Part shown: positions 1 through 64,000 of the stretch, piece after piece | Numbering within the stretch: the first letter of the stretch is position 1 | Layout of the letters: every line of letters begins with the position of its first letter | Assembly (NCBI GenBank): GCA_001822065.1 | Contig: MHPJ01000026.1 | Span: 5,281-69,280, forward strand | From: Candidatus Staskawiczbacteria bacterium RIFOXYB1_FULL_37_44 | Lineage (GTDB): Bacteria > Patescibacteriota > Minisyncoccia > Minisyncoccales > Staskawiczbacteraceae | Reading direction: 5' to 3' | Length of the DNA stretch: 64,000 nucleotides | Translations under genes and position numbers: made by a program | Notes under the pieces: generated by a model | The model's input: the letters and a program-made list of their open reading frames with translations, nothing else | Database searches by the model: none | What the model was told of the DNA's origin: nothing

Positions 1-581
1 AGGCCTTAAAAGAAGAATACGAAAAATTGTCAAAGGAAATTTTCCCGGATTTAAGAATCACAATGCTTCATGGTAAAATGAAGGCTCCCGAAAAGGAAAG
101 AATAATGCTGGACTTTAAAAAGGGCGAAATAGATATTTTGCTTTCAACTTCTGTTGTTGAAGTTGGCGTTGATGTGCCTCGCGCCACTATAATGATGATT
201 GAGGGTGCAGAAAGATTTGGGCTTAGCCAGCTTCACCAATTTCGGGGCCGTGTCGGCAGAAGCGATATGCAAAGTTATTGTTTTTTATTTACCACAGACC
301 CAAGTATGCTAAACCGAAAAAGATTAAAAGCTTTGGTTGAGTCAAGCAATGGTTTTGAATTGGCAGAAAAAGATTTGGAAATCCGCGGTCCGGGCAGTTT
401 GTACGGCACACAGCAATCCGGCATTCCGGACATGGCAATGCAAGGCTTATCAAACATTTTTTTAGTTGAAAAAACAAGGGCAGCCGCCAAAGAAATTTTA
501 GAAAAAGACTCCGAGCTCAAAAATTATCCCCAACTCAAAGAGCGCTTAAAATTGTTCCAAACAAAAATCCACTTTGAATAA
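1..581 (+). CDS. recG: ATP-dependent DNA helicase RecG, C-terminal part (5' end lies outside the window)
   Basis: The frame is open from nt 3, so the listed TTG start at 27 is internal. Helicase C-terminal motifs are present (TSVVEVGVDVPRATIMMIEGAERFGLSQLHQFRGRVGR). Confidence 0.8.
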   Translation, partial: ALKEEYEKLSKEIFPDLRITMLHGKMKAPEKERIMLDFKKGEIDILLSTSVVEVGVDVPRATIMMIEGAERFGLSQLHQFRGRVGRSDMQSYCFLFTTDPSMLNRKRLKALVESSNGFELAEKDLEIRGPGSLYGTQQSGIPDMAMQGLSNIFLVEKTRAAAKEILEKDSELKNYPQLKERLKLFQTKIHFE

Positions 582-608
582 GCGGATTTTTTATTTATTT
601 AATTATTT

Positions 609-989
609 TTAATTACTTTTTGCCAATAAATCAATTCTATCTTCTATATGCTCCACCCGCGTTTTCAATTCACTGATTTCTTTCGGTTTATTACCTGAAA
701 TATCGTTTAGCTTTTTTAATATTTTTCCTTGGCTCGCCAAAACTTCATTTTTTAATTTAGTTAAATCATTTTTTGTTGCAAATTTTTCCAAATCTTTCTT
801 CGTGGAAAACTTTTTAAGATCGTCCTTTGTAGCAGTTTTTTTTAAATCTTTCTTCATCGCCAAAGTTTTTTCCATAAAAGGAAATAAAACTTCGTGGTTG
901 TATTTTACAAGGTCATTTAATGTCAGCGGTTTTATGTTATTATTTTCCATATTTTTATATTTCTTTAATTTGTTTATTATTTTTATCAA
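609..989 (-). CDS. hypothetical coiled-coil protein (K/E/D-rich)
   Basis: 126-aa ORF with no recognisable domain; repetitive KKDLKKF motifs. Confidence 0.35.
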   Translation of the reverse strand: MIKIINKLKKYKNMENNNIKPLTLNDLVKYNHEVLFPFMEKTLAMKKDLKKTATKDDLKKFSTKKDLEKFATKNDLTKLKNEVLASQGKILKKLNDISGNKPKEISELKTRVEHIEDRIDLLAKSN

Positions 990-1137
990 TAAGTTTATGT
1001 TTTTTTAAAAAATTTAAAATCGGCTTGCCACAATCATAACACAATTCTACGGCTGGACGTAAAATATAATCCGTTCCCGCAATAATGCGCTCTTTATCAA
1101 TTTCTTTCTTGCAAAAATCACATTTATGCACATTCAT
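955..1137 (-). CDS. small Cys4 zinc-ribbon protein
   Basis: 60-aa ORF with CDFC...CYDC pattern; 3' end overlaps the preceding ORF. Confidence 0.3.
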   Translation of the reverse strand: MNVHKCDFCKKEIDKERIIAGTDYILRPAVELCYDCGKPILNFLKKHKLIDKNNKQIKEI

Positions 1138-1184
1138 AAGTCTATTATATTCCCGTAAAAGTTGATGTCAATAAGTAAATAAAT

Positions 1185-1212
1185 CTGGATTCCCGCTTTC
1201 GCGGGAATGACA
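1185..1212. repeat. family A palindromic element (CTGGATTCCCGCTTTCGCGGGAATGACA), intergenic copy
   Basis: Exact core is repeated 10 or more times in the window, with 8-bp stem ATTCCCGC/GCGGGAAT. Confidence 0.9.
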
Positions 1213-1221
1213 TGAGAAAAT

Positions 1222-2781
1222 TTATTTTCTGACTTTTTCAGTTACCCAAAATCCCATATAACGACCAAGCGCCAAGCGTATTTGAGCGTCTAAAGCCGGT
1301 AAAGATCCGAACAAAATTAAAGTTACTGGCAAAAATATCCATTGCAAAAAAACAGTGGATTTTTTAAACCATCTCAAATACCATTTCATTGTTTTTGGAA
1401 CTGGCGGGAGGAGCCAAGTGCTCAAAATTGCCGACACAAACATTCCCACCATTGAAATGGTCATAATTTGGCTGGTTAAAATTGGCAAGTTAAAAGATAA
1501 AACCGTAAAGTTGAATTTTTTTCCGCCCAAAAGTATCGGCAGCCAGCCTAATAAAAACAATAAAATAGCCGCCGTAGCCCAAGACCAAAATCCGTCTAAA
1601 ATTGTGTAAAGATGCCCGATTTTTTCCCGCAGAGATATTTTCTTATTATTTAAAAAACCAAACATCATATATGGAATTTCGGCTACGCCCCATGCCCAGC
1701 GCTTTTGCTGTTTGTACTGGTTTATTATTGTCCGCCATAAATTTTTTGCCATAACAGCGTCCATTGAAGCCAAATAATACATTGGAACTACCCGGTAATT
1801 TCCGTCATAATTTAAGTATGCTTTCCAAAAAATTCGCGAATCATCCATAACCACATTAAACGGATATCCCACCTCAAAAAAAACTTTGCCTGGCGTTGAA
1901 TGCGAAGAATAAGTAGTAAGCTTTTCCGATCTCTCCTGTTGTATCATTTGCCAAAAAGTATTTGAAGTTGAAACCACGCGCGCAAAAGCTGAAGCTGACC
2001 AAATATTATTGTTGTAAACCGGCACTGGCTGGTAGCTGGTATTTTCGGGATTTTCTTCTGTCAAATAGTGCCATGTTAAGCAAGAGAAATATTGTGGGAA
2101 AACTTTTGTATCAATATCAAAAGTTGAAACCAAGATATTTTCGTAAGGAATTTTTAATTTATCAACAATCTTTTCTTTTACTTCTCTGCCCGCAAAAGCA
2201 GTGTTTGATCCTTTTCCAGCAATTTCGCCTTTTGAATTTTCAGGATGAATTGAAATCAAAAATTTAAAAAAACTTCCGGAATATTTTTTGGCAACAGCTC
2301 TTGCCTGTTTTTCAAATTTTTCTCCGGCGCGTTCTTCAACTGCCAAAACCACTATCATTTTTTCTTTTGGATATTCGGATTTAATTATTGATTCTATGCT
2401 TTCTTCAATAATTTCTTGCGACTCTTTATATGTTGGCAGAATAATTATGTGGCAAATATTTTTCCACTTCGGCCTGCCGGAGCCTTGGCGAAGGTGGCGC
2501 AACTCCGCCAGCCAATTTATTTTCATATTTTTTTTAACCCTTAAATAACCGAAAATCTGGTGCATTGAAAAATAAAATATTCTGAAAAGATAGTAAAAAC
2601 AAAAACAGATAATAAATATTGCCACCCAGGAAGGCTCGATCCAAGAAAAAACAAAAACACTAAAAAGTGTGCCCAAACTCAGAATTGCCGGAATCATTTC
2701 AAAAAACCTATACAACCACCTCTCTTTACGGTTTTTTATGTCGTTGGCTTTTGAGATATTTAAATACTCGCTCTTTTCCAT
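1222..2781 (-). CDS. membrane glycosyltransferase family 2 (start trimmed to MEKSEYLN)
   Basis: Multi-TM N-terminus and a GT2-like core (IIILPTYKESQEI...). The longer listed ORF runs through the tRNA-Glu gene, so its N-terminus is rejected. Contains an in-frame family F GC-rich insert at about 2463-2497. Confidence 0.6.
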   Translation of the reverse strand: MEKSEYLNISKANDIKNRKERWLYRFFEMIPAILSLGTLFSVFVFSWIEPSWVAIFIICFCFYYLFRIFYFSMHQIFGYLRVKKNMKINWLAELRHLRQGSGRPKWKNICHIIILPTYKESQEIIEESIESIIKSEYPKEKMIVVLAVEERAGEKFEKQARAVAKKYSGSFFKFLISIHPENSKGEIAGKGSNTAFAGREVKEKIVDKLKIPYENILVSTFDIDTKVFPQYFSCLTWHYLTEENPENTSYQPVPVYNNNIWSASAFARVVSTSNTFWQMIQQERSEKLTTYSSHSTPGKVFFEVGYPFNVVMDDSRIFWKAYLNYDGNYRVVPMYYLASMDAVMAKNLWRTIINQYKQQKRWAWGVAEIPYMMFGFLNNKKISLREKIGHLYTILDGFWSWATAAILLFLLGWLPILLGGKKFNFTVLSFNLPILTSQIMTISMVGMFVSAILSTWLLPPVPKTMKWYLRWFKKSTVFLQWIFLPVTLILFGSLPALDAQIRLALGRYMGFWVTEKVRK

Positions 2782-2783
2782 AG

Positions 2784-2858
2784 TGGCCCCAACCGGATTT
2801 GAACCGGTGTTCTTGGCTTGAAAAGCCAGTGTACTAGACCAGGCTATACGATGGGGCC
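2784..2858 (-). tRNA. tRNA-Glu (anticodon UUC)
   Basis: Reverse complement folds as a cloverleaf: acceptor GGCCCCA/TGGGGCC, anticodon loop TTTTCAA, T-loop TTCAAAT, discriminator A, no encoded CCA. Confidence 0.8.
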
Positions 2859-2918
2859 GGATATTTTTTACTCTATCACAAAATTGATTTTTTTCAAGTT
2901 TTAGGTTAAAAACAACAT

Positions 2919-4070
2919 ATGAAAATACTTGCAATAGAAACATCTTGCGATGATACCGGAGTGGCAATTTTAGAAGTATCGAACCCGCCTTCGCAAAGTT
3001 TCGGCGAGGCAAGGCCCGTTTTTAGCGTTTTATCAAATAAAATTGCTTCGCAAATTGAAATTGGAAAAAAATACGGAGGAGTTTATCCGATGATGGCAAA
3101 AAGAGAGCATGAAAAAAATTTGGCGCCAACTTTACAGACAGCATTAAAAGAAGCAAAAGTAATAGAAAAAGGTATAAACTTAATTGCGGTTACAAACGGG
3201 CCGGGGCTGGAGCCTTGTTTGTGGGTTGGAGTAAATTTTGCAAAAGATTTGGCAAAAAAATGGAATATTCCAATAGTTCCTGTAAATCACATCGAGTCCC
3301 ACATCTTGGTAAACTTACTGTCATTGCGAGGAGGACAGCAGTCCGACGTGGCAATCCAGTTCCCAGCAATCGCACTTGTTGTAAGCGGCGGGCACACACA
3401 ATTAATTTTGGTTGAAAAAATAAAAAAATATAAAATTCTTGGCGAAACAAGAGATGATGCGGCCGGAGAATGTTTTGATAAATGCGCAAAAATTTTAGGA
3501 TTGGAATATCCGGGTGGTCCAATTATTTCCCAGCTCGCCTCAAACGCTGTCATTCCCAGCTTGACTGGGAATCCAGAGTCCGTGCACAAACCCCTAGATT
3601 CCCGCTTTCGCGGGAATGACATACATCTTCCCAGACCAATGCTTAACACAAAAGATTATGATTTTAGTTTCTCCGGTTTAAAAACCGCCGTTCTGTATCA
3701 CCACAAAAAACAAGATGAAAAAACACAGAAATCAAAAAAATATATTGCAGAAATGGCAGCAGAAATACAGCAAGCCATAATTGATGTTTTGCTAAAAAAA
3801 ACAATAAAAGCCGCAAAAGATTATAAAGTAAAATCAATAATTCTGGGCGGAGGCGTTTCAGCCAACACAGAACTTCGCAAACAATTTCAGTCTGCCGCAT
3901 ATCGTCATTGCAAGGGCGAAGCCCGAAGCAATCTACGCCTAATTTATCCTCCGACAGATTTAAGCACAGATAACGCAGTAATGACCGCCATCACCGGCTA
4001 TTTCCATCGCAATAAAAAAACCGCCTGGCGCAAACTCAAAGCTGACGCTAATTTACGAATCGGAGAATAA
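2919..4070 (+). CDS. tsaD: tRNA N6-adenosine threonylcarbamoyltransferase TsaD (Kae1/YgjD family) carrying three in-frame repeat-derived insertions
   Basis: MKILAIETSCDDTGVAI, VSGGHT and SGGV motifs. About 45 aa longer than typical; the extra segments map onto family A/B repeats at 3318-3358, 3547-3623 and 3903-3933. Confidence 0.85.
   Translation: MKILAIETSCDDTGVAILEVSNPPSQSFGEARPVFSVLSNKIASQIEIGKKYGGVYPMMAKREHEKNLAPTLQTALKEAKVIEKGINLIAVTNGPGLEPCLWVGVNFAKDLAKKWNIPIVPVNHIESHILVNLLSLRGGQQSDVAIQFPAIALVVSGGHTQLILVEKIKKYKILGETRDDAAGECFDKCAKILGLEYPGGPIISQLASNAVIPSLTGNPESVHKPLDSRFRGNDIHLPRPMLNTKDYDFSFSGLKTAVLYHHKKQDEKTQKSKKYIAEMAAEIQQAIIDVLLKKTIKAAKDYKVKSIILGGGVSANTELRKQFQSAAYRHCKGEARSNLRLIYPPTDLSTDNAVMTAITGYFHRNKKTAWRKLKADANLRIGE
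3318..3358. repeat. family B half-element inside tsaD, in frame (encodes SLRGGQQSDVAIQ)
   Basis: GTCATTGCGAGGAGG...GACGTGGCAATCCAG. Confidence 0.8.
3547..3623. repeat. composite family A-variant plus A element inside tsaD, in frame (encodes ...SLTGNPESVHKPLDSRFRGNDIH)
   Basis: GTCATTCCCAGCTTGACTGGGAATCCAGAGT followed by CTAGATTCCCGCTTTCGCGGGAATGACA. Confidence 0.8.
3903..3933. repeat. family B-like element inside tsaD, in frame (encodes YRHCKGEARSN)
   Basis: CGTCATTGCAAGGGCGAAGCCCGAAGCAATC. Confidence 0.6.
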
Positions 4071-4096
4071 ATGCTAAAATTATAAAATAATAAACT

Positions 4097-6211
4097 ATGG
4101 AATTGCCCTCGCAATATAATGCAAAAGATGTAGAGGATAAAATTTATAAACTCTGGGAAGAGAGCGGTTTTTTTAATCCCGATAATTTACCTATCAATAA
4201 AATTCGAAATTCGAAATTAAAAATTCGAAATTTCTGTATTATAATGCCTCCAGCAAACGCCAACGGAAATCTGCACGCAGGACATGCTTTGGTTATGACG
4301 ATTGAAGACATTATGACCCGATATAAAAGAATGCGCGGATTTAAAACTTTATGGCTTCCTGGGCTAGATCATGCCGGTTTTGAAACTCAAGTTGTTTACG
4401 AAAAAAAACTTGAAAAAGAAGGAAGATCTCGCTTTCAAATTGAACCTGAACAACTTTACAAAGAAATTTTTGAATTTACAGAAAATAACAAAAAAAACAT
4501 CAAAAACCATGTTAAAAAAATGGGAGCCAGTTGTGACTGGTCCCGTGAAAAATTTACATTGGACAAAGATATTATAAAAGTTGTATATGAAACTTTTGAA
4601 AAATTAAAAAAAGACAAATTAGTTTACAGGGGTAAAAAAATAATCAATTGGTGTCCAAAACACCAAACTTCCCTTTCAGATCTAGAAACCAGCGACACGG
4701 AAAAAACAGACAAATTTTATTATTTAAAATATGGCCCCTTTACAATTGCCACAGCCAGGCCCGAAACAAAATTTGGCGACAAATATGTTGTAATGCATCC
4801 AAAAGATAAAAGATACAAAGATTACACGCATGGCCAAAAAATAGAACTGGAATGGATAAACGGTAAAATTACTGCAACAATTATAAAAGACGAGGCTATT
4901 GATATAGATTTTGGAACCGGAGTTATGACAATTACTCCGTGGCACGACGCAACCGATTTTGAAATTGCTGAAAGGCACAATTTGGATAAAGAGCAAATTA
5001 TAGATTTTTATGGAAAACTTTTGCCAATTGCCGAAGAATTTTCGGGAATGAAAATTTTAGAAGCCCGGGCAAAAATTATTGAAAAACTTCAGTCAAAAGG
5101 CTTGGTTGAAAAAATTGAAGAAAATTACAAACACATTGTTAAAACTTGCTACAAATGCAATTCTTTAATAGAACCTCAAATAAAAGAGCAGTGGTTTTTA
5201 AAAATGAAACCCTTGGCAGCGCCTGCCATAAAAGCAATTGAAAAAAACCAAATAAAATTTATTCCAAGCCACTACAAAAAGATTGCCATGCATTGGCTGA
5301 AAAATATTATTGATTGGAACATTTCACGGCAAATTGTTTGGGGAATTCCTATTCCCGGAGATGAAGAAGGCCAAGTTTTTGACACGTGGTTTTCTTCCGG
5401 ACAATGGCCATATGCTACACTAAAAACAACAGGAAAAAATGATTTTAAAACTTTTTTTCCAACAGATGTTATGGAAACCGGCGGCGATATAATTTTTTTC
5501 TGGGTCTCAAGAATGATTATGCTTTCGCTTTACACAACAAAAAAAATTCCTTTTAAAAATGTTTATTTGCACGGGATGGTTTTAGACGCCAAAGGCCAAA
5601 AAATGTCTAAAAGCAAAGGTAACGTAATAAACCCCTTAGAACTAGCAGAAAAATATGGCGCTGATGCTTTGCGCATGGGATTGGTGGTTGGGAATACTCC
5701 CGGCACTTCCCTGCCGCTGGATGAAAATAAAATAAAAGGCTATAGAAATTTTGCCAATAAAATTTGGAACGCGTCACGGTTTGTTTTGCAGCAAACCGCG
5801 GAAGTGTCATTGCGAGGAGGGAGCGAAGCGACTGACGTGGCAATCCAGAGTAATAGATTGCCACGTCGCTCCGCTCCTCGCAATGACAGACTAACAAAAA
5901 AAGATAAGAGAATATTGAACGATTTTAAAAAACAAGCAAAAGAAATTACAAAAGATATGGACAATTACAGGTTTTATTCTGCCGCTGAAAAAATTTATCA
6001 TTATTTTTGGCACACATTCTGCGACAAAATTATTGAAGACAGTAAAAAGGGAGAAGTTTCGCAAGCAACGCTTTTGGAAATTTTGACAGATTGTTTAAAA
6101 ATACTCCATCCATTTATGCCCTTTATAACCGAAGAAATCTATCAGCAGTTGCCTCCGCCAGCTGGCGGAAAAAAACAAAAGTGTTTAATGATTGAAAAAT
6201 GGATTTTGTAA
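4097..6211 (+). CDS. valS: class I aminoacyl-tRNA synthetase, ValS-like (valyl-tRNA synthetase)
   Basis: PPANANGNLHAGHA (HIGH-type) and KMSKSKGNV (KMSKS) motifs. Also carries in-frame inserts: TTCGAAA heptamer repeats at 4199-4233, family B at 5805-5888, and a CCGCCAGCTGGCGG palindrome at 6155-6168. Confidence 0.6.
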   Translation: MELPSQYNAKDVEDKIYKLWEESGFFNPDNLPINKIRNSKLKIRNFCIIMPPANANGNLHAGHALVMTIEDIMTRYKRMRGFKTLWLPGLDHAGFETQVVYEKKLEKEGRSRFQIEPEQLYKEIFEFTENNKKNIKNHVKKMGASCDWSREKFTLDKDIIKVVYETFEKLKKDKLVYRGKKIINWCPKHQTSLSDLETSDTEKTDKFYYLKYGPFTIATARPETKFGDKYVVMHPKDKRYKDYTHGQKIELEWINGKITATIIKDEAIDIDFGTGVMTITPWHDATDFEIAERHNLDKEQIIDFYGKLLPIAEEFSGMKILEARAKIIEKLQSKGLVEKIEENYKHIVKTCYKCNSLIEPQIKEQWFLKMKPLAAPAIKAIEKNQIKFIPSHYKKIAMHWLKNIIDWNISRQIVWGIPIPGDEEGQVFDTWFSSGQWPYATLKTTGKNDFKTFFPTDVMETGGDIIFFWVSRMIMLSLYTTKKIPFKNVYLHGMVLDAKGQKMSKSKGNVINPLELAEKYGADALRMGLVVGNTPGTSLPLDENKIKGYRNFANKIWNASRFVLQQTAEVSLRGGSEATDVAIQSNRLPRRSAPRNDRLTKKDKRILNDFKKQAKEITKDMDNYRFYSAAEKIYHYFWHTFCDKIIEDSKKGEVSQATLLEILTDCLKILHPFMPFITEEIYQQLPPPAGGKKQKCLMIEKWIL
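4199..4233. repeat. tandem ATTCGAA heptamer repeats in frame in valS (encode RNSKLKIRN)
   Basis: Copies of the TTCGAA palindrome; the same repeat sits inside murE at 28269-28298. Confidence 0.7.
5805..5888. repeat. family B full palindromic element (84 bp), in frame in valS (encodes SLRGGSEATDVAIQSNRLPRRSAPRNDR)
   Basis: Long inverted repeat GTCATTGCGAGGAGGGAGCGAAGCGACTGACGTGGCAATC ... GATTGCCACGTCGCTCCGCTCCTCGCAATGAC. 84 bp equals 28 codons. Confidence 0.9.
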
Positions 6212-6936
6212 TAATACTTTACATAATTTTTGGCATACTCCCTTCTTTAGCTTGGCTTTCCTATTATTTAAGGAAAGACGCGCACCCTGAACCCAAGGGA
6301 ATGATTTTAAAAATATTCTTATGGGGCGCGCTGATAACCGTGCCGGTGTTTTTTGTGCAAATTGGGCTTTCGTATTTGCTTGGAAAAATTAATCTAAGCC
6401 CTTTGTTAAATTCTTTAATATATTGGTTTTTAGTGATTGCTTTTTCCGAAGAATTTTTTAAATTTCTGGTAATAAAATTTCGCGTAATAAACAGCCCGCA
6501 CTTGGACGAACCATTAGATATTATGCTTTATATGGTTATTGCCGCTCTTGGCTTTGCCGCCTTAGAAAACATTCTTTATTTATTTGCGCCAATAGGCGAA
6601 ATGTCTTTTAACCAGCTAATTGATCGCACTTTAATTATAAGTTTTATAAGATTTATAGGGGCGACTTTTTTGCACACTTTATGCTCGGCGGTTGTTGGGT
6701 ATTCATTGGCTATTTCTTTTTGCCAGGCAAAAAGAAAATATGCGCCCATTGCAATTGGTTTAATTACAGCTACCCTCTTGCACGGAGCCTATGATTTTTC
6801 TATAATGACATTAGACGGGTACGCAAAATTTTTAATTCCCGTAATTATTATTATAACTCTTGCTGTTTTAGTTTTTTCAGGGTTTGACAAACTCAAAAAA
6901 ATGAAAAGCACATGCAAGTTAAATTTAATTAAATAA
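6199..6936 (+). CDS. PrsW/CPBP-type intramembrane metalloprotease family membrane protein
   Basis: Multi-TM with EEFFKF (EExxK), FLHTLCSA and HGAYDF motifs. Confidence 0.5.
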   Translation: MDFVIILYIIFGILPSLAWLSYYLRKDAHPEPKGMILKIFLWGALITVPVFFVQIGLSYLLGKINLSPLLNSLIYWFLVIAFSEEFFKFLVIKFRVINSPHLDEPLDIMLYMVIAALGFAALENILYLFAPIGEMSFNQLIDRTLIISFIRFIGATFLHTLCSAVVGYSLAISFCQAKRKYAPIAIGLITATLLHGAYDFSIMTLDGYAKFLIPVIIIITLAVLVFSGFDKLKKMKSTCKLNLIK

Positions 6937-6942
6937 AATAAT

Positions 6943-7368
6943 ATGGCAAAAAAAATATCCGCCCAAGGCGGACCCGCCTCGGGCGGGAAAGCAGAAGAAA
7001 AAAAAGAAATGCCGGTTGGTTCGGGAGAAATTTTCGACCAAGAAGGAGAATTAGTTGTTGATGTTTTTGAAACCGGCGCGGAGTTTGTTGTTTCTTCGGC
7101 AATTGCCGGAGTGCAAATTAAAGATTTGGACATATCCTTGGAAAAAGATATGATGGTAATTAAAGGAACTCGTTGCGACCCGCACGAGCATAATGATAAA
7201 AAATATTTTTACCAGGAATGTTATTGGGGCCCTTTTTCCAGAAAAATTATATTGCCTGAAAATATAGACATAGACAAGGCAGACGCGCAAATGGACAAAG
7301 GAGTTTTAACAATTAAAATCCCCAAAAACGAAACAGCCCCAAATAAAATCGGCATAAAAGTAAGCTAA
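6943..7368 (+). CDS. Hsp20/alpha-crystallin family small heat-shock protein
   Basis: ACD-like segments VDVFETGAEFVV...VIKG...GVLTIKIPK. Confidence 0.6.
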   Translation: MAKKISAQGGPASGGKAEEKKEMPVGSGEIFDQEGELVVDVFETGAEFVVSSAIAGVQIKDLDISLEKDMMVIKGTRCDPHEHNDKKYFYQECYWGPFSRKIILPENIDIDKADAQMDKGVLTIKIPKNETAPNKIGIKVS

Positions 7369-7377
7369 TTTAAAAAT

Positions 7378-7734
7378 ATGACAGAAGCAACTCTTACAAA
7401 AAAAGATATCAAAGAACTTTTGGGCGACCAAACAAAACAAATTGAACAACGGTTATCGGATCAAACAAAACAAATTGAACAACGGTTATCGGATCAAACA
7501 AAACAAATTGAACAACGGTTATCGGATCAAACGGATGTTATTTTGACTGCTGTTGATGAAAGAATAAAAGCTCTGGATTTAAAATTTACTGAGAAATTTG
7601 ATAAACTTACTACTACTCTTGATAATTTTTTAAAAAGAATGACAGATATTGAAGACGAGTTTACAATGATGCGCAACGATATAAACAGAATTAAAAAAGC
7701 TATCAAAGAAAAACTCGGCGTAGAACTATTTTAA
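7378..7734 (+). CDS. hypothetical coiled-coil protein containing three perfect 33-nt tandem repeats (DQTKQIEQRLS x3)
   Basis: Triplicated repeat at 7426-7524. Confidence 0.4.
   Translation: MTEATLTKKDIKELLGDQTKQIEQRLSDQTKQIEQRLSDQTKQIEQRLSDQTDVILTAVDERIKALDLKFTEKFDKLTTTLDNFLKRMTDIEDEFTMMRNDINRIKKAIKEKLGVELF
7426..7524. repeat. 3 x 33-nt perfect tandem repeat (in frame)
   Basis: gatcaaacaaaacaaattgaacaacggttatcg repeated three times. Confidence 0.9.
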
Positions 7735-7807
7735 ACTTTTAAGTTTATAAATAAAAAATCACTATTAAAATTCAGTGATTTTTTATTACTATCCAAAATT
7801 TTTATTG

Positions 7808-7889
7808 TGCCGGCGGTGGGACTCGAACCCACAACTCTTGCGAGATTAGTTCCTAAAACTAACGCGTATTCCAATTCCGCCACGCCGGC
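7808..7889 (-). tRNA. tRNA-Leu (anticodon UAG), type II with long variable arm
   Basis: Reverse complement: acceptor GCCGGCG/CGCCGGC, anticodon loop TTTAGGA, T-arm GTGGGTTCGAGTCCCAC; 82 nt. Confidence 0.8.
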
Positions 7890-7931
7890 GTAAATTAACA
7901 TAATTATAGCTGTAAGTGAAAAAGTAGTAAA

Positions 7932-8215
7932 GGGATTGACAATGCATACTCTTATATGCTATAATAAATTTAGTACAGGTTTGAGTTGCCAAATGTCTTC
8001 CAAACGATTTTGTTTATGGTTTGCGGGCGAAAATTTGGAATTATGAGGAGGTTTATCAACGAAGTGATAAGCCGACGAGTAATTGCAAATTTACAGCCCA
8101 AAACATTACAAAAGAGTTGAAGGTCATTTGGCAATTCAAACCGTTGGCTCATTGAAAATGGTTGAATTTCTATTTCAGCACAAGGAGTGCAGGGACAGCT
8201 GTTTTACGGTGAGCT
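7932..8215 (+). promoter_or_regulatory. promoter (TTGACA/TATAAT) plus conserved leader, copy 1; interrupted by a roughly 135-bp insertion bounded by TTGCCAAATG/CATTTGGCAA
   Basis: Shares several near-identical motif blocks (listed under the copy-2 entry) with the region upstream of the 10331 gene. Confidence 0.55.
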
Positions 8216-8998
8216 TTGGAGGGTTTAGAGATGCGTAATTTCTATCTGATGGTTGTGGTGGCGATGGTGGTTTGCTTGGCGGGTTGCAATTGGTTCGGTC
8301 CAGACGCGGCGCATGACCAGTCCGTCGCCAGGGAAGCTCGGGCCAACGAAAGGGCGCAGATTGACGTAGCTATCGCCGAGGATCTCCGCCAAAAGGAAGC
8401 GGCCCGGAAATCAGCCGAGGAATATCGGCGGACTCATGAAACGCTGGAAGAGGTGGCGCTCGTGCAAGGAACGCATGCCACCAACTCCTGTTCCATCCAG
8501 ATCGTTCGGAAAGACACCCCAATCAACGTACGCGCCGGTAAATGTGCCGACATTTACGAAACTGGGGAGGCCGTCCAAAAAAGGCTTGCGGGCCAAGCTG
8601 TGCTTGACGATGTTCGGCTAAAGGGCTTGCAGGACGAGATGGCCCGAGCCGAAACGGTTCGTGAGGAAAAACAGCGGGAAGTCGACGACCTCAAGGCAAC
8701 GATTGGCGAAATGAAAAAGTCTTTGGCCGTCGCCGAAGCACAAGCCAAGGCCGATCGACAGAACGCCGAGCTCGCTAATGAGATTGCCCTACAAAGGCAA
8801 GTCCTTGGCGCAGCACAAACCAATCTAGCCGAGAAAACCGCGGCGCTCGCTAAGAAAGAGGCGGAGATGGCCGCCGTAAACGCCAAACTGGACAAAATCC
8901 AGAAAGACGTGAACGCGCCGATGCGGGTTTCCGTTAAGGACACCGACGCATGCGGTCGGGAAACAAACTGGACAATGGATCTCCGGAAGGCCAACTAG
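8216..8998 (+). CDS. high-GC lipoprotein-signal coiled-coil protein (hypothetical)
   Basis: GC content is far above the surrounding DNA; LAGC lipobox; long coiled coil; terminator hairpin plus T-run at about 9027-9072. Confidence 0.5.
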   Translation: MEGLEMRNFYLMVVVAMVVCLAGCNWFGPDAAHDQSVAREARANERAQIDVAIAEDLRQKEAARKSAEEYRRTHETLEEVALVQGTHATNSCSIQIVRKDTPINVRAGKCADIYETGEAVQKRLAGQAVLDDVRLKGLQDEMARAETVREEKQREVDDLKATIGEMKKSLAVAEAQAKADRQNAELANEIALQRQVLGAAQTNLAEKTAALAKKEAEMAAVNAKLDKIQKDVNAPMRVSVKDTDACGRETNWTMDLRKAN

Positions 8999-9073
8999 GT
9001 CATCGCAGTTGCGCAACGCGCGCAAGACGGATAGGCCCGAGGTTCTCAATTTGAGAATCCCGGGTCTCTTTTT

Positions 9074-18952: not shown

Positions 18953-18992
18953 AAATTACGGTTTTTTGCCGAACGGCAAAAAACCGTAATTT
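18953..18992. repeat. family D 40-bp palindrome, inverted relative to the copy at 18291
   Basis: Centre is GCCGAACGGC here versus GCCGTTCGGC at 18291. Confidence 0.9.
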
Positions 18993-19141
18993 ATATAACT
19001 TGGTGCGAATACGTTGGTGTAAAAACTACTGGCTTGCAATAATTAAAATATAGTGTATTATAGGGTAATTAGTAATTAACACTGCTGGCCTGCAGCAGAA
19101 GAGACAAATAAACAGGTGTTTTATTTTGCATTAATACTTAT

Positions 19142-20236
19142 ATGACAAAAGAAAATAATCCGCCAGCTGGCGGAAAAAAAACCGCAGAAGCAATTAATCC
19201 CCTTCAAGTTGGGGCTACTATTGAAGGAAAGGTTGTAGCAAGAGACCGCTCGTCTCTTTTTATTGATTTAGGAATTCACGGAACCGGCATAATTTACGGC
19301 AGAGAATTTTACAGTGTAAAAGATGTAATAAAAAATCTTGATATTGGAGATAAGGTTTTTGCCAAAATTGTTGAGGTTGAAAATGACGAAGGCTATAGAG
19401 AACTTTCATTGAGAGACGCCACAAAAGAAATTAGCTGGCAAAGATTAAAAGAATTAAAAGACAGCGGACAAATTTTGAGTGTAAGAATTACCGGCGTAAA
19501 CAAAGGCGGACTTTTGACGGCCATAGACAATATACAGGCATTTTTGCCTGTATCGCAATTGGCTCCAGAACACTACCCCAGAGTAATTGACGCCGACAAG
19601 CAAAAAATATTAAAAGAATTGCAAAAATTTATCGGCAAAACTTTGGAAGTTAAAATTCTTGATTTGCTTGCTCAAGAAAATAAGTTAATTTTATCTGAAA
19701 AAGCAAAGTCAGAAGAAAAAACAAAAGAAACTCTAAAAAATTATTCCAAAGGCGACACAATTGACGGCGAAATAACCGGCATTGCAGACTTTGGCGCTTT
19801 TATAAAGTTTCCTTTTCCAGCAGAAAATAAAAATGACCAAATTGAAGGCTTAATCCATATATCGGAATTGGACTGGCAATTGGTTGAAAATCCGGCTGAA
19901 GTTGTAAAAGTCGGCGAAACTGTAAAAGCAAAAATAATAGACATAAATAACAATCAAGTTTTCCTTTCCTTAAAAGCGTTAAGAGCAAATCCTTGGGAAG
20001 AAATTGAAAAGCAATACAAAAAAAGCGATGTAATAAAAGGGAAAGTGACTAAATTTTCGGCTTTCGGCGCGTTTGTGGAAATAATGCCAAAGATCAGAAG
20101 CCTATGCCACATTTCCGAATTTGAATCAAAAGAAAAAATGGAAGAACAATTAAAACTTGGCGAAACTTACGATTTTCAAGTTTTGTTAATTGAACCAAAA
20201 GAGCACAGAATGAGCTTAAAATTGGTTGCAAAATAA
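19142..20236 (+). CDS. rpsA: 30S ribosomal protein S1 (short form with several S1 domains)
   Basis: Repeated S1-domain pattern (G..V.G.V......G.FV.L). In-frame CCGCCAGCTGGCGG palindrome at 19160-19173 encodes PPAGG. Confidence 0.75.
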   Translation: MTKENNPPAGGKKTAEAINPLQVGATIEGKVVARDRSSLFIDLGIHGTGIIYGREFYSVKDVIKNLDIGDKVFAKIVEVENDEGYRELSLRDATKEISWQRLKELKDSGQILSVRITGVNKGGLLTAIDNIQAFLPVSQLAPEHYPRVIDADKQKILKELQKFIGKTLEVKILDLLAQENKLILSEKAKSEEKTKETLKNYSKGDTIDGEITGIADFGAFIKFPFPAENKNDQIEGLIHISELDWQLVENPAEVVKVGETVKAKIIDINNNQVFLSLKALRANPWEEIEKQYKKSDVIKGKVTKFSAFGAFVEIMPKIRSLCHISEFESKEKMEEQLKLGETYDFQVLLIEPKEHRMSLKLVAK

Positions 20237-20287
20237 TTACTCAAAATTGCACAAAACAGTTCCCATTCGCGGAGCTGTTTTTTGTTG

Positions 20288-20320
20288 CATTTGACGCCCA
20301 TTTTTACAAGATGTATAATT
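20288..20320 (+). promoter_or_regulatory. sigma70-like promoter (TTGACG, 17 nt spacer, TATAAT) upstream of the 20351 gene
   Basis: Preceded by a terminator hairpin plus T-run at about 20255-20283. Confidence 0.5.
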
Positions 20321-20350
20321 AATGAATTTAAAAAATAATTTTACAAAATT

Positions 20351-22495
20351 ATGGCAGAGCCAGGAGAAAAATCAAAGTCAGCCGAGGAATACGCCGAAGA
20401 ATTAACAAAGGCTATTTTTGGATCTGATGCAACTCCAACTACTGAATCAACCCCGGCTCCAACCACAGAGCCAGCACCCGTTGCAACTGCAGAACCTGCG
20501 ACCATCGCTGTGCCGCCGGTAATTGAAACAAAATCGACAGGGCCCGAAGTGCAGCCGACTGAAGATCCTATCACGAAAGCGATAAGAGAAAATAAAGAAC
20601 GAATAATAAAAGATCGGGAAGAAAGAGCCACTGCCGCAGCAGCGGCAAAAGTAAAACCGGCGATTACGCCTTCGCCGGTACTGGTAAAGCCTGCTGATGG
20701 AATTATTTCTGCTGAAGATCGAAAAAAAATTGCTAAAGACGAGGCAGAAAGGAAGGCGAAAAAAGCAACAAAAACTCCACCAACTACTGAGGCAAAACCA
20801 GAGACCACTCCCCCAACTCCAGACACTGCTCCGAAACCAGTTTCAACCACAGAACTCGCCGAGCCTGCGCCAGCAGAAGCTGAAACAACAATATCTGAAA
20901 GTCCGGCGGAAAAATATTTGAAAGAAAAACAAAAGACGCTTTATGAAAAGCTTACAAATGAAGCAAGGCTGGAAAAACCTTTATGGGAAGCCGGAGCAAA
21001 AATCTTAGATGCCGATATAGACCAAAAGCATGAAGAATTTTTGCTAAAATGGTTTAATGACAACAAAAATAGTCCGGAAATCCAAAGATTTGGCATTACT
21101 GAAAACATTTCCGATGCGCAAAAAAGAAAAATTGCCATTGATAACGGTGCATTTACAAAGCTAATTTCAGATGAAAAATATGCAAAAGAATTTCAGGAAA
21201 TTGAAAACCTAAGCAATTTAAGGCTGGATTTTAATTCTGAAAATGTTTCGCTTGCAAGCCAGTTTTTAATGCTTAATCATTTAGAGCAAAAACAAAACCA
21301 AACAGAAGAATTTTTGAAAATCAGACTTGAATTGGCTAAAAAGGCAACAGGAATTGATATTGAAGCTACGGCTGAAAAAGAACTATCGGGTCCTGATTTT
21401 CAAACAAAAGAAAATTATGTTGATACGCAGACTGCAGGATTAGCGCAAAAAATAAATTCTGAAAGGAACAAAGAATTGGTGGACATTGAGTGGCACGAAT
21501 ATATGAGCATGGGAGAAAAAGAAAGGAGAGAATATTGCAGTGAATTGGGGTGGAGGCTGGAAATTCCCCGGAAAGTGTTTGACAAGCTTTCAAAAAATAA
21601 AAACTACACGCCAGAACAGGCAGACGAGGCATTTCAAAATTATAACCGCGAAATGTTTGGTAAAGCAATAACCATGATTGCTGCAAAAAATGGCATAGAG
21701 GGGCAGGCTTTTTACGGACTTTTAGAACAAGGATATAAACCGCACGAAGCTAAAAGTAAATTTTCTCTTTTTAAAATTTTTACAATGAAAATGTCGTGGA
21801 CAGAAATACCCAACAAGGGCGGGTCTGTTTATGCCAGCGATGGAACAAAAGAAGGTTTTGCCAGTTTTCTGAAGAAAACAGGAGAAGATTATGGAAAAAG
21901 TTTTTCGGCAAAGGCAAAAGAAGAACTAGAAAATGAGTGGCAAAATAATTATGATTTAAAAAAGTCAGAGAGAATAATGGCAATGCTTTCGCAAACTACT
22001 GAAAATGCCAAAAAACACATTGTAGAAAATTATGAAGCAATAAAAAACAGGCTTATTGAAGAGGCAGAAACAAAAAGGGTAAAGTCAAAAACAGAAAAAG
22101 AACTAAAAGAAATAGAGAAAGAATTTGGCGATGACGGCAAGGCAAAAAAGCCGGAGAAAAGAAAAACCATGTTTGAAAGTTTTTCAGAACTTGCCGGCGA
22201 TGCCTTAAAAGATGATGACGGGAACAGAAAAGGAGGATTAGAAAAACTTACAGGAGAGCTGAAAGATGACGCAGATATTTTAAGCGATTACTTTAATAAA
22301 AAGTTGGGAGTTAAAGAGATGACTTCTGCTAAATTAAAACAACTACTAAAAGAAAAAGCAATACCCGAGGACGATTATAAAGAAAAATGGAATGATGATT
22401 ATGGATTACTTGATTGGTTTACCGGAGTAATGGTAGACAGATTATGGGAAGCAAAACCAAAAAAGAAAAAACCTGTAAAAGCTAAAACTAAATAA
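20351..22495 (+). CDS. large hypothetical protein with a Pro/Thr/Ala-rich N-terminal region and a KE-rich body
   Basis: 714-aa ORF; low complexity; no recognisable domain. Confidence 0.5.
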   Translation: MAEPGEKSKSAEEYAEELTKAIFGSDATPTTESTPAPTTEPAPVATAEPATIAVPPVIETKSTGPEVQPTEDPITKAIRENKERIIKDREERATAAAAAKVKPAITPSPVLVKPADGIISAEDRKKIAKDEAERKAKKATKTPPTTEAKPETTPPTPDTAPKPVSTTELAEPAPAEAETTISESPAEKYLKEKQKTLYEKLTNEARLEKPLWEAGAKILDADIDQKHEEFLLKWFNDNKNSPEIQRFGITENISDAQKRKIAIDNGAFTKLISDEKYAKEFQEIENLSNLRLDFNSENVSLASQFLMLNHLEQKQNQTEEFLKIRLELAKKATGIDIEATAEKELSGPDFQTKENYVDTQTAGLAQKINSERNKELVDIEWHEYMSMGEKERREYCSELGWRLEIPRKVFDKLSKNKNYTPEQADEAFQNYNREMFGKAITMIAAKNGIEGQAFYGLLEQGYKPHEAKSKFSLFKIFTMKMSWTEIPNKGGSVYASDGTKEGFASFLKKTGEDYGKSFSAKAKEELENEWQNNYDLKKSERIMAMLSQTTENAKKHIVENYEAIKNRLIEEAETKRVKSKTEKELKEIEKEFGDDGKAKKPEKRKTMFESFSELAGDALKDDDGNRKGGLEKLTGELKDDADILSDYFNKKLGVKEMTSAKLKQLLKEKAIPEDDYKEKWNDDYGLLDWFTGVMVDRLWEAKPKKKKPVKAKTK

Positions 22496-22500
22496 AATTT

Positions 22501-22713
22501 ATGGCAAAATCTTTTTTATCAAATAAAAATTTTCAGGAATTTATTTCCAAGCTAAATATAAGCGAGGCAGATAAAAATATTTTAACTTCCAAAGTCCCCC
22601 AAATGGATAAAGAAGAACGTTTACAAATTTTGGAAGTTTTAAAAAATATCTATTTATTAGATCTGGAACAAACGCAAGCTTTGGAGAAAATCCAAAAAAA
22701 TTGGCAAGATTAA
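22501..22713 (+). CDS. hypothetical small protein
   Basis: 70-aa ORF immediately downstream of, and co-directional with, the 20351 gene. Confidence 0.3.
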   Translation: MAKSFLSNKNFQEFISKLNISEADKNILTSKVPQMDKEERLQILEVLKNIYLLDLEQTQALEKIQKNWQD

Positions 22714-22758
22714 ATTAAAAGAGTATAATTAAATAATTATTAAATTATTTTTAAAATT

Positions 22759-23922
22759 ATGGAAGGAGAACCTCAGCCAAATGAAGAAGCGCCCCAACAA
22801 GAAAATAGCGAAGCCGGAAAAAAATTAATTGATGTGGGAATAAGTCCTAGCCAAATTGAACAAATAAAAATACCTGGTACTGCTGTTGCGCCAACTGAAA
22901 TACCCGCAGAAGATCCGCCGCCGCTTCCACAGGAAAAAGAGCAAGCGAGCATAGAGCAAGAACCACCTCCATTGCCTGAACAAGCTAAAGCTGTTCAGGA
23001 ACTATCGCCTGAAGAAAAAGCAGAAAAGGCTGAAAATGCAAAAAATGAATTAATGAGTTGGACAAAAAAGTTAGAAGGCATAGAAGTAATGAATGACCAT
23101 GAAAAAGAACGTAAATTAATTAATCATCCAAAATTACCGGAAGTTTTTAAAACTGCTACTGGAAGGGAATTAAAACCGGAAGTAAGAACTGTGGCAGAAG
23201 CAAGTGTTAAGGAAGAAAAAGTTAAAGATTTTTTGGCTGAAGAGCATAAAGAAGAAAAAATGAATGCAAGAATAGGCAAGGCAATTGAAAAAAGGAGCGA
23301 TTCAATTTTAGAGCAAAAAAGAGGAGAAAAAACGCCGGAAGATTTTAAAACAGTAATTGATAATAAAATGAAGGAGCTGTTTGAAGCAGGCATATCAATT
23401 GAAAAATCAATTTTTTGCGAGTTAATGAATCAAGGGTACAAAATGGAAGACGCGCAAATTAAAAAAGGCGTGTTTCGCGGGGTAAAAGGAATATCTGTTG
23501 TGAAGACGTCTTTAGATGGAGTTCCGCAAAAAAATGAAAAACCAGTATTTATTGATCTTAAAAAAATTAGCGAAATACTTTTGCAGGCGGTAACAGATTT
23601 AACAACCGAAGGCGGAAGATTAGCAGAGGTTGAATTACAAGCAATAGTAAATAAAGGAAAAGAAAGGTGGAAACAAGAAAAGCATGAAGCTATAAAACAA
23701 GTAGTAAGAACCGAGGTTACAAAAATTACAACGGAAAGGCAACAAACTATTGAGACAGAAAAATTAAGAGTAGAGGCTCAACAAAAAGAAAAAGAAGCAA
23801 TTGCTCAAGCCAAAGCTGAAAAAAGTGCAAAGCGAAAGAAAAAAATGACACGAAATCCTGCCATGCCTGCAAAGAAAAAACTTGCTACATCCAAATCAGT
23901 AAGAAAAAAAGTGAAAGCCTAA
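22759..23922 (+). CDS. hypothetical KE-rich protein
   Basis: 387-aa ORF followed by terminator-like hairpin plus T-run at about 23935-23966. Confidence 0.45.
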   Translation: MEGEPQPNEEAPQQENSEAGKKLIDVGISPSQIEQIKIPGTAVAPTEIPAEDPPPLPQEKEQASIEQEPPPLPEQAKAVQELSPEEKAEKAENAKNELMSWTKKLEGIEVMNDHEKERKLINHPKLPEVFKTATGRELKPEVRTVAEASVKEEKVKDFLAEEHKEEKMNARIGKAIEKRSDSILEQKRGEKTPEDFKTVIDNKMKELFEAGISIEKSIFCELMNQGYKMEDAQIKKGVFRGVKGISVVKTSLDGVPQKNEKPVFIDLKKISEILLQAVTDLTTEGGRLAEVELQAIVNKGKERWKQEKHEAIKQVVRTEVTKITTERQQTIETEKLRVEAQQKEKEAIAQAKAEKSAKRKKKMTRNPAMPAKKKLATSKSVRKKVKA

Positions 23923-23967
23923 AAATAACTTCGCAAAAAACAGCTCTGAAAACGGGCTGTTTTTTAG

Positions 23968-24041
23968 TGTCATTCCCGCGGACGCGGGAATCCAGATTAA
24001 ATTAAAGTACTCTGGATCCCCATTTCCATGGGGATGACAAG
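23968..24041. repeat. family A (inverted orientation, GTCATTCCCGCGGACGCGGGAATCCAG) plus variant (CTGGATCCCCATTTCCATGGGGATGACA)
   Basis: Intergenic, downstream of uvrB. Confidence 0.85.
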
Positions 24042-24048
24042 TATAAAA

Positions 24049-26013
24049 TTATTTTAGTTTAGAAATTAGGTCGCGGAGTTCGACCGCTCTTTCAAAGTCT
24101 AAATTTTTAGCGGCAATTTTCATTTCTTTTTCTAAAAGTTTTTTATCGTGAACTAATTCAAATTCCGAAACAACATCTTCTTTTTTTGAAAATCCCCACT
24201 CTCTAATATCTGAAACAATTGTTTTTGGAATTATTTTATTTTTTTTATTGTAAGCTTCTTGAATTTTTCTGCGCCGGTTAATTTCGCTAATAGCAGATTG
24301 CATAGACATTGTTGTTTTATCTGCGTACAAAATTACTCTGCCTTGCAAATGCCTGGCAGCCCGGCCCATTGTTTGAATTAGGGTTGTTTTGTTGCGTAAA
24401 AAGCCTTCTTTATCCGCATCCAAAATTGCAACCAAGGAAACTTCGGGCAAGTCAATCCCCTCTCTTAATAAATTTATTCCAACCAGCACATCAAATTCTC
24501 CCTGCCTTAGTTTTTTTAAAATTTCCGGTCTTTCCATTGTTTTAATTTCAGAATGCAAATATTGGGTTTTAATTTTATGCTCTGTTAAATAATCTGCAAT
24601 TTCTTCGGACAATCTTTTGGTAAGCGTTACAACCAGTACACGATGTTTTTTTGAAATTTCTTTCTTAATCTCTTCTATTAAATCTTTAATCTGATTTTCT
24701 GTTTTTTTTATTTCAATAGACGGCTCTAACAATCCGGTTGGCCGGATTAATTGTTCTATAATATTTTTACCGGTTTTTTGCTTCTCAAAGTCGGCCGGAG
24801 TTGCAGAAACATAAATTGTTTGTTTTTGTCTTTTCTCAAATTCTGTAAAAGTTAAGGGTCGGTTGTCCACCGCAGAAGGCAGGCGAAATCCAAAATTAAT
24901 TAAAGTTTCTTTTCTTATTCTGTCTTGCGCAGACATTGCCCTAATTTGCGAAACAGAAATATGCGATTCATCAATAAACATCAAAGAGCCGTCCTTATTA
25001 AAATAACTGAAATAATCAACCAATGAAAACGGGGCGCTTCCCGGTTTTCTAAATTCCAAATGGCTGGAATAGTTTTCAATGCCGTGGCAAGAGCCAGTTT
25101 CTTTTAAAAGCTCTAAATCATAATTTGTTCTTTGCTCTAACCTTTCTGCTTCTAATAATTTTTTTTCTTTATTTAAAACTGCCAATCTTTCCTGCAGTTC
25201 TAATTTTATATTTTCAATTGCAATATTTATTTTACTTTGCGGAGCAACCCAAAAGGTGGCTGGGAATAGTTTGTAGTTTGCAATTGGTGTCATTGCGAGC
25301 GAGCCCGCAGGTCGAAGATCCTGTAAGGGCGAGCGTGGCAATCCAGAGTGTAACGAATAGATACTGTCTCCCTCAAATTCAACGCGTAATATTTTTTCTC
25401 CGGTAACAATATAAATTTCAATAATATCTCCCCTAACGCGAAAAGTTCCGGGCTTGAATTCTATATCATTTCTTTGGTATTGCAGGTTTGTTAAAAGCAA
25501 AATAAAATCTTTACGTTTTATTTTTTGTCCAATTTTTATTTCTAAAGAGACATTTTCATAATTTTCAGGCGAGCCAATGTTATATATGCACGAAACCGAA
25601 GCAACCACAATTACATCTTTTCTTTGCGTTACATCTTGCACGGCAGCGTGGCGTAGCCTGTCAATTTCTTCGTTTATTTTTGCGTCTTTTTCTATATATG
25701 TGTCGCTTTGCGGAATATAGGCTTCGGGCTGGTAATAATCGTAATAAGAAACAAAATAATGCACTGCATTGTTTGGGAAAAATTCTTTAAATTCTTGATA
25801 TAGTTGGGCGGCCAAAGTTTTGTTTGGGGATATTACAAGTGTTGGCTTGTTTATTTTTTCAATTACATTTGCCATTGTCATTGTTTTTCCAGATCCGGTA
25901 ACTCCCAAAAGCACTTGGTCTTTTACTCCCAATTTTAAATTTTCAGACAGCTGTTTTATTGCCCGCGGTTGATCTCCTGCCGGTTTGAATTTTGATTTTA
26001 GTTCAAACTTCAT
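24049..26013 (-). CDS. uvrB: excinuclease ABC subunit B (start trimmed to MKFELKSKFKPAGDQP)
   Basis: PAGDQP, GVTGSGKT and helicase motifs. The listed 35-aa N-terminal extension is read-through of repeat elements. Internal in-frame family B insert at 25288-25348. Confidence 0.9.
   Translation of the reverse strand: MKFELKSKFKPAGDQPRAIKQLSENLKLGVKDQVLLGVTGSGKTMTMANVIEKINKPTLVISPNKTLAAQLYQEFKEFFPNNAVHYFVSYYDYYQPEAYIPQSDTYIEKDAKINEEIDRLRHAAVQDVTQRKDVIVVASVSCIYNIGSPENYENVSLEIKIGQKIKRKDFILLLTNLQYQRNDIEFKPGTFRVRGDIIEIYIVTGEKILRVEFEGDSIYSLHSGLPRSPLQDLRPAGSLAMTPIANYKLFPATFWVAPQSKINIAIENIKLELQERLAVLNKEKKLLEAERLEQRTNYDLELLKETGSCHGIENYSSHLEFRKPGSAPFSLVDYFSYFNKDGSLMFIDESHISVSQIRAMSAQDRIRKETLINFGFRLPSAVDNRPLTFTEFEKRQKQTIYVSATPADFEKQKTGKNIIEQLIRPTGLLEPSIEIKKTENQIKDLIEEIKKEISKKHRVLVVTLTKRLSEEIADYLTEHKIKTQYLHSEIKTMERPEILKKLRQGEFDVLVGINLLREGIDLPEVSLVAILDADKEGFLRNKTTLIQTMGRAARHLQGRVILYADKTTMSMQSAISEINRRRKIQEAYNKKNKIIPKTIVSDIREWGFSKKEDVVSEFELVHDKKLLEKEMKIAAKNLDFERAVELRDLISKLK
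25288..25348. repeat. family B half-element in frame in uvrB (encodes LHSGLPRSPLQDLRPAGSLAMT)
   Basis: TGTCATTGCGAGCGAGCCCGCAGG...GCGTGGCAATCCAGAGTG. Confidence 0.85.
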
Positions 26014-26034
26014 GTTAAAGTAATTATAACACAC

Positions 26035-26117
26035 TGTCATTGCGAGGAGCCCGCAGGCGACGTGGCAATCTAGAGTATGTGATAAAACTCTGGATTCCCG
26101 CTTTCGCGGGAATGACA
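26035..26117. repeat. composite family B half plus family A element filling the uvrB-ruvA divergent intergenic region
   Basis: TGTCATTGCGAGGAGCCCGCAGGCGACGTGGCAATCTAGAGT ... CTCTGGATTCCCGCTTTCGCGGGAATGACACC. Confidence 0.9.
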
Positions 26118-26126
26118 CCTAAAAAT

Positions 26127-26687
26127 ATGATAGCATTTTTGGAGGGTAAAATTATATTAAAAAAAGATAAGTTTATTATTTTAGAAACAAATGGCGTTGG
26201 CTATAAAGTTTTTTTGAACCGCCAAACCTTATTAAAACTACCAGAAATTGGCCAAGTTATCAAGGTTTTTTGTTTTCATAATATTAAAGAGGACGTCTCT
26301 GATTTATACGGATTTTTAAGCTACGACGAGCTTGAATTTTTTGAAATTTTAAATGACATACATGGAGTAGGGCCAAAAGCTGCTTTAGAAATTTCTGTGC
26401 TTGGACCTTTAGAAAAAATAAAAGACAAAATTTTATCCCAGGATGAAAAACTATTTGCAGGCATTCCGGGCATTGGAGCCAAGCGCGCATCTTCTATTAT
26501 ATTAGAACTTACCGGTAAAATTATGGCTTCTCCCGCCAGAGCCAAGGGTCCAGTTGATGATGCCGAAGACACTTTAGTTGCTCTTGGTTTTTCGCACCAG
26601 CAAGCCAAATCCGCATTAGAAAGCATACCCCACGACATCCCGCCCGAATCCCGCGTCAAACAAGCCTTAAAATTTTTAGGAAAATAA
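26127..26687 (+). CDS. ruvA: Holliday junction branch migration protein RuvA (start trimmed to MIAFLEGK)
   Basis: OB domain, HhH motifs (IPGIGAKRA), C-terminal domain; upstream extension is repeat-derived. Confidence 0.8.
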   Translation: MIAFLEGKIILKKDKFIILETNGVGYKVFLNRQTLLKLPEIGQVIKVFCFHNIKEDVSDLYGFLSYDELEFFEILNDIHGVGPKAALEISVLGPLEKIKDKILSQDEKLFAGIPGIGAKRASSIILELTGKIMASPARAKGPVDDAEDTLVALGFSHQQAKSALESIPHDIPPESRVKQALKFLGK

Positions 26688-26771
26688 GAGTCTTTACAAA
26701 GAAAAAATAAGGTGATAATGTAACAAAACCTCTTTAAGAAGCGGTTTTGTTTTTTCTGGTTCTTTCACAAT

Positions 26772-27062
26772 TTGGAGGGCTTTAGGGTAATGGAGACTAA
26801 TTTACTTGTTGAAGGCAGGATGGCAAACGGGAAAAGAGAAATTCATGTTTCCTTCTGCCACAAAAGAGCAGATAAAGAAATTATCATCTCTCACGACGAT
26901 AATTTCCGACCCCTCTATGCAATTATCAGTGAAGTTTTAATTCCCATGCTTATGAAAGAGTATAAATTGGAAAAAGCTGAAGCAACAAAGCTAATTAACA
27001 AAGGTTTAAATTGTTGCGGGCTTTCTGAACTTAACGTGCCCAATGTGGCAAGAGTTTGTTAA
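26772..27062 (+). CDS. hypothetical small protein
   Basis: 96-aa ORF with no recognisable domain. Confidence 0.3.
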   Translation: MEGFRVMETNLLVEGRMANGKREIHVSFCHKRADKEIIISHDDNFRPLYAIISEVLIPMLMKEYKLEKAEATKLINKGLNCCGLSELNVPNVARVC

Positions 27063-27137
27063 ACTTTGGGCGTTTTGTCCCGTCATTGGCGGGGCTTTTT
27101 TTTACGCAAAATATGTGATATTATTTGTATAGTTTCT

Positions 27138-27226
27138 GTCATTGCGAGGAACAAAGTGACGAAGCAATCTATAGTAAAAGTATAAATTCTGGATTGCCAC
27201 GCTCGCTTCGCTCGCTCGCAATGACA
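27138..27226. repeat. family B full element (long inverted repeat) upstream of murE
   Basis: TGTCATTGCGAGGAACAAAGTGACGAAGCAATC ... TCTGGATTGCCACGCTCGCTTCGCTCGCTCGCAATGACA. Confidence 0.85.
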
Positions 27227-27235
27227 CCAGAGGGT

Positions 27236-28474
27236 ATGATAATTAAAAGTTTAGTTAAAAAAATAATAGGAAAAAATTTGTTGAGCCTTTATCATTTTAA
27301 GCTGGCTTTGCTGGGAGCTTTTTTATTTGGTTTTCCAGGGTATAGTAAAAATTTTAAAATTATTGGAGTTACCGGAACCAGCGGGAAATCAACAACATGT
27401 GATTTAATTGTGCGAATTTTGGAAGAAAATGGAGAAAAGGTTGCCTCTGTCTCAACAATACGGTTTAAAATTGGAGAAAAAGAATGGGAAAATAAATATA
27501 AAATGACTATGCCCGGCCGTTTTGTAATTCAAAAATTTTTAAGCCAAGCAAAAAATGCCGGATGTAAATTTATTGTTTTAGAAGTTACTTCAGAGGGCAT
27601 AAGGCAATTTAGGCACAAGTTTATAAATTTTGATACAGCGGTTTTTACAAATTTAAGTCCGGAGCATATTGAGTCTCACGGCGGGTTTGAAAATTACAGA
27701 AATGAAAAATTAAAGTTATTTAAAATAACAAAAAATATTCATATAATAAACGCCGATGATAAAAACTCAAAGTATTTTTTAGATATTCCTGCAAAAAAGA
27801 AAATCAGTTTTAGTTTTAAAGATGCAGAAAATTACGACTTTAAATTAAATTTAATTGGCGATTTTAATATTTTAAATGCTTTGACCGCAATTTCTGTTGC
27901 CAGAGCTTATGGCATTAATTTTGAAGTTTGTAAAAAAGCGCTTGAAAAAGCAAAAGGAATTCCAGGCAGAATGGAAGTTATTTCAAATCCGCCAGCTGGC
28001 GGACCAAAAGTTATTGTTGACTACGCTCATACGCCAGAGCAACTTGAAGCCGTTTATAAGGCTCTGGATTCCCGCTTTCGCGGGAATGACACGGGCAGGC
28101 TTATTTGTGTTTTAGGAAGTTGCGGCGGAGGCAGAGACAAATGGAAAAGACCGGTTTTGGGAAAAATTGCAGAAAAATATTGCAAGGAAATAATTATTAC
28201 AAACGAAGATCCATATGACGAAAATCCAAATTCGATTATGGACGAAATCGAATCTGGATTTTTAAAAACTCGAAATTCGAAATTCGAAATTCGAAATTAT
28301 GAGAAAATTTTAGACAGAAAAGAGGCAATAAAAAAAGCAATTAATATTGCAAAACAAGGGGAAACTGTTATAATCACGGGCAAAGGGTCAGAGCCTTGGA
28401 TGTGCATTAAAAATGGAAAAAAAATACCATGGAGCGACAAGCAAATCGCAAAAGACGCGCTAAATAAAATTTAA
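27236..28474 (+). CDS. murE: Mur ligase family protein, MurE-like (start trimmed to MIIKSL)
   Basis: GVTGTSGKSTT P-loop, DYAHTPEQLEAV and a C-terminal Mur ligase domain. Three in-frame inserts: CCGCCAGCTGGCGG at 27989-28002, family A at 28064-28092 (LDSRFRGND), heptamers at 28269-28298 (RNSKFEIRN). Confidence 0.65.
   Translation: MIIKSLVKKIIGKNLLSLYHFKLALLGAFLFGFPGYSKNFKIIGVTGTSGKSTTCDLIVRILEENGEKVASVSTIRFKIGEKEWENKYKMTMPGRFVIQKFLSQAKNAGCKFIVLEVTSEGIRQFRHKFINFDTAVFTNLSPEHIESHGGFENYRNEKLKLFKITKNIHIINADDKNSKYFLDIPAKKKISFSFKDAENYDFKLNLIGDFNILNALTAISVARAYGINFEVCKKALEKAKGIPGRMEVISNPPAGGPKVIVDYAHTPEQLEAVYKALDSRFRGNDTGRLICVLGSCGGGRDKWKRPVLGKIAEKYCKEIIITNEDPYDENPNSIMDEIESGFLKTRNSKFEIRNYEKILDRKEAIKKAINIAKQGETVIITGKGSEPWMCIKNGKKIPWSDKQIAKDALNKI
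28064..28092. repeat. family A element in frame in murE
   Basis: CTGGATTCCCGCTTTCGCGGGAATGACAC. Confidence 0.9.
28269..28298. repeat. four tandem TCGAAAT heptamers in frame in murE
   Basis: CTCGAAATTCGAAATTCGAAATTCGAAATT. Confidence 0.85.
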
Positions 28475-28485
28475 AAATAAAATTT

Positions 28486-29445
28486 ATGAAAATACAAGAC
28501 ATTTATAATTTAATGATAAAAATGGGAATGGATGTTGATTTTAGGGGCAGAGAAGGCGTGCAAAAACTTTTGGATAATAAAAAGAAAAAATTTGAGAAAT
28601 TGAGCGAGAAAGAAAAAGAAGATCTTGATAAAGACGCTTTAGAAAATCCATATTTAGACTCTGGAGTTTATAATATTTCAGATGACAAAGAAATAAAAAG
28701 AGTTTTAGTGGGAATAGATATTTCACCGGCAGAAATTTTAATTGCAAAAGAGCTGGGCGATATTGATTTGGTAATTGCCCATCATCCTGTTGGAAAAGGT
28801 TTGGCGCAATTGGCAGATGTTATGGATTTGCAGGCCGATGTTTGCAATTATTACGGCGTGCCAATAAATGTGGCAGAAGGATTGATGCGCGAAAGAATTT
28901 CTGAAGTAGCCAGAGGAGTAAATTCTTCAAACCATCAAAGGACAGTTGACGCCGCAAAATTAATGAAAGTTAATTTAATGAATTCGCATACGCCTTGTGA
29001 TAATTTGGCTGCCAAATTTTTAAAAAATTTGGTTGAGAATCCGCCAGCTGGAGAAAAACCCGAGACAGTCGGCGAGCTGATAAATATTTTAAAAGAAATT
29101 CCAGAATACAAAGAGGCGATGAAAATTGGAGTTGGTCCTAAAATTTTTGTGGGAACTGCAGATAACCGATGCGGAAAAATTGCTTTGTCTGAAATTACAG
29201 GAGGCACAGAAGGCTCCCCAAAACTTTATGAAAAAATGGCGCAGGCCGGAGTTGGCACGGTTGTCGGAATGCATATTTCTGAAGAACACAAAAAGGAAGC
29301 AGAGCTGGCTCACGTGAACATTGTAATTGCCGGGCATATTTCTTCCGATTCTTTGGGCGTAAATTTATTTGTTGACGAACTTGAAAAGCAAGGCATTGAA
29401 ATTGTGGCATGCTCCGGTTTTACCCGCTTCTCAAGGGTAAAATAA
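28486..29445 (+). CDS. Nif3-like dinuclear metal centre protein (YbgI/GTP cyclohydrolase 1 type 2 family-like)
   Basis: VIAHHPV and C-terminal GHISSD motifs; in-frame CCGCCAGCTGGAG variant palindrome at 29041-29053. Confidence 0.45.
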   Translation: MKIQDIYNLMIKMGMDVDFRGREGVQKLLDNKKKKFEKLSEKEKEDLDKDALENPYLDSGVYNISDDKEIKRVLVGIDISPAEILIAKELGDIDLVIAHHPVGKGLAQLADVMDLQADVCNYYGVPINVAEGLMRERISEVARGVNSSNHQRTVDAAKLMKVNLMNSHTPCDNLAAKFLKNLVENPPAGEKPETVGELINILKEIPEYKEAMKIGVGPKIFVGTADNRCGKIALSEITGGTEGSPKLYEKMAQAGVGTVVGMHISEEHKKEAELAHVNIVIAGHISSDSLGVNLFVDELEKQGIEIVACSGFTRFSRVK

Positions 29446-29449
29446 AACA

Positions 29450-29648
29450 TTGACATTTTTTGATTTATGAATAAAATAGCTATATGAGGGGGTGCGAAGT
29501 TTATCTTCAAGGACAGAATAATTTTAACGAGAAAGATAAAAAGTATATACCTAAAATTCATTGTCCGAATTTGGGCTCGAGAAAAAATCTTTTTTGTTAA
29601 AATTTTTTGCCCCCTCTTCAAAAAATACCAGGCATGCTGGTGTTTTTT
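29450..29648 (+). ncRNA. candidate structured leader or small RNA (TTGACA promoter, long-range GAGGGGG/CCCCCUC helix, intrinsic terminator)
   Basis: GAGGGGG at 29486-29492 pairs with GCCCCCTC at 29609-29616 across about 117 nt containing nested helices. Terminator ACCAGGCATGCTGGTGTTTTTT at 29627-29648. Class not identified. Confidence 0.35.
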
Positions 29649-29678
29649 GTTGAAAAAGTTTAAAATAAAATAAAAACT

Positions 29679-29957
29679 ATGAAAAAAGACCAGCCTCGCC
29701 GAGTCAAGGCGGGAAAGCCAATTGGCAAAGTTACCCACTATTTTTCAGACATTCAAGTGGCGGTAATTAATTTGTCTGCTCCCTTAAAACAAAAAGATGT
29801 TATTAGAATTGTAGGCGGCGAAGCCACCGATTTTGAACAAAAAATCGGTTCAATGCAAATTGACCGTAAAGAAATAAAGTCTGCAAAAAAAGGCGATTCT
29901 ATCGGAATAAAGGTTAATGAAAAAGTCCGCGAAGGCTACAAAGTTTTTAAATTATGA
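29679..29957 (+). CDS. hypothetical small beta-rich protein
   Basis: 92-aa ORF overlapping the start of the PHP gene by 4 nt, suggesting an operon. Confidence 0.35.
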   Translation: MKKDQPRRVKAGKPIGKVTHYFSDIQVAVINLSAPLKQKDVIRIVGGEATDFEQKIGSMQIDRKEIKSAKKGDSIGIKVNEKVREGYKVFKL

Positions 29958-31213
29958 AATTTGTCGGAGATTTTCATATACATTCAAAATATTCCAGAGC
30001 TGTTTCGCCATCAATGGACCTGCAAAATTTGGATAATTGGGCGCAAATTAAAGGAATAAAAGTTTTGGGAACCGGAGATTTCACCCATCCAAAATGGCTT
30101 AACGCAATACAAGAAGAATTAAGGCCGGCTGAACCTGGCCTTTTTTCGTTTAAAAATTCCAATTCACCAACAAGATTTATTTTAACTTCCGAAATTTCTT
30201 GTATCTACAAAAAAACTGGGAAAGTTAGAAAAGTTCATATTATTGTTTTTGCTCCATCAATAAGCGCGGTTGAAAAAATAAATATAGCGCTTAATAAAAT
30301 TGGAAACCTGCATTCGGACGGCCGGCCGATTTTGGGGCTTGATGCAAAAGAGCTGTTAAAAATTGTCTTAGATGCAAATGAAGATTGTTTAGTTGTGCCA
30401 GCCCATGCATGGACGCCTTGGTTTTCTGTTTTCGGTTCAAAATCAGGATTTAATTCTTTAGAAGAATGCTTTAATGAATACACAAAATATATTTTTGCAA
30501 TTGAAACCGGGCTGTCATCCGACCCTTTAATGAACTGGAGGCTTTCGCAATTGGACAAAATTGCTTTAATTTCAAACAGCGACGCCCACTCTCCTCAAAA
30601 AATTGGCAGGGAAGCAAATGTTTTTGATACAGAAATAAACTATCAAAAAATAATGGAAGCAATAAAAACAAAAGATAAAAATAAATTTTTGCATACAATT
30701 GAATTTTTTCCAGAAGAAGGCAAATACCACAATGACGGCCACAGATTATGCAATTTGAATTTTTCTCCAGAGCAATCCAAAAAGAATAATAATATTTGCC
30801 CAAAATGTAAAAAGCCTCTGGTTATCGGGGTTTTAAACAGGGTTGAAGAATTGGCAGACAGGCCGACAGGATTTATACCCAAAAATGCAATTCCATTTAA
30901 AAGTTTAATTCCTTTAAATGAAATTATTGCAGAATCAATTGGAGTTTCAACGGCCTCAAAAGAAGTTGGAAAACATTATAATAATTTAATAAAAAATTTG
31001 GGGAGCGAATTTAAAATTTTATTGGAGTCAGAAAAAAAAGAAATAGAAAAATGCTCTTTGCCGGAAATTGCGGAGGGAATTATGCGAGTCCGTGATGGGA
31101 AGGTTTTAATTGAACCCGGATATGACGGAGTTTTTGGCAAAATTAAAATTTTCACAGAAGAAGAACGCCCGAATAAAAAGAATAGATTATCCAGCCAAAA
31201 AACTTTGCTATAA
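29954..31213 (+). CDS. PHP-domain metal-dependent phosphoesterase with Cys4 zinc ribbon (EndoQ-like)
   Basis: N-terminal GDFHIHSKYSRA PHP motif; later C..C..C..C (CNLNF...CPKCKKPL) zinc ribbon. Confidence 0.5.
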   Translation: MKFVGDFHIHSKYSRAVSPSMDLQNLDNWAQIKGIKVLGTGDFTHPKWLNAIQEELRPAEPGLFSFKNSNSPTRFILTSEISCIYKKTGKVRKVHIIVFAPSISAVEKINIALNKIGNLHSDGRPILGLDAKELLKIVLDANEDCLVVPAHAWTPWFSVFGSKSGFNSLEECFNEYTKYIFAIETGLSSDPLMNWRLSQLDKIALISNSDAHSPQKIGREANVFDTEINYQKIMEAIKTKDKNKFLHTIEFFPEEGKYHNDGHRLCNLNFSPEQSKKNNNICPKCKKPLVIGVLNRVEELADRPTGFIPKNAIPFKSLIPLNEIIAESIGVSTASKEVGKHYNNLIKNLGSEFKILLESEKKEIEKCSLPEIAEGIMRVRDGKVLIEPGYDGVFGKIKIFTEEERPNKKNRLSSQKTLL

Positions 31214-31218
31214 AAAAA

Positions 31219-31250
31219 GATACCCGGGCCGAAGCTCGGGTATTGACAGC
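31219..31250 (-). terminator. hairpin ATACCCGGGCCGAAGCTCGGGTAT plus T-run on the minus strand
   Basis: Downstream of the minus-strand HicB-like gene. Confidence 0.5.
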
Positions 31251-31266
31251 ACTATAGTAATCCGTA

Positions 31267-31482
31267 TTATACTTTCAGAATTATAACACGGATTGTCGTG
31301 CTGTCTCTATCGGCTGCATCCAGATGCTCGCGTATGGCTTTTTCGGCCTCCGCGAAATCATCGGATTCGGGACCTTGAGCACTGCCCAAGGTCACATCAC
31401 ATAGCACTTCCCCTTCGACAAGGGCCTCAATTACTGCGCTCACTTCGCCGCCCTCCCTGTTGACAAAGGACCGAATCTGCAA
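31267..31482 (-). CDS. HicB-like antitoxin-fold small protein, high GC, orphan
   Basis: Pattern REGGEVSAVIEAL..GEVLCDVTLGSAQGPES..AEKAIREHL matches the HicB-like/DUF1902 pattern. GC content is well above the background. No HicA partner found. Confidence 0.4.
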   Translation of the reverse strand: MQIRSFVNREGGEVSAVIEALVEGEVLCDVTLGSAQGPESDDFAEAEKAIREHLDAADRDSTTIRVIILKV

Positions 31483-31626
31483 GTTTAGATATTTTATAAC
31501 GCCAGATTTTTTAATACAAGCCCTTTTAATTTGTTGTTAATAATTGCGGAGTAAAATATAAAAATTGAGTGTTGACATTATTAAATATGGAGAATAGCAT
31601 TAATGTAATAATTAATTTAAAATGCC

Positions 31627-32103
31627 ATGGACGGAAAAATTTATTATATAACAAAAGAAAAATTACATGAGTTAAAAAAAGAATATGAAGAACTGCTGGA
31701 AATTGAGCGCAAAAAATCTTTAGGCGAAACTGCTCCAAAAATTTTTGAATCGGAGGATTTAAATCCTGAATTTGTAAGCTTTCAAGAAGATATTGGATTT
31801 TTAAGATCCAGAATTGACGAGCTAAAAGGTATTGTAGAACACCATGAATTAATAAAAAGCCCGACAAAAGATAAACAGGGAATTGTTAGTTTGGGAGCTA
31901 AAGTAAAAATAGATGTAGACGGGCAAAAAGATGAATTTGTCATTGTTGGAACTCTTGAAGCAAACCCGGCTTTAGGAAAAATTAGCAACGAATCCCCTGT
32001 TGGGAAGGCTCTTTTAGGCCACAAAATAGGGGACGAAGTTTCCGTTTCTTCGCCCATTAAAACAACATATAAAATCAAAAACATAAAATACGAAATTGGA
32101 TAA
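31627..32103 (+). CDS. greA: transcription elongation factor GreA
   Basis: N-terminal coiled coil plus C-terminal FKBP-like domain (GDEVSVSSPIKTTYKI). Confidence 0.85.
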   Translation: MDGKIYYITKEKLHELKKEYEELLEIERKKSLGETAPKIFESEDLNPEFVSFQEDIGFLRSRIDELKGIVEHHELIKSPTKDKQGIVSLGAKVKIDVDGQKDEFVIVGTLEANPALGKISNESPVGKALLGHKIGDEVSVSSPIKTTYKIKNIKYEIG

Positions 32104-32726
32104 TGGATAAAATTCTCACATTTTTTACAGAAATTGGAAAATTAAAAGAGTTGAAAAGGCGCGGCTGGGTTTTGAGGGAAATTAAAAATCCCGAGAGCGT
32201 TGCCGATCATATTTTTCGGGCAACCTTAATGGCTTGGGTTTTAGGCAGAAAAAAGCGCGGCTTAAATATAGAAAAAGTTATGAAAATGGCCTTGATCCAT
32301 GATATTTGCGAAGTTTATGCCGGAGATACAACTCCCTACGATTCCATACTCCCAAAATCAAAAAAGGAAATAAGAAAGCTGCTTAGAACGTGGCCAAGAT
32401 TTTCCGATTCGAAAAAAAAGCGATTGTCTGAAAAAAAATTCAAAAAAGAAAAAACAGCTCTGGAAAAGCTTACGAGAGGCTTACCCAAGGAATTAGCGCG
32501 CGAAATGATGGATTTATGGATAGATTATGAAAACGGCAAAACAAAAGAAGGAAGATTCTTTAAGCAAATGGACAGGCTGGAAAATTTTTTACAGGCAACA
32601 GAATACTGGAAAAAATACAAAAACTTATCTCAAAAATCATGGTGGGACCAGGCCCGAGAATCATTTGACGATCCTGTGCTGCTTGAATTTATGGAAAAGA
32701 TAGATAAGCAATTCCACAAAAATTAA
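32103..32726 (+). CDS. HD-domain phosphohydrolase (YfbR-like 5'-deoxynucleotidase family)
   Basis: H...HD...D metal motif (ADHIFRATLMAW...ALIHDICEVYAGD). Confidence 0.6.
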   Translation: MDKILTFFTEIGKLKELKRRGWVLREIKNPESVADHIFRATLMAWVLGRKKRGLNIEKVMKMALIHDICEVYAGDTTPYDSILPKSKKEIRKLLRTWPRFSDSKKKRLSEKKFKKEKTALEKLTRGLPKELAREMMDLWIDYENGKTKEGRFFKQMDRLENFLQATEYWKKYKNLSQKSWWDQARESFDDPVLLEFMEKIDKQFHKN

Positions 32727-32799
32727 TAACAAAGATTACAAAACCCCAAAATGGGGTTTTTCATTTACTTTTGGATATCTTATAATATAATATATAAAC

Positions 32800-34530
32800 A
32801 TGAAAAATCAGGAAATTGCAAAAATTTTCAATGAAATGGCAAAGTATCTGAAAATGGAGGGCGTGGATTTTAAGCCTTTTGCTTATGAAAAAGCGGCCAT
32901 TTCCTTAGAATCTTTAAATGAAGATGTGGGAGAAATTTATGCGCAAGGAGGCATAAAATCCTTGCTGGAAATTTCCGGAATAGGAAAAAGCATGGCAGGG
33001 CACATAGAAGAATATTTAAAAAACGGGAAAATAAAAGACTACGAAAAAATGAAAAAATCCCTGCCTTTGCAAATTGATGAGTTAATAAGAGTTGAGGGGG
33101 TGGGCCCGAGAAAAGTGAAAATACTTTATCAAAAGCTGGGAGTAAAAAACTTGAAAGATTTGGAAAAAGCGGCAAAAACGCATAAAATAACTCCCCTTTT
33201 CGGGTTTGGAGAAAAGACGGAAAAAAATATTTTGCAGGGAATTGAATTTGCCAAAAGAAGCCAAGGGAGGTTTTTAATTAGTAAAATTTTACCTGTTGCT
33301 CGGGAAGTTTTAGAAAAAATAAAAAAATTTGAGGGAGTAAAAGAAGCGAGTTTGGCAGGATCTTTGCGGAGGGGTAGAGAAACAATTGGAGACGTAGATA
33401 TTTTAGCTGTAGCCAAAAATGTAGAAAAAGCTATGGATTTTTTTATTGCTTTGCCGGGCGTGGAAAAAGTTTGGGGGAAGGGCGGGACAAAAGCTTCGGT
33501 ACATATGGGGGACGGTTTTGACATGGATTTGCGGGTTGTTCCTGAAAAAAGTTTTGGAGCGGCTTTGCAATATTTCACCGGCTCAAAAGAGCACAATGTG
33601 GCAACAAGGCGAATTGCAATTAGTAAGGGCTTAAAACTTTCAGAATATGGCATTTTTCGCGGATCAAAAATGATTGCGGGCAAAACAGAAGAAGGGGTTT
33701 ATAAAGCAATCGGCCTGCCGTATATTGAGCCGGAATTAAGAGAAAACGAAGGAGAAATTGAAGCCGCCCTAAACGGAAAACTGCCCAAATTGATTGAACT
33801 AAAAAATATTAAGGGAGACCTGCATTGCCATTCCAACTGGGATGGCGGAAAAAATTCAATTGAAGATATGGTAAAAACAGCAATGGAAATGGGCTATGAA
33901 TATATTGGAATTTCAGACCACACAAAATTTTTAGCAATTGAGCGCGGATTAAATGAAGAACAGCTCTTAAAACAGCGCGAAGAAATTAAACAGCTTAATT
34001 TAAAATTTAAAATTAAAAATTTAAAATTTAGGATACTGCACGGATGCGAAACAAATATCTTAAACGACGGGAGCGTTGATATTAAAGACGAAATTTTAGA
34101 AAAGCTGGATTACGTTATTGCGGGCGTGCATTCTTCTTTAAAAATGGAGAAAAAAGAAATGACCTCGCGCGTCGAAAAAGCAATGAAAAATAAAAACATT
34201 GATATTTTTGCCCATCCAACGGGAAGAATTGTAGGACAAAGAGATAAATACCAAATTGATTTTGACAAAATTTTACAACAGGCAAAGGAAACCGGCACTA
34301 TTTTGGAAATTAATTCATCTTCCAGATTGGATTTAAGAGATACATACATAAGAAGGGCAAAAAACAAAGGCTTGAAAATGATAATTAACACCGACTCGCA
34401 CCGTAAGGACCATTTAAATTTAATGGAATACGGCGTTGCCCAAGCGCGCCGCGGCTGGGCCGAAAAAGAAGACATCGTAAATACTTTTCCAATTGAGGAA
34501 TTATTAAAACACTTTAAACAAAATGCCTAA
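32800..34530 (+). CDS. family X DNA polymerase (PolX) with C-terminal PHP domain
   Basis: HhH segments, Pol-beta-like core (GSLRRGRETIGDVDIL), PHP motifs (HCHSNWDGG...DHT). Confidence 0.8.
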   Translation: MKNQEIAKIFNEMAKYLKMEGVDFKPFAYEKAAISLESLNEDVGEIYAQGGIKSLLEISGIGKSMAGHIEEYLKNGKIKDYEKMKKSLPLQIDELIRVEGVGPRKVKILYQKLGVKNLKDLEKAAKTHKITPLFGFGEKTEKNILQGIEFAKRSQGRFLISKILPVAREVLEKIKKFEGVKEASLAGSLRRGRETIGDVDILAVAKNVEKAMDFFIALPGVEKVWGKGGTKASVHMGDGFDMDLRVVPEKSFGAALQYFTGSKEHNVATRRIAISKGLKLSEYGIFRGSKMIAGKTEEGVYKAIGLPYIEPELRENEGEIEAALNGKLPKLIELKNIKGDLHCHSNWDGGKNSIEDMVKTAMEMGYEYIGISDHTKFLAIERGLNEEQLLKQREEIKQLNLKFKIKNLKFRILHGCETNILNDGSVDIKDEILEKLDYVIAGVHSSLKMEKKEMTSRVEKAMKNKNIDIFAHPTGRIVGQRDKYQIDFDKILQQAKETGTILEINSSSRLDLRDTYIRRAKNKGLKMIINTDSHRKDHLNLMEYGVAQARRGWAEKEDIVNTFPIEELLKHFKQNA

Positions 34531-34996
34531 AGAAAAATCTGCGGGAGCCGTAATCTATAGAATGGAAAATAATAAAATTTATTATTTGCTTTTGCATTAC
34601 TCGCCTTCTGAAAAAAGAAGACGCGGGCAGTGGGGATTTGCAAAAGGCCACGTTGAAAAAGGCGAAACCGACGAGCAAACTGCCATAAGGGAAATTACCG
34701 AAGAAACTGGCATTGAAGACATAGTAATAATGCCGGGATTTAAAGAACTGGAAAAATATTTTTTTAGGAAAGTTTACGGATTAAAAGGCGAAGAAAGAAA
34801 AAAGGCCCCTTGGATTTTTAAGTCTGTTATCTTCTTTTTGGCACAAACGCAAACAAAAGAAATAAAAATTTCCGATGAGCACATCGGTTTTGTCTGGCTG
34901 GAATTTGTGGATGCAGTTAAAAAGTTGAGCTTTAAAAATTCAAAAGAATTATTAAAAAAGGCGAATAAAGTTATTCGCCTTTTACCTCGTCAATAA
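34523..34996 (+). CDS. NUDIX hydrolase
   Basis: NUDIX box GHVEKGETDEQTAIREITEETGI. Confidence 0.7.
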   Translation: MPKEKSAGAVIYRMENNKIYYLLLHYSPSEKRRRGQWGFAKGHVEKGETDEQTAIREITEETGIEDIVIMPGFKELEKYFFRKVYGLKGEERKKAPWIFKSVIFFLAQTQTKEIKISDEHIGFVWLEFVDAVKKLSFKNSKELLKKANKVIRLLPRQ

Positions 34997-35321
34997 TTTT
35001 TATAAATACTTCCGGATATTCTCTTGCCAATGCAGATAAAACTTTTCTGTCCAATTCTATTTTTTTCTTTTTTAATCCATTGATCAGCCTGCTGTAAGTA
35101 ATCCCATTTTGCCGCGCCAACGCGTTTATTTGTAAATTCCAAAGTTGCCTGTTTGTCCTCTTTTTTACTTTTCTGTCGCGATAAGCGTAAGCCCATGCAT
35201 GTCTTAAAGCATCTTTGGCCAGTTTAAATTTTGACTTTCTTCCGTACTTAAAACCCTTGGCATGCTTTAATAAACCTTTTCTGTGCTTGCGGGCTTGTAC
35301 GGCTCTTTTAATTCTTGACAT
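34971..35321 (-). CDS. rplT: 50S ribosomal protein L20
   Basis: MSRIKRAVQARKHRK...YAYRDRKVKKR signature. Confidence 0.9.
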   Translation of the reverse strand: MSRIKRAVQARKHRKGLLKHAKGFKYGRKSKFKLAKDALRHAWAYAYRDRKVKKRTNRQLWNLQINALARQNGITYSRLINGLKKKKIELDRKVLSALAREYPEVFIKIIDEVKGE

Positions 35322-35322
35322 T

Positions 35323-35541
35323 TTATTTTGTTAAAAACTTTTTTAAATGCTGCGCTTCTGTTTTTGAAAGCAGAATCCATTTGCGACCTTTTCTCTTTCT
35401 CTCACCGGTTTTTTTAGACCTATAATGGTTTTGTCCGGTCATTCTTCTTAAAATTTTGCCGTTTTTTGTAATTTTAAACCTTTTGATTAAGGCTTTTTTT
35501 GTTTTATTCATGAATTTATGTAGCGGAGCAAATAAATTCAT
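35323..35541 (-). CDS. rpmI: 50S ribosomal protein L35
   Basis: Small basic protein KTKKALIKRFKITKNGKILRR immediately upstream of rplT. Confidence 0.85.
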   Translation of the reverse strand: MNLFAPLHKFMNKTKKALIKRFKITKNGKILRRMTGQNHYRSKKTGERKRKGRKWILLSKTEAQHLKKFLTK

Positions 35542-35607
35542 GCCGCGATTGAAACATGATATATAGCATACACTGGTTTCAATTGCGGCGATGCCGCTAT
35601 TTATTTT

Positions 35608-36114
35608 TTAATGTTTTGAGACAATCATTGTAAAACCCCTTGGTTCGCGCTTTAATTCTCTCTCCGTTTTAATTGGTATTAACAAATTTAATTTTTCTAA
35701 AAATAGTTTTACCTTATCTGTGGCAAATTGCCCCATTGCTTTTTCCCTGCCCCTTAAAGACATATTTATTTTTACTTTGTCTCCTTCGTCTAAAAATTTT
35801 TTAGCCTGTGTTGCCCGTGTTTCCATATCGTGAGGCGAAATATTAAAAGTAAGCCTTATTTCTTTTAATTCTCCCCCTCTGGGTTTTGTCATTTTTTTTT
35901 CCTTTTTCTGCTGGCTGTAAAGATATTTTCCGTAGTTGGCGACTCTGCAAACCGGCGGCTCAACTTTTTCTGTAACCTGGATTAAATCCAAGCCTTTTGA
36001 TTTTGCCAAATCAATTGCGTTAAAAATATTCATCACTCCAAGCTGTTCGCCTGTTTCAGAAATTACCCGCACCTCTTTTGCCCGTATGAAATTGTTGATT
36101 AAAACTTTATTCAA
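35608..36114 (-). CDS. infC: translation initiation factor IF-3
   Basis: INNFIRAKEVRVI...LDLIQV...PPVCRVANYGK. Confidence 0.85.
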   Translation of the reverse strand: MNKVLINNFIRAKEVRVISETGEQLGVMNIFNAIDLAKSKGLDLIQVTEKVEPPVCRVANYGKYLYSQQKKEKKMTKPRGGELKEIRLTFNISPHDMETRATQAKKFLDEGDKVKINMSLRGREKAMGQFATDKVKLFLEKLNLLIPIKTERELKREPRGFTMIVSKH

Positions 36115-36130
36115 ATTTGTTTTTTATTTG

Positions 36131-36479
36131 TGGAGATGGCGATATTGAAATCGCGTCCAAATACCTCGTTAAAATACTTCTACAAATTTATCCTACTTTG
36201 GTTTTTGGGATATTAAATAAAAAGTAAGAAAAATCTTTAATATCTTATCCCCGGTTGCTTTCAATAATTTTTCGGGGAGAAAAAATTACCTATCCCGATA
36301 AATAACACCCTTGACCCATCTATCAGGAGTAAATGGCAAGGATGCCGCATTAAGCGAAAGCTAACGCGGGTTGCTTATTAAATAAATTAGCAATTATGTT
36401 TTTCCTGAAAGTTTTACCAGATTTCAGAATACTGGATTTGCATATTTTATAAAGAGCACTTGTCGAAACAATCATCCCC
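36131..36479 (-). ncRNA. ssrA: tmRNA (SsrA), one-piece
   Basis: Minus strand starts GGGGAUGAUUGUUUCGACAAG, like the tmRNA 5' consensus GGGGcUGAUUcugGAUUCGAC. 3' end has GGAC, a T-arm (GCGAT/ATCGC), CATCTCC, discriminator A, no CCA. Acceptor pairing GGGGATG/CATCTCC carries G3:U70. Putative tag ORF ends ...AAG CAA CCC GCG TTA GCT TTC GCT TAA (..KQPALAFA stop). 5' end overlaps the smpB stop by 8 nt. Confidence 0.75.
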
Positions 36480-36918
36480 GTGACAATTCGCGGTTAACCT
36501 CTCTTTCTACGTCCCGCTTTTTTATTTTCTCTTTTTTGTCGTATTTTCTCTTTCCTTTAGCTAACCCGAATTCGAGTTTTATTCTACCATTGTTCTCGTA
36601 TATTTTCAAGGGGATTAAGGAAAAACCCTTAGTTTTGGCCTTTCCTATCAAATAATCTATTTCTTTTTTGTTCAGCAAAAGCTTTCTCTGGCGCTCCTCA
36701 CTATAGTCTGCTCCGGCATTATTGGGCTGGTAGGGAGGCACTTTTACCCCCACCAAAAAAGGCTCGCCGGAACTTAGCGCAACATAAGCCCCAGACAAAT
36801 TTATATGCCCTGTTTTTATTGATTTGACTTCCTGCCCAAATAAAACCATCCCCGCCTCATATTTTTCCAGCACCTCATAGTCAAACCCAGCCTTTTTATT
36901 TTCCGAAAATATCTTCAT
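36472..36918 (-). CDS. smpB: SsrA-binding protein SmpB
   Basis: KIFSENKKA.FDYEVLEKYEAG..L.G.EVKS signature. Confidence 0.9.
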   Translation of the reverse strand: MKIFSENKKAGFDYEVLEKYEAGMVLFGQEVKSIKTGHINLSGAYVALSSGEPFLVGVKVPPYQPNNAGADYSEERQRKLLLNKKEIDYLIGKAKTKGFSLIPLKIYENNGRIKLEFGLAKGKRKYDKKEKIKKRDVEREVNRELSRG

Positions 36919-37006
36919 GTTTTTATACTATCATATTATCACACAATATTGCTCTTGACAAGACCCCATAAAAGGTGTATAATTAATATAGCACAAATTG
37001 GAAATT

Positions 37007-37479
37007 TTACACTGAAATGCAACTTTTGCAGTTAATGTTTGTTCGCTGTTCAAGGGAAACCTCATAAGCTGACCTGTATCCGGGCGATTTTCTGTATTTG
37101 TTATTGAGTATGAAAAGGTGTTCCTGAAACTCTTCCTCTGTCACGTTTTTTAGATCGGTTTTCTTCGGTAAAAACCATCGTCTCTCCAATCCTTAGAATT
37201 TCCAGAATTTTTTTGGTTAATACTGCAGTTCGATTCATAAAAACCACCAGGGTTTCGTAGGAACACTTCAAGGATTTTTTAAAATCATCGTACACGGACT
37301 TTATCGCAAGCGCGAGTGCTGGTGTGCCGATAAACTGCGAGTGTTAGAGAATCGAGTTTTGAGATCTTGCGCGGTCGACCCGTTGGAGCCGGCAAGATAT
37401 TAAGATTGAATTTTTTAACTAATTGAGTGATAATTTGTTTAAGATTGTCGTAAATCGTCAATTTCATAATCTTATACAA
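37007..37479 (-). pseudogene. degraded transposase remnants (IS N-terminal fragments in three frames)
   Basis: Short ORFs with transposase-like N-terminal text (..LPAPTGRPRKISKLDSLTLAVYRH.. / ..KKILEILRIGETMVFTEENRSKK..) broken by frameshifts. Confidence 0.35.
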
Positions 37480-37754
37480 AAAGCGCCTTACGGTGCTATT
37501 TGTATTTTACCAGATTTTCAAATTTTAGAGAATTGGGTGAGTTTCGTAATTCAGAGCAAAGGAGAGCCCTTCCAAGTGTAAGGGGGCAGCTGAGTTCATG
37601 AAAACATAGAGTTGCAAGTTAAAAATATTTGGCTAAGAATATTTACAGTAGAAAAAATAATGCTGGGAATTGTAATATTTTTCCTATTAATAATTTCTAT
37701 TGCTCTGTTTTATTTAATTTTCAAAAAAAGCAATAATCAAATAATAATAAAAAA

Positions 37755-38108
37755 ATGCAAAAAATAAGGCTGGCTGTAATTATTTTAATAACGCTTTTGG
37801 CCGCATCAAATATTTTCATTGCCGCTCAATATGTTTTATCTCAAATTGAATTAAATCGCGTAAACGGGCAGCTGCAAGTTCAACAAGTCAACCAAAAATC
37901 TTTATCTTTTGCAAAGATTTTTGTTGATAAATTTTTGCTGGGACAAGGGACTGTCGGCTTTGAAGACAGGCTAAAATTAGAAAACGCGGTTAGAGAAATA
38001 AATGACCCTGAAATTTTCAGCCAGTGGCAAAAATTCACTGCAAGCCAGACGACCATCAGGCGCAAATATCCGCCGGAGAGCTTTTTAATCTTTTACTTGA
38101 AAGATTAG
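37755..38108 (+). CDS. hypothetical membrane-anchored protein
   Basis: 117-aa ORF with N-terminal TM. Confidence 0.3.
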   Translation: MQKIRLAVIILITLLAASNIFIAAQYVLSQIELNRVNGQLQVQQVNQKSLSFAKIFVDKFLLGQGTVGFEDRLKLENAVREINDPEIFSQWQKFTASQTTIRRKYPPESFLIFYLKD

Positions 38109-38128
38109 AGAAATAATTAATAAAAAAA

Positions 38129-39175
38129 CTATTGCAAAGAGTTCCAAATTGCAGGATCTTCTTGGCCCAAAACCCAGGCGGAAAATCCCCTGAAATTATT
38201 TTTTTTAACAACATCCAATTTAATATTGAAGCTTCTTTGGTCTTCGTACCAAATTTTGTAATTTTTATTGTTAAAAGAATAAGTAAGCCACGACACCCCC
38301 ATTTTTGCATCAAAATCTTTTAAATGGGAAAAATTTTGCATAGTGTATTCTACCAAACTATAAGACCCGCTGGAAATCCTTTTATAAGGCGTTTGCTGCC
38401 AGCCCCAGTAATAAAAAGGAATTCCCATAGATAATTTTTCAGCGGGAATTTTGTCTTTAACATAAGCCAATACGCGGTCTAAAAACGGTAAAGACGCTGT
38501 TGGACCCAAAGGTTCTGAATCGTCATAGGTCATTAAACTTATAAAATCAACTGCTTTTGCAATTCTGGCATAGTCAAAAACGCCTCCCCAATTTTTAAAA
38601 GCATTTGTATTTTCATAATCTACGCTCCGCGAAACTGCCGCCACGCTCAAAATAAATCCGTTTTTTTTCAAGCCTGCGGCTGCTTTTTCCACAAAAGCCG
38701 AATACAAATCTTTGTCTAAATAACTTATATTTTCAAAATCAAACTGCCAGCCGATATAGTTATTTTTCTTAGCAATGTAAATCAGGCCGGTTATAACAGC
38801 CTGCTGGTCTTTTGGCGAAACAAGTAATTTATGCATTACGCTTTGGGAAAATCCGGCATTTACAATTAAGGGCATCACTTTAAGATTTTTCTCTTTTATG
38901 ACTGCTTTTAAATTATTATCAAACTTGCCGGCGATTTTCATTTTTGAAGTAACTGCAAAAAATTGCGGAGCTAAAATGTCAATTTTGTCCGCATTTTTTA
39001 TAACACTTTCAAGCCCTTTTTTCTCAAAAGCCTCGGACAAATAAAATATTTTTTCCGGATTATAATTTGCAGGTAAACCCGCCTCCGCATCTCGCAATGC
39101 TCGAGCTTCGACGGGGCGCAGTAAAAAAACGCCAGATAATAATATAAGCATTAAAAATATCAGGATTTTTTTCAT
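38129..39175 (-). CDS. secreted glycoside hydrolase family 18-like protein
   Basis: Signal peptide; (beta/alpha)8-type motifs including GWQFDFENI (DxDxE-like). Confidence 0.55.
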   Translation of the reverse strand: MKKILIFLMLILLSGVFLLRPVEARALRDAEAGLPANYNPEKIFYLSEAFEKKGLESVIKNADKIDILAPQFFAVTSKMKIAGKFDNNLKAVIKEKNLKVMPLIVNAGFSQSVMHKLLVSPKDQQAVITGLIYIAKKNNYIGWQFDFENISYLDKDLYSAFVEKAAAGLKKNGFILSVAAVSRSVDYENTNAFKNWGGVFDYARIAKAVDFISLMTYDDSEPLGPTASLPFLDRVLAYVKDKIPAEKLSMGIPFYYWGWQQTPYKRISSGSYSLVEYTMQNFSHLKDFDAKMGVSWLTYSFNNKNYKIWYEDQRSFNIKLDVVKKNNFRGFSAWVLGQEDPAIWNSLQ

Positions 39176-39270
39176 GTAATGGTATTATAGCACCTTTAAA
39201 GATTTCTGCCAGACGATGCCAGCTCACGACAAATCCCAGCGCAAACACCCGAAACAATTTTCTCATAAAT

Positions 39271-39567
39271 TTATTTGACAGGACAGCCACCTGCTTTTAT
39301 ATTTCCCAAACTATCCCAGCTGCCTCCATTATACACTTTTTCAAATCCATCGGCTTTTAAAATTCGTACTGCTTCCTCGCTTCTGCTCCCCGAAGCGCAA
39401 ACAACAACTGCAGGCACATCTTTTATTAGCCAGCTCATCGCCTTGCCAATTTCATCTAACGGAACATTCAGCGAACCTTTAATATGCCCCCCTTTATACT
39501 CTTCCGACGTTCTAACATCAATAATCAGCGCTCCATTTTTAATAATATTTTTCAAATTTTCCTCCAT
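39271..39567 (-). CDS. rhodanese-domain sulfurtransferase
   Basis: IIDVRTSEEY..GHI.GS.N.P and active-site CASGSRS. Confidence 0.75.
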   Translation of the reverse strand: MEENLKNIIKNGALIIDVRTSEEYKGGHIKGSLNVPLDEIGKAMSWLIKDVPAVVVCASGSRSEEAVRILKADGFEKVYNGGSWDSLGNIKAGGCPVK

Positions 39568-39794
39568 AATTTTTATTTTATTTACTTCTTTGATTTATGT
39601 CCTTAAAAGAATACTCCGTATTTCTGCGACCGCATTCTTATGGAGTATCACAATATCTCATGCGGCAATTTTTCCAAACCCAAACCTGTTTAAAGTAAGC
39701 TCAATATCTATAACCATAAATTTATTTTTTAAATTTATTTTATAGGCTCAACGCCGTTGAGCCGATAGATTCTGAAGTAATGGATTCTGAAGTA

Positions 39795-39830
39795 TAGTAA
39801 GTTTTTTGCCTCGAGGCAAAAAACTTACTA
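39795..39830. repeat. family D palindrome TAGTAAGTTTTTTGCCTCGAGGCAAAAAACTTACTA
   Basis: 36-bp perfect palindrome inside a 490-bp noncoding stretch. Confidence 0.85.
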
Positions 39831-40056
39831 TTTTAGTCCTAGCTTTTTAATTAATTTTCCCCGACCATAAATTTATTTTTTACAATATTATTTTTACTAC
39901 CTCTTTTTCACTCTAGTGAAAAACACGTACTATTTTACTCCAACATCTCAACTCCATTAAACTACAGTGCAATAACTGTTCTCGCACTGTGGTTTTTTAA
40001 GTTCTAATAAATGGTAGGCCACCACTTCACCAACCCACATTTTACCAATAGACTGA

Positions 40057-40647
40057 TTATGTGCTACTTATTGTCTTAAATTTTTTTCTTCCATAAATAT
40101 ATCCACAGATAAGCCCACCAACCAGAAAAATAGGGAGAAAAATCCAATAGCTAAAACCAATGAATAAACCACAACCCAAAGGAGATGCATTACAGTTTGT
40201 TATATCGTCTGGCAAAAATTGAAACAAAATGTGCAGTGTTGAAAAAAACAATATGAATAAAAAATATCCTATAATAATACCTTTAAACAAGAATTTCCAA
40301 AGCATAGTTCCCCTTAGAAAATACCATATAATGCCCCAAATTCCTCCGTATATTACCATTGAGACAAAATAATATAAATAATCAGCACTAATTTTTTGGA
40401 TCAGAAAATAAGCTGTTCTCTCATTAAGTAATCTAAGCGGCATAAATATGAAAGGGGTAAAAAAATAAGCAATTGCGTATAAATATTCTCCCGCTATTGC
40501 AAGAATTATATCTATGCGAAAAGTTATGAAATAATATCCAATTGATGGGCCCATTGACTTATAAATAATCTCAAGAAATAAATAGACAGAAGAAAGGAAA
40601 AAACCTCCCAATAATATATATTTTAGTAATTCTTTTAATTTATTCAT
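40057..40647 (-). CDS. hypothetical polytopic membrane protein
   Basis: 196 aa with 5-6 TM segments. Confidence 0.35.
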   Translation of the reverse strand: MNKLKELLKYILLGGFFLSSVYLFLEIIYKSMGPSIGYYFITFRIDIILAIAGEYLYAIAYFFTPFIFMPLRLLNERTAYFLIQKISADYLYYFVSMVIYGGIWGIIWYFLRGTMLWKFLFKGIIIGYFLFILFFSTLHILFQFLPDDITNCNASPLGCGLFIGFSYWIFLPIFLVGGLICGYIYGRKKFKTISST

Positions 40648-40663
40648 AATTTTATAAGGTTTA

Positions 40664-42631
40664 TTAAACTAGAAATGCGACAATAAGTAATGCGACGATG
40701 TTTAAGACTTTGATCATTGGGTTAATTGCCGGGCCGGCAGTGTCTTTGTATGGGTCGCCAACTGTGTCGCCGGTGACTGCGGCGGCGTGGGCAAAAGAAC
40801 CTTTGCCTCCATGCGCTCCGCCCTCAATATATTTTTTTGCATTATCCCAGGCTGCTCCGCCGGTTGTCATTGAAATTCCAATAAATAGTCCTGTAACAAT
40901 TGCGCCAATTAACAGTCCGCCCAATGCCTGAACTCCTAAAAAATAACCAACCAAAACTGGGGCCGCAACCGGAATTAAAGCAGGCAAAAGCATTTCTTTA
41001 ATTGCCGCTTTTGTAACAATGTCCACGCATTTTCCATATTCTGGTTTTGCAGTGCCTTCCATTAAGCCTTTTATGTTTTTAAATTGCCTGCGAACTTCTT
41101 CAACAACCTTTCCGGCTGTTTTACCGACAGCTCCCATTAAAAATGAGGCAAATAAATATGGCAAAAGTCCGCCGATTAAAAGCCCCGCGATAACGCTTGG
41201 ATTGGTCAAAGAAAAACTTTCTTTTATTTGTTCTGAATATGCCGAAAACAAAACCAATGCCGCCAATCCTGCGCTTGCAATTGCATAGCCTTTTGTAACT
41301 GCTTTTGTTGTGTTGCCAACTGCGTCAAGCGCGTCTGTAATTTTTCTGACGTCTTCGGGCATTCCTGCCATTTCCGCAATTCCTCCGGCATTATCTGTAA
41401 TCGGGCCGTAAGCGTCAACTCCCACCACAATTCCAGAAATTGAAAGCATTGCTGTAACAGCAAGGGCTATGCCGTAAATTTCAGCCAGTTGAAAGCTAAT
41501 AATTGTTCCTGCGGCAATTAACAAAACCGGATATGCAGTAGATTGCATTCCCAAACCAATTCCGCGGATAATATTTGTGGCGTGGCCCGTCTCGCTCGCC
41601 TTGGCAATTGATTTTACCGGGCCATAACTTTTTGAAGTATAATATTCTGTAATAACAAACATTCCAACAGCAATTACCAAGCCAACCAATGTTGAAAAAT
41701 ACAAATTGACTGCGGGAATTGCCTGGTTTGCCATTAATTTTACAATTACCGGATAAAATGCAATTGCCGACAAAATAACTGTGGCGGCAACGCCTTTGTA
41801 CATTGCTCCCATAATAGATTGTTTTTTGCCTAATTTCACAAAAAAACTTCCAATTATAGAAGTCAAAATTGAGACTGATCCCAAAATCAAGGGCAATAAA
41901 ACAAAATTTATATTTCTTGGAAACAACAAGGCTCCCAAAAGCATTGTTGCAACAGCTGTTACCGCGTATGTTTCAAAAATATCAGCTGCCATTCCGGCGC
42001 AATCTCCAACATTGTCGCCAACCTGGTCTGCAATTACCGCCGGGTTTCTTGGGTCGTCCTCTGGAATTCCTTTTTCAACTTTTCCCACCAAATCAGCTCC
42101 CACATCGGCGGCTTTTGTGTAAATTCCGCCTCCAATTCTGGCAAAAACAGAAATTAAGCTGGCTCCAAATCCCAAACCAATTAATCCTGAAATTCCAGTC
42201 CATAAATAATATGCGGAAACACTCAAAAGCCCCAAGCTTACCACCATTAGTCCTGTAATCAATCCTCCTTTAAAAGAAATGTCCAAAGCGCGTGCTAAGC
42301 CCTTTTTTGCGCTTTCAGCAACTCTTGTATTGGCTTGCGTTGAAACAATCATTCCAATAAATCCTGAAACTCCGCTCAAAACTGCGCCGATTAAAAATCC
42401 AATGGCTATTTTCCACCCCATAAAAAATAATAAAATAAATAAAACAATTCCAACTAAAGAAATTGTTTTGTACTGCCTTTTCAAATAACTCATTGCGCCC
42501 TCTTGCACAGCAGAGGTAATTTCAATTGCCTTTCCTCCGGCAACAGGAGCTTTCCTGATTTGAGAAGCCATAAACCACACAAACGCAATAGCAAACAACG
42601 AAACTATTATTGGAAAATATATTAAATCCAT
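40664..42631 (-). CDS. hppA: membrane-bound proton- or sodium-translocating pyrophosphatase
   Basis: [13 protein letters not shown] and other H+-PPase signatures, 14-16 TM, 655 aa. Confidence 0.9.
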
Positions 42632-42636
42632 ATATT

Positions 42637-42969
42637 TTATTTTTTAATAATATTACTTTTATTTTTAATTTTTCCGTAGATCAAACCAATAATAGCCCCG
42701 ACGATAAAATAAAAAATTATACTTGAAATCAACAAAATTATTTGAAATGTTTGCAAGCTTATTGGACATATACTTCGGTCACCCATATAGCCGGCCAAAA
42801 AACACTTTATAGAAAGTTCTCGAATCAAAAGAGTTGATGGAAAAAGAATTTCTAAAATTAATAAACTAGAAAATATTGAAAAAAATCTATATATTAAAAA
42901 TGCTATGATTATTAATAAATCTAAAATTATTCCTCCTTTTAGCCAATATGGCCAATTTTTGTAAAACAT
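42637..42969 (-). CDS. small hypothetical membrane protein
   Basis: 110 aa with 3 TM segments; 5 nt downstream of hppA. Confidence 0.3.
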
Positions 42970-43083
42970 ATTTTATTTTCCTATTCTGCCTGCCTCGTCC
43001 AAGCGTGGAGCGCGAAGGCGGGGGAAAATAGGATATTAATTATTTTTATGATTTTACTTAAATTATAATTGTATCCGCAGGTC

Positions 43084-43192
43084 TTGACAAGCGCTCTTAA
43101 TTTGATATATTTATAATAGAGACGGAAGAATCCTGAAATTATGGGTTCTACTCTGTGTGTCAGAGAGAAGTTGCCGAAAGGCGGCTTTTTTC
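43084..43192 (+). ncRNA. candidate small RNA: promoter (TTGACA at 43084), two hairpins, intrinsic terminator GCCGAAAGGCGGC plus T6
   Basis: Roughly 70-nt transcript (gacggaagaatcctg...ctctgtgtgtcagagag...gccgaaaggcggctttttt); also contains a 19-codon micro-ORF MGSTLCVREKLPKGGFFRA. Confidence 0.35.
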
Positions 43193-43230
43193 GTGCATAA
43201 AATATGATATAATTATTGTGGTGGACTTTT

Positions 43231-43304
43231 GGGCTCGTAGTTTCATGGAGTTAAAATTCCGTCTTTGACACACGGAGTAGCGGGTGCAAATCCCGCCGAG
43301 TCCA
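43231..43304 (+). ncRNA. tRNA-like element with G3:U70 acceptor stem, T-arm GCGGG/TGCAAAT/CCCGC and an aberrant 9-nt anticodon loop (CUUUGACAC)
   Basis: Perfect 7-bp acceptor pairing GGGCTCG/CGAGTCC and discriminator A, but the anticodon and D arms are non-canonical and no CCA is encoded. Confidence 0.4.
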
Positions 43305-43318
43305 CCCCAAAGAATCTG

Positions 43319-43534
43319 TCATTTTTTGACGGATTTTTTGTTACTCGGCTTTACTGCCTTAAATTCCATTTCTACTTCATTTCTCTGTTTACAAAACTTA
43401 CAAACAAAATCGTTACCAAATCCAAATTGATATGGCAACCCTATTTCGTAAAACATTTCTTTTTTATTCACAAGGTTGTTTTCCTTTCCGCAATGGGCAC
43501 AATTAAGTTTTTTTATGTAATATGTATCTGTCAT
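43319..43534 (-). CDS. small Cys4 zinc-ribbon protein
   Basis: CAHCGK...CKFCKQ. Confidence 0.3.
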   Translation of the reverse strand: MTDTYYIKKLNCAHCGKENNLVNKKEMFYEIGLPYQFGFGNDFVCKFCKQRNEVEMEFKAVKPSNKKSVKK

Positions 43535-43539
43535 AATTT

Positions 43540-43569
43540 CTGGATTCCCGCTTTTGCGGGAATGACACT
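43540..43569. repeat. family A element (T variant in loop), intergenic
   Basis: TCTGGATTCCCGCTTTTGCGGGAATGACAC. Confidence 0.85.
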
Positions 43570-43625
43570 GTATTATTTACGGTAGCTTTTTACCATAATC
43601 ATGGTAGATTTTCACCATGACAACT

Positions 43626-44843
43626 TTATTCAGATTTTTCTTCGGTTTCTTCTTTTGGCTCTTCTTGCTCTTCCGGTTCTTCCGGAACATCGGCGGTTTT
43701 AATGTCTATTTTCCAGCCGGTGAGTTGGGCGGCCAAACGCACATTTCTGCCGTCTTTGCCAATTGCCAAGCTCAATTGGTCCGCTGGCACAAAAACAGTT
43801 GCCGTATTTTTCTCCTCAACTTTTACTTCAATAACTTTTGCAGGGGCCAAAGCATTGGTAATAAATTTTTCCGGCTTTTCCTCAAAAGAAATTACATCAA
43901 TTTTTTCTCCTCCCAATTCGTTAATTACTGCCATAATGCGAGTTCCTCTTTGGCCAACGCAAGCTCCAATCGGGTCAACGCCTTCTTCATTGGAAACAAC
44001 CGCAATTTTTGTGCGAAAACCCGGCTCTCTGGCAATTGCTTTTATGACAACGGAACCCGAAGCAATTTCAGGGACTTCCAGCTCAAATAATTTTGAAATT
44101 AATTTTGGATAAGCGCGCGACAAAATAATCACCGAGCCTTTTGGGCTGTCTTCAACTTTTAAAATGTAAAGTTTTAAGCGCTGCCCGGGTCTGTAAAATT
44201 CGCCAGGAATTTGCTCTTCTCTGTTTAAAAGCCCTAAAGTTTTTCCAATATCCACAAACACGGTGTGACCTTCAACCCTTTGCACAATTCCCGAAACAAT
44301 TTCTCCTTCTTTTGATTTATATTCCGAAGAAATAACTTCCTTTTCCGCCTCGCGGATTTTTTGCAAAATAACCTGCTTTGCTGTTTGAGCGGCAATTCTG
44401 CCATAATTCTGCTTTGAAACTAAAGAAATTTCAATTTCTTCTCCTGCTTTGGCCTTTGGAAAATCTTTTTTGGCATCTGCCAGCATTATATGTTTTTCTT
44501 CGTTAAAAACATATTTCCTTGCCTCGCCGGAGCCTTCGGCGGAGGCGGGTTCGTCAAAGGGCACTTGCTTGTTGGTCTTCATTTCCTCAAGTTCTTCGTC
44601 GGTGTAAAGCATGCTGTTATCTACAACCAATTTTACTTGCCAAAACTTAACATCGCCCGAAACCGGGTTGAATTTTGCCTTTATTTTCTGGCCTTTTTCT
44701 CCATAGTCTTTTTTGTAGGCCGTGGCGATTGCGGCCTCAATTGTTTCTATTACTTTTTCCGGCTGTATGCCTCTTTCCTCTGCAATTTGAGCCAAAGCCC
44801 TTTGAAATGATTTAATGTCCACTTTTGTGAGCGAGGCGAACAA
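43626..44843 (-). CDS. nusA: transcription termination/antitermination factor NusA
   Basis: N-terminal domain, S1 and KH domains. In-frame family F insert at 44517-44555 (PASAEGSGEAR). Confidence 0.9.
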   Translation of the reverse strand: MFASLTKVDIKSFQRALAQIAEERGIQPEKVIETIEAAIATAYKKDYGEKGQKIKAKFNPVSGDVKFWQVKLVVDNSMLYTDEELEEMKTNKQVPFDEPASAEGSGEARKYVFNEEKHIMLADAKKDFPKAKAGEEIEISLVSKQNYGRIAAQTAKQVILQKIREAEKEVISSEYKSKEGEIVSGIVQRVEGHTVFVDIGKTLGLLNREEQIPGEFYRPGQRLKLYILKVEDSPKGSVIILSRAYPKLISKLFELEVPEIASGSVVIKAIAREPGFRTKIAVVSNEEGVDPIGACVGQRGTRIMAVINELGGEKIDVISFEEKPEKFITNALAPAKVIEVKVEEKNTATVFVPADQLSLAIGKDGRNVRLAAQLTGWKIDIKTADVPEEPEEQEEPKEETEEKSE

Positions 44844-44933
44844 AAGTGCCTCGTGAATTAGGCCAAATAAGATTTATACCTTATGGCCTAATTCGCGCTG
44901 GATACCTTTAATACGCCGCTTTTTATTTTAGAA

Positions 44934-44958
44934 AAAATGCCCGTGTTCAAACGGGCAT
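44934..44958 (-). terminator. hairpin GCCCGTTTGAACACGGGC plus T-run (minus strand)
   Basis: Downstream of the 45024-45983 gene. Confidence 0.5.
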
Positions 44959-45023
44959 AAGTTCATTGCTTGATTATTAAATAATGTTAGCAAAATAAAA
45001 ACCTCTTGTCAAATTTTTTATAA

Positions 45024-45983
45024 TTATTTTGTTTTGTTTAATGGCGGATAAAGCTGTTTGTCAATTGTTCTTTCAAAGCAAACCCTGCCTGCAGCATGAT
45101 CCCAATTTTGGTTATAACTGTCAGGCACGCCGGCAATTGGAAAAGCTCTTTTTGTTATGTCTTTGTTATTTTGTGAAAACTTGTTAAAGTTAGCGCACAA
45201 TTCAAAAGACAAATTAGTTGCATCTTTTACAGAAAATTCATACGGTTGTCTTGTTTGCGGATCTGTTGGAGCTTTAAATCCGGAAATTGCATCGTTTAAA
45301 TCTGCCAGAGAATTGGGCAATGCCTCTTTTCTCTGCCAATAATTTACAATCTGCGACTGAATATTAGATAAATCATTTACTCTTTGTTGGTCAAACTGGG
45401 CCAATCTGACGGAAGTTGGCGAACCAATCACAAAAAATGCCCCAACAACAACCGCTGAAACCAAAACACTGGTTGTCCATGCAAAATATTTTGCCAATTT
45501 TGTGGGGATTTCCCGCCTAACATCATCTAAATAATATCCAAAAATAATTCCAGCCACCAAAATTATTGATAATGCTTTTAAAATAAACCGCACAGTAACC
45601 TCTCCTCCCAAAAAAGCATTAATTACAAAAATTAAGTCCCCAATAATTACCAAAGAAGCAATAAACAAAGTTAGATAAATCAGCCATTTTCTAATTTTAG
45701 ATTCTCTTACAACCGCTTCTTTGGCATAAATTTTATTCAAATACCACGAAACAGCAATAAAAACCGGAAAAACAATTATTATTGCCGAAACATTAAACCT
45801 TATGAGCGACAGCATATAATCTCCCCGATAAGCGTCTAAAGCGTCCGGGGAAAAACTATTTATAAATTGCCACAAAAGCGTGACAAAACTTACCGCGCTC
45901 CAATAAAGCGTGACCACTGCCAATAAGTGCAAAAACAAATCCCTTGGTATATTCCTTTTTATTATTTGATTTTCTTGTTCCAT
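45024..45983 (-). CDS. hypothetical membrane protein with periplasmic C-terminal domain
   Basis: 319 aa, 6 or more TM segments. Confidence 0.4.
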   Translation of the reverse strand: MEQENQIIKRNIPRDLFLHLLAVVTLYWSAVSFVTLLWQFINSFSPDALDAYRGDYMLSLIRFNVSAIIIVFPVFIAVSWYLNKIYAKEAVVRESKIRKWLIYLTLFIASLVIIGDLIFVINAFLGGEVTVRFILKALSIILVAGIIFGYYLDDVRREIPTKLAKYFAWTTSVLVSAVVVGAFFVIGSPTSVRLAQFDQQRVNDLSNIQSQIVNYWQRKEALPNSLADLNDAISGFKAPTDPQTRQPYEFSVKDATNLSFELCANFNKFSQNNKDITKRAFPIAGVPDSYNQNWDHAAGRVCFERTIDKQLYPPLNKTK

Positions 45984-46048
45984 AATTATGAGCTATACAA
46001 AATTTTCACGATCGTAAATTTTATGTATGGCTGAAATTTAATAATATT

Positions 46049-46579
46049 TTATATTCTTTTTACTGTTTTTAAAAATAAAAATGCTATTGCTGCGCCCGCA
46101 ATTGCTGTAGCTAATTGCGGCCAGCTTATCATTAAAAATACGTTTTTGGCGATTCCATGCAAAATAGAATTTGCCAAAATTGTTCCGGCCGAAAAAATAA
46201 AAATATATTTTATTATTGCCGCCGGAATTGCCGCAGCCCAGAAATTGGGGGGTCCGACCCCCCAATTTTTTATTGTTACAAAAACCAAGATTAACAATGC
46301 ATTACCGGTCATTATAAATGGAATCATTGGGGCAATAGCCAAAGGCAAAAGCCCGGTATAAAGCGAAATTAAACTTGGAACTAAGCATAATAAAAAAGCT
46401 GCCTCAATTCCCATAATGCTTGCTGAAATAAAAAGCAAAGCATTTACAATTGACCCCGTAATTAATTGATTTCCAAAATAGGGAGCTACAACCGCAACTG
46501 CTAAAAACCCGCAAAATGCCAAACTTTTTGTCACTATTTTACTAATATTCAGCGAAATAACATTTTCTTGTTCTTCCAT
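46049..46579 (-). CDS. small polytopic membrane protein (possible ECF-type S component or other small transporter)
   Basis: 176 aa with 5-6 TM. Last gene of the NUDIX-NDT operon, 8-nt gap. Confidence 0.35.
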   Translation of the reverse strand: MEEQENVISLNISKIVTKSLAFCGFLAVAVVAPYFGNQLITGSIVNALLFISASIMGIEAAFLLCLVPSLISLYTGLLPLAIAPMIPFIMTGNALLILVFVTIKNWGVGPPNFWAAAIPAAIIKYIFIFSAGTILANSILHGIAKNVFLMISWPQLATAIAGAAIAFLFLKTVKRI

Positions 46580-46587
46580 AAATTTAT

Positions 46588-47031
46588 TTAATTATAAATT
46601 TTATTATTTAAATACGCTTTTATCATTTTCATGCTCGGCGGGAAAACCTTTTCTGGCAGGCTATCTAAATTATACCATTTCCATTCAGTTATTTCCTCTG
46701 GTTCCATTATTTTCGGCTCGCCTTCAAAATTTTCGCACAAAAAACCGATTGTCACATAATGATTATCAGGTACAATTTCGTCTGCGACACTAATTACTTT
46801 TAAATTTTCCGGACTAATTTTAACTCCAATTTCTTCAAGAACTTCTCTACAAGCTCCATCTTTTAAAGTTTCGTGAAAATCAAGTTTACCGCCGGGCATT
46901 GTCCAAGTTCCTTCGCCATGTAAATCACTGCTGGCTTTTTCTGCATCATCATTTCTCTTACCAAGCAAAACTTTATTATCTTTTAAAATCATTATCCCCA
47001 CTCCAACTTTTGCCCTTTGTTTTTCTTCCAT
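46588..47031 (-). CDS. NUDIX hydrolase
   Basis: NUDIX box GGKLDFHETLKDGACREVLEEIGV. Confidence 0.75.
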   Translation of the reverse strand: MEEKQRAKVGVGIMILKDNKVLLGKRNDDAEKASSDLHGEGTWTMPGGKLDFHETLKDGACREVLEEIGVKISPENLKVISVADEIVPDNHYVTIGFLCENFEGEPKIMEPEEITEWKWYNLDSLPEKVFPPSMKMIKAYLNNKIYN

Positions 47032-47035
47032 AATT

Positions 47036-47458
47036 TTATGAAATTAAACTAAGATTATTATTAATAACAATTGGCTGTAAAGCCTCAATTTCTTCTTTGT
47101 ATTGCATTTCTGGTACCGTGTTTAGCAAAAAAATCTTTTTATTATTAACATACGCTTGACCCATTTCTATTAAGGTATTGCCACCGATATAATTTTTAAT
47201 TCCGTTCTTGTCAAAATTCAAAACCAAAACCGCATCACTGTTAAGAATTTCGTTGTAGTGATATCTAATGTAGTCGTGCTCAATTTTAACTTTGGCGTGT
47301 TCTTTTTGCATTCTTTCCCAAAGCTCCGGCAGTTTGCCTGCGGCTCGGGCAACATAATGTTCGTGCAACTCGCATTCGTGTCCCAACGCCTTTAATTCAT
47401 CCCTATATTCAACCATCTCTTTGCAAAAATAAGAACTGCCAACAATTGCTATCTTCAT
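47036..47458 (-). CDS. nucleoside 2-deoxyribosyltransferase-like protein (NDT/LOG-like Rossmann fold), paralog 1
   Basis: MKIAIVGS N-terminal glycine motif and C-terminal GGNTLIEMGQAYVNNKKIFLL (G..ExGxA..K with catalytic-type Glu). Confidence 0.55.
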   Translation of the reverse strand: MKIAIVGSSYFCKEMVEYRDELKALGHECELHEHYVARAAGKLPELWERMQKEHAKVKIEHDYIRYHYNEILNSDAVLVLNFDKNGIKNYIGGNTLIEMGQAYVNNKKIFLLNTVPEMQYKEEIEALQPIVINNNLSLIS

Positions 47459-47465
47459 ACTATTG

Positions 47466-47873
47466 TTAATCTATTTTAGATAAATCTCCATTTAAAGTTA
47501 TAGAATCAAGCCCGATTACTTCCTCATAGTGCGGATGTTTCTCTGTTATTGGATTTAAAAAATATATCTTTTTGTTTAAAAAGAAGGCAACCGATAATTC
47601 CATTAAAGTATTTGAACCAAAATAACCAGTTATGCCTTTTTTCTCTTTATTAAATATCAAAACTGCGTCAGAATTTTCTATTTTTCTAAAATGATTTTTC
47701 GTAAAACTTGGTTTCATTTCTAAAAACTTTTCTCTTCCATAATCATTCTGATACTGTTCCTCAGTAACTAAAGGTTCAGGAGCAAAAACTTCAAAACCCT
47801 TACTTTTCAAAAACTCCATCGCCTCGCCCATTTCTTTAGCAAATGTACAACTTCCACATATTGTAATTATTAT
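47466..47873 (-). CDS. NDT-like paralog 2, apparent non-AUG (AUA/AUU) start
   Basis: The listed ATG ORF lacks the N-terminal motif. The in-frame upstream sequence encodes IITICGSCTFAKEM, matching MKIAIVGSSYFCKEM of paralog 1. C-terminal GSNTLMELSVAFFLNKKIYFL. Confidence 0.45.
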   Translation of the reverse strand: MIITICGSCTFAKEMGEAMEFLKSKGFEVFAPEPLVTEEQYQNDYGREKFLEMKPSFTKNHFRKIENSDAVLIFNKEKKGITGYFGSNTLMELSVAFFLNKKIYFLNPITEKHPHYEEVIGLDSITLNGDLSKID

Positions 47874-47878
47874 ATTTT

Positions 47879-48310
47879 CTAAACTTTTAAGCGTTCTTTT
47901 ATTTTACTAATATCTCCGTTCAAAATAATTGGCTTCATATGCATAACCTCAACCCAATATCTTGCAGTTTCCTTTGGTGGCGGCGGATATAACAAGAATA
48001 TCTTTTGTTTCAAATAATATGCCAACCCGAGTTCAATTAAAGAATGAGAACCGATGTAGCCGTGCGTGCCATCCTTTGGGTGGTTCAAGAGCAAAATAGC
48101 ATCGCAATTTTCCTGAATATCCATACAAGATTTCATAATATCTGTCCTTTCGCAATGGTCCATATCCTCATTTAATTTCAAATGAGGTTTTTCAAAACAA
48201 TCATGAGTGTCTGGGGCGTAATCTGCTTCAAAACCCATATCCTCCAAATCTTTTCTTGTTTTAATTATTTCTAAGGCAAAACTCATACTGCCGGCAATAA
48301 AAATTTTCAT
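47879..48310 (-). CDS. NDT-like paralog 3
   Basis: MKIFIAGSMSF...GSHSLIELGLAYYLKQKIFLL. Confidence 0.55.
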   Translation of the reverse strand: MKIFIAGSMSFALEIIKTRKDLEDMGFEADYAPDTHDCFEKPHLKLNEDMDHCERTDIMKSCMDIQENCDAILLLNHPKDGTHGYIGSHSLIELGLAYYLKQKIFLLYPPPPKETARYWVEVMHMKPIILNGDISKIKERLKV

Positions 48311-48313
48311 GGT

Positions 48314-48781
48314 TTAAATAATTTTTAATTCTTTTAACCAGTCATACCAAATTGGTTCTATGCCTGGTGATTTTTCCCAATCCTTATTTGAAATATTTCC
48401 TTTTTTGTACTCCTCGGTTTTTTTAGCTAATTTATTTATTAAATCTTTTGAAAAAAATTTTGCTTGTTTTGTTTCATCTTCGCTTCTTTTTATTTCTCCC
48501 TCGGCCTCGATTTCATAAATTTTCCAATAGTGCCATGTTCCATTTTCCCTACGACACGGATTTTCCTTCCGGCCTTCAGCAGTAAGTTTCATATTTTTTA
48601 CAGACAATCCAACTTCTTCCTTTAATTCCCGCTTCGCCGCATCTTCAAAAGAAATGTCTGTGTCAACATGGCCTGCTGGCGGAGCAAATCCAAATGGAAA
48701 TCTCTTTCTTTCAACAAGTAAAATATTTTCACCGCTCCAAACCAACATTCCTACACTTGTGTGGTCACATTGTTTTATCAT
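48314..48781 (-). CDS. NUDIX hydrolase (second)
   Basis: NUDIX box AGHVDTDISFEDAAKRELKEEVGL. Confidence 0.75.
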   Translation of the reverse strand: MIKQCDHTSVGMLVWSGENILLVERKRFPFGFAPPAGHVDTDISFEDAAKRELKEEVGLSVKNMKLTAEGRKENPCRRENGTWHYWKIYEIEAEGEIKRSEDETKQAKFFSKDLINKLAKKTEEYKKGNISNKDWEKSPGIEPIWYDWLKELKII

Positions 48782-48810
48782 ATTTCAACGCATTATTTAT
48801 TACACGGACA

Positions 48811-48849
48811 CTGGATTGCCACGCCCCGTGCGCGGGGCTCGCAATGACA
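48811..48849. repeat. family B right-half element with internal GCCCCGTGCGCGGGGC hairpin
   Basis: CTGGATTGCCACGCCCCGTGCGCGGGGCTCGCAATGACA. Confidence 0.8.
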
Positions 48850-49152
48850 CTAAGTTAAAACTAAGATAAAGCTGGTGTTTTGGGAGGATTTTAGGGAATG
48901 CGCAATATTTTTTTCCATTTTGATAAATACGCCCGGTAGCATTTCAATATTTTCTCCGGCATAAGTAAAAACGCCCTTTCCCTCAATTACATAAACAAAA
49001 CCCTGTTTTGTTGAAGTATGCTCTGAAATTTCTGTGCCTTCTGCCATAGAAAACAAAGTAATATCAAGCTTTTCGCTTTTCTCAATTACTTTGCTCAAAA
49101 TTCCTCCGGCAGAATATGAAATATTTTCTTTTAAATTCATTTGCTTTGTCAT
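48850..49152 (-). CDS. cupin-domain small protein
   Basis: Double-stranded beta-helix pattern (G..EH..T..GFVYVIEGKG). Confidence 0.5.
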   Translation of the reverse strand: MTKQMNLKENISYSAGGILSKVIEKSEKLDITLFSMAEGTEISEHTSTKQGFVYVIEGKGVFTYAGENIEMLPGVFIKMEKNIAHSLKSSQNTSFILVLT

Positions 49153-49265
49153 TCCGGGCTCGACCCGGAATCTATAACTTTGTTTATTCCACGGACTCTG
49201 GATTCCCGCTTTCGCGGGAATGACACACCTGTAGCGGTTTTTTGCCTCGAGGCAAAAAACCGCTA
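49147..49265. repeat. cluster of family C variant (GTCATTCCGGGCTCGACCCGGAATC), family A copy (49198-49226) and family D palindrome (49232-49265)
   Basis: Three palindromic elements packed between the cupin gene and the ABC transporter gene. Confidence 0.85.
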
Positions 49266-49267
49266 AT

Positions 49268-51160
49268 TTAAAAATTTGTTAGTTTGGCTTCGCCATGATT
49301 TCCTTTCTCCTCATCATTTTCGTCTTCAATTTCTAAATCATCTTCTGATTCTTCGTTATCTGGTGACTTTAAAAATCCGCCGGCTTGCAATTCCCAAAGC
49401 TTCTTATATAGGCTGTTTTCTTTTTCAAGCAAATCCTTATGACTGCCTTGTTCTATAATTTTTCCTTGGTCTATAACTATAATACGATCCATTTTTTGGA
49501 TTGTAGACAGGCGGTGGGCAATTACAATTGTTGTTTTGCCATGCATTAAAGTGCTCAAAGCATCTTGAATTAGCATTTCAGAATGCGAATCTAAGCTTGA
49601 AGTTGCTTCATCAAGCACCAGAACCGGAGCATTTTTCAAAATAGCCCTGGCAATTGCCACCCTTTGGCGCTCGCCTCCTGATAATTTAATTCCGCGTTCT
49701 CCCACAAAAGTATCAAATTTATAGGGCAAATTGGCAATAAAATCGTCGCAGTGTGCCAATTCCGCTGCCCTGGCAATTTCATCCATTGTGGCTCCACGCG
49801 CGCCGTAGGCTATGTTTTCTGCTAATGTACGATGGAATAAAATTGGGTCTTGGGGAACCATTGAAATGTTTTGGCGCAGGCTTTCTTGCGTTGCTTCCGC
49901 AATATCTTGTCCGTCAATTAAAATTTTGCCGGCGGTGGGCGAATACAGCCTCAAAAGCAGCCTTACAAAAGTTGTTTTACCAGCTCCCGACGGCCCGATC
50001 AATGCCACCTTTTCTCCGGGCTTTATTATTAAATTTATATCTCCCAGCACTTTTCTGGTTTCATTAAAATTAAAACTTAAATTCTCAAATTTTATTTCTC
50101 CTGAGCTAAGCTCAAGAGATTTCGCGGCTGGAATATCCACAATTTCATGAGGCAAATTTAAAATTTCCACCATTTCTTTGGCATCGGCATAAGACTGGTA
50201 TGCATATCTTATCACGCGGGTAAACCCCCAAAGCTGGTCAATAAGATTTAAAATGTAAAACTGCAACATAACAAAAACTCCAACTGTAACCAACCCCTGC
50301 TGCCAATATTTTATTGCGTAAAAGAATAAAATAAATTGTATCGCAAATCCCAAAAAAGCCTGCGTTGCTTCCATTATAGAATCCAAATTCCATGCAAAAC
50401 TGGTTACTTTTGCCTGCTCGCCAGTAATTTTTTTATAACCTGTTGATTCAAAATTATAACCGTTAAAAAGCTGGACATTGTTTTGATTTGAAATTGTATC
50501 GGCCAGATAACCCGTTGTTTTTGAATCAATTTCTGCCACCTTGATATCATATTTTAATTTCCACCTTGAAAAAATAATATTAAACAGCAAAAATATTGTC
50601 ACCCAAATAAAAATAATCAAAGTTATCCATTTATTTATAAAAAATACAACTATAAGCACTGAAATAACCCTTACCACCAAAGGCAAAACATCCCAAATTA
50701 GCCTGTCGCTTAAAGTTTCAAACGACCTGGCAAAACGGTTGACTCTCTGCACCAAACTGCCCGCAAAACTGTTAGTAAAAAAACTGTATGAATGTTGCAT
50801 TAAATAGTCGTAAGATTGCTGTTTTAGGCGGGCAATTGCTGTTGGCTGGTAAATATTATTTGCGTAAGTGGCAATTCTGTAGCCAAGCCAAACAACGCCG
50901 TCTAAGACCAAAACTTCCAAAATTATAAAAACCAGTTGGCGGGCAACTTCACCTTTATCTCCCGCGCCGGCGATTACATCAAAAAATTGTTTGTAAAAAA
51001 TCGGCACAATAATTGTTGTAACGCTGGCGGCAACCATTGAAATAAATATAACAAAAAGCCACCACTTTTGCGGTTTTATTCCACGCCAAAAAGCGCGTAA
51101 AACATCTTTAACTTTTACCTCCGGATAAATTATTGATTTTTGCGCTTTTTCTTGTGGCAT
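49268..51160 (-). CDS. ABC transporter, fused permease/ATP-binding (exporter, MsbA-like)
   Basis: 6 TM plus Walker A GPSGAGKTT, signature LSGGERQR, Walker B VLVLDEATS. Confidence 0.85.
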   Translation of the reverse strand: MPQEKAQKSIIYPEVKVKDVLRAFWRGIKPQKWWLFVIFISMVAASVTTIIVPIFYKQFFDVIAGAGDKGEVARQLVFIILEVLVLDGVVWLGYRIATYANNIYQPTAIARLKQQSYDYLMQHSYSFFTNSFAGSLVQRVNRFARSFETLSDRLIWDVLPLVVRVISVLIVVFFINKWITLIIFIWVTIFLLFNIIFSRWKLKYDIKVAEIDSKTTGYLADTISNQNNVQLFNGYNFESTGYKKITGEQAKVTSFAWNLDSIMEATQAFLGFAIQFILFFYAIKYWQQGLVTVGVFVMLQFYILNLIDQLWGFTRVIRYAYQSYADAKEMVEILNLPHEIVDIPAAKSLELSSGEIKFENLSFNFNETRKVLGDINLIIKPGEKVALIGPSGAGKTTFVRLLLRLYSPTAGKILIDGQDIAEATQESLRQNISMVPQDPILFHRTLAENIAYGARGATMDEIARAAELAHCDDFIANLPYKFDTFVGERGIKLSGGERQRVAIARAILKNAPVLVLDEATSSLDSHSEMLIQDALSTLMHGKTTIVIAHRLSTIQKMDRIIVIDQGKIIEQGSHKDLLEKENSLYKKLWELQAGGFLKSPDNEESEDDLEIEDENDEEKGNHGEAKLTNF

Positions 51161-51169
51161 AAAATTTTA

Positions 51170-51772
51170 TTATTCTAAGATTTTAGTCAAATCTTTTTTA
51201 AACTGATTAAAATCCTGAAATACAATGCTTTTTATTCCAAGGGCTTCGGCTGATTTTGTGTTTCTTTCTTTGTCGTCAGTAAATACTGCTTCATCTGCTT
51301 TTACATTTAATTTTTTAAGGGCGTGCTGGTAAATCTTTGGGTTTGGTTTTGATATTTTTAAGTTATATGAGTTCACGACGATATCAAATAAATGATAAAT
51401 TTTAAAAACGTTTTTTATTAGGTTTTCCAGTTCTGAATTATAATTTGATAAAATAGCCGTTTTATATTTCTTTTTTAGTTCCCCTATATAATCTATCATT
51501 TCCGGCCTAACACGCACAGTTGATTTTACCTCAAGAAGAATATCATTTAGTTCTTCCGCCGCCAAATTTATTGACGGCTTGGTTTTTTCATAGAACTCAA
51601 AAATAGTCTCGTATTCGGCAAGGTTAGCTCCATGGTTGTATTCGTCCAGGAGCTTTTCAAGCGAGCCATCCTCAAGTGAGTGTTTGATTTTGTGTTTTTC
51701 GTATATTTCTCTATTTCTGGTAACAATAGGTCCGTCAAAATCAAAAATTATTGCTTTAATTTCATTTTTCAT
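51170..51772 (-). CDS. HAD-superfamily hydrolase
   Basis: DxDG motif IIFDFDGPI. Confidence 0.65.
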   Translation of the reverse strand: MKNEIKAIIFDFDGPIVTRNREIYEKHKIKHSLEDGSLEKLLDEYNHGANLAEYETIFEFYEKTKPSINLAAEELNDILLEVKSTVRVRPEMIDYIGELKKKYKTAILSNYNSELENLIKNVFKIYHLFDIVVNSYNLKISKPNPKIYQHALKKLNVKADEAVFTDDKERNTKSAEALGIKSIVFQDFNQFKKDLTKILE

Positions 51773-52008
51773 AAAAATCTTTTATTCGTGAATGCGTACC
51801 CGGAACTTGATTTCAGATACTTTTCAAAATTGTATGCTTTTGCTTTTTCTAAAAAAGCACAATACCAAATTAATTTGTATGGTCTTTTTGAATCAGAATA
51901 TTTTGCATTGCCAGAATTATGTTCTGCCAAACGCCTTTTTAAATCAGAAGTAACTCCAATATATCTACTTTTATCTTTCTCACTTTGCAAAATATATACG
52001 TAAAACAT
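51769..52008 (-). CDS. GIY-YIG nuclease-domain small protein
   Basis: FYVYILQS...YIGVTSDLKRRLAEHN. Confidence 0.65.
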   Translation of the reverse strand: MFYVYILQSEKDKSRYIGVTSDLKRRLAEHNSGNAKYSDSKRPYKLIWYCAFLEKAKAYNFEKYLKSSSGYAFTNKRFL

Positions 52009-52136
52009 AATTTACAGCCCCACTTCGCAAGGCCACACTACGCCAAGGCTTCGCGTGGCATGCTTCGCGGGACACCACTTCGCTTTAAACTTATCATCTA
52101 TTATTATCGGCTATATTTCAATGGTGCTTGCACCGC

Positions 52137-52156
52137 GTAGCTCTGAGTAATCTCAG
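52137..52156. terminator. perfect hairpin GCTCTGAG-taat-CTCAGAGC adjacent to the tRNA-Ala 3' end
   Basis: 8-bp stem, 4-nt loop. Confidence 0.4.
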
Positions 52157-52163
52157 AGCGAAG

Positions 52164-52237
52164 TGGTGGACCTGGGCGGAATCGGACCGCCGCCTCGTCA
52201 ATGCGAATGACGCATAATACCACTTTACTACAGGCCC
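52164..52237 (-). tRNA. tRNA-Ala (anticodon CGC) with encoded CCA
   Basis: Reverse complement: acceptor GGGCCTG/CAGGTCC with G3:U70, anticodon stem CGTCA/TGACG, loop TTCGCAT, discriminator A, CCA. T-loop is TCCGATT (C at position 55, non-canonical). Confidence 0.65.
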
Positions 52238-52277
52238 GAGCCACATTTTGCTTTCGCAAAAGTGGAATTTTCGATTT

Positions 52278-52685
52278 TCATTTATCAATTTTCAAATATT
52301 TTTCATTTTCCAAATCTTCATTGGCGCAAAAAACAGTGTAGTCAATTAGAATTTCCTCTCCTTTTTCGATATCCCTTACAGCAACATCATTATCTCCAAT
52401 TGTTTTAATATTTGGATTTTTTGAATGGTTTATAAATCTTGTGTCGTCTAAACATAAACAATGCAATCCGTCTTGTTTGTCTTTATATGCATACTTTTTA
52501 ATTTGCCTAAAACTTTCTTTGCTTAATTCTTTTTCCATTTGTTTCCACTGCTCTTCAAAATATTTTGCAATTCCAAAATTATCGTTATTTTTTATAACAA
52601 TTGTTCCTTTTTTAATATCTTCATTGGCAAACAATCCAATGCCTTCAATTTTTGAAACGCCAAGGTTTGTCTTCACTAAAATCAT
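52278..52685 (-). CDS. SET-domain protein (putative protein-lysine methyltransferase)
   Basis: GIGLFANEDIKKGTIV, TRFINHSKNPNI (RFINHSCxPN-type) and GEEILIDY motifs. Confidence 0.6.
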   Translation of the reverse strand: MILVKTNLGVSKIEGIGLFANEDIKKGTIVIKNNDNFGIAKYFEEQWKQMEKELSKESFRQIKKYAYKDKQDGLHCLCLDDTRFINHSKNPNIKTIGDNDVAVRDIEKGEEILIDYTVFCANEDLENEKYLKIDK

Positions 52686-52715
52686 AATTTTTACTTTATG
52701 TTTTATTTGTCATAC

Positions 52716-52744
52716 TCTGGATTCCCGCTTTCGCGGGAATGACA
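52716..52744. repeat. family A element, intergenic (preceded by TGTCATA half)
   Basis: CTCTGGATTCCCGCTTTCGCGGGAATGACA. Confidence 0.9.
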
Positions 52745-52852
52745 CTAATCGTTTTGTTGATGCCGGCAAAACGATAAATTACCATAAAATCTAGCACCAT
52801 TTTGTTGTCGTCAACAAAATGGTATTTACAAATAAATTATTTATTGTATAAT

Positions 52853-52923
52853 TCGGCGCACTCAGAATCGAACTGAGGCCGCAGACTCCCGAAGTCTGCA
52901 TACTACCACTATACGATGCGCCG
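52853..52923 (-). tRNA. tRNA-Pro (anticodon CGG)
   Basis: Reverse complement: C1:G72 acceptor CGGCGCA/TGCGCCG, anticodon stem CAGAC/GTCTG, loop TTCGGGA, T-arm CTCAG/TTCGATT/CTGAG. Confidence 0.75.
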
Positions 52924-53000
52924 CTGATATAAATCTACCTTATTATTTAAAATTAAAAATTTAAAATTGAAAATTCCAGTCCCGCCGCAGCGGGATCTGG

Positions 53001-54527
53001 CTACGTTACCCAATATTTTTGTTTAGTCATTGTGTCTTCTTTGGTTTCAATTTCCGACTTTTCCTGTTTTGACTTTTCAGACAGTTTCTGCAGTTCTTTA
53101 TCGCTTAATTTTCCCAATTTTGCAACCTCTTTTTCCAAAAATTCATTATTGTTCTTTTTTGGATCGTCTAAAACATAACCCAATAGGACATTTAAAATTT
53201 GCCCTATCTTGGGCCCTGGCTTTTCACTCAAAATTTTCATTATGCCCTCCCCGTTTATTTTCAACATTTTAGCAGAAATCGGGTCTTTGGAAACTTTTTC
53301 AATTAAATATTTTAAATGGCGCAGTTTATACGGCTCGGCTTTTGGCACGCCAGATCCAATTCTGTCTGCCTGCCTTACCTGTAATAATTCTTCCATATTT
53401 TCTGGCCCCACATTTTTTACCAGCCTTCTCACAGACGCTTCGCCAACTTCATCAACATTATAATAAAACAAATGAAAACGCACTAATTTTGTAATTTTTT
53501 CAACATTTTTTTTTGGAAATTTCAAACGATTCAAAATTTGAAAAGCCATTTTAGCTCCCACAATTTCATGGTTATAAAATGTTGCGCTTTCGCCCTCGCC
53601 GGTTTTCACGCGGGGCTTAGCAATATCGTGCAGTAAAGCCGCCAGTCTGACGTGCATATTAAAACCTTTTTTGGCAGCGTATTCTAAAGCTTTTACCGCA
53701 TGCCAATAACAGTCGTAAATGTGATGTTTGCTTTGCAAAACTCCGTAATTATCCAGCAATTCAGGCACAATATATTTTAGCAAGTCCAACTCGCGCAAAA
53801 GCTCTATGCCATGAGCCGGGCCGGTTGCCCCGCTATCGTCCGCAGACGATTTTGCGGGGTCAGCCATAATTATTTTTACAAATTCATCGCGGATTCTTTC
53901 TTTTGAAATAGCTTCCAGCCAAATTGCATTTTTTTTAATTGCCTCTTTAGTTTTCTCTTCAATTTCAAAACCCAAAATTACAGCAAACCTTACTGCCCTT
54001 AACATTCTTAGCGCGTCTTCATTAAAACGTTCTTCCGCGTTTCCCACTGTCCTGATTATCTTATTTTTTAAATCTTTTTGGCCATCAAATAAATCAACAA
54101 TTTTTTTCTTTGCATCCATGGCAATCGCATTTATTGTAAAATCGCGTCTAGCTAAGTCGTCTTCCAGCTTTTCAGCATATTTTACTTGGTCAGGATGGCG
54201 CTTGTCAGAATATTTTGCTTCTAACCTGTAAGTTGTAATTTCTATCTCCCTTGGCTCGCCGAAGCCCTTGCTCGCCTCGCTGGAGCTTTGGCGAAGCGGG
54301 GCGAAGGCGGCGACTGTCCTTACAGTAACTGTCAAAAAATTATTCTCATAAAAACTGCCTGGAAATACTTTTTGAATTTCTTCTGGTTTTGCGTTTGTGG
54401 TTACGTCCCAGTCATTTGGCTCTTGCCCCAGCAAAAAATCACGCGCGCATCCGCCTACAATAAAAGCCTCAAAACCGGCTTTTTCCAGTTTTTCTATAAC
54501 ATTTTTTACTTCTTTTGGAATTATCAT
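53001..54527 (-). CDS. cca: CCA-adding enzyme / tRNA nucleotidyltransferase with HD domain
   Basis: GGCARD...DWD polymerase-beta NT motif plus HD domain (LLHDIAKP). In-frame family F insert at about 54251-54310 (SSSEASKGFGEPRE). Confidence 0.8.
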   Translation of the reverse strand: MIIPKEVKNVIEKLEKAGFEAFIVGGCARDFLLGQEPNDWDVTTNAKPEEIQKVFPGSFYENNFLTVTVRTVAAFAPLRQSSSEASKGFGEPREIEITTYRLEAKYSDKRHPDQVKYAEKLEDDLARRDFTINAIAMDAKKKIVDLFDGQKDLKNKIIRTVGNAEERFNEDALRMLRAVRFAVILGFEIEEKTKEAIKKNAIWLEAISKERIRDEFVKIIMADPAKSSADDSGATGPAHGIELLRELDLLKYIVPELLDNYGVLQSKHHIYDCYWHAVKALEYAAKKGFNMHVRLAALLHDIAKPRVKTGEGESATFYNHEIVGAKMAFQILNRLKFPKKNVEKITKLVRFHLFYYNVDEVGEASVRRLVKNVGPENMEELLQVRQADRIGSGVPKAEPYKLRHLKYLIEKVSKDPISAKMLKINGEGIMKILSEKPGPKIGQILNVLLGYVLDDPKKNNNEFLEKEVAKLGKLSDKELQKLSEKSKQEKSEIETKEDTMTKQKYWVT

Positions 54528-54602
54528 TATTTTTCCATACTACTCTAAAAATTGATATTTTTCAACAAATCTGGTAAAATAATACAAGTTCAGTAATTAT
54601 TT

Positions 54603-54677
54603 GCCCCCGTAGTTGAATGGACACAATATTGCGCTTCGAACGCAAAGATGAGGGTTCGATTCCTTCCGGGGGCACCA
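54603..54677 (+). tRNA. tRNA-Arg (anticodon UCG) with CCA
   Basis: Acceptor GCCCCCG/CGGGGGC, anticodon loop CTTCGAA, T-loop TTCGATT. Confidence 0.8.
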
Positions 54678-54702
54678 GCGTAATTTTCAATTTTCAATAA
54701 TC

Positions 54703-55077
54703 ATGAAAAATAAATTCTTACCGGTAATTTTATTTTTATTATTTTTATTTCCAGTTTTTGCTTTTGCTCAAGGATTGGTGCCTTGCGGAAACGCTCCTGA
54801 CGGAAGTGATGCCTGTACAATAAATGATTTTTTTATTATGCTGGTAAGGGTTTATGATTTTATTGTTAAAATGATTGCGACACCGCTGGCTGTTATCGCG
54901 CTTATTGTGGGAGCAATTTTAATGATGGCTTCGGCGGGAGATCCGGGCATATTTGGCAAAGGCAAGGAGATTATTAAATGGGCGGTCATAGGATTGTTTC
55001 TGGTTTGGGGATCATTTTTAATAATTGACTTTATCTTAAAAACAATTGGTTTTCTCGGAAACTGGTCAAGTTTATAA
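54703..55077 (+). CDS. pilin-like small secreted two-TM protein, same family as the 11033-12760 array
   Basis: Signal peptide plus MMASAGDPGIFGKGKEIIKWAVIG motif. Confidence 0.5.
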   Translation: MKNKFLPVILFLLFLFPVFAFAQGLVPCGNAPDGSDACTINDFFIMLVRVYDFIVKMIATPLAVIALIVGAILMMASAGDPGIFGKGKEIIKWAVIGLFLVWGSFLIIDFILKTIGFLGNWSSL

Positions 55078-55090
55078 CAATTCATATTAC

Positions 55091-55161
55091 GCCTCCATAG
55101 CTTAATGGTAAAGCTACCGACTCTTAATCGGCTGTTCTGGGTTCGATTCCCAGTGGGGGCA
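55091..55161 (+). tRNA. tRNA-Lys (anticodon CUU)
   Basis: Acceptor GCCTCCA/TGGGGGC, anticodon loop CTCTTAA (A:C mismatch at top of stem), T-arm CTGGG/TTCGATT/CCCAG. Confidence 0.7.
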
Positions 55162-55324
55162 CACTTCGACAAGCTCAGTGCAGGCTTTACAAAACAAAAT
55201 AAATAGAGTAGAATAAACATATTACACATAAAAACAGCGGCATCGCCGCAATTTATACAAATGTATTTGATATATCGTGTACAAATTGCGGCATGAATTT
55301 ACTCGCTCCGCTACATAAATTCAA

Positions 55325-55594
55325 ATGGCTTTAACAACCAAAGAAAAAGCAAAGATAATAAAAGAAATTGGCTTAGATGAAAAAGACACAGGGTCATCTG
55401 ATGTCCAAATTGCCATGCTTAGCAAAGAAATAGATAAGCTGGTTTTGCATTTAAAAAAGAATGCCCAAGATGTGCATTCAAAAAAAGGCTTGATTACAAT
55501 GGTTATTAAAAGAAAAAAATTGCTGGCTTATTTAAAAAAAACATCTGAAAAAAGATATCTGGCAATTATCAAGCAAATAGGTCTGAAAAAATAA
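55325..55594 (+). CDS. rpsO: 30S ribosomal protein S15
   Basis: MALTTKEKAKIIKE...GSSDVQIA.L...I..L..HLK.N..D.HS..GL. Confidence 0.9.
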   Translation: MALTTKEKAKIIKEIGLDEKDTGSSDVQIAMLSKEIDKLVLHLKKNAQDVHSKKGLITMVIKRKKLLAYLKKTSEKRYLAIIKQIGLKK

Positions 55595-55596
55595 TT

Positions 55597-56100
55597 ATGC
55601 AGCCAAAACCAAAAGAACAAAGAGTAGAGGTTTTAATTGATGTTCAAAATTTATACCACTCGGCAAAAAATCTTTACCACGCAAGAGTTAATTATCAGGA
55701 AGTTTTAAAAAATGCAATTAGCGGAAGAAAGTTTATTCGGGCTTTTGGTTATGTTGTGCGCACAAAAACTGGCGAAGAAACGCCGTTTTTTGATGCTTTG
55801 GGCAAAATTGGCATTGAAACAAGGGTAAGAGATCTGCAAGAATGGTACGGTGGAGCCAAAAAAGCAGACTGGGACGTAGGCATTGTAATTGACGCAATTC
55901 GCACAGCTCCCGGGCTTGATGTAATTGTTTTGTGCTCGGGAGACGGAGACTTTATTGCATTAGTGGAATATTTAAAAAACCAGGGAAAACGCGTGGAAGT
56001 TATGGCTTTTGGAAAAACCACTTCGGCAAAACTTATTGAAGTTGCCGATGAATTTATTGACCTTGACGACGGCCTCCCCAAATTCTTACTAAAAAAATAA
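55597..56100 (+). CDS. NYN-domain protein (LabA/DUF88-like), paralog 1
   Basis: VEVLIDVQNLYHSAK...VLCSGDGDF. Confidence 0.6.
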   Translation: MQPKPKEQRVEVLIDVQNLYHSAKNLYHARVNYQEVLKNAISGRKFIRAFGYVVRTKTGEETPFFDALGKIGIETRVRDLQEWYGGAKKADWDVGIVIDAIRTAPGLDVIVLCSGDGDFIALVEYLKNQGKRVEVMAFGKTTSAKLIEVADEFIDLDDGLPKFLLKK

Positions 56101-56193
56101 ATTTTAACCTTGCTATTGACAGGGGAGTATAATATGCTAATATTGAATTAGCAACGCCCCAGCCAGCCGTAAGGTCCGCTGGGGTTTTAATTT

Positions 56194-56775
56194 ATGCAAA
56201 CGATACTTTTTATAGACGGACGAAATTTTATCAGCAAGATCGAATCAATTTTTGATAAAAAAGATATAGATTTGTCTATTTATAATTTTACAGGACTTTT
56301 AGACAAGGCTCTTTCAGGAGTAAAAATTGATAGAAAAATATTTTATATTGGCCGAGTAATAAACCACGAGGAAACAAAAGAAAAATCAACAGAACTTATA
56401 CAAAAACAAAGATTTTTAAAAACTAATTTAGAAAAGCAAGGATTTGAGGTAACTTATGCCGGGCATGTAAGGGGAAATGAAGCAAGCTGTCCAAAAGGAC
56501 ATAAATTCCTGTTATTTAGAGAAAAGGGTGTTGATGTCAGAATTGCAGTTGATATGATTTCTCTCGCCTGCGACCAAGTATTAAATACAGCAGTTATTGC
56601 TAGTTCTGATTCCGATTTACAACCAGCCATAAAAGAATTAGAAAAAAGAAAAGTAAAACGTATTTATTTAGGATTTGAAAATTCCCCCAACAAAGGGTTG
56701 ACATTCACCACAAACCGCACAATTCTTATCAGAAATTCAGAAGTATTAGAATTTATGCCAAAAACTTTAATTTAG
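56194..56775 (+). CDS. NYN-domain protein (LabA-like), paralog 2
   Basis: ILFIDGRNF...VIASSDSDL. Confidence 0.6.
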   Translation: MQTILFIDGRNFISKIESIFDKKDIDLSIYNFTGLLDKALSGVKIDRKIFYIGRVINHEETKEKSTELIQKQRFLKTNLEKQGFEVTYAGHVRGNEASCPKGHKFLLFREKGVDVRIAVDMISLACDQVLNTAVIASSDSDLQPAIKELEKRKVKRIYLGFENSPNKGLTFTTNRTILIRNSEVLEFMPKTLI

Positions 56776-56941
56776 AACGTTTATTAAAGTAAGGGAGCTT
56801 TTAGAAATAAACGAGGCATTACAAAGAAAAGTAATGGAATTGGAGAAAAAATATGGAAAACATAGCGACCAAATAAAGAAAATATTTGCAACATTAACTT
56901 TATTATCATTAGACGAACCAAAAGAAGAAATCGGTTTTAAG

Positions 56942-56963
56942 AATTAAATAATTAATTGCGGGG
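56942..56963. repeat. 22-bp direct repeat AATTAAATAATTAATTGCGGGG, left flank of the toxin-antitoxin cassette
   Basis: Identical copy at 57505-57526. Confidence 0.9.
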
Positions 56964-57026
56964 AATGTAATTGATTTTTAAGGGAATTTCTGGTAAAGTT
57001 AAGGCGTAACAAAGATATAAAAAAAT

Positions 57027-57230
57027 ATGGTTTCATTAAATATAATAATAAAACAAGGTAAAAAAAGCCACAAAAAAATGGTGGAATTTGATGTGGATCA
57101 ATTTGAAAGACTTGCCGCTGCTTTTGGCATGTTTAATCCTGATTTTATTAAAAGATTAGACAAGGCAGAAAAAGATGTTAAAGCAGGAAGAATAAGAAAG
57201 ATAAACTCATTGAAGGACTTAGATAAATAA
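57027..57230 (+). CDS. putative antitoxin (small protein upstream of the RelE/ParE toxin)
   Basis: 67 aa; 4-nt gap to the toxin gene. Confidence 0.4.
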   Translation: MVSLNIIIKQGKKSHKKMVEFDVDQFERLAAAFGMFNPDFIKRLDKAEKDVKAGRIRKINSLKDLDK

Positions 57231-57233
57231 TAA

Positions 57234-57503
57234 ATGGAAATTTTTACTACCGAAGATTTTGAAAAAGATTACTCTTCTTTGCCAAAAGAAATTCAGAAAA
57301 AAGCAAAAAGGCAGGAAAATATTTTTAAGAATAATCCATTTTATCCGTCACTTCGCACCGAAAAATTAACTCCGAAATCAAGAGAAGCATGGAGTTTTCG
57401 TGTAGATAAAAAATATCGGATTATTTTTAGATTTCTGGGAGAAAATAAAATAGTTTTTATAGCAATTGGTCCGCATGATTGGGTTTACAAAATAAATTTT
57501 TAA
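57234..57503 (+). CDS. RelE/ParE-family type II toxin
   Basis: YRIIFRF...KIVFIAIGPH. Confidence 0.6.
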   Translation: MEIFTTEDFEKDYSSLPKEIQKKAKRQENIFKNNPFYPSLRTEKLTPKSREAWSFRVDKKYRIIFRFLGENKIVFIAIGPHDWVYKINF

Positions 57504-57504
57504 A

Positions 57505-57526
57505 ATTAAATAATTAATTGCGGGGT
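57505..57526. repeat. 22-bp direct repeat, right flank of the toxin-antitoxin cassette
   Basis: AATTAAATAATTAATTGCGGGG. Confidence 0.9.
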
Positions 57527-57615
57527 GCTGATATACGAATTTACACCAACGCTACAAATAATTCATTTGTATCATTGGCGTGTCATTGGTATATTGGCAT
57601 CGCGCTCGCGAAGCG

Positions 57616-59745
57616 ATGATAAAAGATACGTTTGAGATAAAAGTTGGCGAAAAGCCAATTATAATTAAAACTACCAACTGGACCGAGCAAGCCTCGGGAA
57701 GTTGTTTGGTTTCTTGCGGAGAAACAGAGGTTTTGGTAACCGCTGTTTTGAGCCCGTTTTCAAGGCCGGACATAGACTATTTTCCTTTGACAGTTGAATA
57801 TGAGGAAAGGTTTTACGCAGCCGGTAAAATTTTCGGCTCGCGGTTTATGAAAAGAGAATCCAGACCTACAGAAGATGCAATTTTAACCGCCAGAATGATT
57901 GACCGCGCAATACGGCCATTGTTTCCAAAAGATTTTAAAAAAGAGGTGCAGGTTGTGGTAACTTGTTTGTCTTGGGACGGTGAAAATGACCCGGATATTT
58001 TGGGAATGATTGGAGCTTCTTTTGCATTGGCAATTTCAAATATTCCTTGGAACGGGCCTTTGGGAGCAATTCGCGTTACAAAAAACGGGGAATGGAAATT
58101 TAACTCAAATTATTTGCAAAGAAAAGAAAGTGATATGGATTTGACTTTGTCGGCTATAGAGAAAGACGGCGACATTTTAATAAATATGATTGAAATGGGA
58201 GCAAAAGAGGTTTTGGAAAAAGATGTTTTGGAGGCATATGAAATTGCAAAAAAAGAAATAAAAGAAATGATTGAAGTCCAGTTGAAAGCCGTTAAAAAAA
58301 TTGGAAAAGAAAAAGATGTTTTTGAGCCTGCTGTTGAGCTGGATATTGAAAACGAGATTAAAGAATGGCTGGGAGATAGGCTTGAAAAAGCAATAAACAA
58401 CGCTCCTAAAAGCGAGAAAAATTTAGGATCAGCAGAAATTTTAAAACAAGAATTGATTAAATATTTAGCTGAAAAGCATCCGGGAGAAGGCAAGGAGAAG
58501 CAGGTTTTGGCTTTTTTTGAAAAAGAAATTGAAAAAATAATTATCAAAAATATAATCGAGAAAGATTACAGGCCCGACGGCAGGAAATCAACAGACATCA
58601 GACCTTTGTCTTGCGAAGTTGCGGTTTTGCCAAGAGCCCATGGTTCTGGAGTATTTTTTAGAGGGCTGACAAGAGTGCTTTCAATTTTAACTTTGGGCGG
58701 TCCGGGAGACCAGCAAATTTTGGAAGGAATGGAGTTTGTGGGAAAGAAAAGATTTTTGCACCATTATAATTTTCCTCCATTTTCTTCCGGAGAAACAGCT
58801 CCAATGCGAGGCCCAAAAAGAAGGGAAATTGGCCATGGGGCTTTGGTTGAAAAAGCTTTATTACCGATGCTTCCAACGCCAGAGCAGTTTCCTTATACGA
58901 TAAGAATAGTATCTGAAGTTGTGTCTTCAAACGGGTCAACTTCGCAGGCATCTGTGTGCGCAGCTTGCGTTGCTTTAATGGACGCAGGCGTGCCAATTAA
59001 AGAGCCCGTGGCTGGCATTTCAGTCGGCTTAGCAAAAGACGAAAAATCTGGAAAATATAAACTTTTAACCGACATTCAAGGCCCAGAAGACCACTATGGA
59101 GATATGGACTTTAAAGTTGCCGGAACCAAAAATGGAATTACCGCAATTCAAATGGATATTAAAATTGACGGCATTGATAAAAAAATAATGGAGGAGGCTT
59201 TGACGCGCGCAAAAGATGCAAGATTGAAAATTCTTGATATAATAAAAGAACAGATACCAGAATCAAGGAAAAATTTATCGCCGTACGCTCCAAAAATAAT
59301 TTCGTTTATGATAAACCCTTCAAAAATTGGAGAAGTTGTCGGGCCGAAGGGATCTATGATAAATAAAATTATTGAAGAGTGTAATGGAGTGGCAATTGAT
59401 ATTGAAGATTCGGGGTTGGTTGCTATTACCGGACAAAATCAGGCAGATGTGGACAAGGCTGCAAATTGGATTAAAGGAATTGTAAAAGAAATTGAAGTTG
59501 GAGAAGTTTTCCAGGGAACTGTGCGCAAAATTATGGAATTTGGAGCTTTTGTGGATATTTTGGGAGGGCAAAGCGGGCTGGTTCATATTTCAAAATTTGT
59601 TCCGCAAAAAATTGATTCTGTAAAAGATGTTGTCAGAGAGGGCGATGTGATTCCTGTAAAAGTTATGTCAATTGACGAGCTTGGCAGAATAAATTTATCC
59701 GCAATTGACGCTGGATTCAAACCAAAATCAAAAAACTCAAAATAA
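57616..59745 (+). CDS. pnp: polyribonucleotide nucleotidyltransferase (PNPase), start trimmed to MIKDTF
   Basis: Two RNase PH domains, KH (IIEECNGVAIDIED) and S1 (GEVFQGTVRKIMEFGAFV) domains. Confidence 0.85.
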   Translation: MIKDTFEIKVGEKPIIIKTTNWTEQASGSCLVSCGETEVLVTAVLSPFSRPDIDYFPLTVEYEERFYAAGKIFGSRFMKRESRPTEDAILTARMIDRAIRPLFPKDFKKEVQVVVTCLSWDGENDPDILGMIGASFALAISNIPWNGPLGAIRVTKNGEWKFNSNYLQRKESDMDLTLSAIEKDGDILINMIEMGAKEVLEKDVLEAYEIAKKEIKEMIEVQLKAVKKIGKEKDVFEPAVELDIENEIKEWLGDRLEKAINNAPKSEKNLGSAEILKQELIKYLAEKHPGEGKEKQVLAFFEKEIEKIIIKNIIEKDYRPDGRKSTDIRPLSCEVAVLPRAHGSGVFFRGLTRVLSILTLGGPGDQQILEGMEFVGKKRFLHHYNFPPFSSGETAPMRGPKRREIGHGALVEKALLPMLPTPEQFPYTIRIVSEVVSSNGSTSQASVCAACVALMDAGVPIKEPVAGISVGLAKDEKSGKYKLLTDIQGPEDHYGDMDFKVAGTKNGITAIQMDIKIDGIDKKIMEEALTRAKDARLKILDIIKEQIPESRKNLSPYAPKIISFMINPSKIGEVVGPKGSMINKIIEECNGVAIDIEDSGLVAITGQNQADVDKAANWIKGIVKEIEVGEVFQGTVRKIMEFGAFVDILGGQSGLVHISKFVPQKIDSVKDVVREGDVIPVKVMSIDELGRINLSAIDAGFKPKSKNSK

Positions 59746-59799
59746 AATAATTAACATCTTGCAAAAATATAATATTCTAAATTTGTAAGATAAAAAATT

Positions 59800-60600
59800 A
59801 TGCAAAAACAAAACCAAAAAAGGTTTATTCTGCCGGTTGTAATAATTTTAATAACTGTTGCTGTTTTGGGAACCGGTGGTTATTTCACATATAGGTATCT
59901 CTCAAAATCCCAAAATCCGACGCCCAATCCTTCGGCAAGCTCAGGACAAGACGCCCAACCAAACCCTAGTGCTAAAAATTCAAATAACAACAATAACCCT
60001 ATTGTTTGCACGCAGGATGCCAAACAGTGCCCTGATGGAAGCTATGTCGGCCGCACCGGCCCAAAATGTGAGTTTGCTCCCTGCCCCGCAGTTGTTGACT
60101 CGACCGCCGGCTGGAAAACATATACAAATACTCAATACGGATTTGAAATAAAATATCCGGTAAACTGGAAGTTGTCAGAAGAATACGGCGTATTATTTTA
60201 TCCAGCTGAGTATGAAAAAGAAGCGGTATCATGCTATGGTGGCTCGTCTTTCGGAGGTTGTAACGCTCATAAAATTTCGATCGTCATACAACCGTATACT
60301 AATATTGAAAATTATTGGCTCTGGAATATTATCGCTAACAAGTCTAATATTAAAGCACCGTTAAAAATGCCGGTCGATGATCAAATAATAAAGGATAGCA
60401 AGACTGTTAATCTTGGCGATAATAAAGTTGTAGAAGTTATCGATGGATTTGGTCCGGGAAACTGGCAAAGAAACTATTTTGTTATTGACTCCCCTGAAAA
60501 ACAGAGTTTGATTATATTCCATTCTGAGAATAATAAAAATCCAATTTCTATTGTAACTGTTGCTGAAGAAATGCTTTCCACGTTTAAATTTACGAAATAA
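59800..60600 (+). CDS. hypothetical secreted protein
   Basis: N-terminal TM/signal, Cys-containing domain. Confidence 0.4.
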   Translation: MQKQNQKRFILPVVIILITVAVLGTGGYFTYRYLSKSQNPTPNPSASSGQDAQPNPSAKNSNNNNNPIVCTQDAKQCPDGSYVGRTGPKCEFAPCPAVVDSTAGWKTYTNTQYGFEIKYPVNWKLSEEYGVLFYPAEYEKEAVSCYGGSSFGGCNAHKISIVIQPYTNIENYWLWNIIANKSNIKAPLKMPVDDQIIKDSKTVNLGDNKVVEVIDGFGPGNWQRNYFVIDSPEKQSLIIFHSENNKNPISIVTVAEEMLSTFKFTK

Positions 60601-60608
60601 AATAATAA

Positions 60609-60636
60609 CTGGATTCCCGCTTTCGCGGGAATGACA
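60609..60636. repeat. family A element, intergenic
   Basis: CTGGATTCCCGCTTTCGCGGGAATGACA. Confidence 0.9.
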
Positions 60637-60641
60637 ACATT

Positions 60642-61631
60642 ATGGTTACGGAAACTGAAGAATTACAAGCTAAAGAATTCTTAAAAAGGGCGGAAATAAG
60701 GACAATGAGAAAAGACCTCTTAAAATTAAGAGAATCTGATGCGTTAAAAGAAAGGGATAAAATTGCCACAATAAAAACCCTTGAAGAACAGCTGGAAGAA
60801 AGAAAAACAGAACTGGCAAAAGAAGCAAGGGCGCGCGAAGAAAAAATTCAAAGAGAAGAGGTTTTGACAAATAATGAAAGCCAAGAAAGAATTGCCGAAA
60901 AAGACTTGAAAAATTATGCAACGGAACAGGAGCGCCAGCAGATATTTTTGCTGGAATCGCAACGCCTTGGTTTCGAAAAACAAGCTGACCAAATTGACAA
61001 AGAAAAGGATCCCGCTCTAAAATTGGAAAAAAACAATTTATTGCTTAAAAAACGCGACGCGCAAGCAAAATTAAATTTACTTTTAGAACAAGAAAAAAAG
61101 CTTGAAGAGGAGCAAAAATTTATCGCGGAAAAAGCAAAAACTTCAACTATTGCCTCTGAAAAAAAGGGGCTTGAAGCCAGAAGGTGGGATATGGATAAAG
61201 AGATTCAAGAAATAGAAAAAAAGAGATGGGAGGCTGAAAAACAAGTAGAAAATATAAATGCCAGCATTATCCAAGTAGACAAATCTTCAGACCGGCTTGT
61301 TGTTGAAAAAAATTTGCTGAGAGATAAAATTTTGGGCGCCGATAAATCTTTAAGAGAAATTTATTCTGTTGTTATGGCAAGAGAAGAGGAAAAGAGAAGA
61401 GGCAAGACAAAAGAACAAATAGCTCGCAAAGAGGAATTGTCAAAAGCAAGATCAGAAGAAAACGAAAAAGTCCAAAGACAGCAATGGGCGCATTCTACAA
61501 TTCCAGTCCCGACCAAAAAAATCCCGATAAAATCGTTTGAGGCAGAAGAAGAACAGCGCAAAAAATTTTTACAAGATGTAGAGAAAGGAAGCCAAATCGG
61601 CACCCCCCAGAAAAAAAGTAATATTCAATAA
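60642..61631 (+). CDS. hypothetical KE-rich coiled-coil protein
   Basis: 329 aa, low complexity. Confidence 0.4.
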   Translation: MVTETEELQAKEFLKRAEIRTMRKDLLKLRESDALKERDKIATIKTLEEQLEERKTELAKEARAREEKIQREEVLTNNESQERIAEKDLKNYATEQERQQIFLLESQRLGFEKQADQIDKEKDPALKLEKNNLLLKKRDAQAKLNLLLEQEKKLEEEQKFIAEKAKTSTIASEKKGLEARRWDMDKEIQEIEKKRWEAEKQVENINASIIQVDKSSDRLVVEKNLLRDKILGADKSLREIYSVVMAREEEKRRGKTKEQIARKEELSKARSEENEKVQRQQWAHSTIPVPTKKIPIKSFEAEEEQRKKFLQDVEKGSQIGTPQKKSNIQ

Positions 61632-61641
61632 AAATAAAATA

Positions 61642-62025
61642 ATGAAAAAAGAATTAACTGAAGAATTAAAAGCAAAATTGGAGGAACAAAAAAAATCAAT
61701 CCAAAAAGAGCTGGAAAGTTTTGCCAAAGAAGATCCGAATTTAAAAGATAATTGGGAAACAAAATTCCCAAACAGGGAAGATGCCGATAAAGACGAAGCA
61801 GCCGATGACACCCAAGAATACGACAACGCGCTTTCGTTGGAATACAGCCTCGAATTAAAACTAAAAGACGTAAATGCGGCTTTGGAAAAAATTGCCGCCG
61901 GAGGCGAGCCTCGCCAAGGGCGGGAATCCGGCAAATATGGCATTTGCGAAAAATGCGGGAAAGAAATTGAAGAAGCGCGTTTGCAGGCGGTTCCGGAGGC
62001 CAAACTTTGCATGAAGTGTAAATAG
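61642..62025 (+). CDS. DksA/TraR-family C4 zinc-finger protein
   Basis: C-terminal CEKCGKEI..(x)..CMKC. Confidence 0.6.
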   Translation: MKKELTEELKAKLEEQKKSIQKELESFAKEDPNLKDNWETKFPNREDADKDEAADDTQEYDNALSLEYSLELKLKDVNAALEKIAAGGEPRQGRESGKYGICEKCGKEIEEARLQAVPEAKLCMKCK

Positions 62026-62033
62026 CGCCGCTC

Positions 62034-62146
62034 TTGTCATTGCGAGGAGCCCTGAGCGAAGTCGAAGGGCGACGTGGCAATCCAGAGTGAAAGCACAGAC
62101 TTCTAGATTGCCACGTCAGTCGCTTCGCTCCTTCCTCGCAATGACA
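62034..62146. repeat. family B full element (113 bp long inverted repeat), intergenic
   Basis: TGTCATTGCGAGGAGCCCTGAGCGAAGTCGAAGGGCGACGTGGCAATCCAGAGT ... CTAGATTGCCACGTCAGTCGCTTCGCTCCTTCCTCGCAATGACA. Confidence 0.9.
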
Positions 62147-62179
62147 GTAAACAAAAACAGAGCCTCAAAGCCCTGCTTT

Positions 62180-63250
62180 TTATTTGTAACTAATTGTAGA
62201 TCCCACCGGATATTTTGCCAGAGGATTTCTGGCTCCTAAAACTTGGAAGTGCACGTGGCATCCCGTGGCGTTTCCTGTGCGGCCTATTAAGCCTATTCTG
62301 TCTCCGGTGATTACTTTGTCTCCTGGTTTTACAAAAACATTTTGGAAGTGTCCGTAATAAGTGACTGTTCCATTTGAATGCAAAATTGTAACGTAGTTTC
62401 CCATTCCTAAATTCCAAGCGTTATTATAAACCGCCCTTTGGACAATGCCCGAAGCTGCTGCATAAACTGACGTTCCACAGCTGCTTGCAACGTCAACCGC
62501 GTTATAATAATGCAATCCTTGGGTAACACGGCCTTGCGTTGGGAAAATGAAGAAATTATCAGCCAAAGGAACTTGGTTGTTTATTATGGGCGATGCTTTT
62601 TTGGGCATTGTTCCGCCCGGCACAATTAAAATGTCTCCAATATAAATGTCGTCTTGATTTGCCAAATCATTATACGAAATTATGTCAGGAGACTGCGCTT
62701 TATATGTTTGGGAAATTCCCGAAAGAGTATCTCCGTTTTTTACAACGTGTAAAATTCCATCTGTAGGCAATATAGACAAACTTTGCCCGACTTTTATGGT
62801 TGAAGAGCTTGTCAAATCATTTGCCCAGAGCAAAGTGTTAACAGAAATTTTATAAGAATTTGCAATTGATTGGAAAGTGTCTCCCGGCTGTACCGTGTAA
62901 TCAACTACGTCTTTTTGGTTTTGATTTGCGCCCCCAAAAACATCTCCCAAAACTTTTCCCGAAACAATATAGGGAGCTGAAACTCCGCCAATGGTATTGT
63001 CTTGTATTATTTTTAAATCAGGTGTTTCCAATGCAATAGCGCTTACCGGGCTGTAAAACAAACTGTCGCTGTTTTGGTTGCTGTGCTTATTAAAAAAAGA
63101 ATTAAAAAATACAATCTTGCCATTTCCAAAACTATTAACATTGGCCGAAGTATCGCAAGAAGCATACATTGTTCCAAATAAAAAAACTGCGCCAAGCACA
63201 AAGTAGCCAGCTTTTATATTTTTTAATGTTTTGTTAATAAATTTTAACAA
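62180..63250 (-). CDS. secreted LysM-domain M23 metallopeptidase
   Basis: Two LysM-like segments (GDTFQSIANSY.., GDTLSGISQTY..) and M23 motifs (HYYNAVD...HFQNVFVKPGDKV..G.TGNATGCHVHFQV). Confidence 0.8.
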   Translation of the reverse strand: MLKFINKTLKNIKAGYFVLGAVFLFGTMYASCDTSANVNSFGNGKIVFFNSFFNKHSNQNSDSLFYSPVSAIALETPDLKIIQDNTIGGVSAPYIVSGKVLGDVFGGANQNQKDVVDYTVQPGDTFQSIANSYKISVNTLLWANDLTSSSTIKVGQSLSILPTDGILHVVKNGDTLSGISQTYKAQSPDIISYNDLANQDDIYIGDILIVPGGTMPKKASPIINNQVPLADNFFIFPTQGRVTQGLHYYNAVDVASSCGTSVYAAASGIVQRAVYNNAWNLGMGNYVTILHSNGTVTYYGHFQNVFVKPGDKVITGDRIGLIGRTGNATGCHVHFQVLGARNPLAKYPVGSTISYK

Positions 63251-63339
63251 CTTATTTCAAGGTTATCACTTTCAAGAGCTTTGGTCAATCGTTTCATTCA
63301 TAAGTTATACACAGCTAAATTTATGTTATACTAAATAAA

Positions 63340-64000
63340 ATGGATTTAACTTCTCCAACAAACATAAAAGAACTTTTGGCAAAATACAAAACAAGTCCGT
63401 CAAAAAGGCTTGGCCAGAATTTTTTGATAGATAAAAATGTTTTAGATAAAATTATTACATCGGCCGATCTAAGGCCAAGTGATACCGTTTTAGAAATAGG
63501 GCCGGGTATTGGAACACTCACGCAAGAACTTGCTAAAAGCGCAGGACAAGTAATTGCAATTGAAAAAGACCGCGCAATGGTTGAAATTTTATCCGAAACT
63601 TTAAAAGACTATAAAAACACAGAAATTATTCAAGGCGACATTTTAAAATTAAGCTTCGCGTCATTGCGAGGAAAGAGCGAAGCGACTGACGAAGCAATCC
63701 AGAGTTATAGATTGCCGCGTCGCCTACTGGCTCCTCGCAATGACGAAGTCAAAAATTACAAAGTTGTCGCAAATATACCGTACTATCTTACATCGCCATT
63801 GATTCGAAAATTTCTGGAGCTGAATCCGCCAGATGGCGGACCGCCAAGCGAAATGGTTTTAATGATACAAAAAGAAGTTGCCCAACGCATTTGCGCCAAA
63901 CCACCGGAAATGTCTTTACTGGCGGTTTCGGTGCAATTTTACGCAGATGCAAAAATTGTTTCTTATGTCTCAAAAAATTGCTTCTGGCCGGCCCCCAAAG
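63340..64000 (+). CDS. ksgA: 16S rRNA (adenine1518/1519-N6) dimethyltransferase KsgA/RsmA, 5' part (3' end outside the window) with in-frame family B insertion
   Basis: RLGQNFLID, LEIGPGIGTLT, NIPYY motifs. Insert SFASLRGKSEATDEAIQSYRLPRRLLAPRNDEV corresponds to the repeat at 63660-63744. Confidence 0.8.
   Translation, partial: MDLTSPTNIKELLAKYKTSPSKRLGQNFLIDKNVLDKIITSADLRPSDTVLEIGPGIGTLTQELAKSAGQVIAIEKDRAMVEILSETLKDYKNTEIIQGDILKLSFASLRGKSEATDEAIQSYRLPRRLLAPRNDEVKNYKVVANIPYYLTSPLIRKFLELNPPDGGPPSEMVLMIQKEVAQRICAKPPEMSLLAVSVQFYADAKIVSYVSKNCFWPAPK
63660..63744. repeat. family B full element in frame in ksgA
   Basis: GTCATTGCGAGGAAAGAGCGAAGCGACTGACGAAGCAATCCAGAGTTATAGATTGCCGCGTCGCCTACTGGCTCCTCGCAATGAC. 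Confidence 0.9.

What the first reader, a model, noticed from the sequence alone, without database searches (positions are those of the whole stretch)
1185..63744. Families A/B of palindromic repeat elements are inserted in frame into conserved housekeeping genes (RPE-like behaviour)
Two related hairpin elements recur about 25 times in 64 kb: A (core CTGGATTCCCGCTTTCGCGGGAATGACA, about 28 bp) and B (GTCATTGCGAGG...GACGTGGCAATCCAGAGT...GATTGCCACGTC...CCTCGCAATGAC, 40-113 bp). Variants share the GTCATTCC..GGAATCCAG skeleton. Many copies are intergenic, but at least nine lie inside ORFs of highly conserved proteins without breaking the frame. These are tsaD (3318-3358, 3547-3623, 3903-3933), valS (5805-5888, exactly 84 bp or 28 codons), uvrB (25288-25348), murE (28064-28092) and ksgA (63660-63744). 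The encoded extra peptides (LDSRFRGND, SLRGGSEATDVAIQSNRLPRRSAPRND and similar) interrupt otherwise well-conserved sequence blocks. This mirrors Rickettsia palindromic elements, which are known to insert in frame into protein-coding genes. It would be unusual for a reduced genome and means several essential proteins carry repeat-derived loops. The same elements, read in other frames, create spurious ORFs and false N-terminal extensions (uvrB, ruvA, murE) that can corrupt automated annotation.
Basis: partly seen in the sequence, partly recalled or inferred. Interest (0 to 1): 0.85.

Follow-up and report, generated by a model that had tools for sequence, protein, structure and literature searches.

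The report
Hairpin repeats inside essential CPR genes
A tiny-genome groundwater bacterium (Candidate Phyla Radiation) carries about 27 copies in 64 kb of a hairpin DNA repeat also found across many bacterial phyla (the Neisseria "NTS"/Ssn-related motif), and seven of the 18 repeat sites lie in frame inside five housekeeping genes, adding loops to their proteins as Rickettsia palindromic elements do.

Summary
The window, a Parcubacteria/Staskawiczbacteria-like CPR genome, holds 18 repeat loci made of 27 hairpin units. Seven loci lie in frame in tsaD (three), valS, uvrB, murE and ksgA. Eleven lie in the roughly 12% of the window that is non-coding.

Close orthologues (60-82% identical) lack every intragenic copy. 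An independent assembly reproduces the tsaD copies. The three TsaD peptides fall in low-confidence coil of an AlphaFold model.

Family A matches the published Neisseria Transformation Sequence at 27 of 28 positions and fits the published Ssn-related-motif pattern (10 hits, 0.06 expected). That hairpin is the target of small GIY-YIG single-strand DNA nucleases. It occurs in dozens of phyla and in viral contigs. Family B shares the GTCAT...ATCCAG frame but has a longer stem and also occurs outside CPR.

In-frame doublets of the same hairpin occur in IleRS of Sphingopyxis, a Mur ligase of Massilia, and TruB, TGT and a methylase in other lineages, so the behaviour is general.

The elements behave like Rickettsia palindromic elements but could not be shown to be members by sequence. 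The mobilising enzyme is not established. A 79-aa GIY-YIG gene is present, but relatives that lack A/B also have it.

Verdict: new member of a known kind; moderate to high interest.

The parts
1185..1212 (-). Solo A hairpin (exact NTS-type unit; the forward reading TGTCATTCCCGCGAAAGCGGGAATCCAG is on the minus strand). Intergenic, 9 nt after the stop of the gene ending at 1222.
3319..3359 (+). B half unit in frame in tsaD, encoding SLRGGQQSDVAIQ (TsaD residues about 135-147).
3548..3622 (.). Inverted doublet (a variant hairpin with stem CCCAGC..GCTGGG plus a canonical A unit) in frame in tsaD, encoding VIPSLTGNPESVHKPLDSRFRGND. The orthologous copy is present in L125 and L121.
3903..3934 (+). 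Degenerate B half unit in frame in tsaD, encoding RHCKGEARSN.
5805..5888 (.). Full B palindrome (84 bp, one long hairpin of -36 kcal/mol as DNA) in frame in valS, encoding SLRGGSEATDVAIQSNRLPRRSAPRND. Absent from the 78%-identical ValS of L121.
17037..17111 (.). Inverted doublet (variant hairpin with stem CCCCGA..TCGGGG plus canonical A), intergenic between two minus-strand genes.
23968..24039 (.). Inverted doublet in the opposite orientation, in the convergent spacer between the gene ending at 23922 and the uvrB stop.
25288..25349 (+). B half unit inside uvrB (gene on the minus strand), read as SGLPRSPLQDLRPAGSLAMT. It occupies a variable loop with a net gain of about 5-8 residues against 22 orthologues.
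26035..26118 (.). B/A composite doublet filling the divergent uvrB-ruvA spacer. Five relatives have a 13-15 bp spacer here. It causes false N-terminal extensions of both genes.
27137..27226 (.). Full B palindrome (90 bp) just upstream of the real murE start. It causes a false N-terminal extension.
28064..28091 (-). Solo A hairpin in frame in murE, encoding LDSRFRGND. Absent from 14 orthologues, whose loop at this position is variable.
43540..43567 (-). Solo A hairpin (1 mismatch), intergenic between tRNA-Ser and the nusA stop. The mechanical ORF 43265-43585 that covers it is spurious.
48810..48849 (-). B half unit, intergenic between the cupin stop and the NUDIX gene start.
49147..49226 (.). 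Inverted doublet (variant hairpin with stem CCGGGC..GCCCGG plus canonical A), intergenic. Its terminal AATGACA supplies the first in-frame ATG of the cupin ORF.
52717..52744 (-). Solo A hairpin, intergenic between tRNA-Pro and the SET-domain gene.
60609..60636 (-). Solo A hairpin filling most of a 41-nt spacer between two plus-strand genes.
62035..62146 (.). Full B palindrome (112 bp, -39.8 kcal/mol as DNA) in a convergent spacer.
63659..63745 (.). Full B palindrome (87 bp) in frame in ksgA, encoding SLRGKSEATDEAIQSYRLPRRLLAPRND. Absent from the 70%-identical KsgA P0242 and from B. subtilis KsgA.
51769..52008 (-). 79-aa stand-alone GIY-YIG nuclease gene. It is the only candidate in the window for a protein partner of the hairpins (Ssn-like). 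The link is not established.

Best explanation
A and B are short, non-autonomous hairpin repeats of the cross-phylum NTS / Ssn-related-motif (SRM) class. Each unit is a stem-loop set in an asymmetric conserved frame, 5'-(T/C)GTCAT ... ATCCAG-3'. Units occur alone or as inverted doublets resembling REPINs (REP doublets that form hairpins). Doublets of two B units fold into one 84-112 nt hairpin.

The family expanded in this Staskawiczbacteria-like lineage. The genome is about 88% genic, so many insertions hit genes. Those that persist are stop-free (A is open in 5 of 6 reading frames, full B in 4 of 6), keep the downstream reading frame, and lie in variable surface loops or linkers. There they are translated as extra loop peptides. 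This is the same outcome as for Rickettsia palindromic elements.

Shown here: family membership by sequence, hairpin potential, presence or absence against orthologues, in-frame status, loop location, hot-spot re-use, and the generality of the behaviour across phyla.

Inferred: that the copies spread through single-stranded DNA intermediates with the help of a hairpin-specific nuclease. By analogy this would be the GIY-YIG Ssn enzymes that cut beside NTS in other bacteria. Translation of the inserts is also inferred.
For: Sequence membership: 8 A copies match the published NTS at 27 of 28 positions, and there are 10 SRM-pattern hits against 0.06 expected (definitions from PMC11893778).

Structure: A folds as an 8-bp DNA hairpin (z = -5.6) and B as a -36 to -40 kcal/mol hairpin. 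Stem variants keep their pairing through changes on both sides: CCCGC/GCGGG, CCCAGC/GCTGGG, CCCCGA/TCGGGG, CCGGGC/GCCCGG.

Gain and loss: the elements are absent from close orthologues of ValS, UvrB, MurE and KsgA, from many TsaD orthologues, and from the uvrB-ruvA spacer of 5 relatives. Only 6 of 72 related CPR loci (378 kb) carry A/B.

Selection filter: 11 of 18 loci lie in the roughly 12% of the window that is non-coding (P about 1.5e-6). The intragenic ones sit in loops that vary in length among orthologues and in AlphaFold coil with pLDDT below 50.

DNA-level rather than peptide-level conservation: the same element is read in different frames and orientations, giving SLRG.., RHCK.., VIPS.., LDSRF.. 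and SGLPRS...

Generality: in-frame doublets occur in Sphingopyxis ileS (an annotated CDS), a Massilia Mur ligase, TruB, TGT and a DNA methylase.

Not an assembly error: an independent 3.1-kb assembly is 99.8% identical across tsaD with all three copies.
Against: No transposition event, target-site duplication or strain-level polymorphism was seen (flanks read).

The window's GIY-YIG gene is not flanked by A/B. It is syntenic and 67-92% conserved across Parcubacteria, and the two syntenic loci examined (L193, L195) have no A/B in the roughly 16 kb sampled from each, although a second contig of L193's genome (L125) carries the tsaD doublet. Its membership of the Ssn clade (cd10448) could not be tested.

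The hairpin arms of the orthologous tsaD doublet are identical between genomes whose TsaD proteins are only 60% identical. Copies can therefore be old and held by selection or gene conversion, so copy identity does not prove recent mobility.

The UvrB and MurE copies look like replacements rather than clean insertions.

B units do not fit the published SRM pattern.

Translation of the inserts is inferred only from frame preservation.
Confidence: 0.72

Rival explanations
1. The hairpins are retained mainly because they are functional host signals, not because they are currently mobile. They could be recognition sites for the conserved GIY-YIG single-strand nuclease that modulate processing of incoming or replicating single-stranded DNA, as NTS does for transformation in Neisseria. 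The intragenic copies would then be old, fixed passengers.
For: The hairpin arms are more conserved than the flanking coding DNA and than the inter-hairpin spacer in the orthologous tsaD doublet. The 28-mer is 100% identical to copies in Sphingopyxis and Azospirillum. Nine of 10 canonical A units share one strand regardless of gene direction. The GIY-YIG gene is highly conserved and syntenic. NTS has a demonstrated role in transformation in Neisseria.
Against: Most related CPR loci keep the GIY-YIG gene but have no A/B. Copy positions differ between lineages, and the spacers are empty in relatives. No position-specific pattern suggesting regulation was seen. The genome's terminators are a different palindrome.
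Confidence: 0.3
2. The elements are mobilised by a classical transposase encoded elsewhere in the genome. This could be a RAYT or IS200/IS605-type Y1 transposase (REP/REPIN model) or a DDE transposase (MITE model). The Ssn/GIY-YIG connection would be irrelevant.
For: The inverted-doublet architecture and the solo units are as in REP/REPIN. The ends are terminal inverted repeats, TGTCATT...AATGACA, with TG...CA termini. The absence of a target-site duplication fits Y1-type systems. Only 64 kb of the genome is visible.
Against: No Y1 or DDE transposase domain was found in the 59 window ORFs scanned against Pfam. The conserved 5' motif is GTCAT, not the GTAG typical of REPs (from memory). The lack of a target-site duplication argues against a DDE MITE. 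The A sequence is the experimentally defined Ssn substrate.
Confidence: 0.2
3. The segments are ancestral parts of these proteins, or convergent low-complexity loops, rather than inserted repeats.
For: The tsaD site-2 doublet is shared by several orthologues at 58-74% identity.
Against: The segments are absent from most orthologues, including 78%-identical ValS and 70%-identical KsgA. The same DNA is found in intergenic copies and in unrelated genes and phyla.
Confidence: 0.02
4. The intragenic copies are metagenome assembly artefacts (chimeric joins at repeats), or they are removed from the RNA or protein so that the proteins are not altered.
For: The genome comes from a metagenome. Strong hairpins can disturb assembly: P0241, a second assembly of ksgA, differs inside the element.
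Against: An independent assembly reproduces all three tsaD copies. Isolate genomes (Sphingopyxis, Massilia) show the same in-frame doublets. All 7 intragenic loci keep the reading frame and lack stops, which excision would not require. No intein or intron signature was found, and no Rfam family matches.
Confidence: 0.04

Closest known systems
NTS / Ssn-related motifs (SRM) with GIY-YIG Ssn single-strand DNA nucleases (Nat Commun 2025;16:2388, PMC11893778); includes Neisseria dRS3
   Same: Family A is the same sequence: GTCATTCCCGCGAAAGCGGGAATCCAG, 27 of 28 positions of the NTS consensus, and it fits the SRM pattern. It forms a hairpin, has a high copy number, and occurs as solo units and inverted pairs. 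A small stand-alone GIY-YIG gene is present in the window.
   Different: The host is a CPR bacterium, a group not mentioned in the text of that paper. The paper does not discuss in-frame coding insertions. The B units have longer, imperfect stems and do not fit the SRM pattern. The GIY-YIG gene here has 79 residues against 94, is not flanked by the repeats, and is conserved in relatives without them. Cleavage was not tested.
Rickettsia palindromic elements (RPE; Ogata et al. 2000 and 2002, as summarised in PMC10969869)
   Same: Palindromic repeats inserted in frame into unrelated housekeeping genes, giving extra peptides compatible with protein function. They also occur between genes and can mislead annotation.
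   Different: The units are shorter (28-112 bp against about 100-150 bp). The encoded peptides hit no NCBIfam or Pfam model, and the phylum is different. The Ssn paper lists Rickettsia among SRM-rich genomes, so RPEs may be related, but I could not test this.
REP / REPIN elements with RAYT transposases
   Same: Short imperfect palindromes, inverted doublets that fold into a long hairpin, decayed singlets, no target-site duplication, and probably single-stranded DNA biology.
   Different: No RAYT (Y1 transposase) was found in the window. The conserved frame is different (GTCAT...ATCCAG). 39% of loci are intragenic, whereas REPs are extragenic by definition.
Bacterial MITEs that give in-frame fusions (for example ERIC, BOX, Correia; review PMC10969869)
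   Same: Small non-autonomous repeats with terminal inverted repeats that occasionally lie in frame in genes.
   Different: No target-site duplication and no parent insertion sequence were seen. The conserved unit is a 28-nt hairpin shared across phyla, not a lineage-specific derivative of an insertion sequence.

Membership tests
NTS / Ssn-related motif (SRM) hairpin repeats | Sequence fits the NTS consensus CGTCATTCCCGCGMAVGCGGGAATCYRG or the SRM pattern HGTCWYN(0-2)YYVSBRHN(0-5)WNVSBRGN(0-2)RNCYNB | tested here: met
   Family A: 8 copies match 27 of 28 NTS positions, and there are 10 SRM-pattern hits against 0.06 expected. Family B does not fit the pattern and shares only the GTCATTGC...GCAATCCAG frame.
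NTS / Ssn-related motif (SRM) hairpin repeats | Forms a hairpin as single-stranded DNA | tested here: met
   A: 8-bp stem, -9 kcal/mol, z = -5.6. B doublets: -36 to -40 kcal/mol.
NTS / Ssn-related motif (SRM) hairpin repeats | Many copies per genome, enriched over shuffled sequence | tested here: met
   10 A and 13 B-end matches in 64 kb against 0 and 0.14 expected. The whole genome is not available.
NTS / Ssn-related motif (SRM) hairpin repeats | Genome encodes an Ssn (cd10448 GIY-YIG) gene, typically flanked by the motif | tested here: inconclusive
   A 79-aa GIY-YIG is encoded at 51769-52008 (Pfam E = 8e-18). It is 36% identical to an Ssn-like ORF that abuts an NTS in L036. It is not flanked by A/B, and the two syntenic loci of relatives examined (L193, L195) contain no A/B. 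CDD assignment is not possible with these tools.
NTS / Ssn-related motif (SRM) hairpin repeats | Strand-specific cleavage of the single-stranded motif by the cognate Ssn | not testable with these tools
   This is a biochemical assay.
Rickettsia palindromic elements (RPE) | Palindromic repeat inserted in frame in unrelated protein-coding genes | tested here: met
   7 loci in 5 genes, all stop-free and frame-preserving, and absent from orthologues.
Rickettsia palindromic elements (RPE) | Insertion sites compatible with the protein fold (surface loops) | tested here: met
   The TsaD inserts coincide with coil of pLDDT below 50 (the model is only moderate, mean pLDDT 66.6). All sites are loops of variable length in orthologue and solved-structure alignments.
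Rickettsia palindromic elements (RPE) | Sequence homology to the RPE families (RPE domain models) | tested here: inconclusive
   The ten encoded peptides in several frames gave no NCBIfam or Pfam hit at E up to 10. That NCBIfam holds RPE models is from memory.
Rickettsia palindromic elements (RPE) | Element length about 100-150 bp | tested here: not met
   Units are 28-45 bp and doublets are 72-112 bp.
REP / REPIN with RAYT | Inverted doublets of a short palindrome, plus singlets | tested here: met
   9 doublets and 9 solo or half units.
REP / REPIN with RAYT | A RAYT (Y1 transposase) gene associated with the repeats | tested here: not met
   No Y1_Tnp domain in the 59 window ORFs scanned. The rest of the genome is unseen.
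MITE (DDE transposase-derived) | Terminal inverted repeats plus a target-site duplication | tested here: not met
   Inverted termini TGTCATT/AATGACA are present, but none of the 9 full elements has a flanking direct repeat (flanks read). The filled-versus-empty comparison shows no duplication.

The most novel reading that the evidence does not exclude
NTS/SRM hairpin doublets may be a pan-bacterial class of protein-coding selfish DNA, with Rickettsia RPEs as only the first-noticed instance. In Parcubacteria they would be one of several short repeat types that repeatedly colonise the same permissive loops of essential enzymes (TsaD, ValS, MurE, KsgA, UvrB). That would make them a major source of the unusual length variation of CPR proteins. 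They would be propagated or maintained through single-stranded DNA by a small, chromosomally fixed GIY-YIG Ssn-like nuclease that sits next to tRNA-Ala.
Probability: 0.3. Interest if true: 0.78.

Novelty: new member of a known kind. Interest (0 to 1): 0.62.

Why it matters
First, 'protein-coding palindromes' were described as a peculiarity of Rickettsia. Here the same behaviour is shown in a CPR genome, and in spot checks in Alpha- and Betaproteobacteria and other CPR lineages. The element involved has a partner enzyme class, Ssn, that was identified only in 2025. This links two literatures and makes the origin of RPE-like insertions testable.

Second, the finding explains part of the length heterogeneity of conserved CPR proteins. 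TsaD homologues range from 334 to 444 residues.

Third, there are practical consequences. The elements supply in-frame ATG codons and open frames that lengthen gene calls (uvrB, ruvA, murE, cupin) and create spurious ORFs. They probably also fragment assemblies.

Fourth, essential genes that carry strong hairpins, which in other bacteria are substrates of a single-strand DNA nuclease, raise questions about replication, transformation and genome stability in ultra-small bacteria.

Tried and rejected
- NCBIfam and Pfam scans of ten element-encoded peptides gave nothing.
- An Rfam gathering scan of the window gave only tRNAs and tmRNA.
- The cupin gene flanked by elements on both sides (48850-49152) was checked as a possible Ssn. 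It is a cupin, not a nuclease.
- A search for strain-level presence/absence found no indels at elements. L124 against the window is 99.8% identical with no indel. L121, L122 and L123 differ only by a recombination tract.
- The valS site is too diverged in relatives to recover the exact target sequence or a target-site duplication.
- A B element searched against plasmids gave one weak hit.
- A Rickettsia-type hairpin recalled from memory gave no Rickettsia hit in plasmids. The link between RPEs and SRMs therefore remains untested.
- The Ogata 2002 paper is not held in the library.
- The last protein-database search, with concatenated element peptides, returned nothing and was wasted.
- Literature searches for CPR plus in-frame palindromic repeats, and for the B sequence, found nothing relevant.
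- GC skew follows gene direction in the window, so the replication direction could not be inferred to interpret the strand bias.

Full report
**What the window is.** GC content is about 36%. The best TsaD relatives are MAG proteins labelled Candidatus Staskawiczbacteria, Parcubacteria or Patescibacteria. An independent 3.1-kb groundwater-metagenome contig is 99.8% identical to window 1418-4492. The window is gene-dense, about 88% genic by a rough ORF model that includes tRNAs and tmRNA. It encodes ordinary housekeeping functions: RecG, TsaD, ValS, GyrA with an intein, UvrB, RuvA, a MurE-type ligase, NusA, PNPase, the CCA-adding enzyme, KsgA and others.

**Checking the observation.** The A core has 10 matches at up to 3 mismatches, 7 of them exact, against 0 in shuffles. 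The B end GTCATTGCGAGG has 13 matches against 0.14 expected. Reading every locus gives 18 loci with 27 hairpin units.
- Five are solo A units: 1185, 28064, 43540, 52717 and 60609.
- Five are inverted doublets that pair a variant hairpin with a canonical A unit: 3548, 17037, 23968, 26035 and 49147.
- Four are full B palindromes of 84-112 bp: 5805, 27137, 62035 and 63659.
- Four are B half units: 3319, 3903, 25288 and 48810.

All units share the frame (T/C)GTCAT[T/C][G/C]C - stem-loop - G[G/C][A/G]ATCCAG. Between variants the stems differ on both sides while keeping their pairing (CCCGC/GCGGG, CCCAGC/GCTGGG, CCCCGA/TCGGGG, CCGGGC/GCCCGG). As single-stranded DNA, A is an 8-bp hairpin (-9 kcal/mol, z = -5.6) and B doublets are single long hairpins (-36 to -40 kcal/mol).

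**Are the intragenic copies real insertions?** Yes, with nuances.
- *TsaD.* Twenty-four homologues (64-85% identical to the window protein in the multiple alignment) were aligned with it. Many lack all three segments. Against T. maritima TsaD the window protein has about 7, 20 and 7 extra residues at the three sites.
- *ValS.* The syntenic orthologue in L121 is 78% identical and lacks the 28-codon B insert.
- *UvrB.* Twenty-two orthologues (60-82% identical) lack the element. The loop is variable, and the 62-bp element gives only about 5-8 net extra residues, so it partly replaces earlier loop sequence.
- *MurE.* Fourteen orthologues lack the A unit, and their loop at that position varies from 0 to more than 30 residues.
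- *KsgA.* The 70%-identical P0242 and B. subtilis KsgA lack the insert. Most of the 150 representatives align in two pieces that skip residues 106-137.
- *Intergenic example.* In five relatives the divergent uvrB-ruvA spacer is 13-15 bp. The window has 99 extra bp there, including the 84-bp doublet.

The three TsaD insert peptides coincide with coil of pLDDT below 50 in an AlphaFold2 model of moderate quality (mean pLDDT 66.6).

The false N-terminal extensions are confirmed. The real starts are MKFELKSKF for UvrB, MIAFLEGKI for RuvA and MIIKSLVKKI for MurE. The mechanical ORFs run on through the elements, whose terminal AATGACA supplies an in-frame ATG. The same applies to the cupin ORF.

**Distribution.** Eleven of 18 loci lie in the roughly 12% of the window that is non-coding (binomial P about 1.5e-6). 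Genic insertions are therefore selected against but not eliminated. A is stop-free in 5 of 6 frames and full B in 4 of 6. The same DNA is read in different frames and orientations in different genes, so what is conserved is DNA, not a peptide module. Nine of 10 canonical A units have the same strand orientation regardless of gene direction (P about 0.02). None of the nine full elements is flanked by a direct repeat.

**What the elements are.** The hits cover Alpha-, Beta-, Gamma- and Deltaproteobacteria, Bacteroidota, Chloroflexota, Planctomycetota, Nitrospirota, Elusimicrobia, cyanobacteria, several CPR lineages and a MAG labelled Nanoarchaeota. They include cultured isolates of Sphingomonas, Azospirillum, Massilia, Duganella, Devosia, Povalibacter and Neisseria. 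The hairpins are usually in the same inverted-doublet arrangement.

A full-text sequence search led to Nat Commun 2025;16:2388 (PMC11893778). That paper defines the 28-nt Neisseria Transformation Sequence CGTCATTCCCGCGMAVGCGGGAATCYRG, which contains the older dRS3 repeat, and a degenerate 'Ssn-related motif'. It shows that a 94-aa GIY-YIG protein, SsnA, binds this hairpin and cuts beside it only in single-stranded DNA. It notes that NTS-ssnA-NTS looks like an insertion sequence. It lists Rickettsia, Wolbachia, Neisseria, Sphingomonas and others among genomes with more than 300 motifs.

In the window, 8 A copies match NTS at 27 of 28 positions, and 10 sites fit the SRM pattern against 0.06 expected. 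B units do not fit that pattern but share its frame. B-type doublets also occur in Roseiarcus and in four other non-CPR loci among the 825 kb fetched. The hairpin is also present in at least 120 IMG/VR viral contig stretches. No Rfam, Pfam or NCBIfam family covers the repeats or their peptides.

**The behaviour is general.** A plasmid search found an exact 28-mer inside the annotated ileS of Sphingopyxis indica pMC4. There a doublet is translated in frame as RHPRESGDPERASANPTLDSRFRGND. Among the 120 cross-phylum loci, Pfam-verified in-frame doublets occur in a Mur ligase of Massilia sp. LXY-6, in TruB of a Pseudomonadota MAG, in TGT of a Parcubacteria MAG and in a DNA methylase. A UvrA case was identified by eye only.

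Within CPR, 13 of the 120 closest TsaD homologues carry A-type signature peptides. The same loops of TsaD and KsgA carry different elements in different lineages. Examples are a full B unit in P0036 and VIPAKAGIQ in P0005 at TsaD site 1, and VIPAKAGIQ...SGMT in P0244 at the KsgA site. These loops also hold unrelated short repeats. They are therefore hot spots, most simply because they are the permissive places.

**Lineage specificity and age.** Only 6 of 72 related CPR loci (378 kb) contain A/B. They are L121-L123, which are three near-identical contigs of one strain, L124, which is the same species as the window, L125 and L133. This points to a lineage-restricted expansion.

The tsaD site-2 doublet, however, is orthologous in the window, L125 (TsaD 60% identical) and L121. 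Its hairpin arms are 27-28 of 28 identical, while the spacer and the flanking codons have diverged. The 28-mer is also identical in Alphaproteobacteria. The hairpin sequence is therefore itself under constraint, or is homogenised. Identity among copies cannot be used to date insertions.

**Mechanism.**
- *Shown:* family membership, hairpin structure, gain and loss between lineages, a selection filter for frame, stops and loops, and re-use of the same sites.
- *Inferred:* spread or maintenance through single-stranded DNA by a hairpin-specific protein.

The window encodes a 79-aa stand-alone GIY-YIG protein at 51769-52008 on the minus strand (Pfam E = 8e-18). It is 36% identical to a 94-aa GIY-YIG ORF that abuts an NTS in Methylotenera. 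This gene is 67-92% conserved across Parcubacteria and is syntenic in two relatives (CCA-adding enzyme, tRNA-Pro, tRNA-Ala, GIY-YIG, then an ABC transporter). Those two loci contain no A/B, and the gene is not flanked by A/B in the window. The link is therefore plausible but unproven; I put it at about 0.3. No Y1 or DDE transposase was found in the 59 ORFs scanned.

**Comparison with known systems.** In behaviour this is an RPE-like system (RPE description taken from PMC10969869). By sequence it belongs to the NTS/SRM class. By architecture it resembles REP/REPIN elements. Membership of the RPE families could not be shown: the peptides hit no curated model, and the unit sizes differ. Whether RPEs are themselves SRM derivatives is an open lead that I could not test. 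I found no paper describing SRM or NTS hairpins in CPR genomes or their in-frame insertion into genes.

**Verdict.** The finding is a new member of a known kind. It gains value from linking RPE-like coding insertions to the NTS/Ssn hairpin class and from showing that they occur across phyla. Interest is about 0.6.

Noticed in passing
window 6154-6169, 19159-19174, 27988-28003, 29040-29055, 63825-63840: A third repeat family: the 16-bp perfect palindrome TCCGCCAGCTGGCGGA, with 5 copies against 0 expected. All five lie inside coding sequence (valS, the S1 protein gene, murE, the NIF3-like gene and ksgA), encoding PPAGG-like tripeptide-to-pentapeptide extras. Close orthologues lack them.
   Followed up: partly
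window 4200-4232 (valS) and 28266-28298 (murE): AAATTCGAAAT-type 7-nt tandem repeats lie in frame (KIRNSKLKIRNF and RNSKFEIRN) and are absent from close orthologues. Similar A/T-rich tandems fill the same loops in sister lineages.
   Followed up: partly
window 52009-52172 (minus strand); L193 6219-6381; L195 5632-5791: The roughly 165-nt spacer between tRNA-Ala(CGC) and the GIY-YIG gene is conserved and structured. A long-range helix starts at the tRNA 3' end (CCACCACTTCGCT...AGCGAAGTGGTG), and a second hairpin shows compensatory changes. No Rfam family matches. Its function is unknown (only three sequences).
   Followed up: partly
L196 2452-2528 (Sphingopyxis indica pMC4 ileS); L022, L037, L079, L082, L067: In-frame NTS/SRM doublets occur in housekeeping genes outside this genome: IleRS, a Mur ligase, TGT, a DNA methylase, TruB and UvrA. 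In-frame insertion is therefore a general property of this hairpin class.
   Followed up: partly
window 12785-16504 (minus strand): GyrA (1239 aa) contains an intein (Pfam Intein_splicing, residues about 154-535).
   Followed up: no
window 48850-49152 (minus strand) and 49147-49153: The first ATG of the cupin ORF is formed by the terminal AATGACA of the adjacent doublet. In uvrB, ruvA and murE the element end likewise supplies an in-frame ATG.
   Followed up: partly
window 18291-18328, 18951-18994, 39794-39831, 49232-49265: A separate perfect palindrome family (ACGGTTTTTTGCC..GGCAAAAAACCGT) lies at gene ends. These look like bidirectional intrinsic terminators and are distinct from A/B.
   Followed up: no
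window 11033-12451 (minus strand): A cluster of four paralogous small genes (about 107-117 aa). Their 5' regions, at the signal-peptide position, are repeated (repeat families D2, D3). The syntenic genes in L125 and L126 carry T4SS_pilin/TrbC Pfam hits.
   Followed up: no
window 7398-7529: A 33-nt tandem repeat lies in frame inside the ORF 7378-7734.
   Followed up: no
P0241 (a second assembly of ksgA, 99% identical): This assembly differs inside the B element (LPRRPYRIFDLRAPRNDE against LPRRLLAPRNDE) and then diverges. This is either strain polymorphism within the hairpin or an assembly problem at the palindrome.
   Followed up: no
L197-L276 (IMG/VR viral contigs): The NTS core occurs in at least 120 viral or prophage contig stretches, some with five copies. 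Phages are therefore possible vehicles for its spread across phyla.
   Followed up: no
homologues P0121-P0240 of the GIY-YIG protein: Many of the closest GIY-YIG homologues sit on very short contigs (0.4-2 kb). This may mean the gene is next to assembly-breaking repeats in many CPR genomes.
   Followed up: no

Follow-up and report, generated by a model that had tools for sequence, protein, structure and literature searches.

Rickettsia palindromic elements (RPEs; Ogata et al. 2000) are, as reviewed in PMC2229807, 105–146 bp in length; they form long stem-loops, have terminal inverted repeats of 12 bp, add 30–50 residues to proteins and have no known transposase. Palindromic repetitive elements with coding potential are cited in the same review for Methanocaldococcus jannaschii (Suyama et al. 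2005). REPs are imperfect palindromes of 20–40 bp, in the stems of which G-T pairs are common; most are found outside genes, on the downstream side, bear a GTAG or CGTC tag and are in many cases RAYT-linked, and some are located wholly within ORFs, often at protein termini, decorating replication and repair genes (PMC3733652). In yeast mitochondrial DNA, mobile GC clusters have been described (PMC4478555).

The repeat reported here was found in a genome of Candidatus Staskawiczbacteria (CPR/Parcubacteria), an ultra-small groundwater bacterium with 36.6% GC, of which a 64-kb stretch (referred to as the window) was analysed. The main element is ~33 nt or 11 codons long, CCCGCC-NNN-GCY-GAA-RGC-TYY-GGC-GAG-GCR-ARG, and is translated as PA-x-A-E-G/S-S/F-G-E-A-K/R. 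In the window, it is carried by gyrA, nusA and tsaD (as a 31-nt copy in the last), and cca includes a composite 66-nt copy. In the literature searched, such a 33-nt in-gene repeat has not been described for this bacterial group.

Like RPEs and the protein-coding palindromic repeats of Wolbachia, the element is read in frame within numerous housekeeping genes of no relation to each other, in a genome that is reduced and AT-rich. Its insertions are likewise lineage-specific and at sites tolerated by the fold, and some copies lie outside coding sequence or beside RNA genes (RPEs are found in RNA genes as well). Unlike RPEs, it comprises 33 nt (11 residues) with a weak short hairpin and no 105–146-bp stem-loop with inverted repeats, is GC-rich within an AT-rich CPR/Parcubacteria genome, and is overwhelmingly (about 90%) located within genes, in one frame. 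As an imperfect palindrome of the 20–40-bp class it is similar to REPs, and its GC-rich soil relatives are GTAG-tagged and fold as REP dimers; however, the Parcubacteria copies lack the GTAG or CGTC tag, which is confined to the soil relatives, most of them lie within genes, and the 64-kb window showed no RAYT. The GC clusters of yeast mitochondria include a classic in-frame insertion in var1, and have a preferred target with duplication. Both they and the element are short GC-rich palindromic units in an AT-rich genome with presence/absence variation, but the clusters are organellar and mostly intergenic, whereas the element is bacterial, mainly coding and has no duplication seen. The M. jannaschii elements are archaeal and of other sequence and size, a distinction drawn from the citation only.

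An initial annotation placed GC-rich patches in gyrA, nusA, cca and a family-2 glycosyltransferase (GT2) gene. All four were recovered close to where they had been placed, in minus-strand genes and with the peptides proposed. The core then taken as the repeat proved to be part of a longer unit of 33 nt that begins with CCCGCC, and no exact copy of the core GCCGAAGGCTTCGGC exists in the window, the nearest sequence being that in nusA with one mismatch. The degenerate 21-mer GAAGGCTYYGGCGAGGCRAGG gave four matches in the window, as compared with none in 100 dinucleotide-preserving shuffles. The matches in gyrA and nusA were exact and that in cca had three mismatches. GT2 gave no match within three mismatches, and the fourth match was a site missed previously, tsaD on the plus strand. 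A profile built from the window copies finds the same 33-nt unit at other sites in other species. Given the low complexity of the host regions and about 50 other GC-rich patches in the window, chance likeness of GC-rich linker codons, or an assembly artefact, was considered. Its probability is negligible, as it is refuted by the shuffles, by identical 29-mers in at least 119 independent metagenome stretches, and by the same gene sequences in independent NCBI, JGI and ENA assemblies.

The gyrA gene (12785–16504, minus strand; 1239 aa, with an intein-like insert) includes a canonical 33-nt copy, CCCGCCGACACCGAAGGCTTTGGCGAGGCGAGG, at 16451–16483 on the minus strand, which encodes residues 8–18 in the N-terminal tail of GyrA. 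The copy in nusA (43626–44843, minus strand; 405 aa) is also canonical, and its 33 nt at 44517–44549 (minus strand), CCCGCCTCCGCCGAAGGCTCCGGCGAGGCAAGG = PASAEGSGEAR, form residues 99–109 in a variable loop of the N-terminal domain. In tsaD (2919–4070, plus strand; 383 aa), the 31-nt copy CCCGCCTTCGCAAAGTTTCGGCGAGGCAAGG is located at 2984–3014 on the plus strand, in the first β-hairpin turn, with the 21-mer match at 2994–3014; a 2-nt deficit shifts the frame of its 5' half to give NPPSQSFGEAR. The copy in cca (53001–54527, minus strand; 508 aa), VAAFAPLRQSSSEASKGFGEPR, occupies 54249–54314 (minus strand) in a β-hairpin of the head domain. It had been described as expanded and is indeed 66 nt long, but it is a composite with partial duplication, in which the element start is followed by a full unit with a 1-nt deletion and then by a repeated 3' half.

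The patch in the GT2 gene (1222–2781, minus strand; 519 aa) lies in a variable loop at 2464–2499 on the minus strand, CGCCACCTTCGCCAAGGCTCCGGCAGGCCGAAGTGG = RHLRQGSGRPKW, and should be reassigned from the main family to a sister family, as it matches the sister-family profile CCCGCCTTCGCCAAGGCTWCGGCGGGCARG at E=0.001 in the alternative frame LRQGxG. The sister family is tolerated in two reading frames. In GT2 orthologues the loop varies in length, and several include other GC-rich repeat peptides (LRQGYG, LRLGSGQ, PSTGSGQA). The listed GT2 ORF extends through a tRNA-Glu at 2783–2858. Patches of such GC-rich repeats number three in tsaD and two in cca; other in-frame GC-rich families do occur in the window, as was suggested.

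Comparison with orthologues revealed filled and empty sites. A relative (L106) whose GyrA is 88.6% identical in the N-terminal 132 aa is missing precisely the 11 codons (33 nt) of the element. In all 26 relatives compared for Cca (57–77% identity), the loop is short and AT-rich and has 14 aa fewer, corresponding to +42 nt here. The tsaD element is absent from 118 of 120 homologues; the remaining two match the window protein, either identically or in truncated form. Gain in gyrA, cca and tsaD is lineage-specific, as anticipated for the first two. In contrast, every Staskawiczbacteria orthologue of NusA already has a loop of near-equal length at the site, DEARAGEEAPKK in most of them, the element itself is common to close relatives, and the empty sites already contain GGCGAAGC or GGCGAGGC. 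Clean insertion in nusA was ruled out by the orthologue DNA alignment; a variable loop was already there, and the element takes its place. Several gains replace resident residues rather than merely adding to them. Relative to orthologues, two ABC-transporter NBD loops are longer by 10 and 11 aa (>10 orthologues each) and a NusA C-terminal tail copy by 11 aa.

In the structural comparison suggested earlier for the loops, the segment was missing from solved distant orthologues. The T. maritima NusA structure (1hh2) lacks the whole 41-aa segment around the element, T. maritima TsaD (6nak) shows a 13-aa gap at the element position, and a gap is present there in a CCA-adding enzyme (PDB 6ibp). In the AF2 model of NusA, residues 98–106 are predicted as coil with pLDDT<50.

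Across Parcubacteria, the hosts include S9, S16, L7/L12, L19, L25, NusA, GyrA, GyrB, class I aaRS and HSP20, as well as an ABC transporter, a P-type ATPase, DegT, VirD4-like, FtsK, RecA and Mur ligase proteins, which are unrelated to each other. Because the hosts are unrelated and the GC-rich codons are retained, the peptide is common to these proteins through a DNA element that they share and not through protein homology, as the initial annotation had argued. Fifty-two of 55 copies lie within open frames of at least 240 nt, and at least 43 of these 52 are on the sense strand in a single frame (p 2.6e-25 versus 1/6). In loci chosen independently of the motif, 10 of 11 copies are sense and in the same frame, the 11th being an artefact of the ORF heuristic. 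Toxicity of the five remaining frames, some of which look benign, does not obviously account for such strictness of frame and strand. Intact copies also occur in non-coding DNA, one intergenic and upstream of a tRNA (L162/L157/L201) and one about 10 nt upstream of a 5S rRNA (L142); none was seen within an RNA gene. Among 81 related loci, copies were found in 6 and were absent from 75, with 3 in the 64-kb window and an overall density of about 0.9 per 100 kb; the distribution among related genomes is patchy and burst-like. Counts for the host genome cover the 64-kb window, to which the closest match in the genome collection is 87%.

The use of one frame and one strand by nearly all copies would suit a short linear peptide motif, PA-x-AEG-x-GEAK, repeatedly recruited to exposed regions as a docking, processing or degradation tag. 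The positions of the copies in N- and C-terminal tails, inter-domain linkers, β-hairpin turns and loops are in keeping with such a motif, as is the repeated appearance of the motif on a given protein in separate lineages (NusA loop and tail, L7/L12 hinge, S9, S16 and VirD4-like). Recurrence at the NusA loop and tail, the L7/L12 hinge and the TsaD hairpin could reflect function or a site preference, beyond tolerance. However, the codons argue against selection on the peptide. The CCC, GCC, GGC and GAG codons are fixed and synonymous sites show no drift, whereas changes in the variable codons (e.g. TCC/GAC/TTC/GTC and GGC/AGC) are mostly non-synonymous. A codon-blind search for the peptide retrieved GGC GAG GC-type codons everywhere except for one weak, possibly decayed match with GGC GAA; hence the AT-rich codons usual in the genome almost never encode it. 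Furthermore, the 5' halves of the tsaD and L027 copies are read in a different frame, the motif is absent from most relatives of every host, and the same DNA is found in non-coding copies, including palindromes in Acidobacteriota-like contigs. Recruitment of a peptide motif is therefore unlikely.

The element is probably an RPE/REP-like repeat, selfish or neutral, that is translated wherever it is tolerated in Staskawiczbacteria and other Parcubacteria. Copies would be written into many unrelated genes and then translated within the host protein, surviving only where a small, acidic, unstructured 11-residue peptide is harmless, and the element would need no host function.

Constancy of the DNA could also be due to a cis-acting nucleic-acid signal under selection, i.e. 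an mRNA pause, RNase or stability hairpin, or a DNA protein-binding or uptake sequence. Nearly all copies are on the transcribed sense strand, and the blocks CCCGCC and GGCGAGGC stay constant also in copies with a different peptide. In orthologous nusA copies, 2 of 12 third codon positions are changed as compared with 174 of 386 in the rest of the gene, which could indicate constraint on DNA or RNA instead of neutrality. On the other hand, the pairing does not behave as that of a selected structure. The consensus can form a hairpin of at most 11 bp with one bulge, in which 88.5% of cells pair, and the window copies have energies of -11 to -17 kcal/mol, which are not better than those of shuffles (z -0.1 to -1.6; for the unit set against RPE stem-loops, -0.1 to -1.8). 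No stem pair was altered on both sides among 50 aligned copies, although most metagenome copies in this set were picked by a pattern that fixes the 3' arm, and the common D variants disrupt the outer stem without compensation in 14 and 11 of the 50 copies. With shuffle-like energies and no compensatory changes, a significant hairpin is not supported. The "near-perfect palindrome" of the annotation thus becomes an imperfectly palindromic GC-rich repeat with a weak hairpin. Rfam identified only tRNAs and the tmRNA in the window and no family matching the element; with no base pairs kept by compensatory change, a structured RNA family was rejected. A DNA uptake sequence (USS/DUS; about 1 per kb, evenly spread, in all members) was rejected on the density and on the absence from 75 of 81 loci, which are too sparse and patchy for uptake or general regulation. 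As the position within genes is also arbitrary (N-terminal tail, C-terminal tail or internal), a cis-acting signal is very unlikely.

Regarding the spread of the favoured selfish or neutral repeat, mobility is inferred from distribution alone, because no terminal inverted repeats, target-site duplication or transposase was seen. DNA junctions at gyrA, the NusA tail, the NusA loop and the L041 ABC-transporter loop showed no duplication, the L016 ABC-transporter loop being compared at the protein level, and neither a transposase beside copies nor a RAYT (Y1 transposase) gene was present among the about 60 genes of the 64-kb window. A MITE (about 100–400 bp, with terminal inverted repeats and target-site duplication) does not fit an element of 33 nt without duplication seen. 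The 50 aligned Parcubacteria copies are bordered by RAA (5') and RAAGGA (3'), and Lys/Glu codons make up 41% of the flanks versus 19% across the host ORFs. Copying by short-patch, microhomology-assisted transfer between coding regions, gene-conversion-like or by template switching, is tentatively favoured, at somewhat less than an even chance. Microhomology would be provided by triplet-periodic Lys/Glu tracts (GAA/AAA) or GGCGARGC-like targets; strand and frame would therefore be preserved automatically, and resident residues would often be replaced, not simply displaced.

Alternatively, a mini-REP/MITE-like element may have been moved in trans by a hairpin-recognising single-strand transposase (RAYT or IS200/IS605-like), with random insertion and with the one strand and frame due solely to selection against the five other readings. 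The fold available to the consensus, the non-coding copies and the burst-like distribution are consistent with this, and an identical 29-nt module is present within GTAG-tagged hairpins from soil. GTAG REPs are proposed RAYT substrates, and intragenic REPs have been documented (PMC3733652). However, the tag is absent from the Parcubacteria copies, the five filled/empty sites show no duplication and the window no transposase, the outer stem is broken without compensation in a fold of shuffle-level energy, and the predominance of one frame would demand very strong selection on random insertions. Mobilisation in trans is therefore possible but doubtful.

The soil hairpins that include the 29-nt module are ~100 nt long, lie in non-coding DNA of GC-rich contigs, at least one of them from Acidobacteriota, and show REP-dimer-like folding with z -4 to -6. 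Rfam gave no match for them, and plasmid records gave one weak and uninformative Ralstonia match only. For the repeat, the viral contig collection contained no exact match that would point to phage carriage. Parcubacteria are thought to scavenge DNA of other cells. The 29–33-nt module might be one mobile cassette across phyla, an Acidobacteriota REP fragment captured by Parcubacteria and spread in frame independently of transposase; this is rather unlikely. If true, inter-phylum transfer of a REP fragment would have been followed by frame-preserving spread, giving minimal genomes a constant supply of peptide segments, and the 11-residue module would serve as a unit from which disordered loops and tails of essential proteins are built. 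The exact match to the Acidobacteriota-like REP-type hairpins raises the question of inter-phylum DNA flow.

The element resembles the "selfish DNA in genes" of Rickettsia but is far shorter. Genomes of CPR/Patescibacteria are tiny and streamlined, and despite this the lineage tolerates several families of GC-rich repeats inside essential genes. For annotation and phylogenomics the patches are a warning, as they yield spurious likeness among unrelated proteins and inflate alignments. The element is a possible case of a repeat spreading in frame without a transposase and a marker of recent genome dynamics in unculturable organisms, and it offers a natural test of where the loops and tails of core proteins take 11 more residues.

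The window has a GC content of 36.6%. The CCA-adding enzyme and NusA encoded in it have identical counterparts in Candidatus Staskawiczbacteria MAGs from Rifle groundwater (GCA_001820475.1 and GCA_001820435.1) and are also present in independent JGI and ENA assemblies. Hence, the host belongs to the CPR/Parcubacteria, and the sequence cannot be put down to an assembly oddity.

The initial annotation described four GC-rich patches, in gyrA, nusA, cca and a family-2 glycosyltransferase (GT2) gene. All four were found, each in a minus-strand gene, and translation gave the expected peptides TEGFGEAR (GyrA, within residues 8-18), AEGSGEAR (NusA), SKGFGEPR (CCA) and RQGSGRPK (GT2). The degenerate 21-mer proposed for them matched gyrA and nusA without mismatch and cca with three, left GT2 outside the main consensus, and matched a further, previously unnoticed site in tsaD (2984-3014, plus strand; NPPSQSFGEARP); no match was obtained in 100 shuffles of the window. 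Alignment of the copies defined a full unit of 33 nt, or 11 codons, CCCGCC-NNN-GCY-GAA-RGC-TYY-GGC-GAG-GCR-ARG, so the core as first delimited was too short, and the exact palindrome given for it, GCCGAAGGCTTCGGC, does not occur within the window. The cca patch is larger, as reported, but is a composite and not simply an expanded copy: it combines the start of an element, a whole unit carrying a 1-nt deletion and a 3' half that is repeated. The GT2 patch (2464-2499, minus strand) fits a sister family, CCCGCCTTCGCCAAGGCTWCGGCGGGCARG, which is read as PAFAKA(S/T)AGK or, as in the GT2 copy, in the shifted frame LRQG(F/Y)GGQ.

The consensus can form the hairpin GCCUC(C)GCYGAA-RGC-UUCGGCGAGGC, in which 88.5% of cells pair. 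However, no pair was altered on both sides in 50 copies, and pairs 10-29, 11-28 and 17-23 were broken by common variants in 14, 11 and 26 of them, respectively. The window copies folded no better than shuffles, and no Rfam family was matched. For these reasons we do not consider that hairpin formation has been selected for in Parcubacteria, and the description of the core as a near-perfect palindrome is not upheld.

Comparison with orthologues confirmed a lineage-specific gain in gyrA, cca and tsaD. GyrA of the related locus L106 (88.6% identity) reads MAEDKNEKEDKKAKPKAQ at the element site, where the window sequence is longer by exactly 33 nt. In cca, the hairpin loop of 26 of 26 relatives (57–77% identity) is short and AT-rich, T-GSKKPELA-E, and that of the window is 14 residues longer. 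The tsaD patch was limited, among 120 homologues, to the window's own sequence, and a homologue at 74% identity reads VKGDKKSPIF at the site. The nusA site differs, since every Staskawiczbacteria orthologue already holds a loop of near-equal length, mostly DEARAGEEAPKK (44–60% GC), and the element is common to the closest relatives only (88–92% identity); judged from these alignments, the nusA element replaces resident sequence. The GT2 loop differs in length among 120 orthologues, several of which carry other repeat-type peptides. Patch sites correspond to gaps in solved orthologues: the cca patch is a gap in the Planococcus enzyme, the tsaD patch a 13-residue gap in T. maritima TsaD, and a whole 41-residue segment including the nusA site is missing in T. 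maritima NusA. AlphaFold, in a model of moderate quality, places the NusA element in coil, with pLDDT values under 50.

Several of these genes have further features. The tsaD gene (2919-4070) contains three distinct GC-rich in-frame patches (2984-3014, 3324-3355 and 3597-3620), each a gap relative to T. maritima TsaD 6nak. A second, unrelated GC-rich insertion of 12 residues in cca (53801-53849; KSSADDSGATGP) is missing from 26 of 26 relatives examined. GyrA (gene 12785-16504) has 1239 residues, and an insert of about 400 residues in it, which starts GCFTKDT and ends VHNS, looks like an intein. The N-terminal tail of HSP20 (ORF 6943-7368) has a GC-rich patch, SAQGGPASGGK (6954-6998), at the position where L106 HSP20 carries a PASAESFGEAK element; thus, the same tail holds different repeat families by lineage. 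In L206, from a close relative with an 89% identical NusA, an integrase-core (rve) gene (304-1602) lies directly upstream of nusA, and synteny round nusA is therefore broken there. Window positions 8000-10100, with a local GC content of 43.5%, are possibly foreign DNA; they include an ORF lacking a Pfam match (8216-8998) as well as a Fic/DOC gene (9074-10054).

The original observation is thus upheld in part, as is its reading; the element is real and reaches well past the window. A search of 80 nusA-anchored loci with a profile built from the window copies revealed the same 33-nt unit in other species at other positions, including the NusA C-terminal tail (L035, L011, L016, L027 and L041), the NusA loop (L027 and L041) and an ABC transporter (L016 and L041). 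In 1.27 Mb of related DNA, only 6 of 81 loci held the 11 copies found at E ≤ 1e-3. Of these copies, three sit in the 64-kb window and two lie in 14 kb of L041, which also gave three weaker matches to the first profile, built from three copies. Such patchiness would be expected of a repeat that expands in some lineages. Metagenome contigs scanned for the exact pattern gave at least 119 matching stretches. Of the 80 loci listed, about 30 (29 of 81 matches) are AT-rich, CPR-like contigs; in these, the 33-nt patch alone is conserved, between unrelated flanks. Hosts identified there by Pfam include ribosomal proteins S9, S16, L7/L12, L19 and L25, NusA, GyrB, class I aminoacyl-tRNA synthetases, HSP20, ABC transporters, P-type ATPase, DegT, a tRNA-binding domain, VirD4-like ATPases, FtsK, RecA, Mur ligase and a DsbD-HMA protein. 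Most copies are found in a linker or no more than about 50 residues from a terminus. Clean filled/empty pairs were found in loops of ABC-transporter nucleotide-binding domains (+10 and +11 residues against more than 10 orthologues) and in the NusA tail, where 11 residues are added between GT and DGEA.

Among 55 distinct AT-rich copies, 52 fall within open frames of 240 nt or more. At least 43 of the 52 use the sense strand and the frame GGC|GAG|GC (p = 2.6e-25 for a null rate of one in six). Of the nine exceptions, several are artefacts that come from taking the longest ORF, such as tsaD and a Pfam-confirmed tRNA-binding protein. At loci chosen independently of the motif, 10 of 11 copies are sense and in frame, the eleventh being the tsaD artefact. 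A peptide function for the element is the less likely reading. Variation between copies is largely non-synonymous and falls in three codons (TCC/TTC/GAC/GTC/GCC/TAC, GGC/AGC and TCC/TTC/TTT/TCT/TAC); CCC, GCC, GGC and GAG do not drift to the AT-rich synonyms preferred by the genome; and non-coding copies lie upstream of a tRNA, in a spacer between genes, and some 10 nt before a 5S rRNA. Together with the strand and frame counts, these data speak for a repeat at the DNA level and not for a peptide kept by selection. A codon-blind search of the 1.27 Mb found the peptide only where the GC-rich DNA is present, with one weak exception, in agreement with the original proposal that the shared peptide reflects a shared DNA element. 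A cis-acting RNA or DNA signal is likewise less likely. In a single test, third-position divergence was lower in the orthologous nusA copy, at 2/12 against 174/386 for the rest of the gene, which leaves room for DNA-level constraint or for gene conversion.

About 50 of the metagenome matches listed are GC-rich (55–70%) soil contigs. There an identical 29-nt module forms the 5' part of a palindrome of about 100 nt, GTAGTGTCCGCCTT-CCCGCCTCCGCCGAAGGCTTCGGCGAGGC-TCGCCGAAGCGCGCTTCGCGCGCGAAGGCGGCAGGCGGAC(ACTAC), which folds strongly (z −4 to −6) and has a GTAG tag, the mark of REP sequences (PMC3733652). Such hairpins were located in L096 (6056-6190), L105 (1068-1170), L166 (196-330) and, in two copies, L099, whose proteins cluster with Acidobacteriota MAG proteins at ≥90% identity. 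The soil hairpins are often paired with a second GTAG hairpin in a REPIN-like arrangement. The sequence match indicates that the Parcubacteria and soil contexts of the module are related, since 24 matching positions cannot arise by chance.

The element is a repeated 33-nt DNA unit, gained in a lineage-specific manner and translated in frame at tolerant sites of unrelated proteins. We infer that it may be copied between coding regions by homology-assisted short patches, which would keep strand and frame without strong selection. This route is favoured because several gains replace resident residues (nusA, cca and the ABC loops), Lys/Glu codons make up 41% of flanks against 19% of host genes, and empty NusA sites already hold GGCGAAGC or GGCGAGGC. 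Mobilisation by a hairpin-recognising enzyme, combined with selection, is a serious rival to which the REP connection of the soil module lends weight. Neither inverted-repeat ends nor target duplication was seen at the filled/empty sites compared, nor a transposase among the window genes.

Other GC-rich repeats accompany the element. A 24-nt palindromic repeat, GATTCCCGCTTTCGCGGGAATGAC, far commoner than the 33-nt element, has 10 window copies (1188, 3597, 17086, 23969 on the minus strand, 26093, 28067, 43543, 49201, 52720 and 60612), where 0 are expected; eight are exact, and nine lie on the plus strand whatever the gene orientation. It is in frame in tsaD (LDSRFRGNDIH) and a Mur ligase gene (DSRFRGNDT), and the remaining copies are mostly, by the ORF listing, apparently between ORFs, that at 26093 overlapping the 5' end of the uvrB ORF. 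A third family, TTGCGAGGAG...GACGTGGCAAT (3324-3355, 5812-5841, 26036-26071, 48803-48852 and 62042-62078), encodes in-frame peptides in two genes, SLRGGQQSDVAIQ in tsaD and SLRGGSEATDVAIQ in that of a class I aminoacyl-tRNA synthetase (ORF 4097-6211), with the other copies at or between gene ends. NusA C-terminal tails of Parcubacteria (L007-L086, e.g. L009, L010, L021, L026, L048 and L061) are pieced together from peptides that are typical of different GC-rich repeat families, among them SSAKASEDESADSKPKK, NPSTSSGQGAK, PAFAKATAGK and PAGQAGAEAIAGK; this mixture suggests that the disordered tails of the group harbour many families of this kind.

The general phenomenon is already known. The closest analogues are Rickettsia palindromic elements and intragenic REPs, likewise selfish repeats tolerated in conserved genes. 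The element is 33 nt, compared with 105–146 bp for the Rickettsia elements, and has neither their long stem-loop nor the tag of REPs. It further differs in being GC-rich within an AT-rich genome, in lying almost solely in coding sequence in one frame, and in its host group. No element of this type was described for CPR/Patescibacteria in the literature searched, the coverage of which was incomplete. Its strict frame, the breadth of its hosts and the Acidobacteriota link make it noteworthy for CPR genomics and for the study of bacterial repeats.

Follow-up and report, generated by a model that had tools for sequence, protein, structure and literature searches.

A 16-nt GC-rich palindrome in unrelated genes of a Candidatus Staskawiczbacteria genome: a probable miniature hairpin repeat placed in frame

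Why should one GC-rich palindrome recur, each time in the same reading frame, in unrelated genes of an AT-rich genome? The question is raised by a 64-kb stretch of DNA (hereafter the window; 36.6% GC) from the Rifle aquifer genome of a Candidatus Staskawiczbacteria bacterium, an ultra-small, AT-rich member of the CPR. The original prediction had drawn attention to the 14-mer CCGCCAGCTGGCGG, and its exact copies were borne out at 6155-6168, 19160-19173 and 27989-28002. A supposed one-base variant at 29041 does carry a single mismatch over 13 nt but has two over the full 14 nt (29041-29054), and a further copy with one mismatch, missing from that account, lies at 63826-63839 in rsmA. The core common to the copies, TCCGCCAGCTGGCGGA, is a GC-rich, perfect 16-bp palindrome (Table 1). 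Three genes, valS, rpsA (S1) and murE, hold it intact, and the copies in rsmA and the NIF3-like gene have decayed; terminator-like sequences aside, the window has no other GC-rich perfect palindrome of at least 14 bp. With up to two mismatches allowed, CCGCCAGCTGGCGG is matched five times where dinucleotide shuffles predict 0.03 matches, and none of 100 shuffles reached five, so the recurrence is indeed far from chance. All five copies start in codon phase 0 (for rsmA, (63826-63340) mod 3 = 0) and encode P-P-A/D-G-G/E, in keeping with the shared PPAGG frame first proposed, and family profiles confirmed the identities of the five unrelated host genes. Three to five copies in 64 kb correspond to a density of about one per 13-21 kb.

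Table 1. Copies of the palindrome, a related double hairpin and a polymerase gene, with positions counted from the first letter of the window.
Feature	Element	Gene and strand	Place in gene	Peptide	Gene identity
valS copy, exact TCCGCCAGCTGGCGGA	6154..6169	4097-6211 +	codons 687-691 of 704	QQLP-PPAGG-KKQK	NF004349, 778 bits (cut-off 704)
rpsA (S1) copy, exact TCCGCCAGCTGGCGGA	19159..19174	19142-20236 +	codons 7-11	MTKENN-PPAGG-KKTAEA	
murE copy, exact TCCGCCAGCTGGCGGA	27988..28003	27221-28474 +	turn between GRMEV and VIVDYAHTP	S-N-PPAGG-PK	TIGR01085
NIF3-like copy, decayed TCCGCCAGCTGGAGAA	29040..29055	28486-29445 +		VE-NPPAGE-KPE	Pfam PF01784
rsmA/ksgA copy, decayed TCCGCCAGATGGCGGA	63825..63840	63340 to past window end, +		FLE-LN-PPDGG-PPSE	TIGR00755
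HSP20 related double hairpin, 30 nt, TCCGCCCAAGGCGGA-CCCGCCTCGGGCGGG	6958..6987	6943-7368 +	codons 6-15	MAKKI-SAQGGPASGG-K	
Family-X polymerase with PHP domain		32800-34530			

Comparison with orthologous sequences identified the palindrome as an insertion in every gene tested. Most MurE, S1, NIF3, ValS and RsmA orthologues lack the PPAGG segment, and the lineages that have it, intact or decayed, are scattered. In murE, the empty site of one relative (L125) reads TCA GAA AAT CCA AAA and the filled site AAT[CCG CCA GCT GGC GGA]CCA AAA, a gain of 15 nt after AAT that the window shares with L126 and L127; about 116 of 120 orthologues are empty, and the carriers are dispersed on a neighbour-joining tree. 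Nearly all of 80 S1 orthologues are likewise empty, mostly reading M.KE(N)IIKK. ValS orthologues read QQLP-(VKG/LRN/IKN/VNG)-KK, relative to which the window has a net gain of two amino acids, the NIF3 orthologues of L125 and L129 read VEE/IED-KKP, four residues fewer than in the window, and most HSP20 orthologues read MAKKIK. The RsmA loop, usually E-S-E-N-P-P-S-E, holds PPAGG-type inserts in 13 of 116 orthologues, as compared with 4/120 filled sites for murE and 2/80 for S1, all of these being raw counts that ignore phylogeny. The insert places are tolerant ones: S1 has the segment in its N-terminal tail and ValS in its C-terminal tail, the MurE position aligns to a loop of the solved structure 4bub, and in NIF3 and RsmA the loops concerned differ in length from one orthologue to another. 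An A-run does follow the palindrome as described, but it was part of the target beforehand, since ...AAA AAA or CCA AAA is found at empty sites of orthologues too.

The same sites appear, from these alignments, to have been filled repeatedly in separate lineages. RsmA carriers fall in at least nine lineages, each with an empty site in its closest neighbours (70-79% identity), and in L433 the palindrome at this site is perfect. At the insert position of the window's S1 gene, L184 carries CCGCCAATTGGCGG, while L131 and L173 carry a 30-nt double hairpin, the same dimer as in the window's HSP20 gene. Other GC-rich palindromes occupy the same loops in other lineages, encoding for instance PPEAGSRYGG and PPQRGPARGG. 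The trees used are star-like, and on such trees repeated loss or recombination could mimic repeated gain. No insertion of very recent date came to light, since among four near-identical contigs of the same population no copy differed in presence or absence; empty and filled sites are therefore compared only between proteins 63-81% identical, in which extra indels blur the junctions.

The palindrome is part of a hairpin family, (T)CCGCC-loop-GGCGG(A), with constant stems and variable centres (AGCT, AATT, CAA, TCG, TT and others), of which there are six members in the window and 46 in 818 kb of relatives; it is also one member of a far larger population of GC-rich hairpin inserts in the window. 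Tandem units occur in the family, and the HSP20 double hairpin is built on the same (T)CCGCC/GGCGG(A) stems. In a truncated, non-coding copy of tRNA-Lys, the 16-mer replaces 8 nt, GCAACTGC giving way to a sequence that contains GCCAGCTGGC, and when L146 is compared with the window, the non-coding S1 leader shows a clean 16-nt insert that is a related hairpin, TCCCGCCTTGGCGGGA, and not the AGCT palindrome. These two cases suggest that the unit is 16 nt long and that target bases are lost to a varying extent; net gains vary across sites (+6, +8, +12 and +15 nt, with +15 or +12 in most genes), so they do not establish any one clean rule of insertion. Of the neighbouring bases, a 5' T alone is constant, in most cases as part of AAT or GAT. 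No consistent target-site duplication was found, a CC repeat being possible at murE and rsmA only and none being present at S1 or valS.

The AGCT type has been amplified locally, with three exact copies in the 64 kb of the window and two in 818 kb of relatives (P = 6e-4). Other CPR classes carry the exact palindrome in frame as well; in RecJ of Berkelbacteria, for instance, three carriers stand against about 117 empty orthologues (3/120, again a raw count) and the filled site has the 25-mer AATCCGCCAGCTGGCGGACCAAAAG in common with murE of the window. Only in low-GC DNA did the palindrome outnumber matched controls, with 16 matches versus 2, 2, 3 and 2 for four control palindromes, and the AGCT centre was identical at well over 100 independent places, counts from the contig scan being minimum values for a pattern that required AT on one side. 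Of 40 copies within long ORFs of low-GC genomes, 31 have the PPAGG frame (P = 1.3e-8); the two remaining frames and non-coding DNA hold copies too. After insertion the copies decay. Differences between orthologous MurE copies fall at synonymous third positions only (3/3), the peptide being retained as the DNA palindrome is lost, and two of the five SNPs between two near-identical strains lie within the rsmA copy. We see no sign in these sequences of selection for the DNA motif itself.

A sequence that is inserted relative to orthologues, recurs at the same sites, lies in frame, decays, belongs to a hairpin family and reaches other CPR classes is, in our judgement, quite probably a miniature GC-rich hairpin repeat that is copied to new places as DNA and is selfish or neutral, with no function for the host. 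Its insertion, same-loop recurrence and presence in other CPR classes support the first of the three readings offered originally, that of a short mobile or recombinogenic palindrome. The inserted unit would most likely be the self-complementary 16-mer T-CCGCC-AGCT-GGCGG-A, and it would enter AT-rich DNA immediately behind a T, for the most part that of AAT or GAT and often before CC or an A-run, with a few target bases variably lost on insertion. Survivors in essential genes would be those that alter the length by a net multiple of three, fall in a tolerant loop or terminus and are read in the frame of the flexible peptide PPAGG, not in those of RQLA or ASWR. The inserted segment would then evolve as ordinary coding sequence, in which the peptide stays and the palindrome decays.

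Our preferred, though tentative, candidate for the agent is a hairpin- or single-strand-specific process such as a RAYT-like HUH tyrosine transposase acting in trans. This enzyme class is present in the clade, and RAYT-like Y1 HUH genes adjoin rsmA or rpsA in relatives. However, the RAYT-like genes of L433, L434, L184, L146 and L051 have their own flanking hairpins, centred on GTCNGAC and not of the TCCGCC type, which is evidence against them as the cognate enzyme, and no transposase or other candidate enzyme lies within the 64-kb window. Several targets are already element-like, so homology-guided copying fits at least as well as transposition. More far-reaching, and in our view rather doubtful, is the idea that the 16-nt hairpin is genuinely mobile, the smallest such unit known, and common to CPR classes and other low-GC phyla through a widespread trans-acting process. 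Such a unit could be pasted after (A/G)AT in AT-rich DNA by a RAYT-like HUH enzyme or by capture of hairpin oligonucleotides at breaks.

The main alternative to a transposase-type process is that microhomology guides the copying of one palindrome to a new site, by homology-guided patching or local template switching. As DNA is replicated or breaks are repaired, a strand could take the palindrome from another copy, or fold back on a local CCGCCA, through a few bases of microhomology such as AATCC or CCAAAA, with conversion spreading the repeat to look-alike sites. Empty targets resemble element ends in murE (AAAATCC/AAAA), recJ (AAAATCC/CCAAA) and rsmA (AAT CCN CCN), as does the tRNA-Lys remnant; the most element-like site, rsmA, is filled most often on the raw counts given above, and its structure, CCGCCA-GA-TGGCGG-A-CCGCCA, is direct-inverted-direct. 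Target bases are lost at the junctions, and the window encodes a family-X polymerase that has a PHP domain. We nonetheless consider this explanation unlikely, since the empty S1, ValS and NIF3 sites show little or no likeness to the element, purely local fold-back could not place the same 16-mer at unrelated sites, and no donor-recipient tract extends beyond the palindrome and a few bases, save for the 25-mer of recJ and murE. Distinctly less probable still is that the palindrome is the footprint of a departed larger element with termini CCGCCAG...CTGGCGG, or a self-complementary oligonucleotide captured in end joining at double-strand breaks. The constant outer bases and variable centres of the family and its tandem units fit such an origin, and the variable target loss, with outcomes in non-coding DNA that are not multiples of three (16 for 8), is like end joining. 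Yet a search of 1.8 Mb of low-GC loci yielded no full-length element with such termini, a large element that entered and then left essential single-copy genes would be expected to kill its host, and an identical AGCT centre at so many independent places is unexpected of imprecise junctions.

The two other original readings, a recognition site and a selected peptide tag, found no support. That the palindrome serves as a functional DNA or RNA site, whether for uptake, restriction-modification or methylation, a DNA-binding protein or a regulatory mRNA hairpin, is very improbable, although it is perfect, contains CAGCTG, folds as RNA into a stable hairpin (-10.2 kcal/mol), is in excess in low-GC DNA, and has one copy 18 nt after the S1 start codon and another, an exact PPAGG palindrome in L173, that precedes the start codon of HSP20 by 6 nt. 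CAGCTG occurs at close to its expected frequency, with neither enrichment nor avoidance (18 sites versus 15.9 expected, a ratio of 1.13), a check for a cognate CAGCTG-type enzyme found no DNA methyltransferase or restriction gene within the 64-kb window, and no Rfam family matches the palindrome. Its density is far below that of uptake sequences or HIP1, close relatives are almost without it, and orthologous copies lose it through synonymous changes while the peptide is kept. Convergent gain of a selected (N)PPAGG module by several proteins is scarcely credible. The uniform frame, in the window and in most copies elsewhere, and the MurE orthologues that retain the peptide as the DNA decays would suit it, but the copies are identical as DNA down to codons (CCG, GGC) that are rare in a genome of 37% GC, the segment is missing from most orthologues, non-coding DNA and the other two frames hold copies as well, and the same loops accommodate other, unrelated GC-rich palindromes. 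The PPAGG frame is better explained as survival of the least harmful reading frame.

As a miniature hairpin repeat, the palindrome can be set beside several known systems. The Rickettsia palindromic elements (RPEs) are palindromic repeats that lie in frame in numerous unrelated housekeeping genes, within a genome that is small and AT-rich (PMC10969869). The palindrome has the same traits, in that it lies in several unrelated genes, is absent from most orthologues, preserves the frame and occupies tolerant loops or termini. According to Ogata et al. in 2000, RPEs are reportedly missing from orthologues and placed where the protein tolerates an extra segment. They are about 100-150 bp long, form ten families and are restricted to Rickettsia, whereas the palindrome is 15-16 nt long, has no sequence relation to them and is found in CPR hosts of several classes, so that the likeness is one of behaviour only. 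Yeast mitochondrial GC clusters, Neurospora PstI palindromes, Allomyces double-hairpin elements and the hairpin repeats of sponges and placozoans are also short GC-rich palindromes in AT-rich DNA, which can lie in frame in coding regions, nest and form tandem units. These organelle repeats are usually 30-60 bp or longer and family-specific; the palindrome is smaller and its host is a free-living or episymbiotic bacterial lineage.

REPs are extragenic by definition and consist of imperfect palindromes of 20-40 nt with a conserved GTAG-type 5' tetranucleotide. The likeness to REP/REPIN-RAYT systems is that the window is rich in REP-like hairpins and that relatives encode RAYT-like HUH-Y1 proteins between inverted hairpins. 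The palindrome differs in being intragenic in all five window copies, perfect, 16 nt long and without a conserved tetranucleotide, and it does not flank the RAYT-like genes of relatives, nor is there a RAYT gene in the window. At least 19 REP-like units of the form GTCATT[CG]C-hairpin-G[GC]AATC, including four REPIN-like doublets, were recorded in the window. The palindrome does not fit a MITE, having no consistent target-site duplication and differing in size (16 nt versus 50-500 bp). HIP1 of cyanobacteria (GCGATCGC) is, like the palindrome, a short perfect GC-rich palindrome found both within and between genes; it is 8 bp long, occurs about once per kb, is linked to a cognate methyltransferase and arises by substitution. 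A HIP1-like nature was rejected because the palindrome is sparse, its copies are length insertions relative to orthologues, and the window encodes no methyltransferase. Uptake sequences (Neisseria DUS, Pasteurellaceae USS) are over-represented short motifs that lie inside genes in a preferred reading frame, as the palindrome does, but they are not palindromic alone, recur at roughly one per kb and show conservation among related species, and the palindrome was set apart from them by its low density and its near absence from close relatives.

CPR (Patescibacteria) genomes are regarded as streamlined, and this one still tolerates dozens of GC-rich hairpin inserts, several of which lie within essential genes (valS, rpsA, murE, rsmA, tsaD and the HSP20 gene). 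Inserts of this kind inflate the variation in protein length, yield spurious 'hypothetical' ORFs and can break assemblies, and they flag the loops of conserved enzymes that are able to take extra residues. That a single exact 16-mer recurs, read in one frame, in CPR classes that differ provides a testable handle on horizontal spread or a common insertion machinery. By analogy, the palindrome may be likened, in miniature, to the selfish palindromes within genes of Rickettsia and mitochondria. Were it truly mobile, it would set a new lower size limit for a spreading repeat and offer a simple marker for dating insertion and decay in uncultivated lineages, and it and its sister hairpins would supply a major share of the new residues in the loops of the streamlined CPR proteins.

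The palindrome is real, non-random and more widely spread than could be seen in the original prediction, which described the 14-mer CCGCCAGCTGGCGG as recurring in the PPAGG frame of four genes. Three exact copies stand, and all five copies start in codon phase 0; a fifth copy had been overlooked, and the reported one-base variant is indeed a decayed copy but differs from the 14-mer at two positions. The recurrence was rightly held to exceed chance, with five matches against 0.03 expected in dinucleotide-preserving shuffles of the window (36.6% GC). The core common to the copies is a 16-bp perfect palindrome, TCCGCCAGCTGGCGGA (the AGCT type), which on the flank reading is preceded by AA in four of the five and which, terminator-like ones aside, is the sole GC-rich perfect palindrome of at least 14 bp in the window. 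By exact protein match the window is assigned to a CPR genome of the Rifle aquifer (GCA_001820435.1 and ENA re-assemblies), and Candidatus Staskawiczbacteria are its nearest named relatives. The A-run described after the palindrome is present, but it is part of the target, as empty sites (orthologous positions without the insert) already read AAA AAA or CCA AAA.

Features of the window and of related loci (L-numbers, loci from other genomes, mostly relatives)
Feature	Position	Remark
Palindrome in valS (ValS)	6155	14-mer exact; PPAGG
Palindrome in rpsA (S1 protein)	19160	14-mer exact; PPAGG
Palindrome in murE (MurE)	27989	14-mer exact; PPAGG
Palindrome in NIF3-family gene	29041	2 mismatches; PPAGE
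Palindrome in rsmA (RsmA/KsgA)	63826	1 mismatch; PPDGG
Double hairpin in HSP20 gene	6958-6987	30 nt
REPIN-like doublets, 82-110 nt	5806-5887 (valS); 27138-27225 (just before murE); 62036-62145; 63660-63744 (rsmA)	two inverted GTCATTGCGAG...GCAATC units
GTCATTCCCGCGAAAGCGGGAATC(CAG) hairpin repeat	1188-1211, 3597-3620, 17086-17109, 23969-23992, 26093-26116, 28067-28090, 43543-43566, 49201-49224, 52720-52743, 60612-60635	24-28 nt
Long perfect palindromes AATTACGGTTTTTTGCCG..CGGCAAAAAACCGTAATT	18291-18330; 18954-18993	either side of 178-aa gene
178-aa gene	18407-18943	position of RAYT-like gene in relatives
rpsA leader hairpin CTGCTGGCCTGCAGCAG	19090-19107; L146:9905-9960; L184:9935-9990	
Terminator-like palindromes	39794-39831 (38 bp); 49232-49265 (34 bp)	TTTTTTGCCTCGAGGCAAAAAA common to both
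Tandem (AAATTCG)n, 7 nt	4200-4227; 28270-28293	near valS start; near murE end
Small coiled-coil-like gene	7378-7734	three tandem 33-nt repeats at 7429-7530
gyrA	12785-16504 (-)	1239 aa; intein
ruvA substitution cluster	26346-26483	
Family-X DNA polymerase with PHP domain	32800-34530 (+)	
tRNA-Lys(UUU), truncated duplicate	L043:3988-4040	5' part
tRNA-Lys(UUU), intact	L043:4120-4196	
RAYT-like HUH-Y1 genes	L433:1844-2572; L434:4002-4730	directly after rsmA
RAYT-like HUH-Y1 genes	L184:9139-9810; L146:9092-9769	adjoining rpsA, as in others
RAYT-like HUH-Y1 gene	L051:5181-5816	directly beside rsmA or rpsA

The PPAGG segment is mostly missing from the orthologues of MurE, S1 and RsmA and is an insertion. 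These comparisons, all made between diverged orthologues, point firmly to repeated insertion at the DNA level followed by decay, in line with the short mobile or recombinogenic palindrome that had been among the possibilities raised. Most of the 120 closest MurE orthologues (68-79% identity) read GRMEVVS-EN-P-K/ESPVK-VIVDYAHTP; only the query P0001, P0004 and P0028 carry NPPAGGP, with a decayed form, NSPVGGP, in P0058. In nucleotides, the empty murE site reads TCA GAA AAT CCA AAA, and the filled site is AAT [CCG CCA GCT GGC GGA] CCA AAA in the window, with [CCG CCG GCT GGC GGA] in L126 and [CCG CCA GCC GGA GGA] in L127. All three differences among these copies are synonymous third-position changes at about the rate of the flanking codons, so the peptide is preserved and the DNA palindrome is unprotected. 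Four residues at the palindrome site are missing from two NIF3 orthologues, and in ValS the window's PPAGG corresponds to three variable residues. Nearly all of 80 orthologous S1 loci are empty (M.KE(N)IIKK); L184 has CCGCCAATTGGCGG at the window's palindrome position, and both L131, the closest relative, and L173 have two tandem 15-nt hairpins there, TCCGCCCAAGGCGGA then TCCGCCTCGGGCGGA, in a different frame. The RsmA loop is usually E-S-E-N-P-P-S-E, with PPAGG-type inserts in 13 of 116 orthologues, and the carriers represent at least nine lineages, each with empty orthologues as its nearest neighbours. A perfect palindrome lies in rsmA of L433; its near-identical sister strain L434 shows five differences over 858 nt, two of them inside that palindrome (P = 0.005). 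The neighbour-joining trees are star-like, and repeated gain is inseparable in them from loss or recombination. Four same-population contigs (99.8-100% identical) had no indels at any copy that would mark a recent presence/absence polymorphism. Same-population contigs are otherwise 99.9% identical to the window, and 15 substitutions clustered within 140 nt in the ruvA region look like a short recombination tract.

Net gains are +6 nt in ValS, +12 nt in S1, NIF3, RecJ, RsmA and the window's MurE, and +15 nt in L127 MurE; the double hairpin of HSP20 and S1 adds 30 nt. A related hairpin, TCCCGCCTTGGCGGGA, in the non-coding S1 leader of L146 is a clean 16-nt insertion with the window as reference. 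In L043, a truncated tRNA-Lys duplicate precedes the intact gene by about 130 nt, an arrangement as at integration sites, and the 16-nt palindrome takes the place of 8 nt in the duplicate's anticodon stem; the copy is non-coding, and insertion into a tRNA gene was rejected because the target is the duplicate and the gene alongside is intact. We infer a unit of 16 nt whose entry removes a small, varying number of target bases. A T always stands immediately before the element, mostly as the last base of AAT or GAT, and CC or an A-run follows. The hairpin unit would preferentially insert after T in A-rich DNA, and within genes only net changes in multiples of three would survive. The PPAGG bias would then reflect selection on frame, since PPAGG is the flexible peptide among the three frames, the others reading RQLA and ASWR.

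The scan with ATCCGCCAGCTGGCGGA, a pattern that fixes two flanking bases, matched at least 120 stretches in one genome per species. Among the matches listed, those in high-GC genomes fall in ordinary coding sequence and use the RQLA frame; those in low-GC genomes are spread over many CPR classes and have the PPAGG frame in 31 of 40 copies within ORFs of at least 150 codons (P = 1.3e-8). Three Berkelbacteria RecJ proteins are carriers, against some 117 orthologues with ..EK(I/L)PKAL.., and the filled recJ site has a 25-mer in common with the window murE. Many non-coding copies form the tip of a longer hairpin, e.g., GTCATTGCGA-[palindrome]-GAAGCAATC, as found in Bacteroidota, Falkowbacteria and one viral contig. 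Across viral contigs the palindrome had 56 matches, within the 21-91 of four matched control palindromes, whereas in DNA below 50% GC it had 16 against 2, 2, 3 and 2. This excess, limited to DNA below 50% GC, rejects the idea that any GC-rich palindrome is common. In the literature covered, searches on the 16-mer sequence, the sister-repeat peptides and RAYT/REPIN in CPR found no relevant report.

How the unit enters could be explained in a few ways. Insertion by a transposase is a tentative guess, since the candidate genes of relatives are flanked by hairpins of a type other than TCCGCC and none lies in the window (64 kb, ending within rsmA). No transposase of any other kind was found in the window. 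The RAYT-like product, 242 aa in L434 for example, is a HUH-Y1 protein that carries the motifs YHIFNRG, MPNHFHFLL and YINAINP, with a PF01797 match of 29.7 bits and a weak match to the REP-associated tyrosine transposase model; in a Saccharibacteria locus such a gene lies 0.9 kb from a palindrome copy. Inverted hairpins stand on both sides, as at known RAYT genes, and are centred on GTCNGAC, or GGCATAGACCC repeats do so in L434; the relatives' RAYT was accordingly rejected as the cognate enzyme. A small GIY-YIG gene follows the RAYT-like gene of L434.

The main rival to transposition is homology-guided patching. It draws on the empty targets, which read AAAATCC/AAAA in murE, AAAATCC/CCAAA in recJ (slash, insertion point) and AAT CCN CCN in rsmA and so often already resemble the left end of the element, a likeness that would fit sequence-specific targeting and microhomology-guided copying equally well. 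The window encodes a family-X DNA polymerase as well as UvrB, RuvA and RecG, and these could be relevant if inserts arise in break or gap repair. For filler, or the footprint of a departed larger element, no support was found; excision was rejected because 1.8 Mb of low-GC loci held no larger element bounded by CCGCCAG...CTGGCGG.

Two further readings in the original prediction did not hold. A recognition site for uptake, restriction-modification or methylation is disfavored by CAGCTG being near expectation (18 observed, 15.9 expected) and by the window genes, among which neither a DNA methyltransferase nor a restriction enzyme was found; uptake sequences and HIP1 are also far denser and more conserved. 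A selected peptide tag fails on three counts: the rare codons are identical from copy to copy, most orthologues are empty, and copies occur in non-coding DNA and other frames. CTTAAG is absent from the window against 6.0 expected (Markov model), as are GCTAGC and CCTAGG, which may reflect avoidance of a restriction site.

The palindrome belongs to a larger set of (T)CCGCC-loop-GGCGG(A) hairpins, with six in the window, including the HSP20 double hairpin, and 46 with many different loops in 818 kb of 80 related loci. Compared with the window's genome, that of L173 has the 15-nt palindrome and the 30-nt dimer the other way round at the N-terminal ends of S1 and HSP20, and in other lineages the MurE loop holds GTCCCGCC..GCGGGATCCCGC..GGCGGGA palindromes of 33-36 nt. 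Other repeats abound. At least 19 GTCATT[CG]C-hairpin-G[GC]AATC units were found in the window, several in frame within valS, tsaD, murE and rsmA and four as REPIN-like doublets, two of which are translated in frame within essential genes (peptides such as RLPRRSAPRNDR and SLRGKSEATDEAIQSYRLPRRLLAPRNDE). Nine of the roughly ten GTCATTCCCGCGAAAGCGGGAATC(CAG) copies have one orientation regardless of gene strand; the repeat is in frame within murE (LDSRFRGND), tsaD and the ruvA ORF, and at a second hotspot in MurE, 25 residues past the palindrome, some orthologues have it and others lack it. An Rfam scan of the whole window returned tRNAs and tmRNA only and no family for the repeats. The rpsA leader hairpin is kept in all relatives examined and may be a regulatory structure; in three relatives GC-rich hairpins are inserted directly after it. 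The gyrA intein is marked by PF14890 Intein_splicing between two DNA_topoisoIV matches.

The palindrome belongs to none of the REP, MITE, HIP1 or uptake-sequence families, nor to the Rickettsia palindromic elements or the GC clusters and hairpin elements of AT-rich organelle genomes, since the defining features fail in each case; the last two are the closest to it in behaviour, and the palindrome resembles such known systems without family membership. The window's genome has specifically amplified the AGCT type, with three exact copies in 64 kb against two in 818 kb of relatives (P = 6e-4).

Follow-up and report, generated by a model that had tools for sequence, protein, structure and literature searches.

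Enzymes that cleave or exchange the N-glycosidic bond of nucleosides and nucleotides are known from several related families. DNPH1 (Rcl; 2′-deoxynucleoside 5′-phosphate N-hydrolase), a "nucleotide pool sanitizer" acting on hmdUMP, is the precedent for a sanitizing N-glycosidase (PMC10603095). MilB, BcmB, and BlsM are CMP (hydroxymethyl-CMP) N-glycosidases from antibiotic biosynthesis clusters. The nucleoside 2′-deoxyribosyltransferases (NDTs; PF05014) include LlNDT, CtNDT, and EfPDT, and Borrelia bb0426 gives a precedent for an NDT in a reduced genome (PMC2764106). LOG and PpnN are nucleotide 5′-monophosphate phosphoribohydrolases of the SLOG superfamily. LOG, which acts on AMP derivatives, binds phosphate through Ser19, Gly116-Gly118, and Thr119 (PMC4979012). 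A separate set of enzymes, the house-cleaning NTP pyrophosphatases, comprises NUDIX/MutT, Maf, Ham1/ITPase, MazG, and NTPase_I-T/YjjX; of these, Maf enzymes favor modified NTPs (PMC3899018). In the literature searched, which lay outside the superfamily survey of Burroughs et al. 2015, we found no description of a dedicated bacterial N-glycosidase partner of these pyrophosphatases.

The locus described here is from a member of Candidatus Staskawiczbacteria, a groundwater bacterium with a tiny genome, and lies within a 64,000-nucleotide stretch of DNA (the window). Five close-packed genes on the minus strand encode NUDIX-A (48314 to 48781; a 155-aa NUDIX hydrolase), the NDT-like proteins NDTL1 (47879 to 48310; 143 aa), NDTL2 (47466 to 47873), and NDTL3 (47036 to 47458; 140 aa), and NUDIX-B (46588 to 47031; a 147-aa NUDIX hydrolase). 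They are followed on the same strand by a 176-aa membrane protein (46049 to 46579). The six ORFs are present at the coordinates given in the earlier note, and the gaps of 3 to 8 nt reported there hold if NDTL2 is taken to start at 47873 (3, 5, 7, 4, and 8 nt from NUDIX-A downward).

NDTL1 to NDTL3, the only NDTL copies in the window, share 33 to 37% identity (33 to 35% for NDTL1 against the other two), with pairwise BLASTP E values of 2e−21 to 9e−25, far beyond chance. The motifs MKIxIxGS and, later in the chain, G(G/S)xxLxE(L/M)(G/S)xA...K(K)I(F/Y)xL were confirmed as previously quoted, as was the sequence ELSVA in NDTL2, where the others have E(M/L)GxA; in this paralog, Ser replaces Gly100. 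Position 4 is Ala in NDTL3, Thr in NDTL2, and Phe in NDTL1, which also contains the segment ...GYIGSHSLIELGLA.... NDTL3 belongs to the main, widespread subfamily, and its near-invariant residues are S8, N81, K84, Y90, G92, E98, A102, K107, and E123. Orthologs of NDTL1 (160 to 250 bits) occur in loci L065, L078, and L020, always with an NDTL3-type gene in tandem. The earlier suggestion of a triplication is correct in that the three paralogs are real, but it does not reflect a recent local event: the NDTL1 and NDTL3 types are separate, old subfamilies that stand in tandem in several lineages.

The start of NDTL2 deserves comment. The codon at 47873 to 47871 is ATA, a noncanonical start that is shared by three other assemblies, and translation from it gives 135 aa. 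ORF finders and public gene calls place the start at the ATG at 47831, giving a 121-aa protein without strand β1 and the invariant Ser. L007, from the nearest other species, has ATG as the orthologous codon, and the 13 codons from the ATA to the internal ATG differ between NDTL2 and L007 at 5 synonymous and 0 nonsynonymous positions. For these reasons, we regard the 135-aa reading as the evolutionarily constrained one.

An AlphaFold2 (AF2) model of an NDTL (pLDDT, 96.5; pTM, 0.90) displays the three-layer α/β Rossmannoid fold of NDTs, with a helical insert of ∼40 residues between β2 and β3. Foldseek ranked the CMP N-glycosidase BcmB (4jen) first, followed by DNPH1 and CtNDT. Structure prediction thus supports an NDT/DNPH1/LOG-type Rossmannoid fold with a conserved Glu for NDTL1 to NDTL3, as had been suggested from motifs. 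Profile searches did not place the proteins in PF05014, PF15891, or LOG. The PF05014 gathering score (28.8 bits) was not reached by NDTL1 (E = 0.18), NDTL2 (18.1 bits), or NDTL3 (14.5 bits), and among 46 family members there were 22 weak matches (best E = 2.9e−4) and none at the cutoff. NDTL1 matched PF15891 below the cutoff (E = 0.0018) and scored 133 bits against a profile of the NDTL family itself. The LOG/SLOG family (PF03641) gave no profile match, and the full PGGxGTxxE motif with catalytic Arg is not present; Pfam TIR models likewise gave no matches to NDTLs that would mark them as TIR domain NADases. Profile searches of PDB sequences returned nothing significant, and hhalign paired an NDTL with DNPH1 at a probability of only 13%. 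The NDTLs belong to an undescribed family in the NDT/DNPH1 ("DrHyd") branch of the TIR-DrHyd-SLOG Rossmannoid enzymes. At 50% identity, the family forms about 1,580 clusters; it occurs in at least 545 species genomes, spans Patescibacteria and some DPANN, and is labeled "hypothetical" in nearly all public annotations seen.

Residue conservation was gauged across 148 representatives at ≤50% identity. The nucleophile of this fold is the Glu that starts the helix after β3 (LlNDT E98, CtNDT E88, and DNPH1 E104), and NDTLs have such a residue in E98, which is 99% conserved; its alignments with DNPH1 E104 and CtNDT E88 are each weak alone but mutually consistent. The invariant S8 lies in a C-G-S loop that aligns to DNPH1 C26-G27-S28. 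S8 and the G92-G-N-T95-x-x-E98 segment are spaced like the phosphate ligands that precede Glu122 in LOG: Ser after β1, Gly six residues before the Glu (E−6), and Thr at E−3 (PMC4979012). By sequence, S8 and T/S95 could form a LOG-like phosphate site.

The surrounding residues differ from those of the described enzymes. The Tyr that supports catalysis in NDTs and DNPH1 and lies three residues before the β1-loop Gly (LlNDT Y7 and DNPH1 Y24) is replaced in NDTLs, with the aligned position 4 being Thr (34%), Val (28%), or Ala (17%). The Asp that serves as general acid/base in NDTs and DNPH1, on the helix leading to β3 (LlNDT D72 and DNPH1 D80), is replaced as well: the aligned position 67 holds His in 56% and Tyr in 27%. 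Five residues earlier, D62 is Asp in 61% and Asn in 18%. MilB and its relatives use Arg23 and Ser97 for phosphate, whereas the NDTL family has no conserved Arg, and its invariant Gly92 occupies the E−6 position where MilB S97 and DNPH1 S98 are Ser. A weak hhalign alignment sets DNPH1 S98 against G86 instead, in a gapped loop; this phosphate ligand of DNPH1 lacks a clear counterpart. Compared with DNPH1, the NDTLs have six extra residues in the loop that precedes the catalytic helix, and this loop contains the invariant Tyr90 as well as Gly92. Finally, the invariant Glu123 maps close to the trans-acting DNPH1 S128′ (again by weak hhalign alignment), so that this Ser appears as Glu in NDTLs. Nucleosides could also be substrates, because a carboxylate at this site is a better match for a 5′-OH, or for a metal, than for a bare phosphate.

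The two genes called NUDIX in the earlier note are ordinary PF00293 members, scoring 66.3 bits (NUDIX-A) and 75.9 bits (NUDIX-B) against a gathering score of 21.1. When the translations were read against the Nudix box (GX5EX7REUXEEXGU), NUDIX-B was found to have a perfect box (GKLDFHETLKDGACREVLEEIGV), and that of NUDIX-A (GHVDTDISFEDAAKRELKEEVGL) departs from the pattern at a single point, with Ile instead of the first Glu; NUDIX-A also carries a conserved C-terminal tail (...SPGIEPIWYDWLKELKII). The nearest solved relative of NUDIX-A is 2yyh, annotated as "8-oxo-dGTPase domain," and the nearest solved structures to NUDIX-B are AtNUDT1, NUDT15, MutT, and MTH1. Neither protein reached the cutoff of 97.9 for the MutT 8-oxo-dGTPase equivalog (TIGR00586/NF008044; 53 bits for NUDIX-B and 17.7 bits for NUDIX-A), and NUDIX-B matched the NCBIfam mutt model below the cutoff (3.2e−14). 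Judged by these similarities, both appear closest to NTP-sanitizing enzymes. Orthologs of NUDIX-A adjoin NDTL genes in L001, L065, L068, and L020, and those of NUDIX-B directly follow NDTL3-type genes in L001, L010, and L042.

To gauge the pairing more widely, we compared 131 immediate same-strand neighbors of NDTL genes from 80 species genomes with 131 control genes lying at least 4 genes away. NUDIX genes accounted for 29/131 neighbors versus 2/131 controls (Fisher P = 1e−7); Maf (9 genes), HD (5), CYTH (3), and Ham1 (2) also recurred, and the five families pooled gave P = 5e−11 against a conservative bound of ≤6 controls. Gene fusions add to this picture. NDTL+NTPase_I-T fusions make up 9 of the 33 long members, and MazG+NDTL, NDTL+MazG, Maf+NDTL, NDTL+Maf, and NDTL+NUDIX arrangements were also found, including a single 301-aa ORF in L055 and L057 that joins an NDTL3-type to a NUDIX-A-type protein. 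All five house-cleaning pyrophosphatase groups listed above hence recur as neighbors or fusion partners. The association extends to at least one similarly reduced archaeon. Recurrence in ∼80 species, with fusions that include the NUDIX-A type of the window, supports the view that the NDTL-NUDIX pairing is not accidental. The gene order is conserved only in part: the exact five-gene order was seen solely in the same population (L087 to L089), and relatives keep the sub-blocks NUDIX-A-NDTL3-NUDIX-B (L001), NUDIX-A-NDTL1-NDTL3 (L065), and Maf-NDTL2-NDTL3 (L007). NDTL orthologs mostly lie among housekeeping genes (SerRS, AspRS, GreA, DnaG, and ribosomal proteins), and some neighbors (SerRS, AspRS, and a RibL-like nucleotidyltransferase) may reflect mere synteny.

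Nucleotides and nucleosides scavenged from hosts or debris are generally regarded as what Patescibacteria and DPANN archaea live on, and the scavenged material includes modified and damaged bases. Little has been established on how these bases are excluded from the DNA and RNA of the scavengers. By analogy with DNPH1 and LOG, we consider it somewhat probable that the NDTLs are N-glycosidases completing the work begun by noncanonical-NTP pyrophosphatases, and that the five genes form a nucleotide "clean-up" module. As enzymes of the MutT/NUDT1 kind, NUDIX-A and NUDIX-B would break down (d)NTPs that are aberrant or in excess, or related NDP-X compounds, yielding (d)NMP and PPi. The NDTLs would then cut the N-glycosidic bond of these products with the invariant Glu98 as the nucleophile, to yield (deoxy)ribose 5-phosphate and the free base, comparable to the action of DNPH1 on hmdUMP, MilB/BcmB on (hm)CMP, and LOG on AMP derivatives; for LOG/PpnN, the proposed reaction would be the same (NMP to base and ribose 5-phosphate). 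The bad nucleotide could no longer be rephosphorylated, the sugar phosphate and base would be recovered, and the three old paralogs may split different bases or sugars among them. The fold, conserved Glu, conserved neighborhood, and fusions are documented above; we infer the hydrolysis chemistry, the substrate class (5′-monophosphates and not nucleosides), and the division of labor among paralogs. A sanitizing or salvage role, as the earlier note had suggested, is still the best overall reading, and the interpretation given there is supported in part.

A broader formulation is possible, although we advance it only tentatively: the NDTLs may be a new class of nucleotide N-glycosidase in which the Glu nucleophile is kept; a different supporting cast (the invariant Asn81, Tyr90, and Glu123, and His/Tyr for the general-acid Asp) is used; and coupling to five unrelated NTP-pyrophosphatase folds has arisen repeatedly and independently, by operon or fusion. 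The resulting two-step "dephosphorylate, then deglycosylate" pathway would be a hallmark of ultrasmall, nucleotide-scavenging Patescibacteria, exchanged with DPANN archaea, in which paralogs divide labor by base or sugar, scavenged modified nucleotides are sanitized, and ribose 5-phosphate and bases return to metabolism. Unlike DNPH1, to which the NDTLs have no significant sequence similarity, this family is prokaryotic and often fused to pyrophosphatases; unlike MilB, BcmB, and BlsM, it resides among house-cleaning genes. The clean-up proposal gives a large family a concrete, assayable hypothesis, namely, a prokaryotic counterpart of the DNPH1 sanitizer wired to NUDIX, Maf, MazG, Ham1, and YjjX. 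If true, it would supply the classic "house-cleaning" scheme with a second step that it has lacked and improve annotation for thousands of candidate-phyla genomes, and small, stable N-glycosidases or transglycosylases might find use in nucleoside biocatalysis.

Other readings account for parts of these data. The NDTLs could work at the nucleoside level, as nucleoside 2′-deoxyribosyltransferases or nucleoside hydrolases that swap or remove bases on (deoxy)nucleosides for salvage in an organism scavenging nucleic-acid precursors, with NUDIX, HD, or HAD enzymes making the nucleosides by dephosphorylation. Bona fide NDTs are indeed among the best structural matches, PF05014 is the only recurring, if weak, Pfam family, and HD neighbors and a HAD hydrolase upstream in the window could serve as nucleotidases. 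Glu123 lies near the DNPH1 trans residue contacting the 5′ group, the NDT equivalent of which is the Asn123′ contact to the 5′-OH. We nonetheless consider this reading unlikely: the Tyr + Asp signature of NDTs (Tyr at G−3; Asp72/Asp92) is missing, the Ser after β1 and the G-x-x-T-x-x-E loop resemble LOG/DNPH1 phosphate sites, and the partners of NDTLs make nucleotides rather than nucleosides; direct fusions to NTP pyrophosphatases (product, NMP) leave no nucleotidase step. These same fusions bear on a role in NAD, ADP-ribose, or dinucleotide metabolism, whereby NDTLs, like their TIR/ADP-ribosyl cyclase relatives, would break the bond between nicotinamide and ribose (or a similar one) in NAD, NMN, or some related dinucleotide and the NUDIX partner would split the pyrophosphate of NAD, ADPR, or FAD. 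The substrates of Maf, MazG, and NTPase_I-T (as fusion partners) and of Ham1 (as a neighbor) are NTPs, not NAD; the NUDIX proteins of the window are nearer to MutT, NUDT1, and NUDT15 than to NudC or ADPR pyrophosphatases; and, with zero TIR matches in Pfam, we give such a role a low probability.

It is similarly improbable that NDTLs are noncatalytic nucleotide sensors or regulatory subunits tuning the attached or adjacent pyrophosphatases. The TIR-DrHyd-SLOG clade does include inactive, ligand-binding members (PMC9503650), the canonical helper Tyr and Asp are absent, and NDTL2 combines a noncanonical start with Ser for Gly100; yet the Glu is ≥99% conserved and the polar residues N81, Y90, E123, S8, and K84 are near-invariant over ∼150 divergent representatives, a pattern typical of an active site. 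The defense function raised in the earlier note, in the form of an anti-phage or mobile "nucleotide-centric conflict" module whose action upon infection would be to deplete or modify nucleotides, fared worst and seems very improbable. The cluster does share a variable stretch with GIY-YIG and SET genes, and NUDIX-B matches the PADLOC candidate PDC-S07. The NDTLs, however, have no PADLOC or PHROG match; their relatives number 0 in 50,697 phage records and in IMG/VR, with one partial plasmid match only; their orthologs usually lie among housekeeping genes; and partners of the sensor or effector kind are lacking. The clean-up module described above thus remains our preferred reading.

The downstream membrane protein had been cast as a small putative transporter in the pathway. 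Its AF2 model (pLDDT, 88) best matches ThiT and RibU in Foldseek (TM, 0.55 to 0.71; probability, 1.0), consistent with an ECF-transporter S-component fold; it scores 18.3 bits against PF12822, below the cutoff of 30.7, and several of its homologs carry a precomputed PF12822 match. Its conserved neighbor, however, is the downstream DUF5671 gene (45024 to 45983) rather than the NDTL module, and no homologs were found in 80 other NDTL loci. The membrane protein is probably cotranscribed with the module but is no conserved part of it. A 100-aa cupin gene on the minus strand (48850 to 49152; Cupin_2, 33.3 bits), missing from the earlier description, also lies within the range noted there. It has no homologs among other NDTL loci and is an adjacent gene, not a conserved partner. 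REP-like hairpin repeats flank it at 48811 to 48848, 49148 to 49171, and 49198 to 49224. The variable stretch that holds the NDTL cluster, together with the GIY-YIG and SET genes, lies between the CCA-adding enzyme and the membrane protein-DUF5671 pair and differs among related genomes. Elsewhere in the window, the HAD hydrolase gene lies 2.4 kb upstream, and an ABC protein located nearby is a fused permease-ATPase of the exporter type.

All open reading frames (ORFs) described in the earlier note were found, every one on the minus strand of the window, together with a cupin gene (48850-49152): NUDIX-A (48314-48781), NDTL1 (47879-48310), NDTL2 (47466-47873, if read from an ATA at 47873), NDTL3 (47036-47458), NUDIX-B (46588-47031), and TM176, a 176-amino-acid membrane protein (46049-46579). 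The five core genes, comprising the two NUDIX genes and those for the three paralogous NDT/DNPH1-like proteins (NDTLs), are separated from one another and from TM176 by gaps of 3 to 8 nt. They form part of a same-strand run that includes genes for a CCA-adding enzyme, SET, GIY-YIG, and HAD proteins, an ABC exporter, the cupin, the NUDIX/NDTL cluster, DUF5671, and NusA, with the first good terminator-like hairpin on the minus strand located after DUF5671. TM176 is 100% identical to a protein of the metagenome-assembled genome Candidatus Staskawiczbacteria bacterium RIFOXYB1_FULL_37, and the gene order of the window is also present in three other assemblies from the same population. An Rfam search matched only two tRNAs (52167-52237 and 52853-52923), and no riboswitch or other RNA leader naming a ligand was detected near the cluster. 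Adjoining these tRNAs, upstream in the gene run, are a stand-alone GIY-YIG protein of 79 amino acids and a SET-domain protein of 135 amino acids (51769-52685, minus strand).

NUDIX-A and NUDIX-B are clear members of PF00293, and their similarity to each other is confined to the Nudix box. This box is perfect in NUDIX-B, for which the nearest relatives are AtNUDT1, NUDT15, MutT, and MTH1; the nearest relative of NUDIX-A is an Aquifex "8-oxo-dGTPase domain." Neither protein reached an NCBIfam equivalog cutoff.

The three NDTLs share 33 to 37% pairwise identity (E values of 2e-21 to 9e-25) and are the only copies in the 64-kb window. Searches against PF05014 and PF15891, a check proposed in the earlier note, matched the NDTLs below threshold only. 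NCBIfam, PADLOC, and PHROGs returned nothing usable for the three proteins, and no PDB sequence was matched significantly by either of two family profiles, built from 46 and 111 sequences. For NDTL3, 1,504 homolog clusters were retrieved at 90% identity; among the 120 best-scoring clusters listed, none carries a precomputed Pfam domain, and where the source gives a name, it is almost always "hypothetical protein." When 1.84 billion representatives were searched with a family profile, 1,581 members were recovered at an E value of ≤1e-3 and 968 at ≤1e-10, and at least 545 species-representative genomes encode an NDTL. The fold and probable chemistry are already known; the family itself is absent from Pfam, NCBIfam, PADLOC, PHROGs, and the PDB. 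The searchable literature offered nothing specific on the family, on the pairing of NDT-like and NUDIX proteins in Patescibacteria, or on coupling to five pyrophosphatase families, apart from a possible prior mention in the survey by Burroughs et al. 2015 (NAR).

NDTL records are overwhelmingly from Patescibacteria (Moranbacteria, Falkowbacteria, Nealsonbacteria, Berkelbacteria, and others), with a few labeled DPANN. On one Aenigmatarchaeota-labeled contig (L041, 6508-8357), an NDTL 59% identical to NDTL3 lies directly after genes for ribosomal proteins S4e and L5; since these upstream genes are archaeal, the contig is truly archaeal. This gene suggests NDTL transfer between Patescibacteria and DPANN archaea. 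In annotated collections, the sole match outside the candidate phyla falls in a region of a 1.3-Mb Rhizobium leguminosarum replicon (plasmid NZ_CP140867.1:883364-883579) that carries no annotation and shares 42.5% identity with the C-terminal half of NDTL3 (E value of 7e-10).

An AlphaFold2 model of the NDTL fold, built from a 46-sequence alignment, had a pLDDT of 96.5 and a pTM of 0.90, and Foldseek ranked the CMP N-glycosidase BcmB first, followed by DNPH1 and CtNDT. Within the TIR-DrHyd-SLOG clade of Rossmannoid proteins, this model and ranking place the family in the deoxyribohydrolase (DrHyd) branch (terms from PMC9503650). Across 148 representatives at ≤50% identity (NDTL3 numbering), conservation is highest at N81 (100%), E98 and E123 (99% each), G92 (98%), Y90 (97%), A102 (96%), K84 (93%), S8 (92%, the remainder being nearly all gaps), and K107 (91%). 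Three independent, weak alignments place E98, the putative Glu nucleophile, on the catalytic nucleophile of characterized enzymes. With hhalign, an NDTL profile aligned to a single DNPH1 sequence through the Glu motif alone; the 111-sequence profile set E98 opposite E88 of CtNDT in a nonsignificant search; and a profile-profile comparison with 22 DNPH1 orthologs spanned 102 columns (E value of 0.0022, Prob of 13%). The low probability in the last case reflects a shallow DNPH1 profile, as the DNPH1 homologs found were vertebrate orthologs only. The DNPH1 and LlNDT sequences used are identical to the PDB chains.

In this same alignment (Prob of 13%), C26-G27-S28 of DNPH1 corresponds to C6-G7-S8 of the NDTLs, such that the loop following beta1 is conserved, as is D88 (NDTL D75). 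In contrast, DNPH1 Tyr24 aligns with position 4, which is Thr, Val, or Ala (Phe in NDTL1), and the general acid/base Asp80 aligns with position 67, which is His in 56% and Tyr in 27%. The NDTLs would therefore retain the nucleophile with different helper residues. Two signature residues of NDT/DNPH1 are missing from the family, which possesses an invariant residue set of its own.

The strongest evidence comes from gene context. The three NDTL3 ortholog loci viewed are ordered NUDIX-NDTL-NUDIX-NUDIX, CYTH-Maf-NDTL-HD-Ham1-nucleotidyltransferase, and HD-?-CYTH-Maf-NDTL-phosphoribosyltransferase. Genes were then called in 80 species loci, and the 131 immediate same-strand neighbors within 300 nt were scanned with Pfam, yielding NUDIX (29), Maf (9), CTP_transf_like (7), HD (5), CYTH (3), and Ham1 (2) proteins. 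As a control, 131 genes from the same loci, each at least 4 genes from the NDTL, included only two NUDIX genes (Fisher's exact test, P = 1e-7), and Maf, HD, CYTH, and Ham1 were absent from the control families listed with at least two members. For five hydrolase families, the P value was 5e-11 when one control match was granted to each unlisted family. Many two-domain proteins occur among the 150 best NDTL representatives; in a sample of 33, the fusion partners included NTPase_I-T/YjjX (9), NUDIX (3), MazG (3), and Maf (2). Maf and MazG fusions exist in both domain orders, indicating independent fusion events. At two loci (L055 and L057), an NDTL3-type domain and a complete NUDIX-A-type domain are encoded together in a single ORF of 301 amino acids, the latter domain matching NUDIX-A of the window with an E value of 1e-64. 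The NDTL partners are all classic "house-cleaning" families that hydrolyze noncanonical NTPs; Maf enzymes, for instance, prefer modified NTPs (PMC3899018).

The reading we consider most likely, with moderate confidence, is that the NUDIX enzymes generate (d)NMPs, of which the NDTLs then cleave the N-glycosidic bond. Aberrant or surplus (d)NTPs would be converted to (d)NMPs, and the NDTLs would cut the bond via a Glu98-linked intermediate to release the base and a sugar phosphate, as do DNPH1, MilB/BcmB, and LOG. The core of the earlier interpretation as a nucleotide-processing module is retained; Pfam membership, a transporter link, defense, conservation of the exact gene order, and recent triplication were either contradicted or left unproven. 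It is unlikely that the NDTLs function in salvage as a nucleoside-level NDT or hydrolase. In favor of a phosphate pocket, S8 and G92-G-N-T95-x-x-E98 are spaced in the same way as the residues that bind phosphate in LOG (Ser19, and Gly116-Gly118/Thr119 ahead of Glu122; PMC4979012). Counting against such a pocket, S98 of DNPH1 has no clear NDTL counterpart, and the invariant Glu123 lies within two residues of the position of the trans-acting Ser128' (DNPH1 residue roles from PMC10603095). A bare phosphate would be less well served by a carboxylate here than a 5'-OH or a metal would be, and the evidence for a pocket is mixed.

Still less probable is cleavage of NAD or a dinucleotide by the NDTLs. 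Directly upstream of the NDTL gene at one locus (L085:7143-7961, plus strand) is a gene for a 272-amino-acid nucleotidyltransferase-NUDIX fusion with the motif GTFDLLHPGH, which we take to be RibL/FAD-synthetase-like; together with the CTP_transf_like neighbors, this fusion hints at a dinucleotide (FAD/NAD) link. A role as noncatalytic sensors, favored by the altered helper residues and disfavored by the conserved E98, seems similarly improbable. Defense, an option raised previously, or a mobile-element reading is the most remote of these explanations and was rejected: PADLOC had no matches for the NDTLs, searches of phages and IMG/VR found no relatives, and plasmids yielded none that was meaningful.

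Turning to relatives, the exact five-gene order, whose conservation the earlier note proposed to check, is confined to the population of the window. Other loci display NUDIX-A-NDTL3-NUDIX-B plus a third NUDIX (L001), NUDIX-A-NDTL1-NDTL3 (L065), NDTL1-NDTL3 (L078), NDTL3-NUDIX-B-NDTL1 (L042), and Maf-NDTL2-NDTL3 (L007). Among the 80 loci, 69 contain one NDTL, 10 contain two, and a single Berkelbacteria locus (L020, 6299-8845) contains five (140, 135, 145, 138, and 129 amino acids), the largest expansion seen; four form an overlapping tandem run, followed by a NUDIX-A-type gene and the fifth NDTL. Most representatives are NDTL3-like, NDTL1-like proteins form a smaller distinct clade, and NDTL2-like proteins are narrowly distributed. 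Recent local triplication was rejected: identity among the paralogs is only ∼35%, against 56 to 91% for NDTL3 orthologs from other classes, and several lineages carry NDTL1-type genes. Given these gene orders, copy numbers, and subtype clades, the cluster looks like old modules brought together.

The start of NDTL2 is unusual. The codon at 47873-47871, 5 nt past the NDTL1 stop, is ATA rather than a canonical start, and ORF finders and public gene calls begin the protein at the ATG at 47831 (121 amino acids). The ATA is shared by the three other assemblies of the population. In L007, the closest different species (NDTL3 91% identical), the orthologous codon is ATG, and the 13 codons that follow differ by five synonymous and no nonsynonymous changes, which indicates that the N-terminal strand and invariant Ser8 are under protein-level constraint. 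NDTL2 may thus initiate at ATA (noncanonically or by coupling) or have lost its start codon very recently.

The TM176 model (pLDDT of 88) best matched the ECF S-components ThiT and RibU in the PDB (TM up to 0.71, probability of 1.0), and its PF12822 score was below the cutoff; a small transporter subunit is plausible from this model. The transporter link to the module that had been suggested did not hold. TM176 has few homologs (178), none in the 80 other NDTL loci, and in three genomes the downstream DUF5671 gene is constant while the upstream genes vary, so its partner is DUF5671 and not NDTL or NUDIX. In Staskawiczbacteria-like genomes, this ECF-S-component-like/DUF5671 pair (45024-46579, minus strand; also L090 and the contig of P0144) is conserved. 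Gene content between the CCA-adding enzyme and the pair varies: one genome has ABC-2 transporter genes, another has DUF2207/NUDIX, and the window has genes for SET, GIY-YIG, and HAD proteins, an ABC exporter, and the cupin, plus the NUDIX/NDTL cluster. Within the TM176 coding sequence, a GC-rich palindrome with a perfect 14-bp stem (AGAAATTGGGGGGTCCGACCCCCCAATTTTT, 46240-46270) codes for NWGVGPPNF, a loop that differs between homologs and was modeled with lower pLDDT; the palindrome may represent a small palindromic element inserted in frame.

The cupin, too, lacks a conserved association with the module. Scattered through the window is a family of REP-like palindromic repeats, GTCATT(CC/GC)-hairpin-(GG/GC)AATCCAG (commonest unit, GTCATTCCCGCGAAAGCGGGAATCCAG); the 64 kb contain 24 matches where 0.2 would be expected, and no copy is inside the NUDIX/NDTL cluster. 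Copies elsewhere include those at 1185-1211, 3320-3359, 17083-17109, 26090-26116, 28064-28090, 43540-43566, 52717-52743, 60609-60635, and 63660-63702. Three copies bracket the cupin gene (48811-48848, minus strand; 49148-49171, plus strand; and 49198-49224, minus strand), of which one occupies the 68-nt interval preceding NUDIX-A and another overlaps the cupin ATG.
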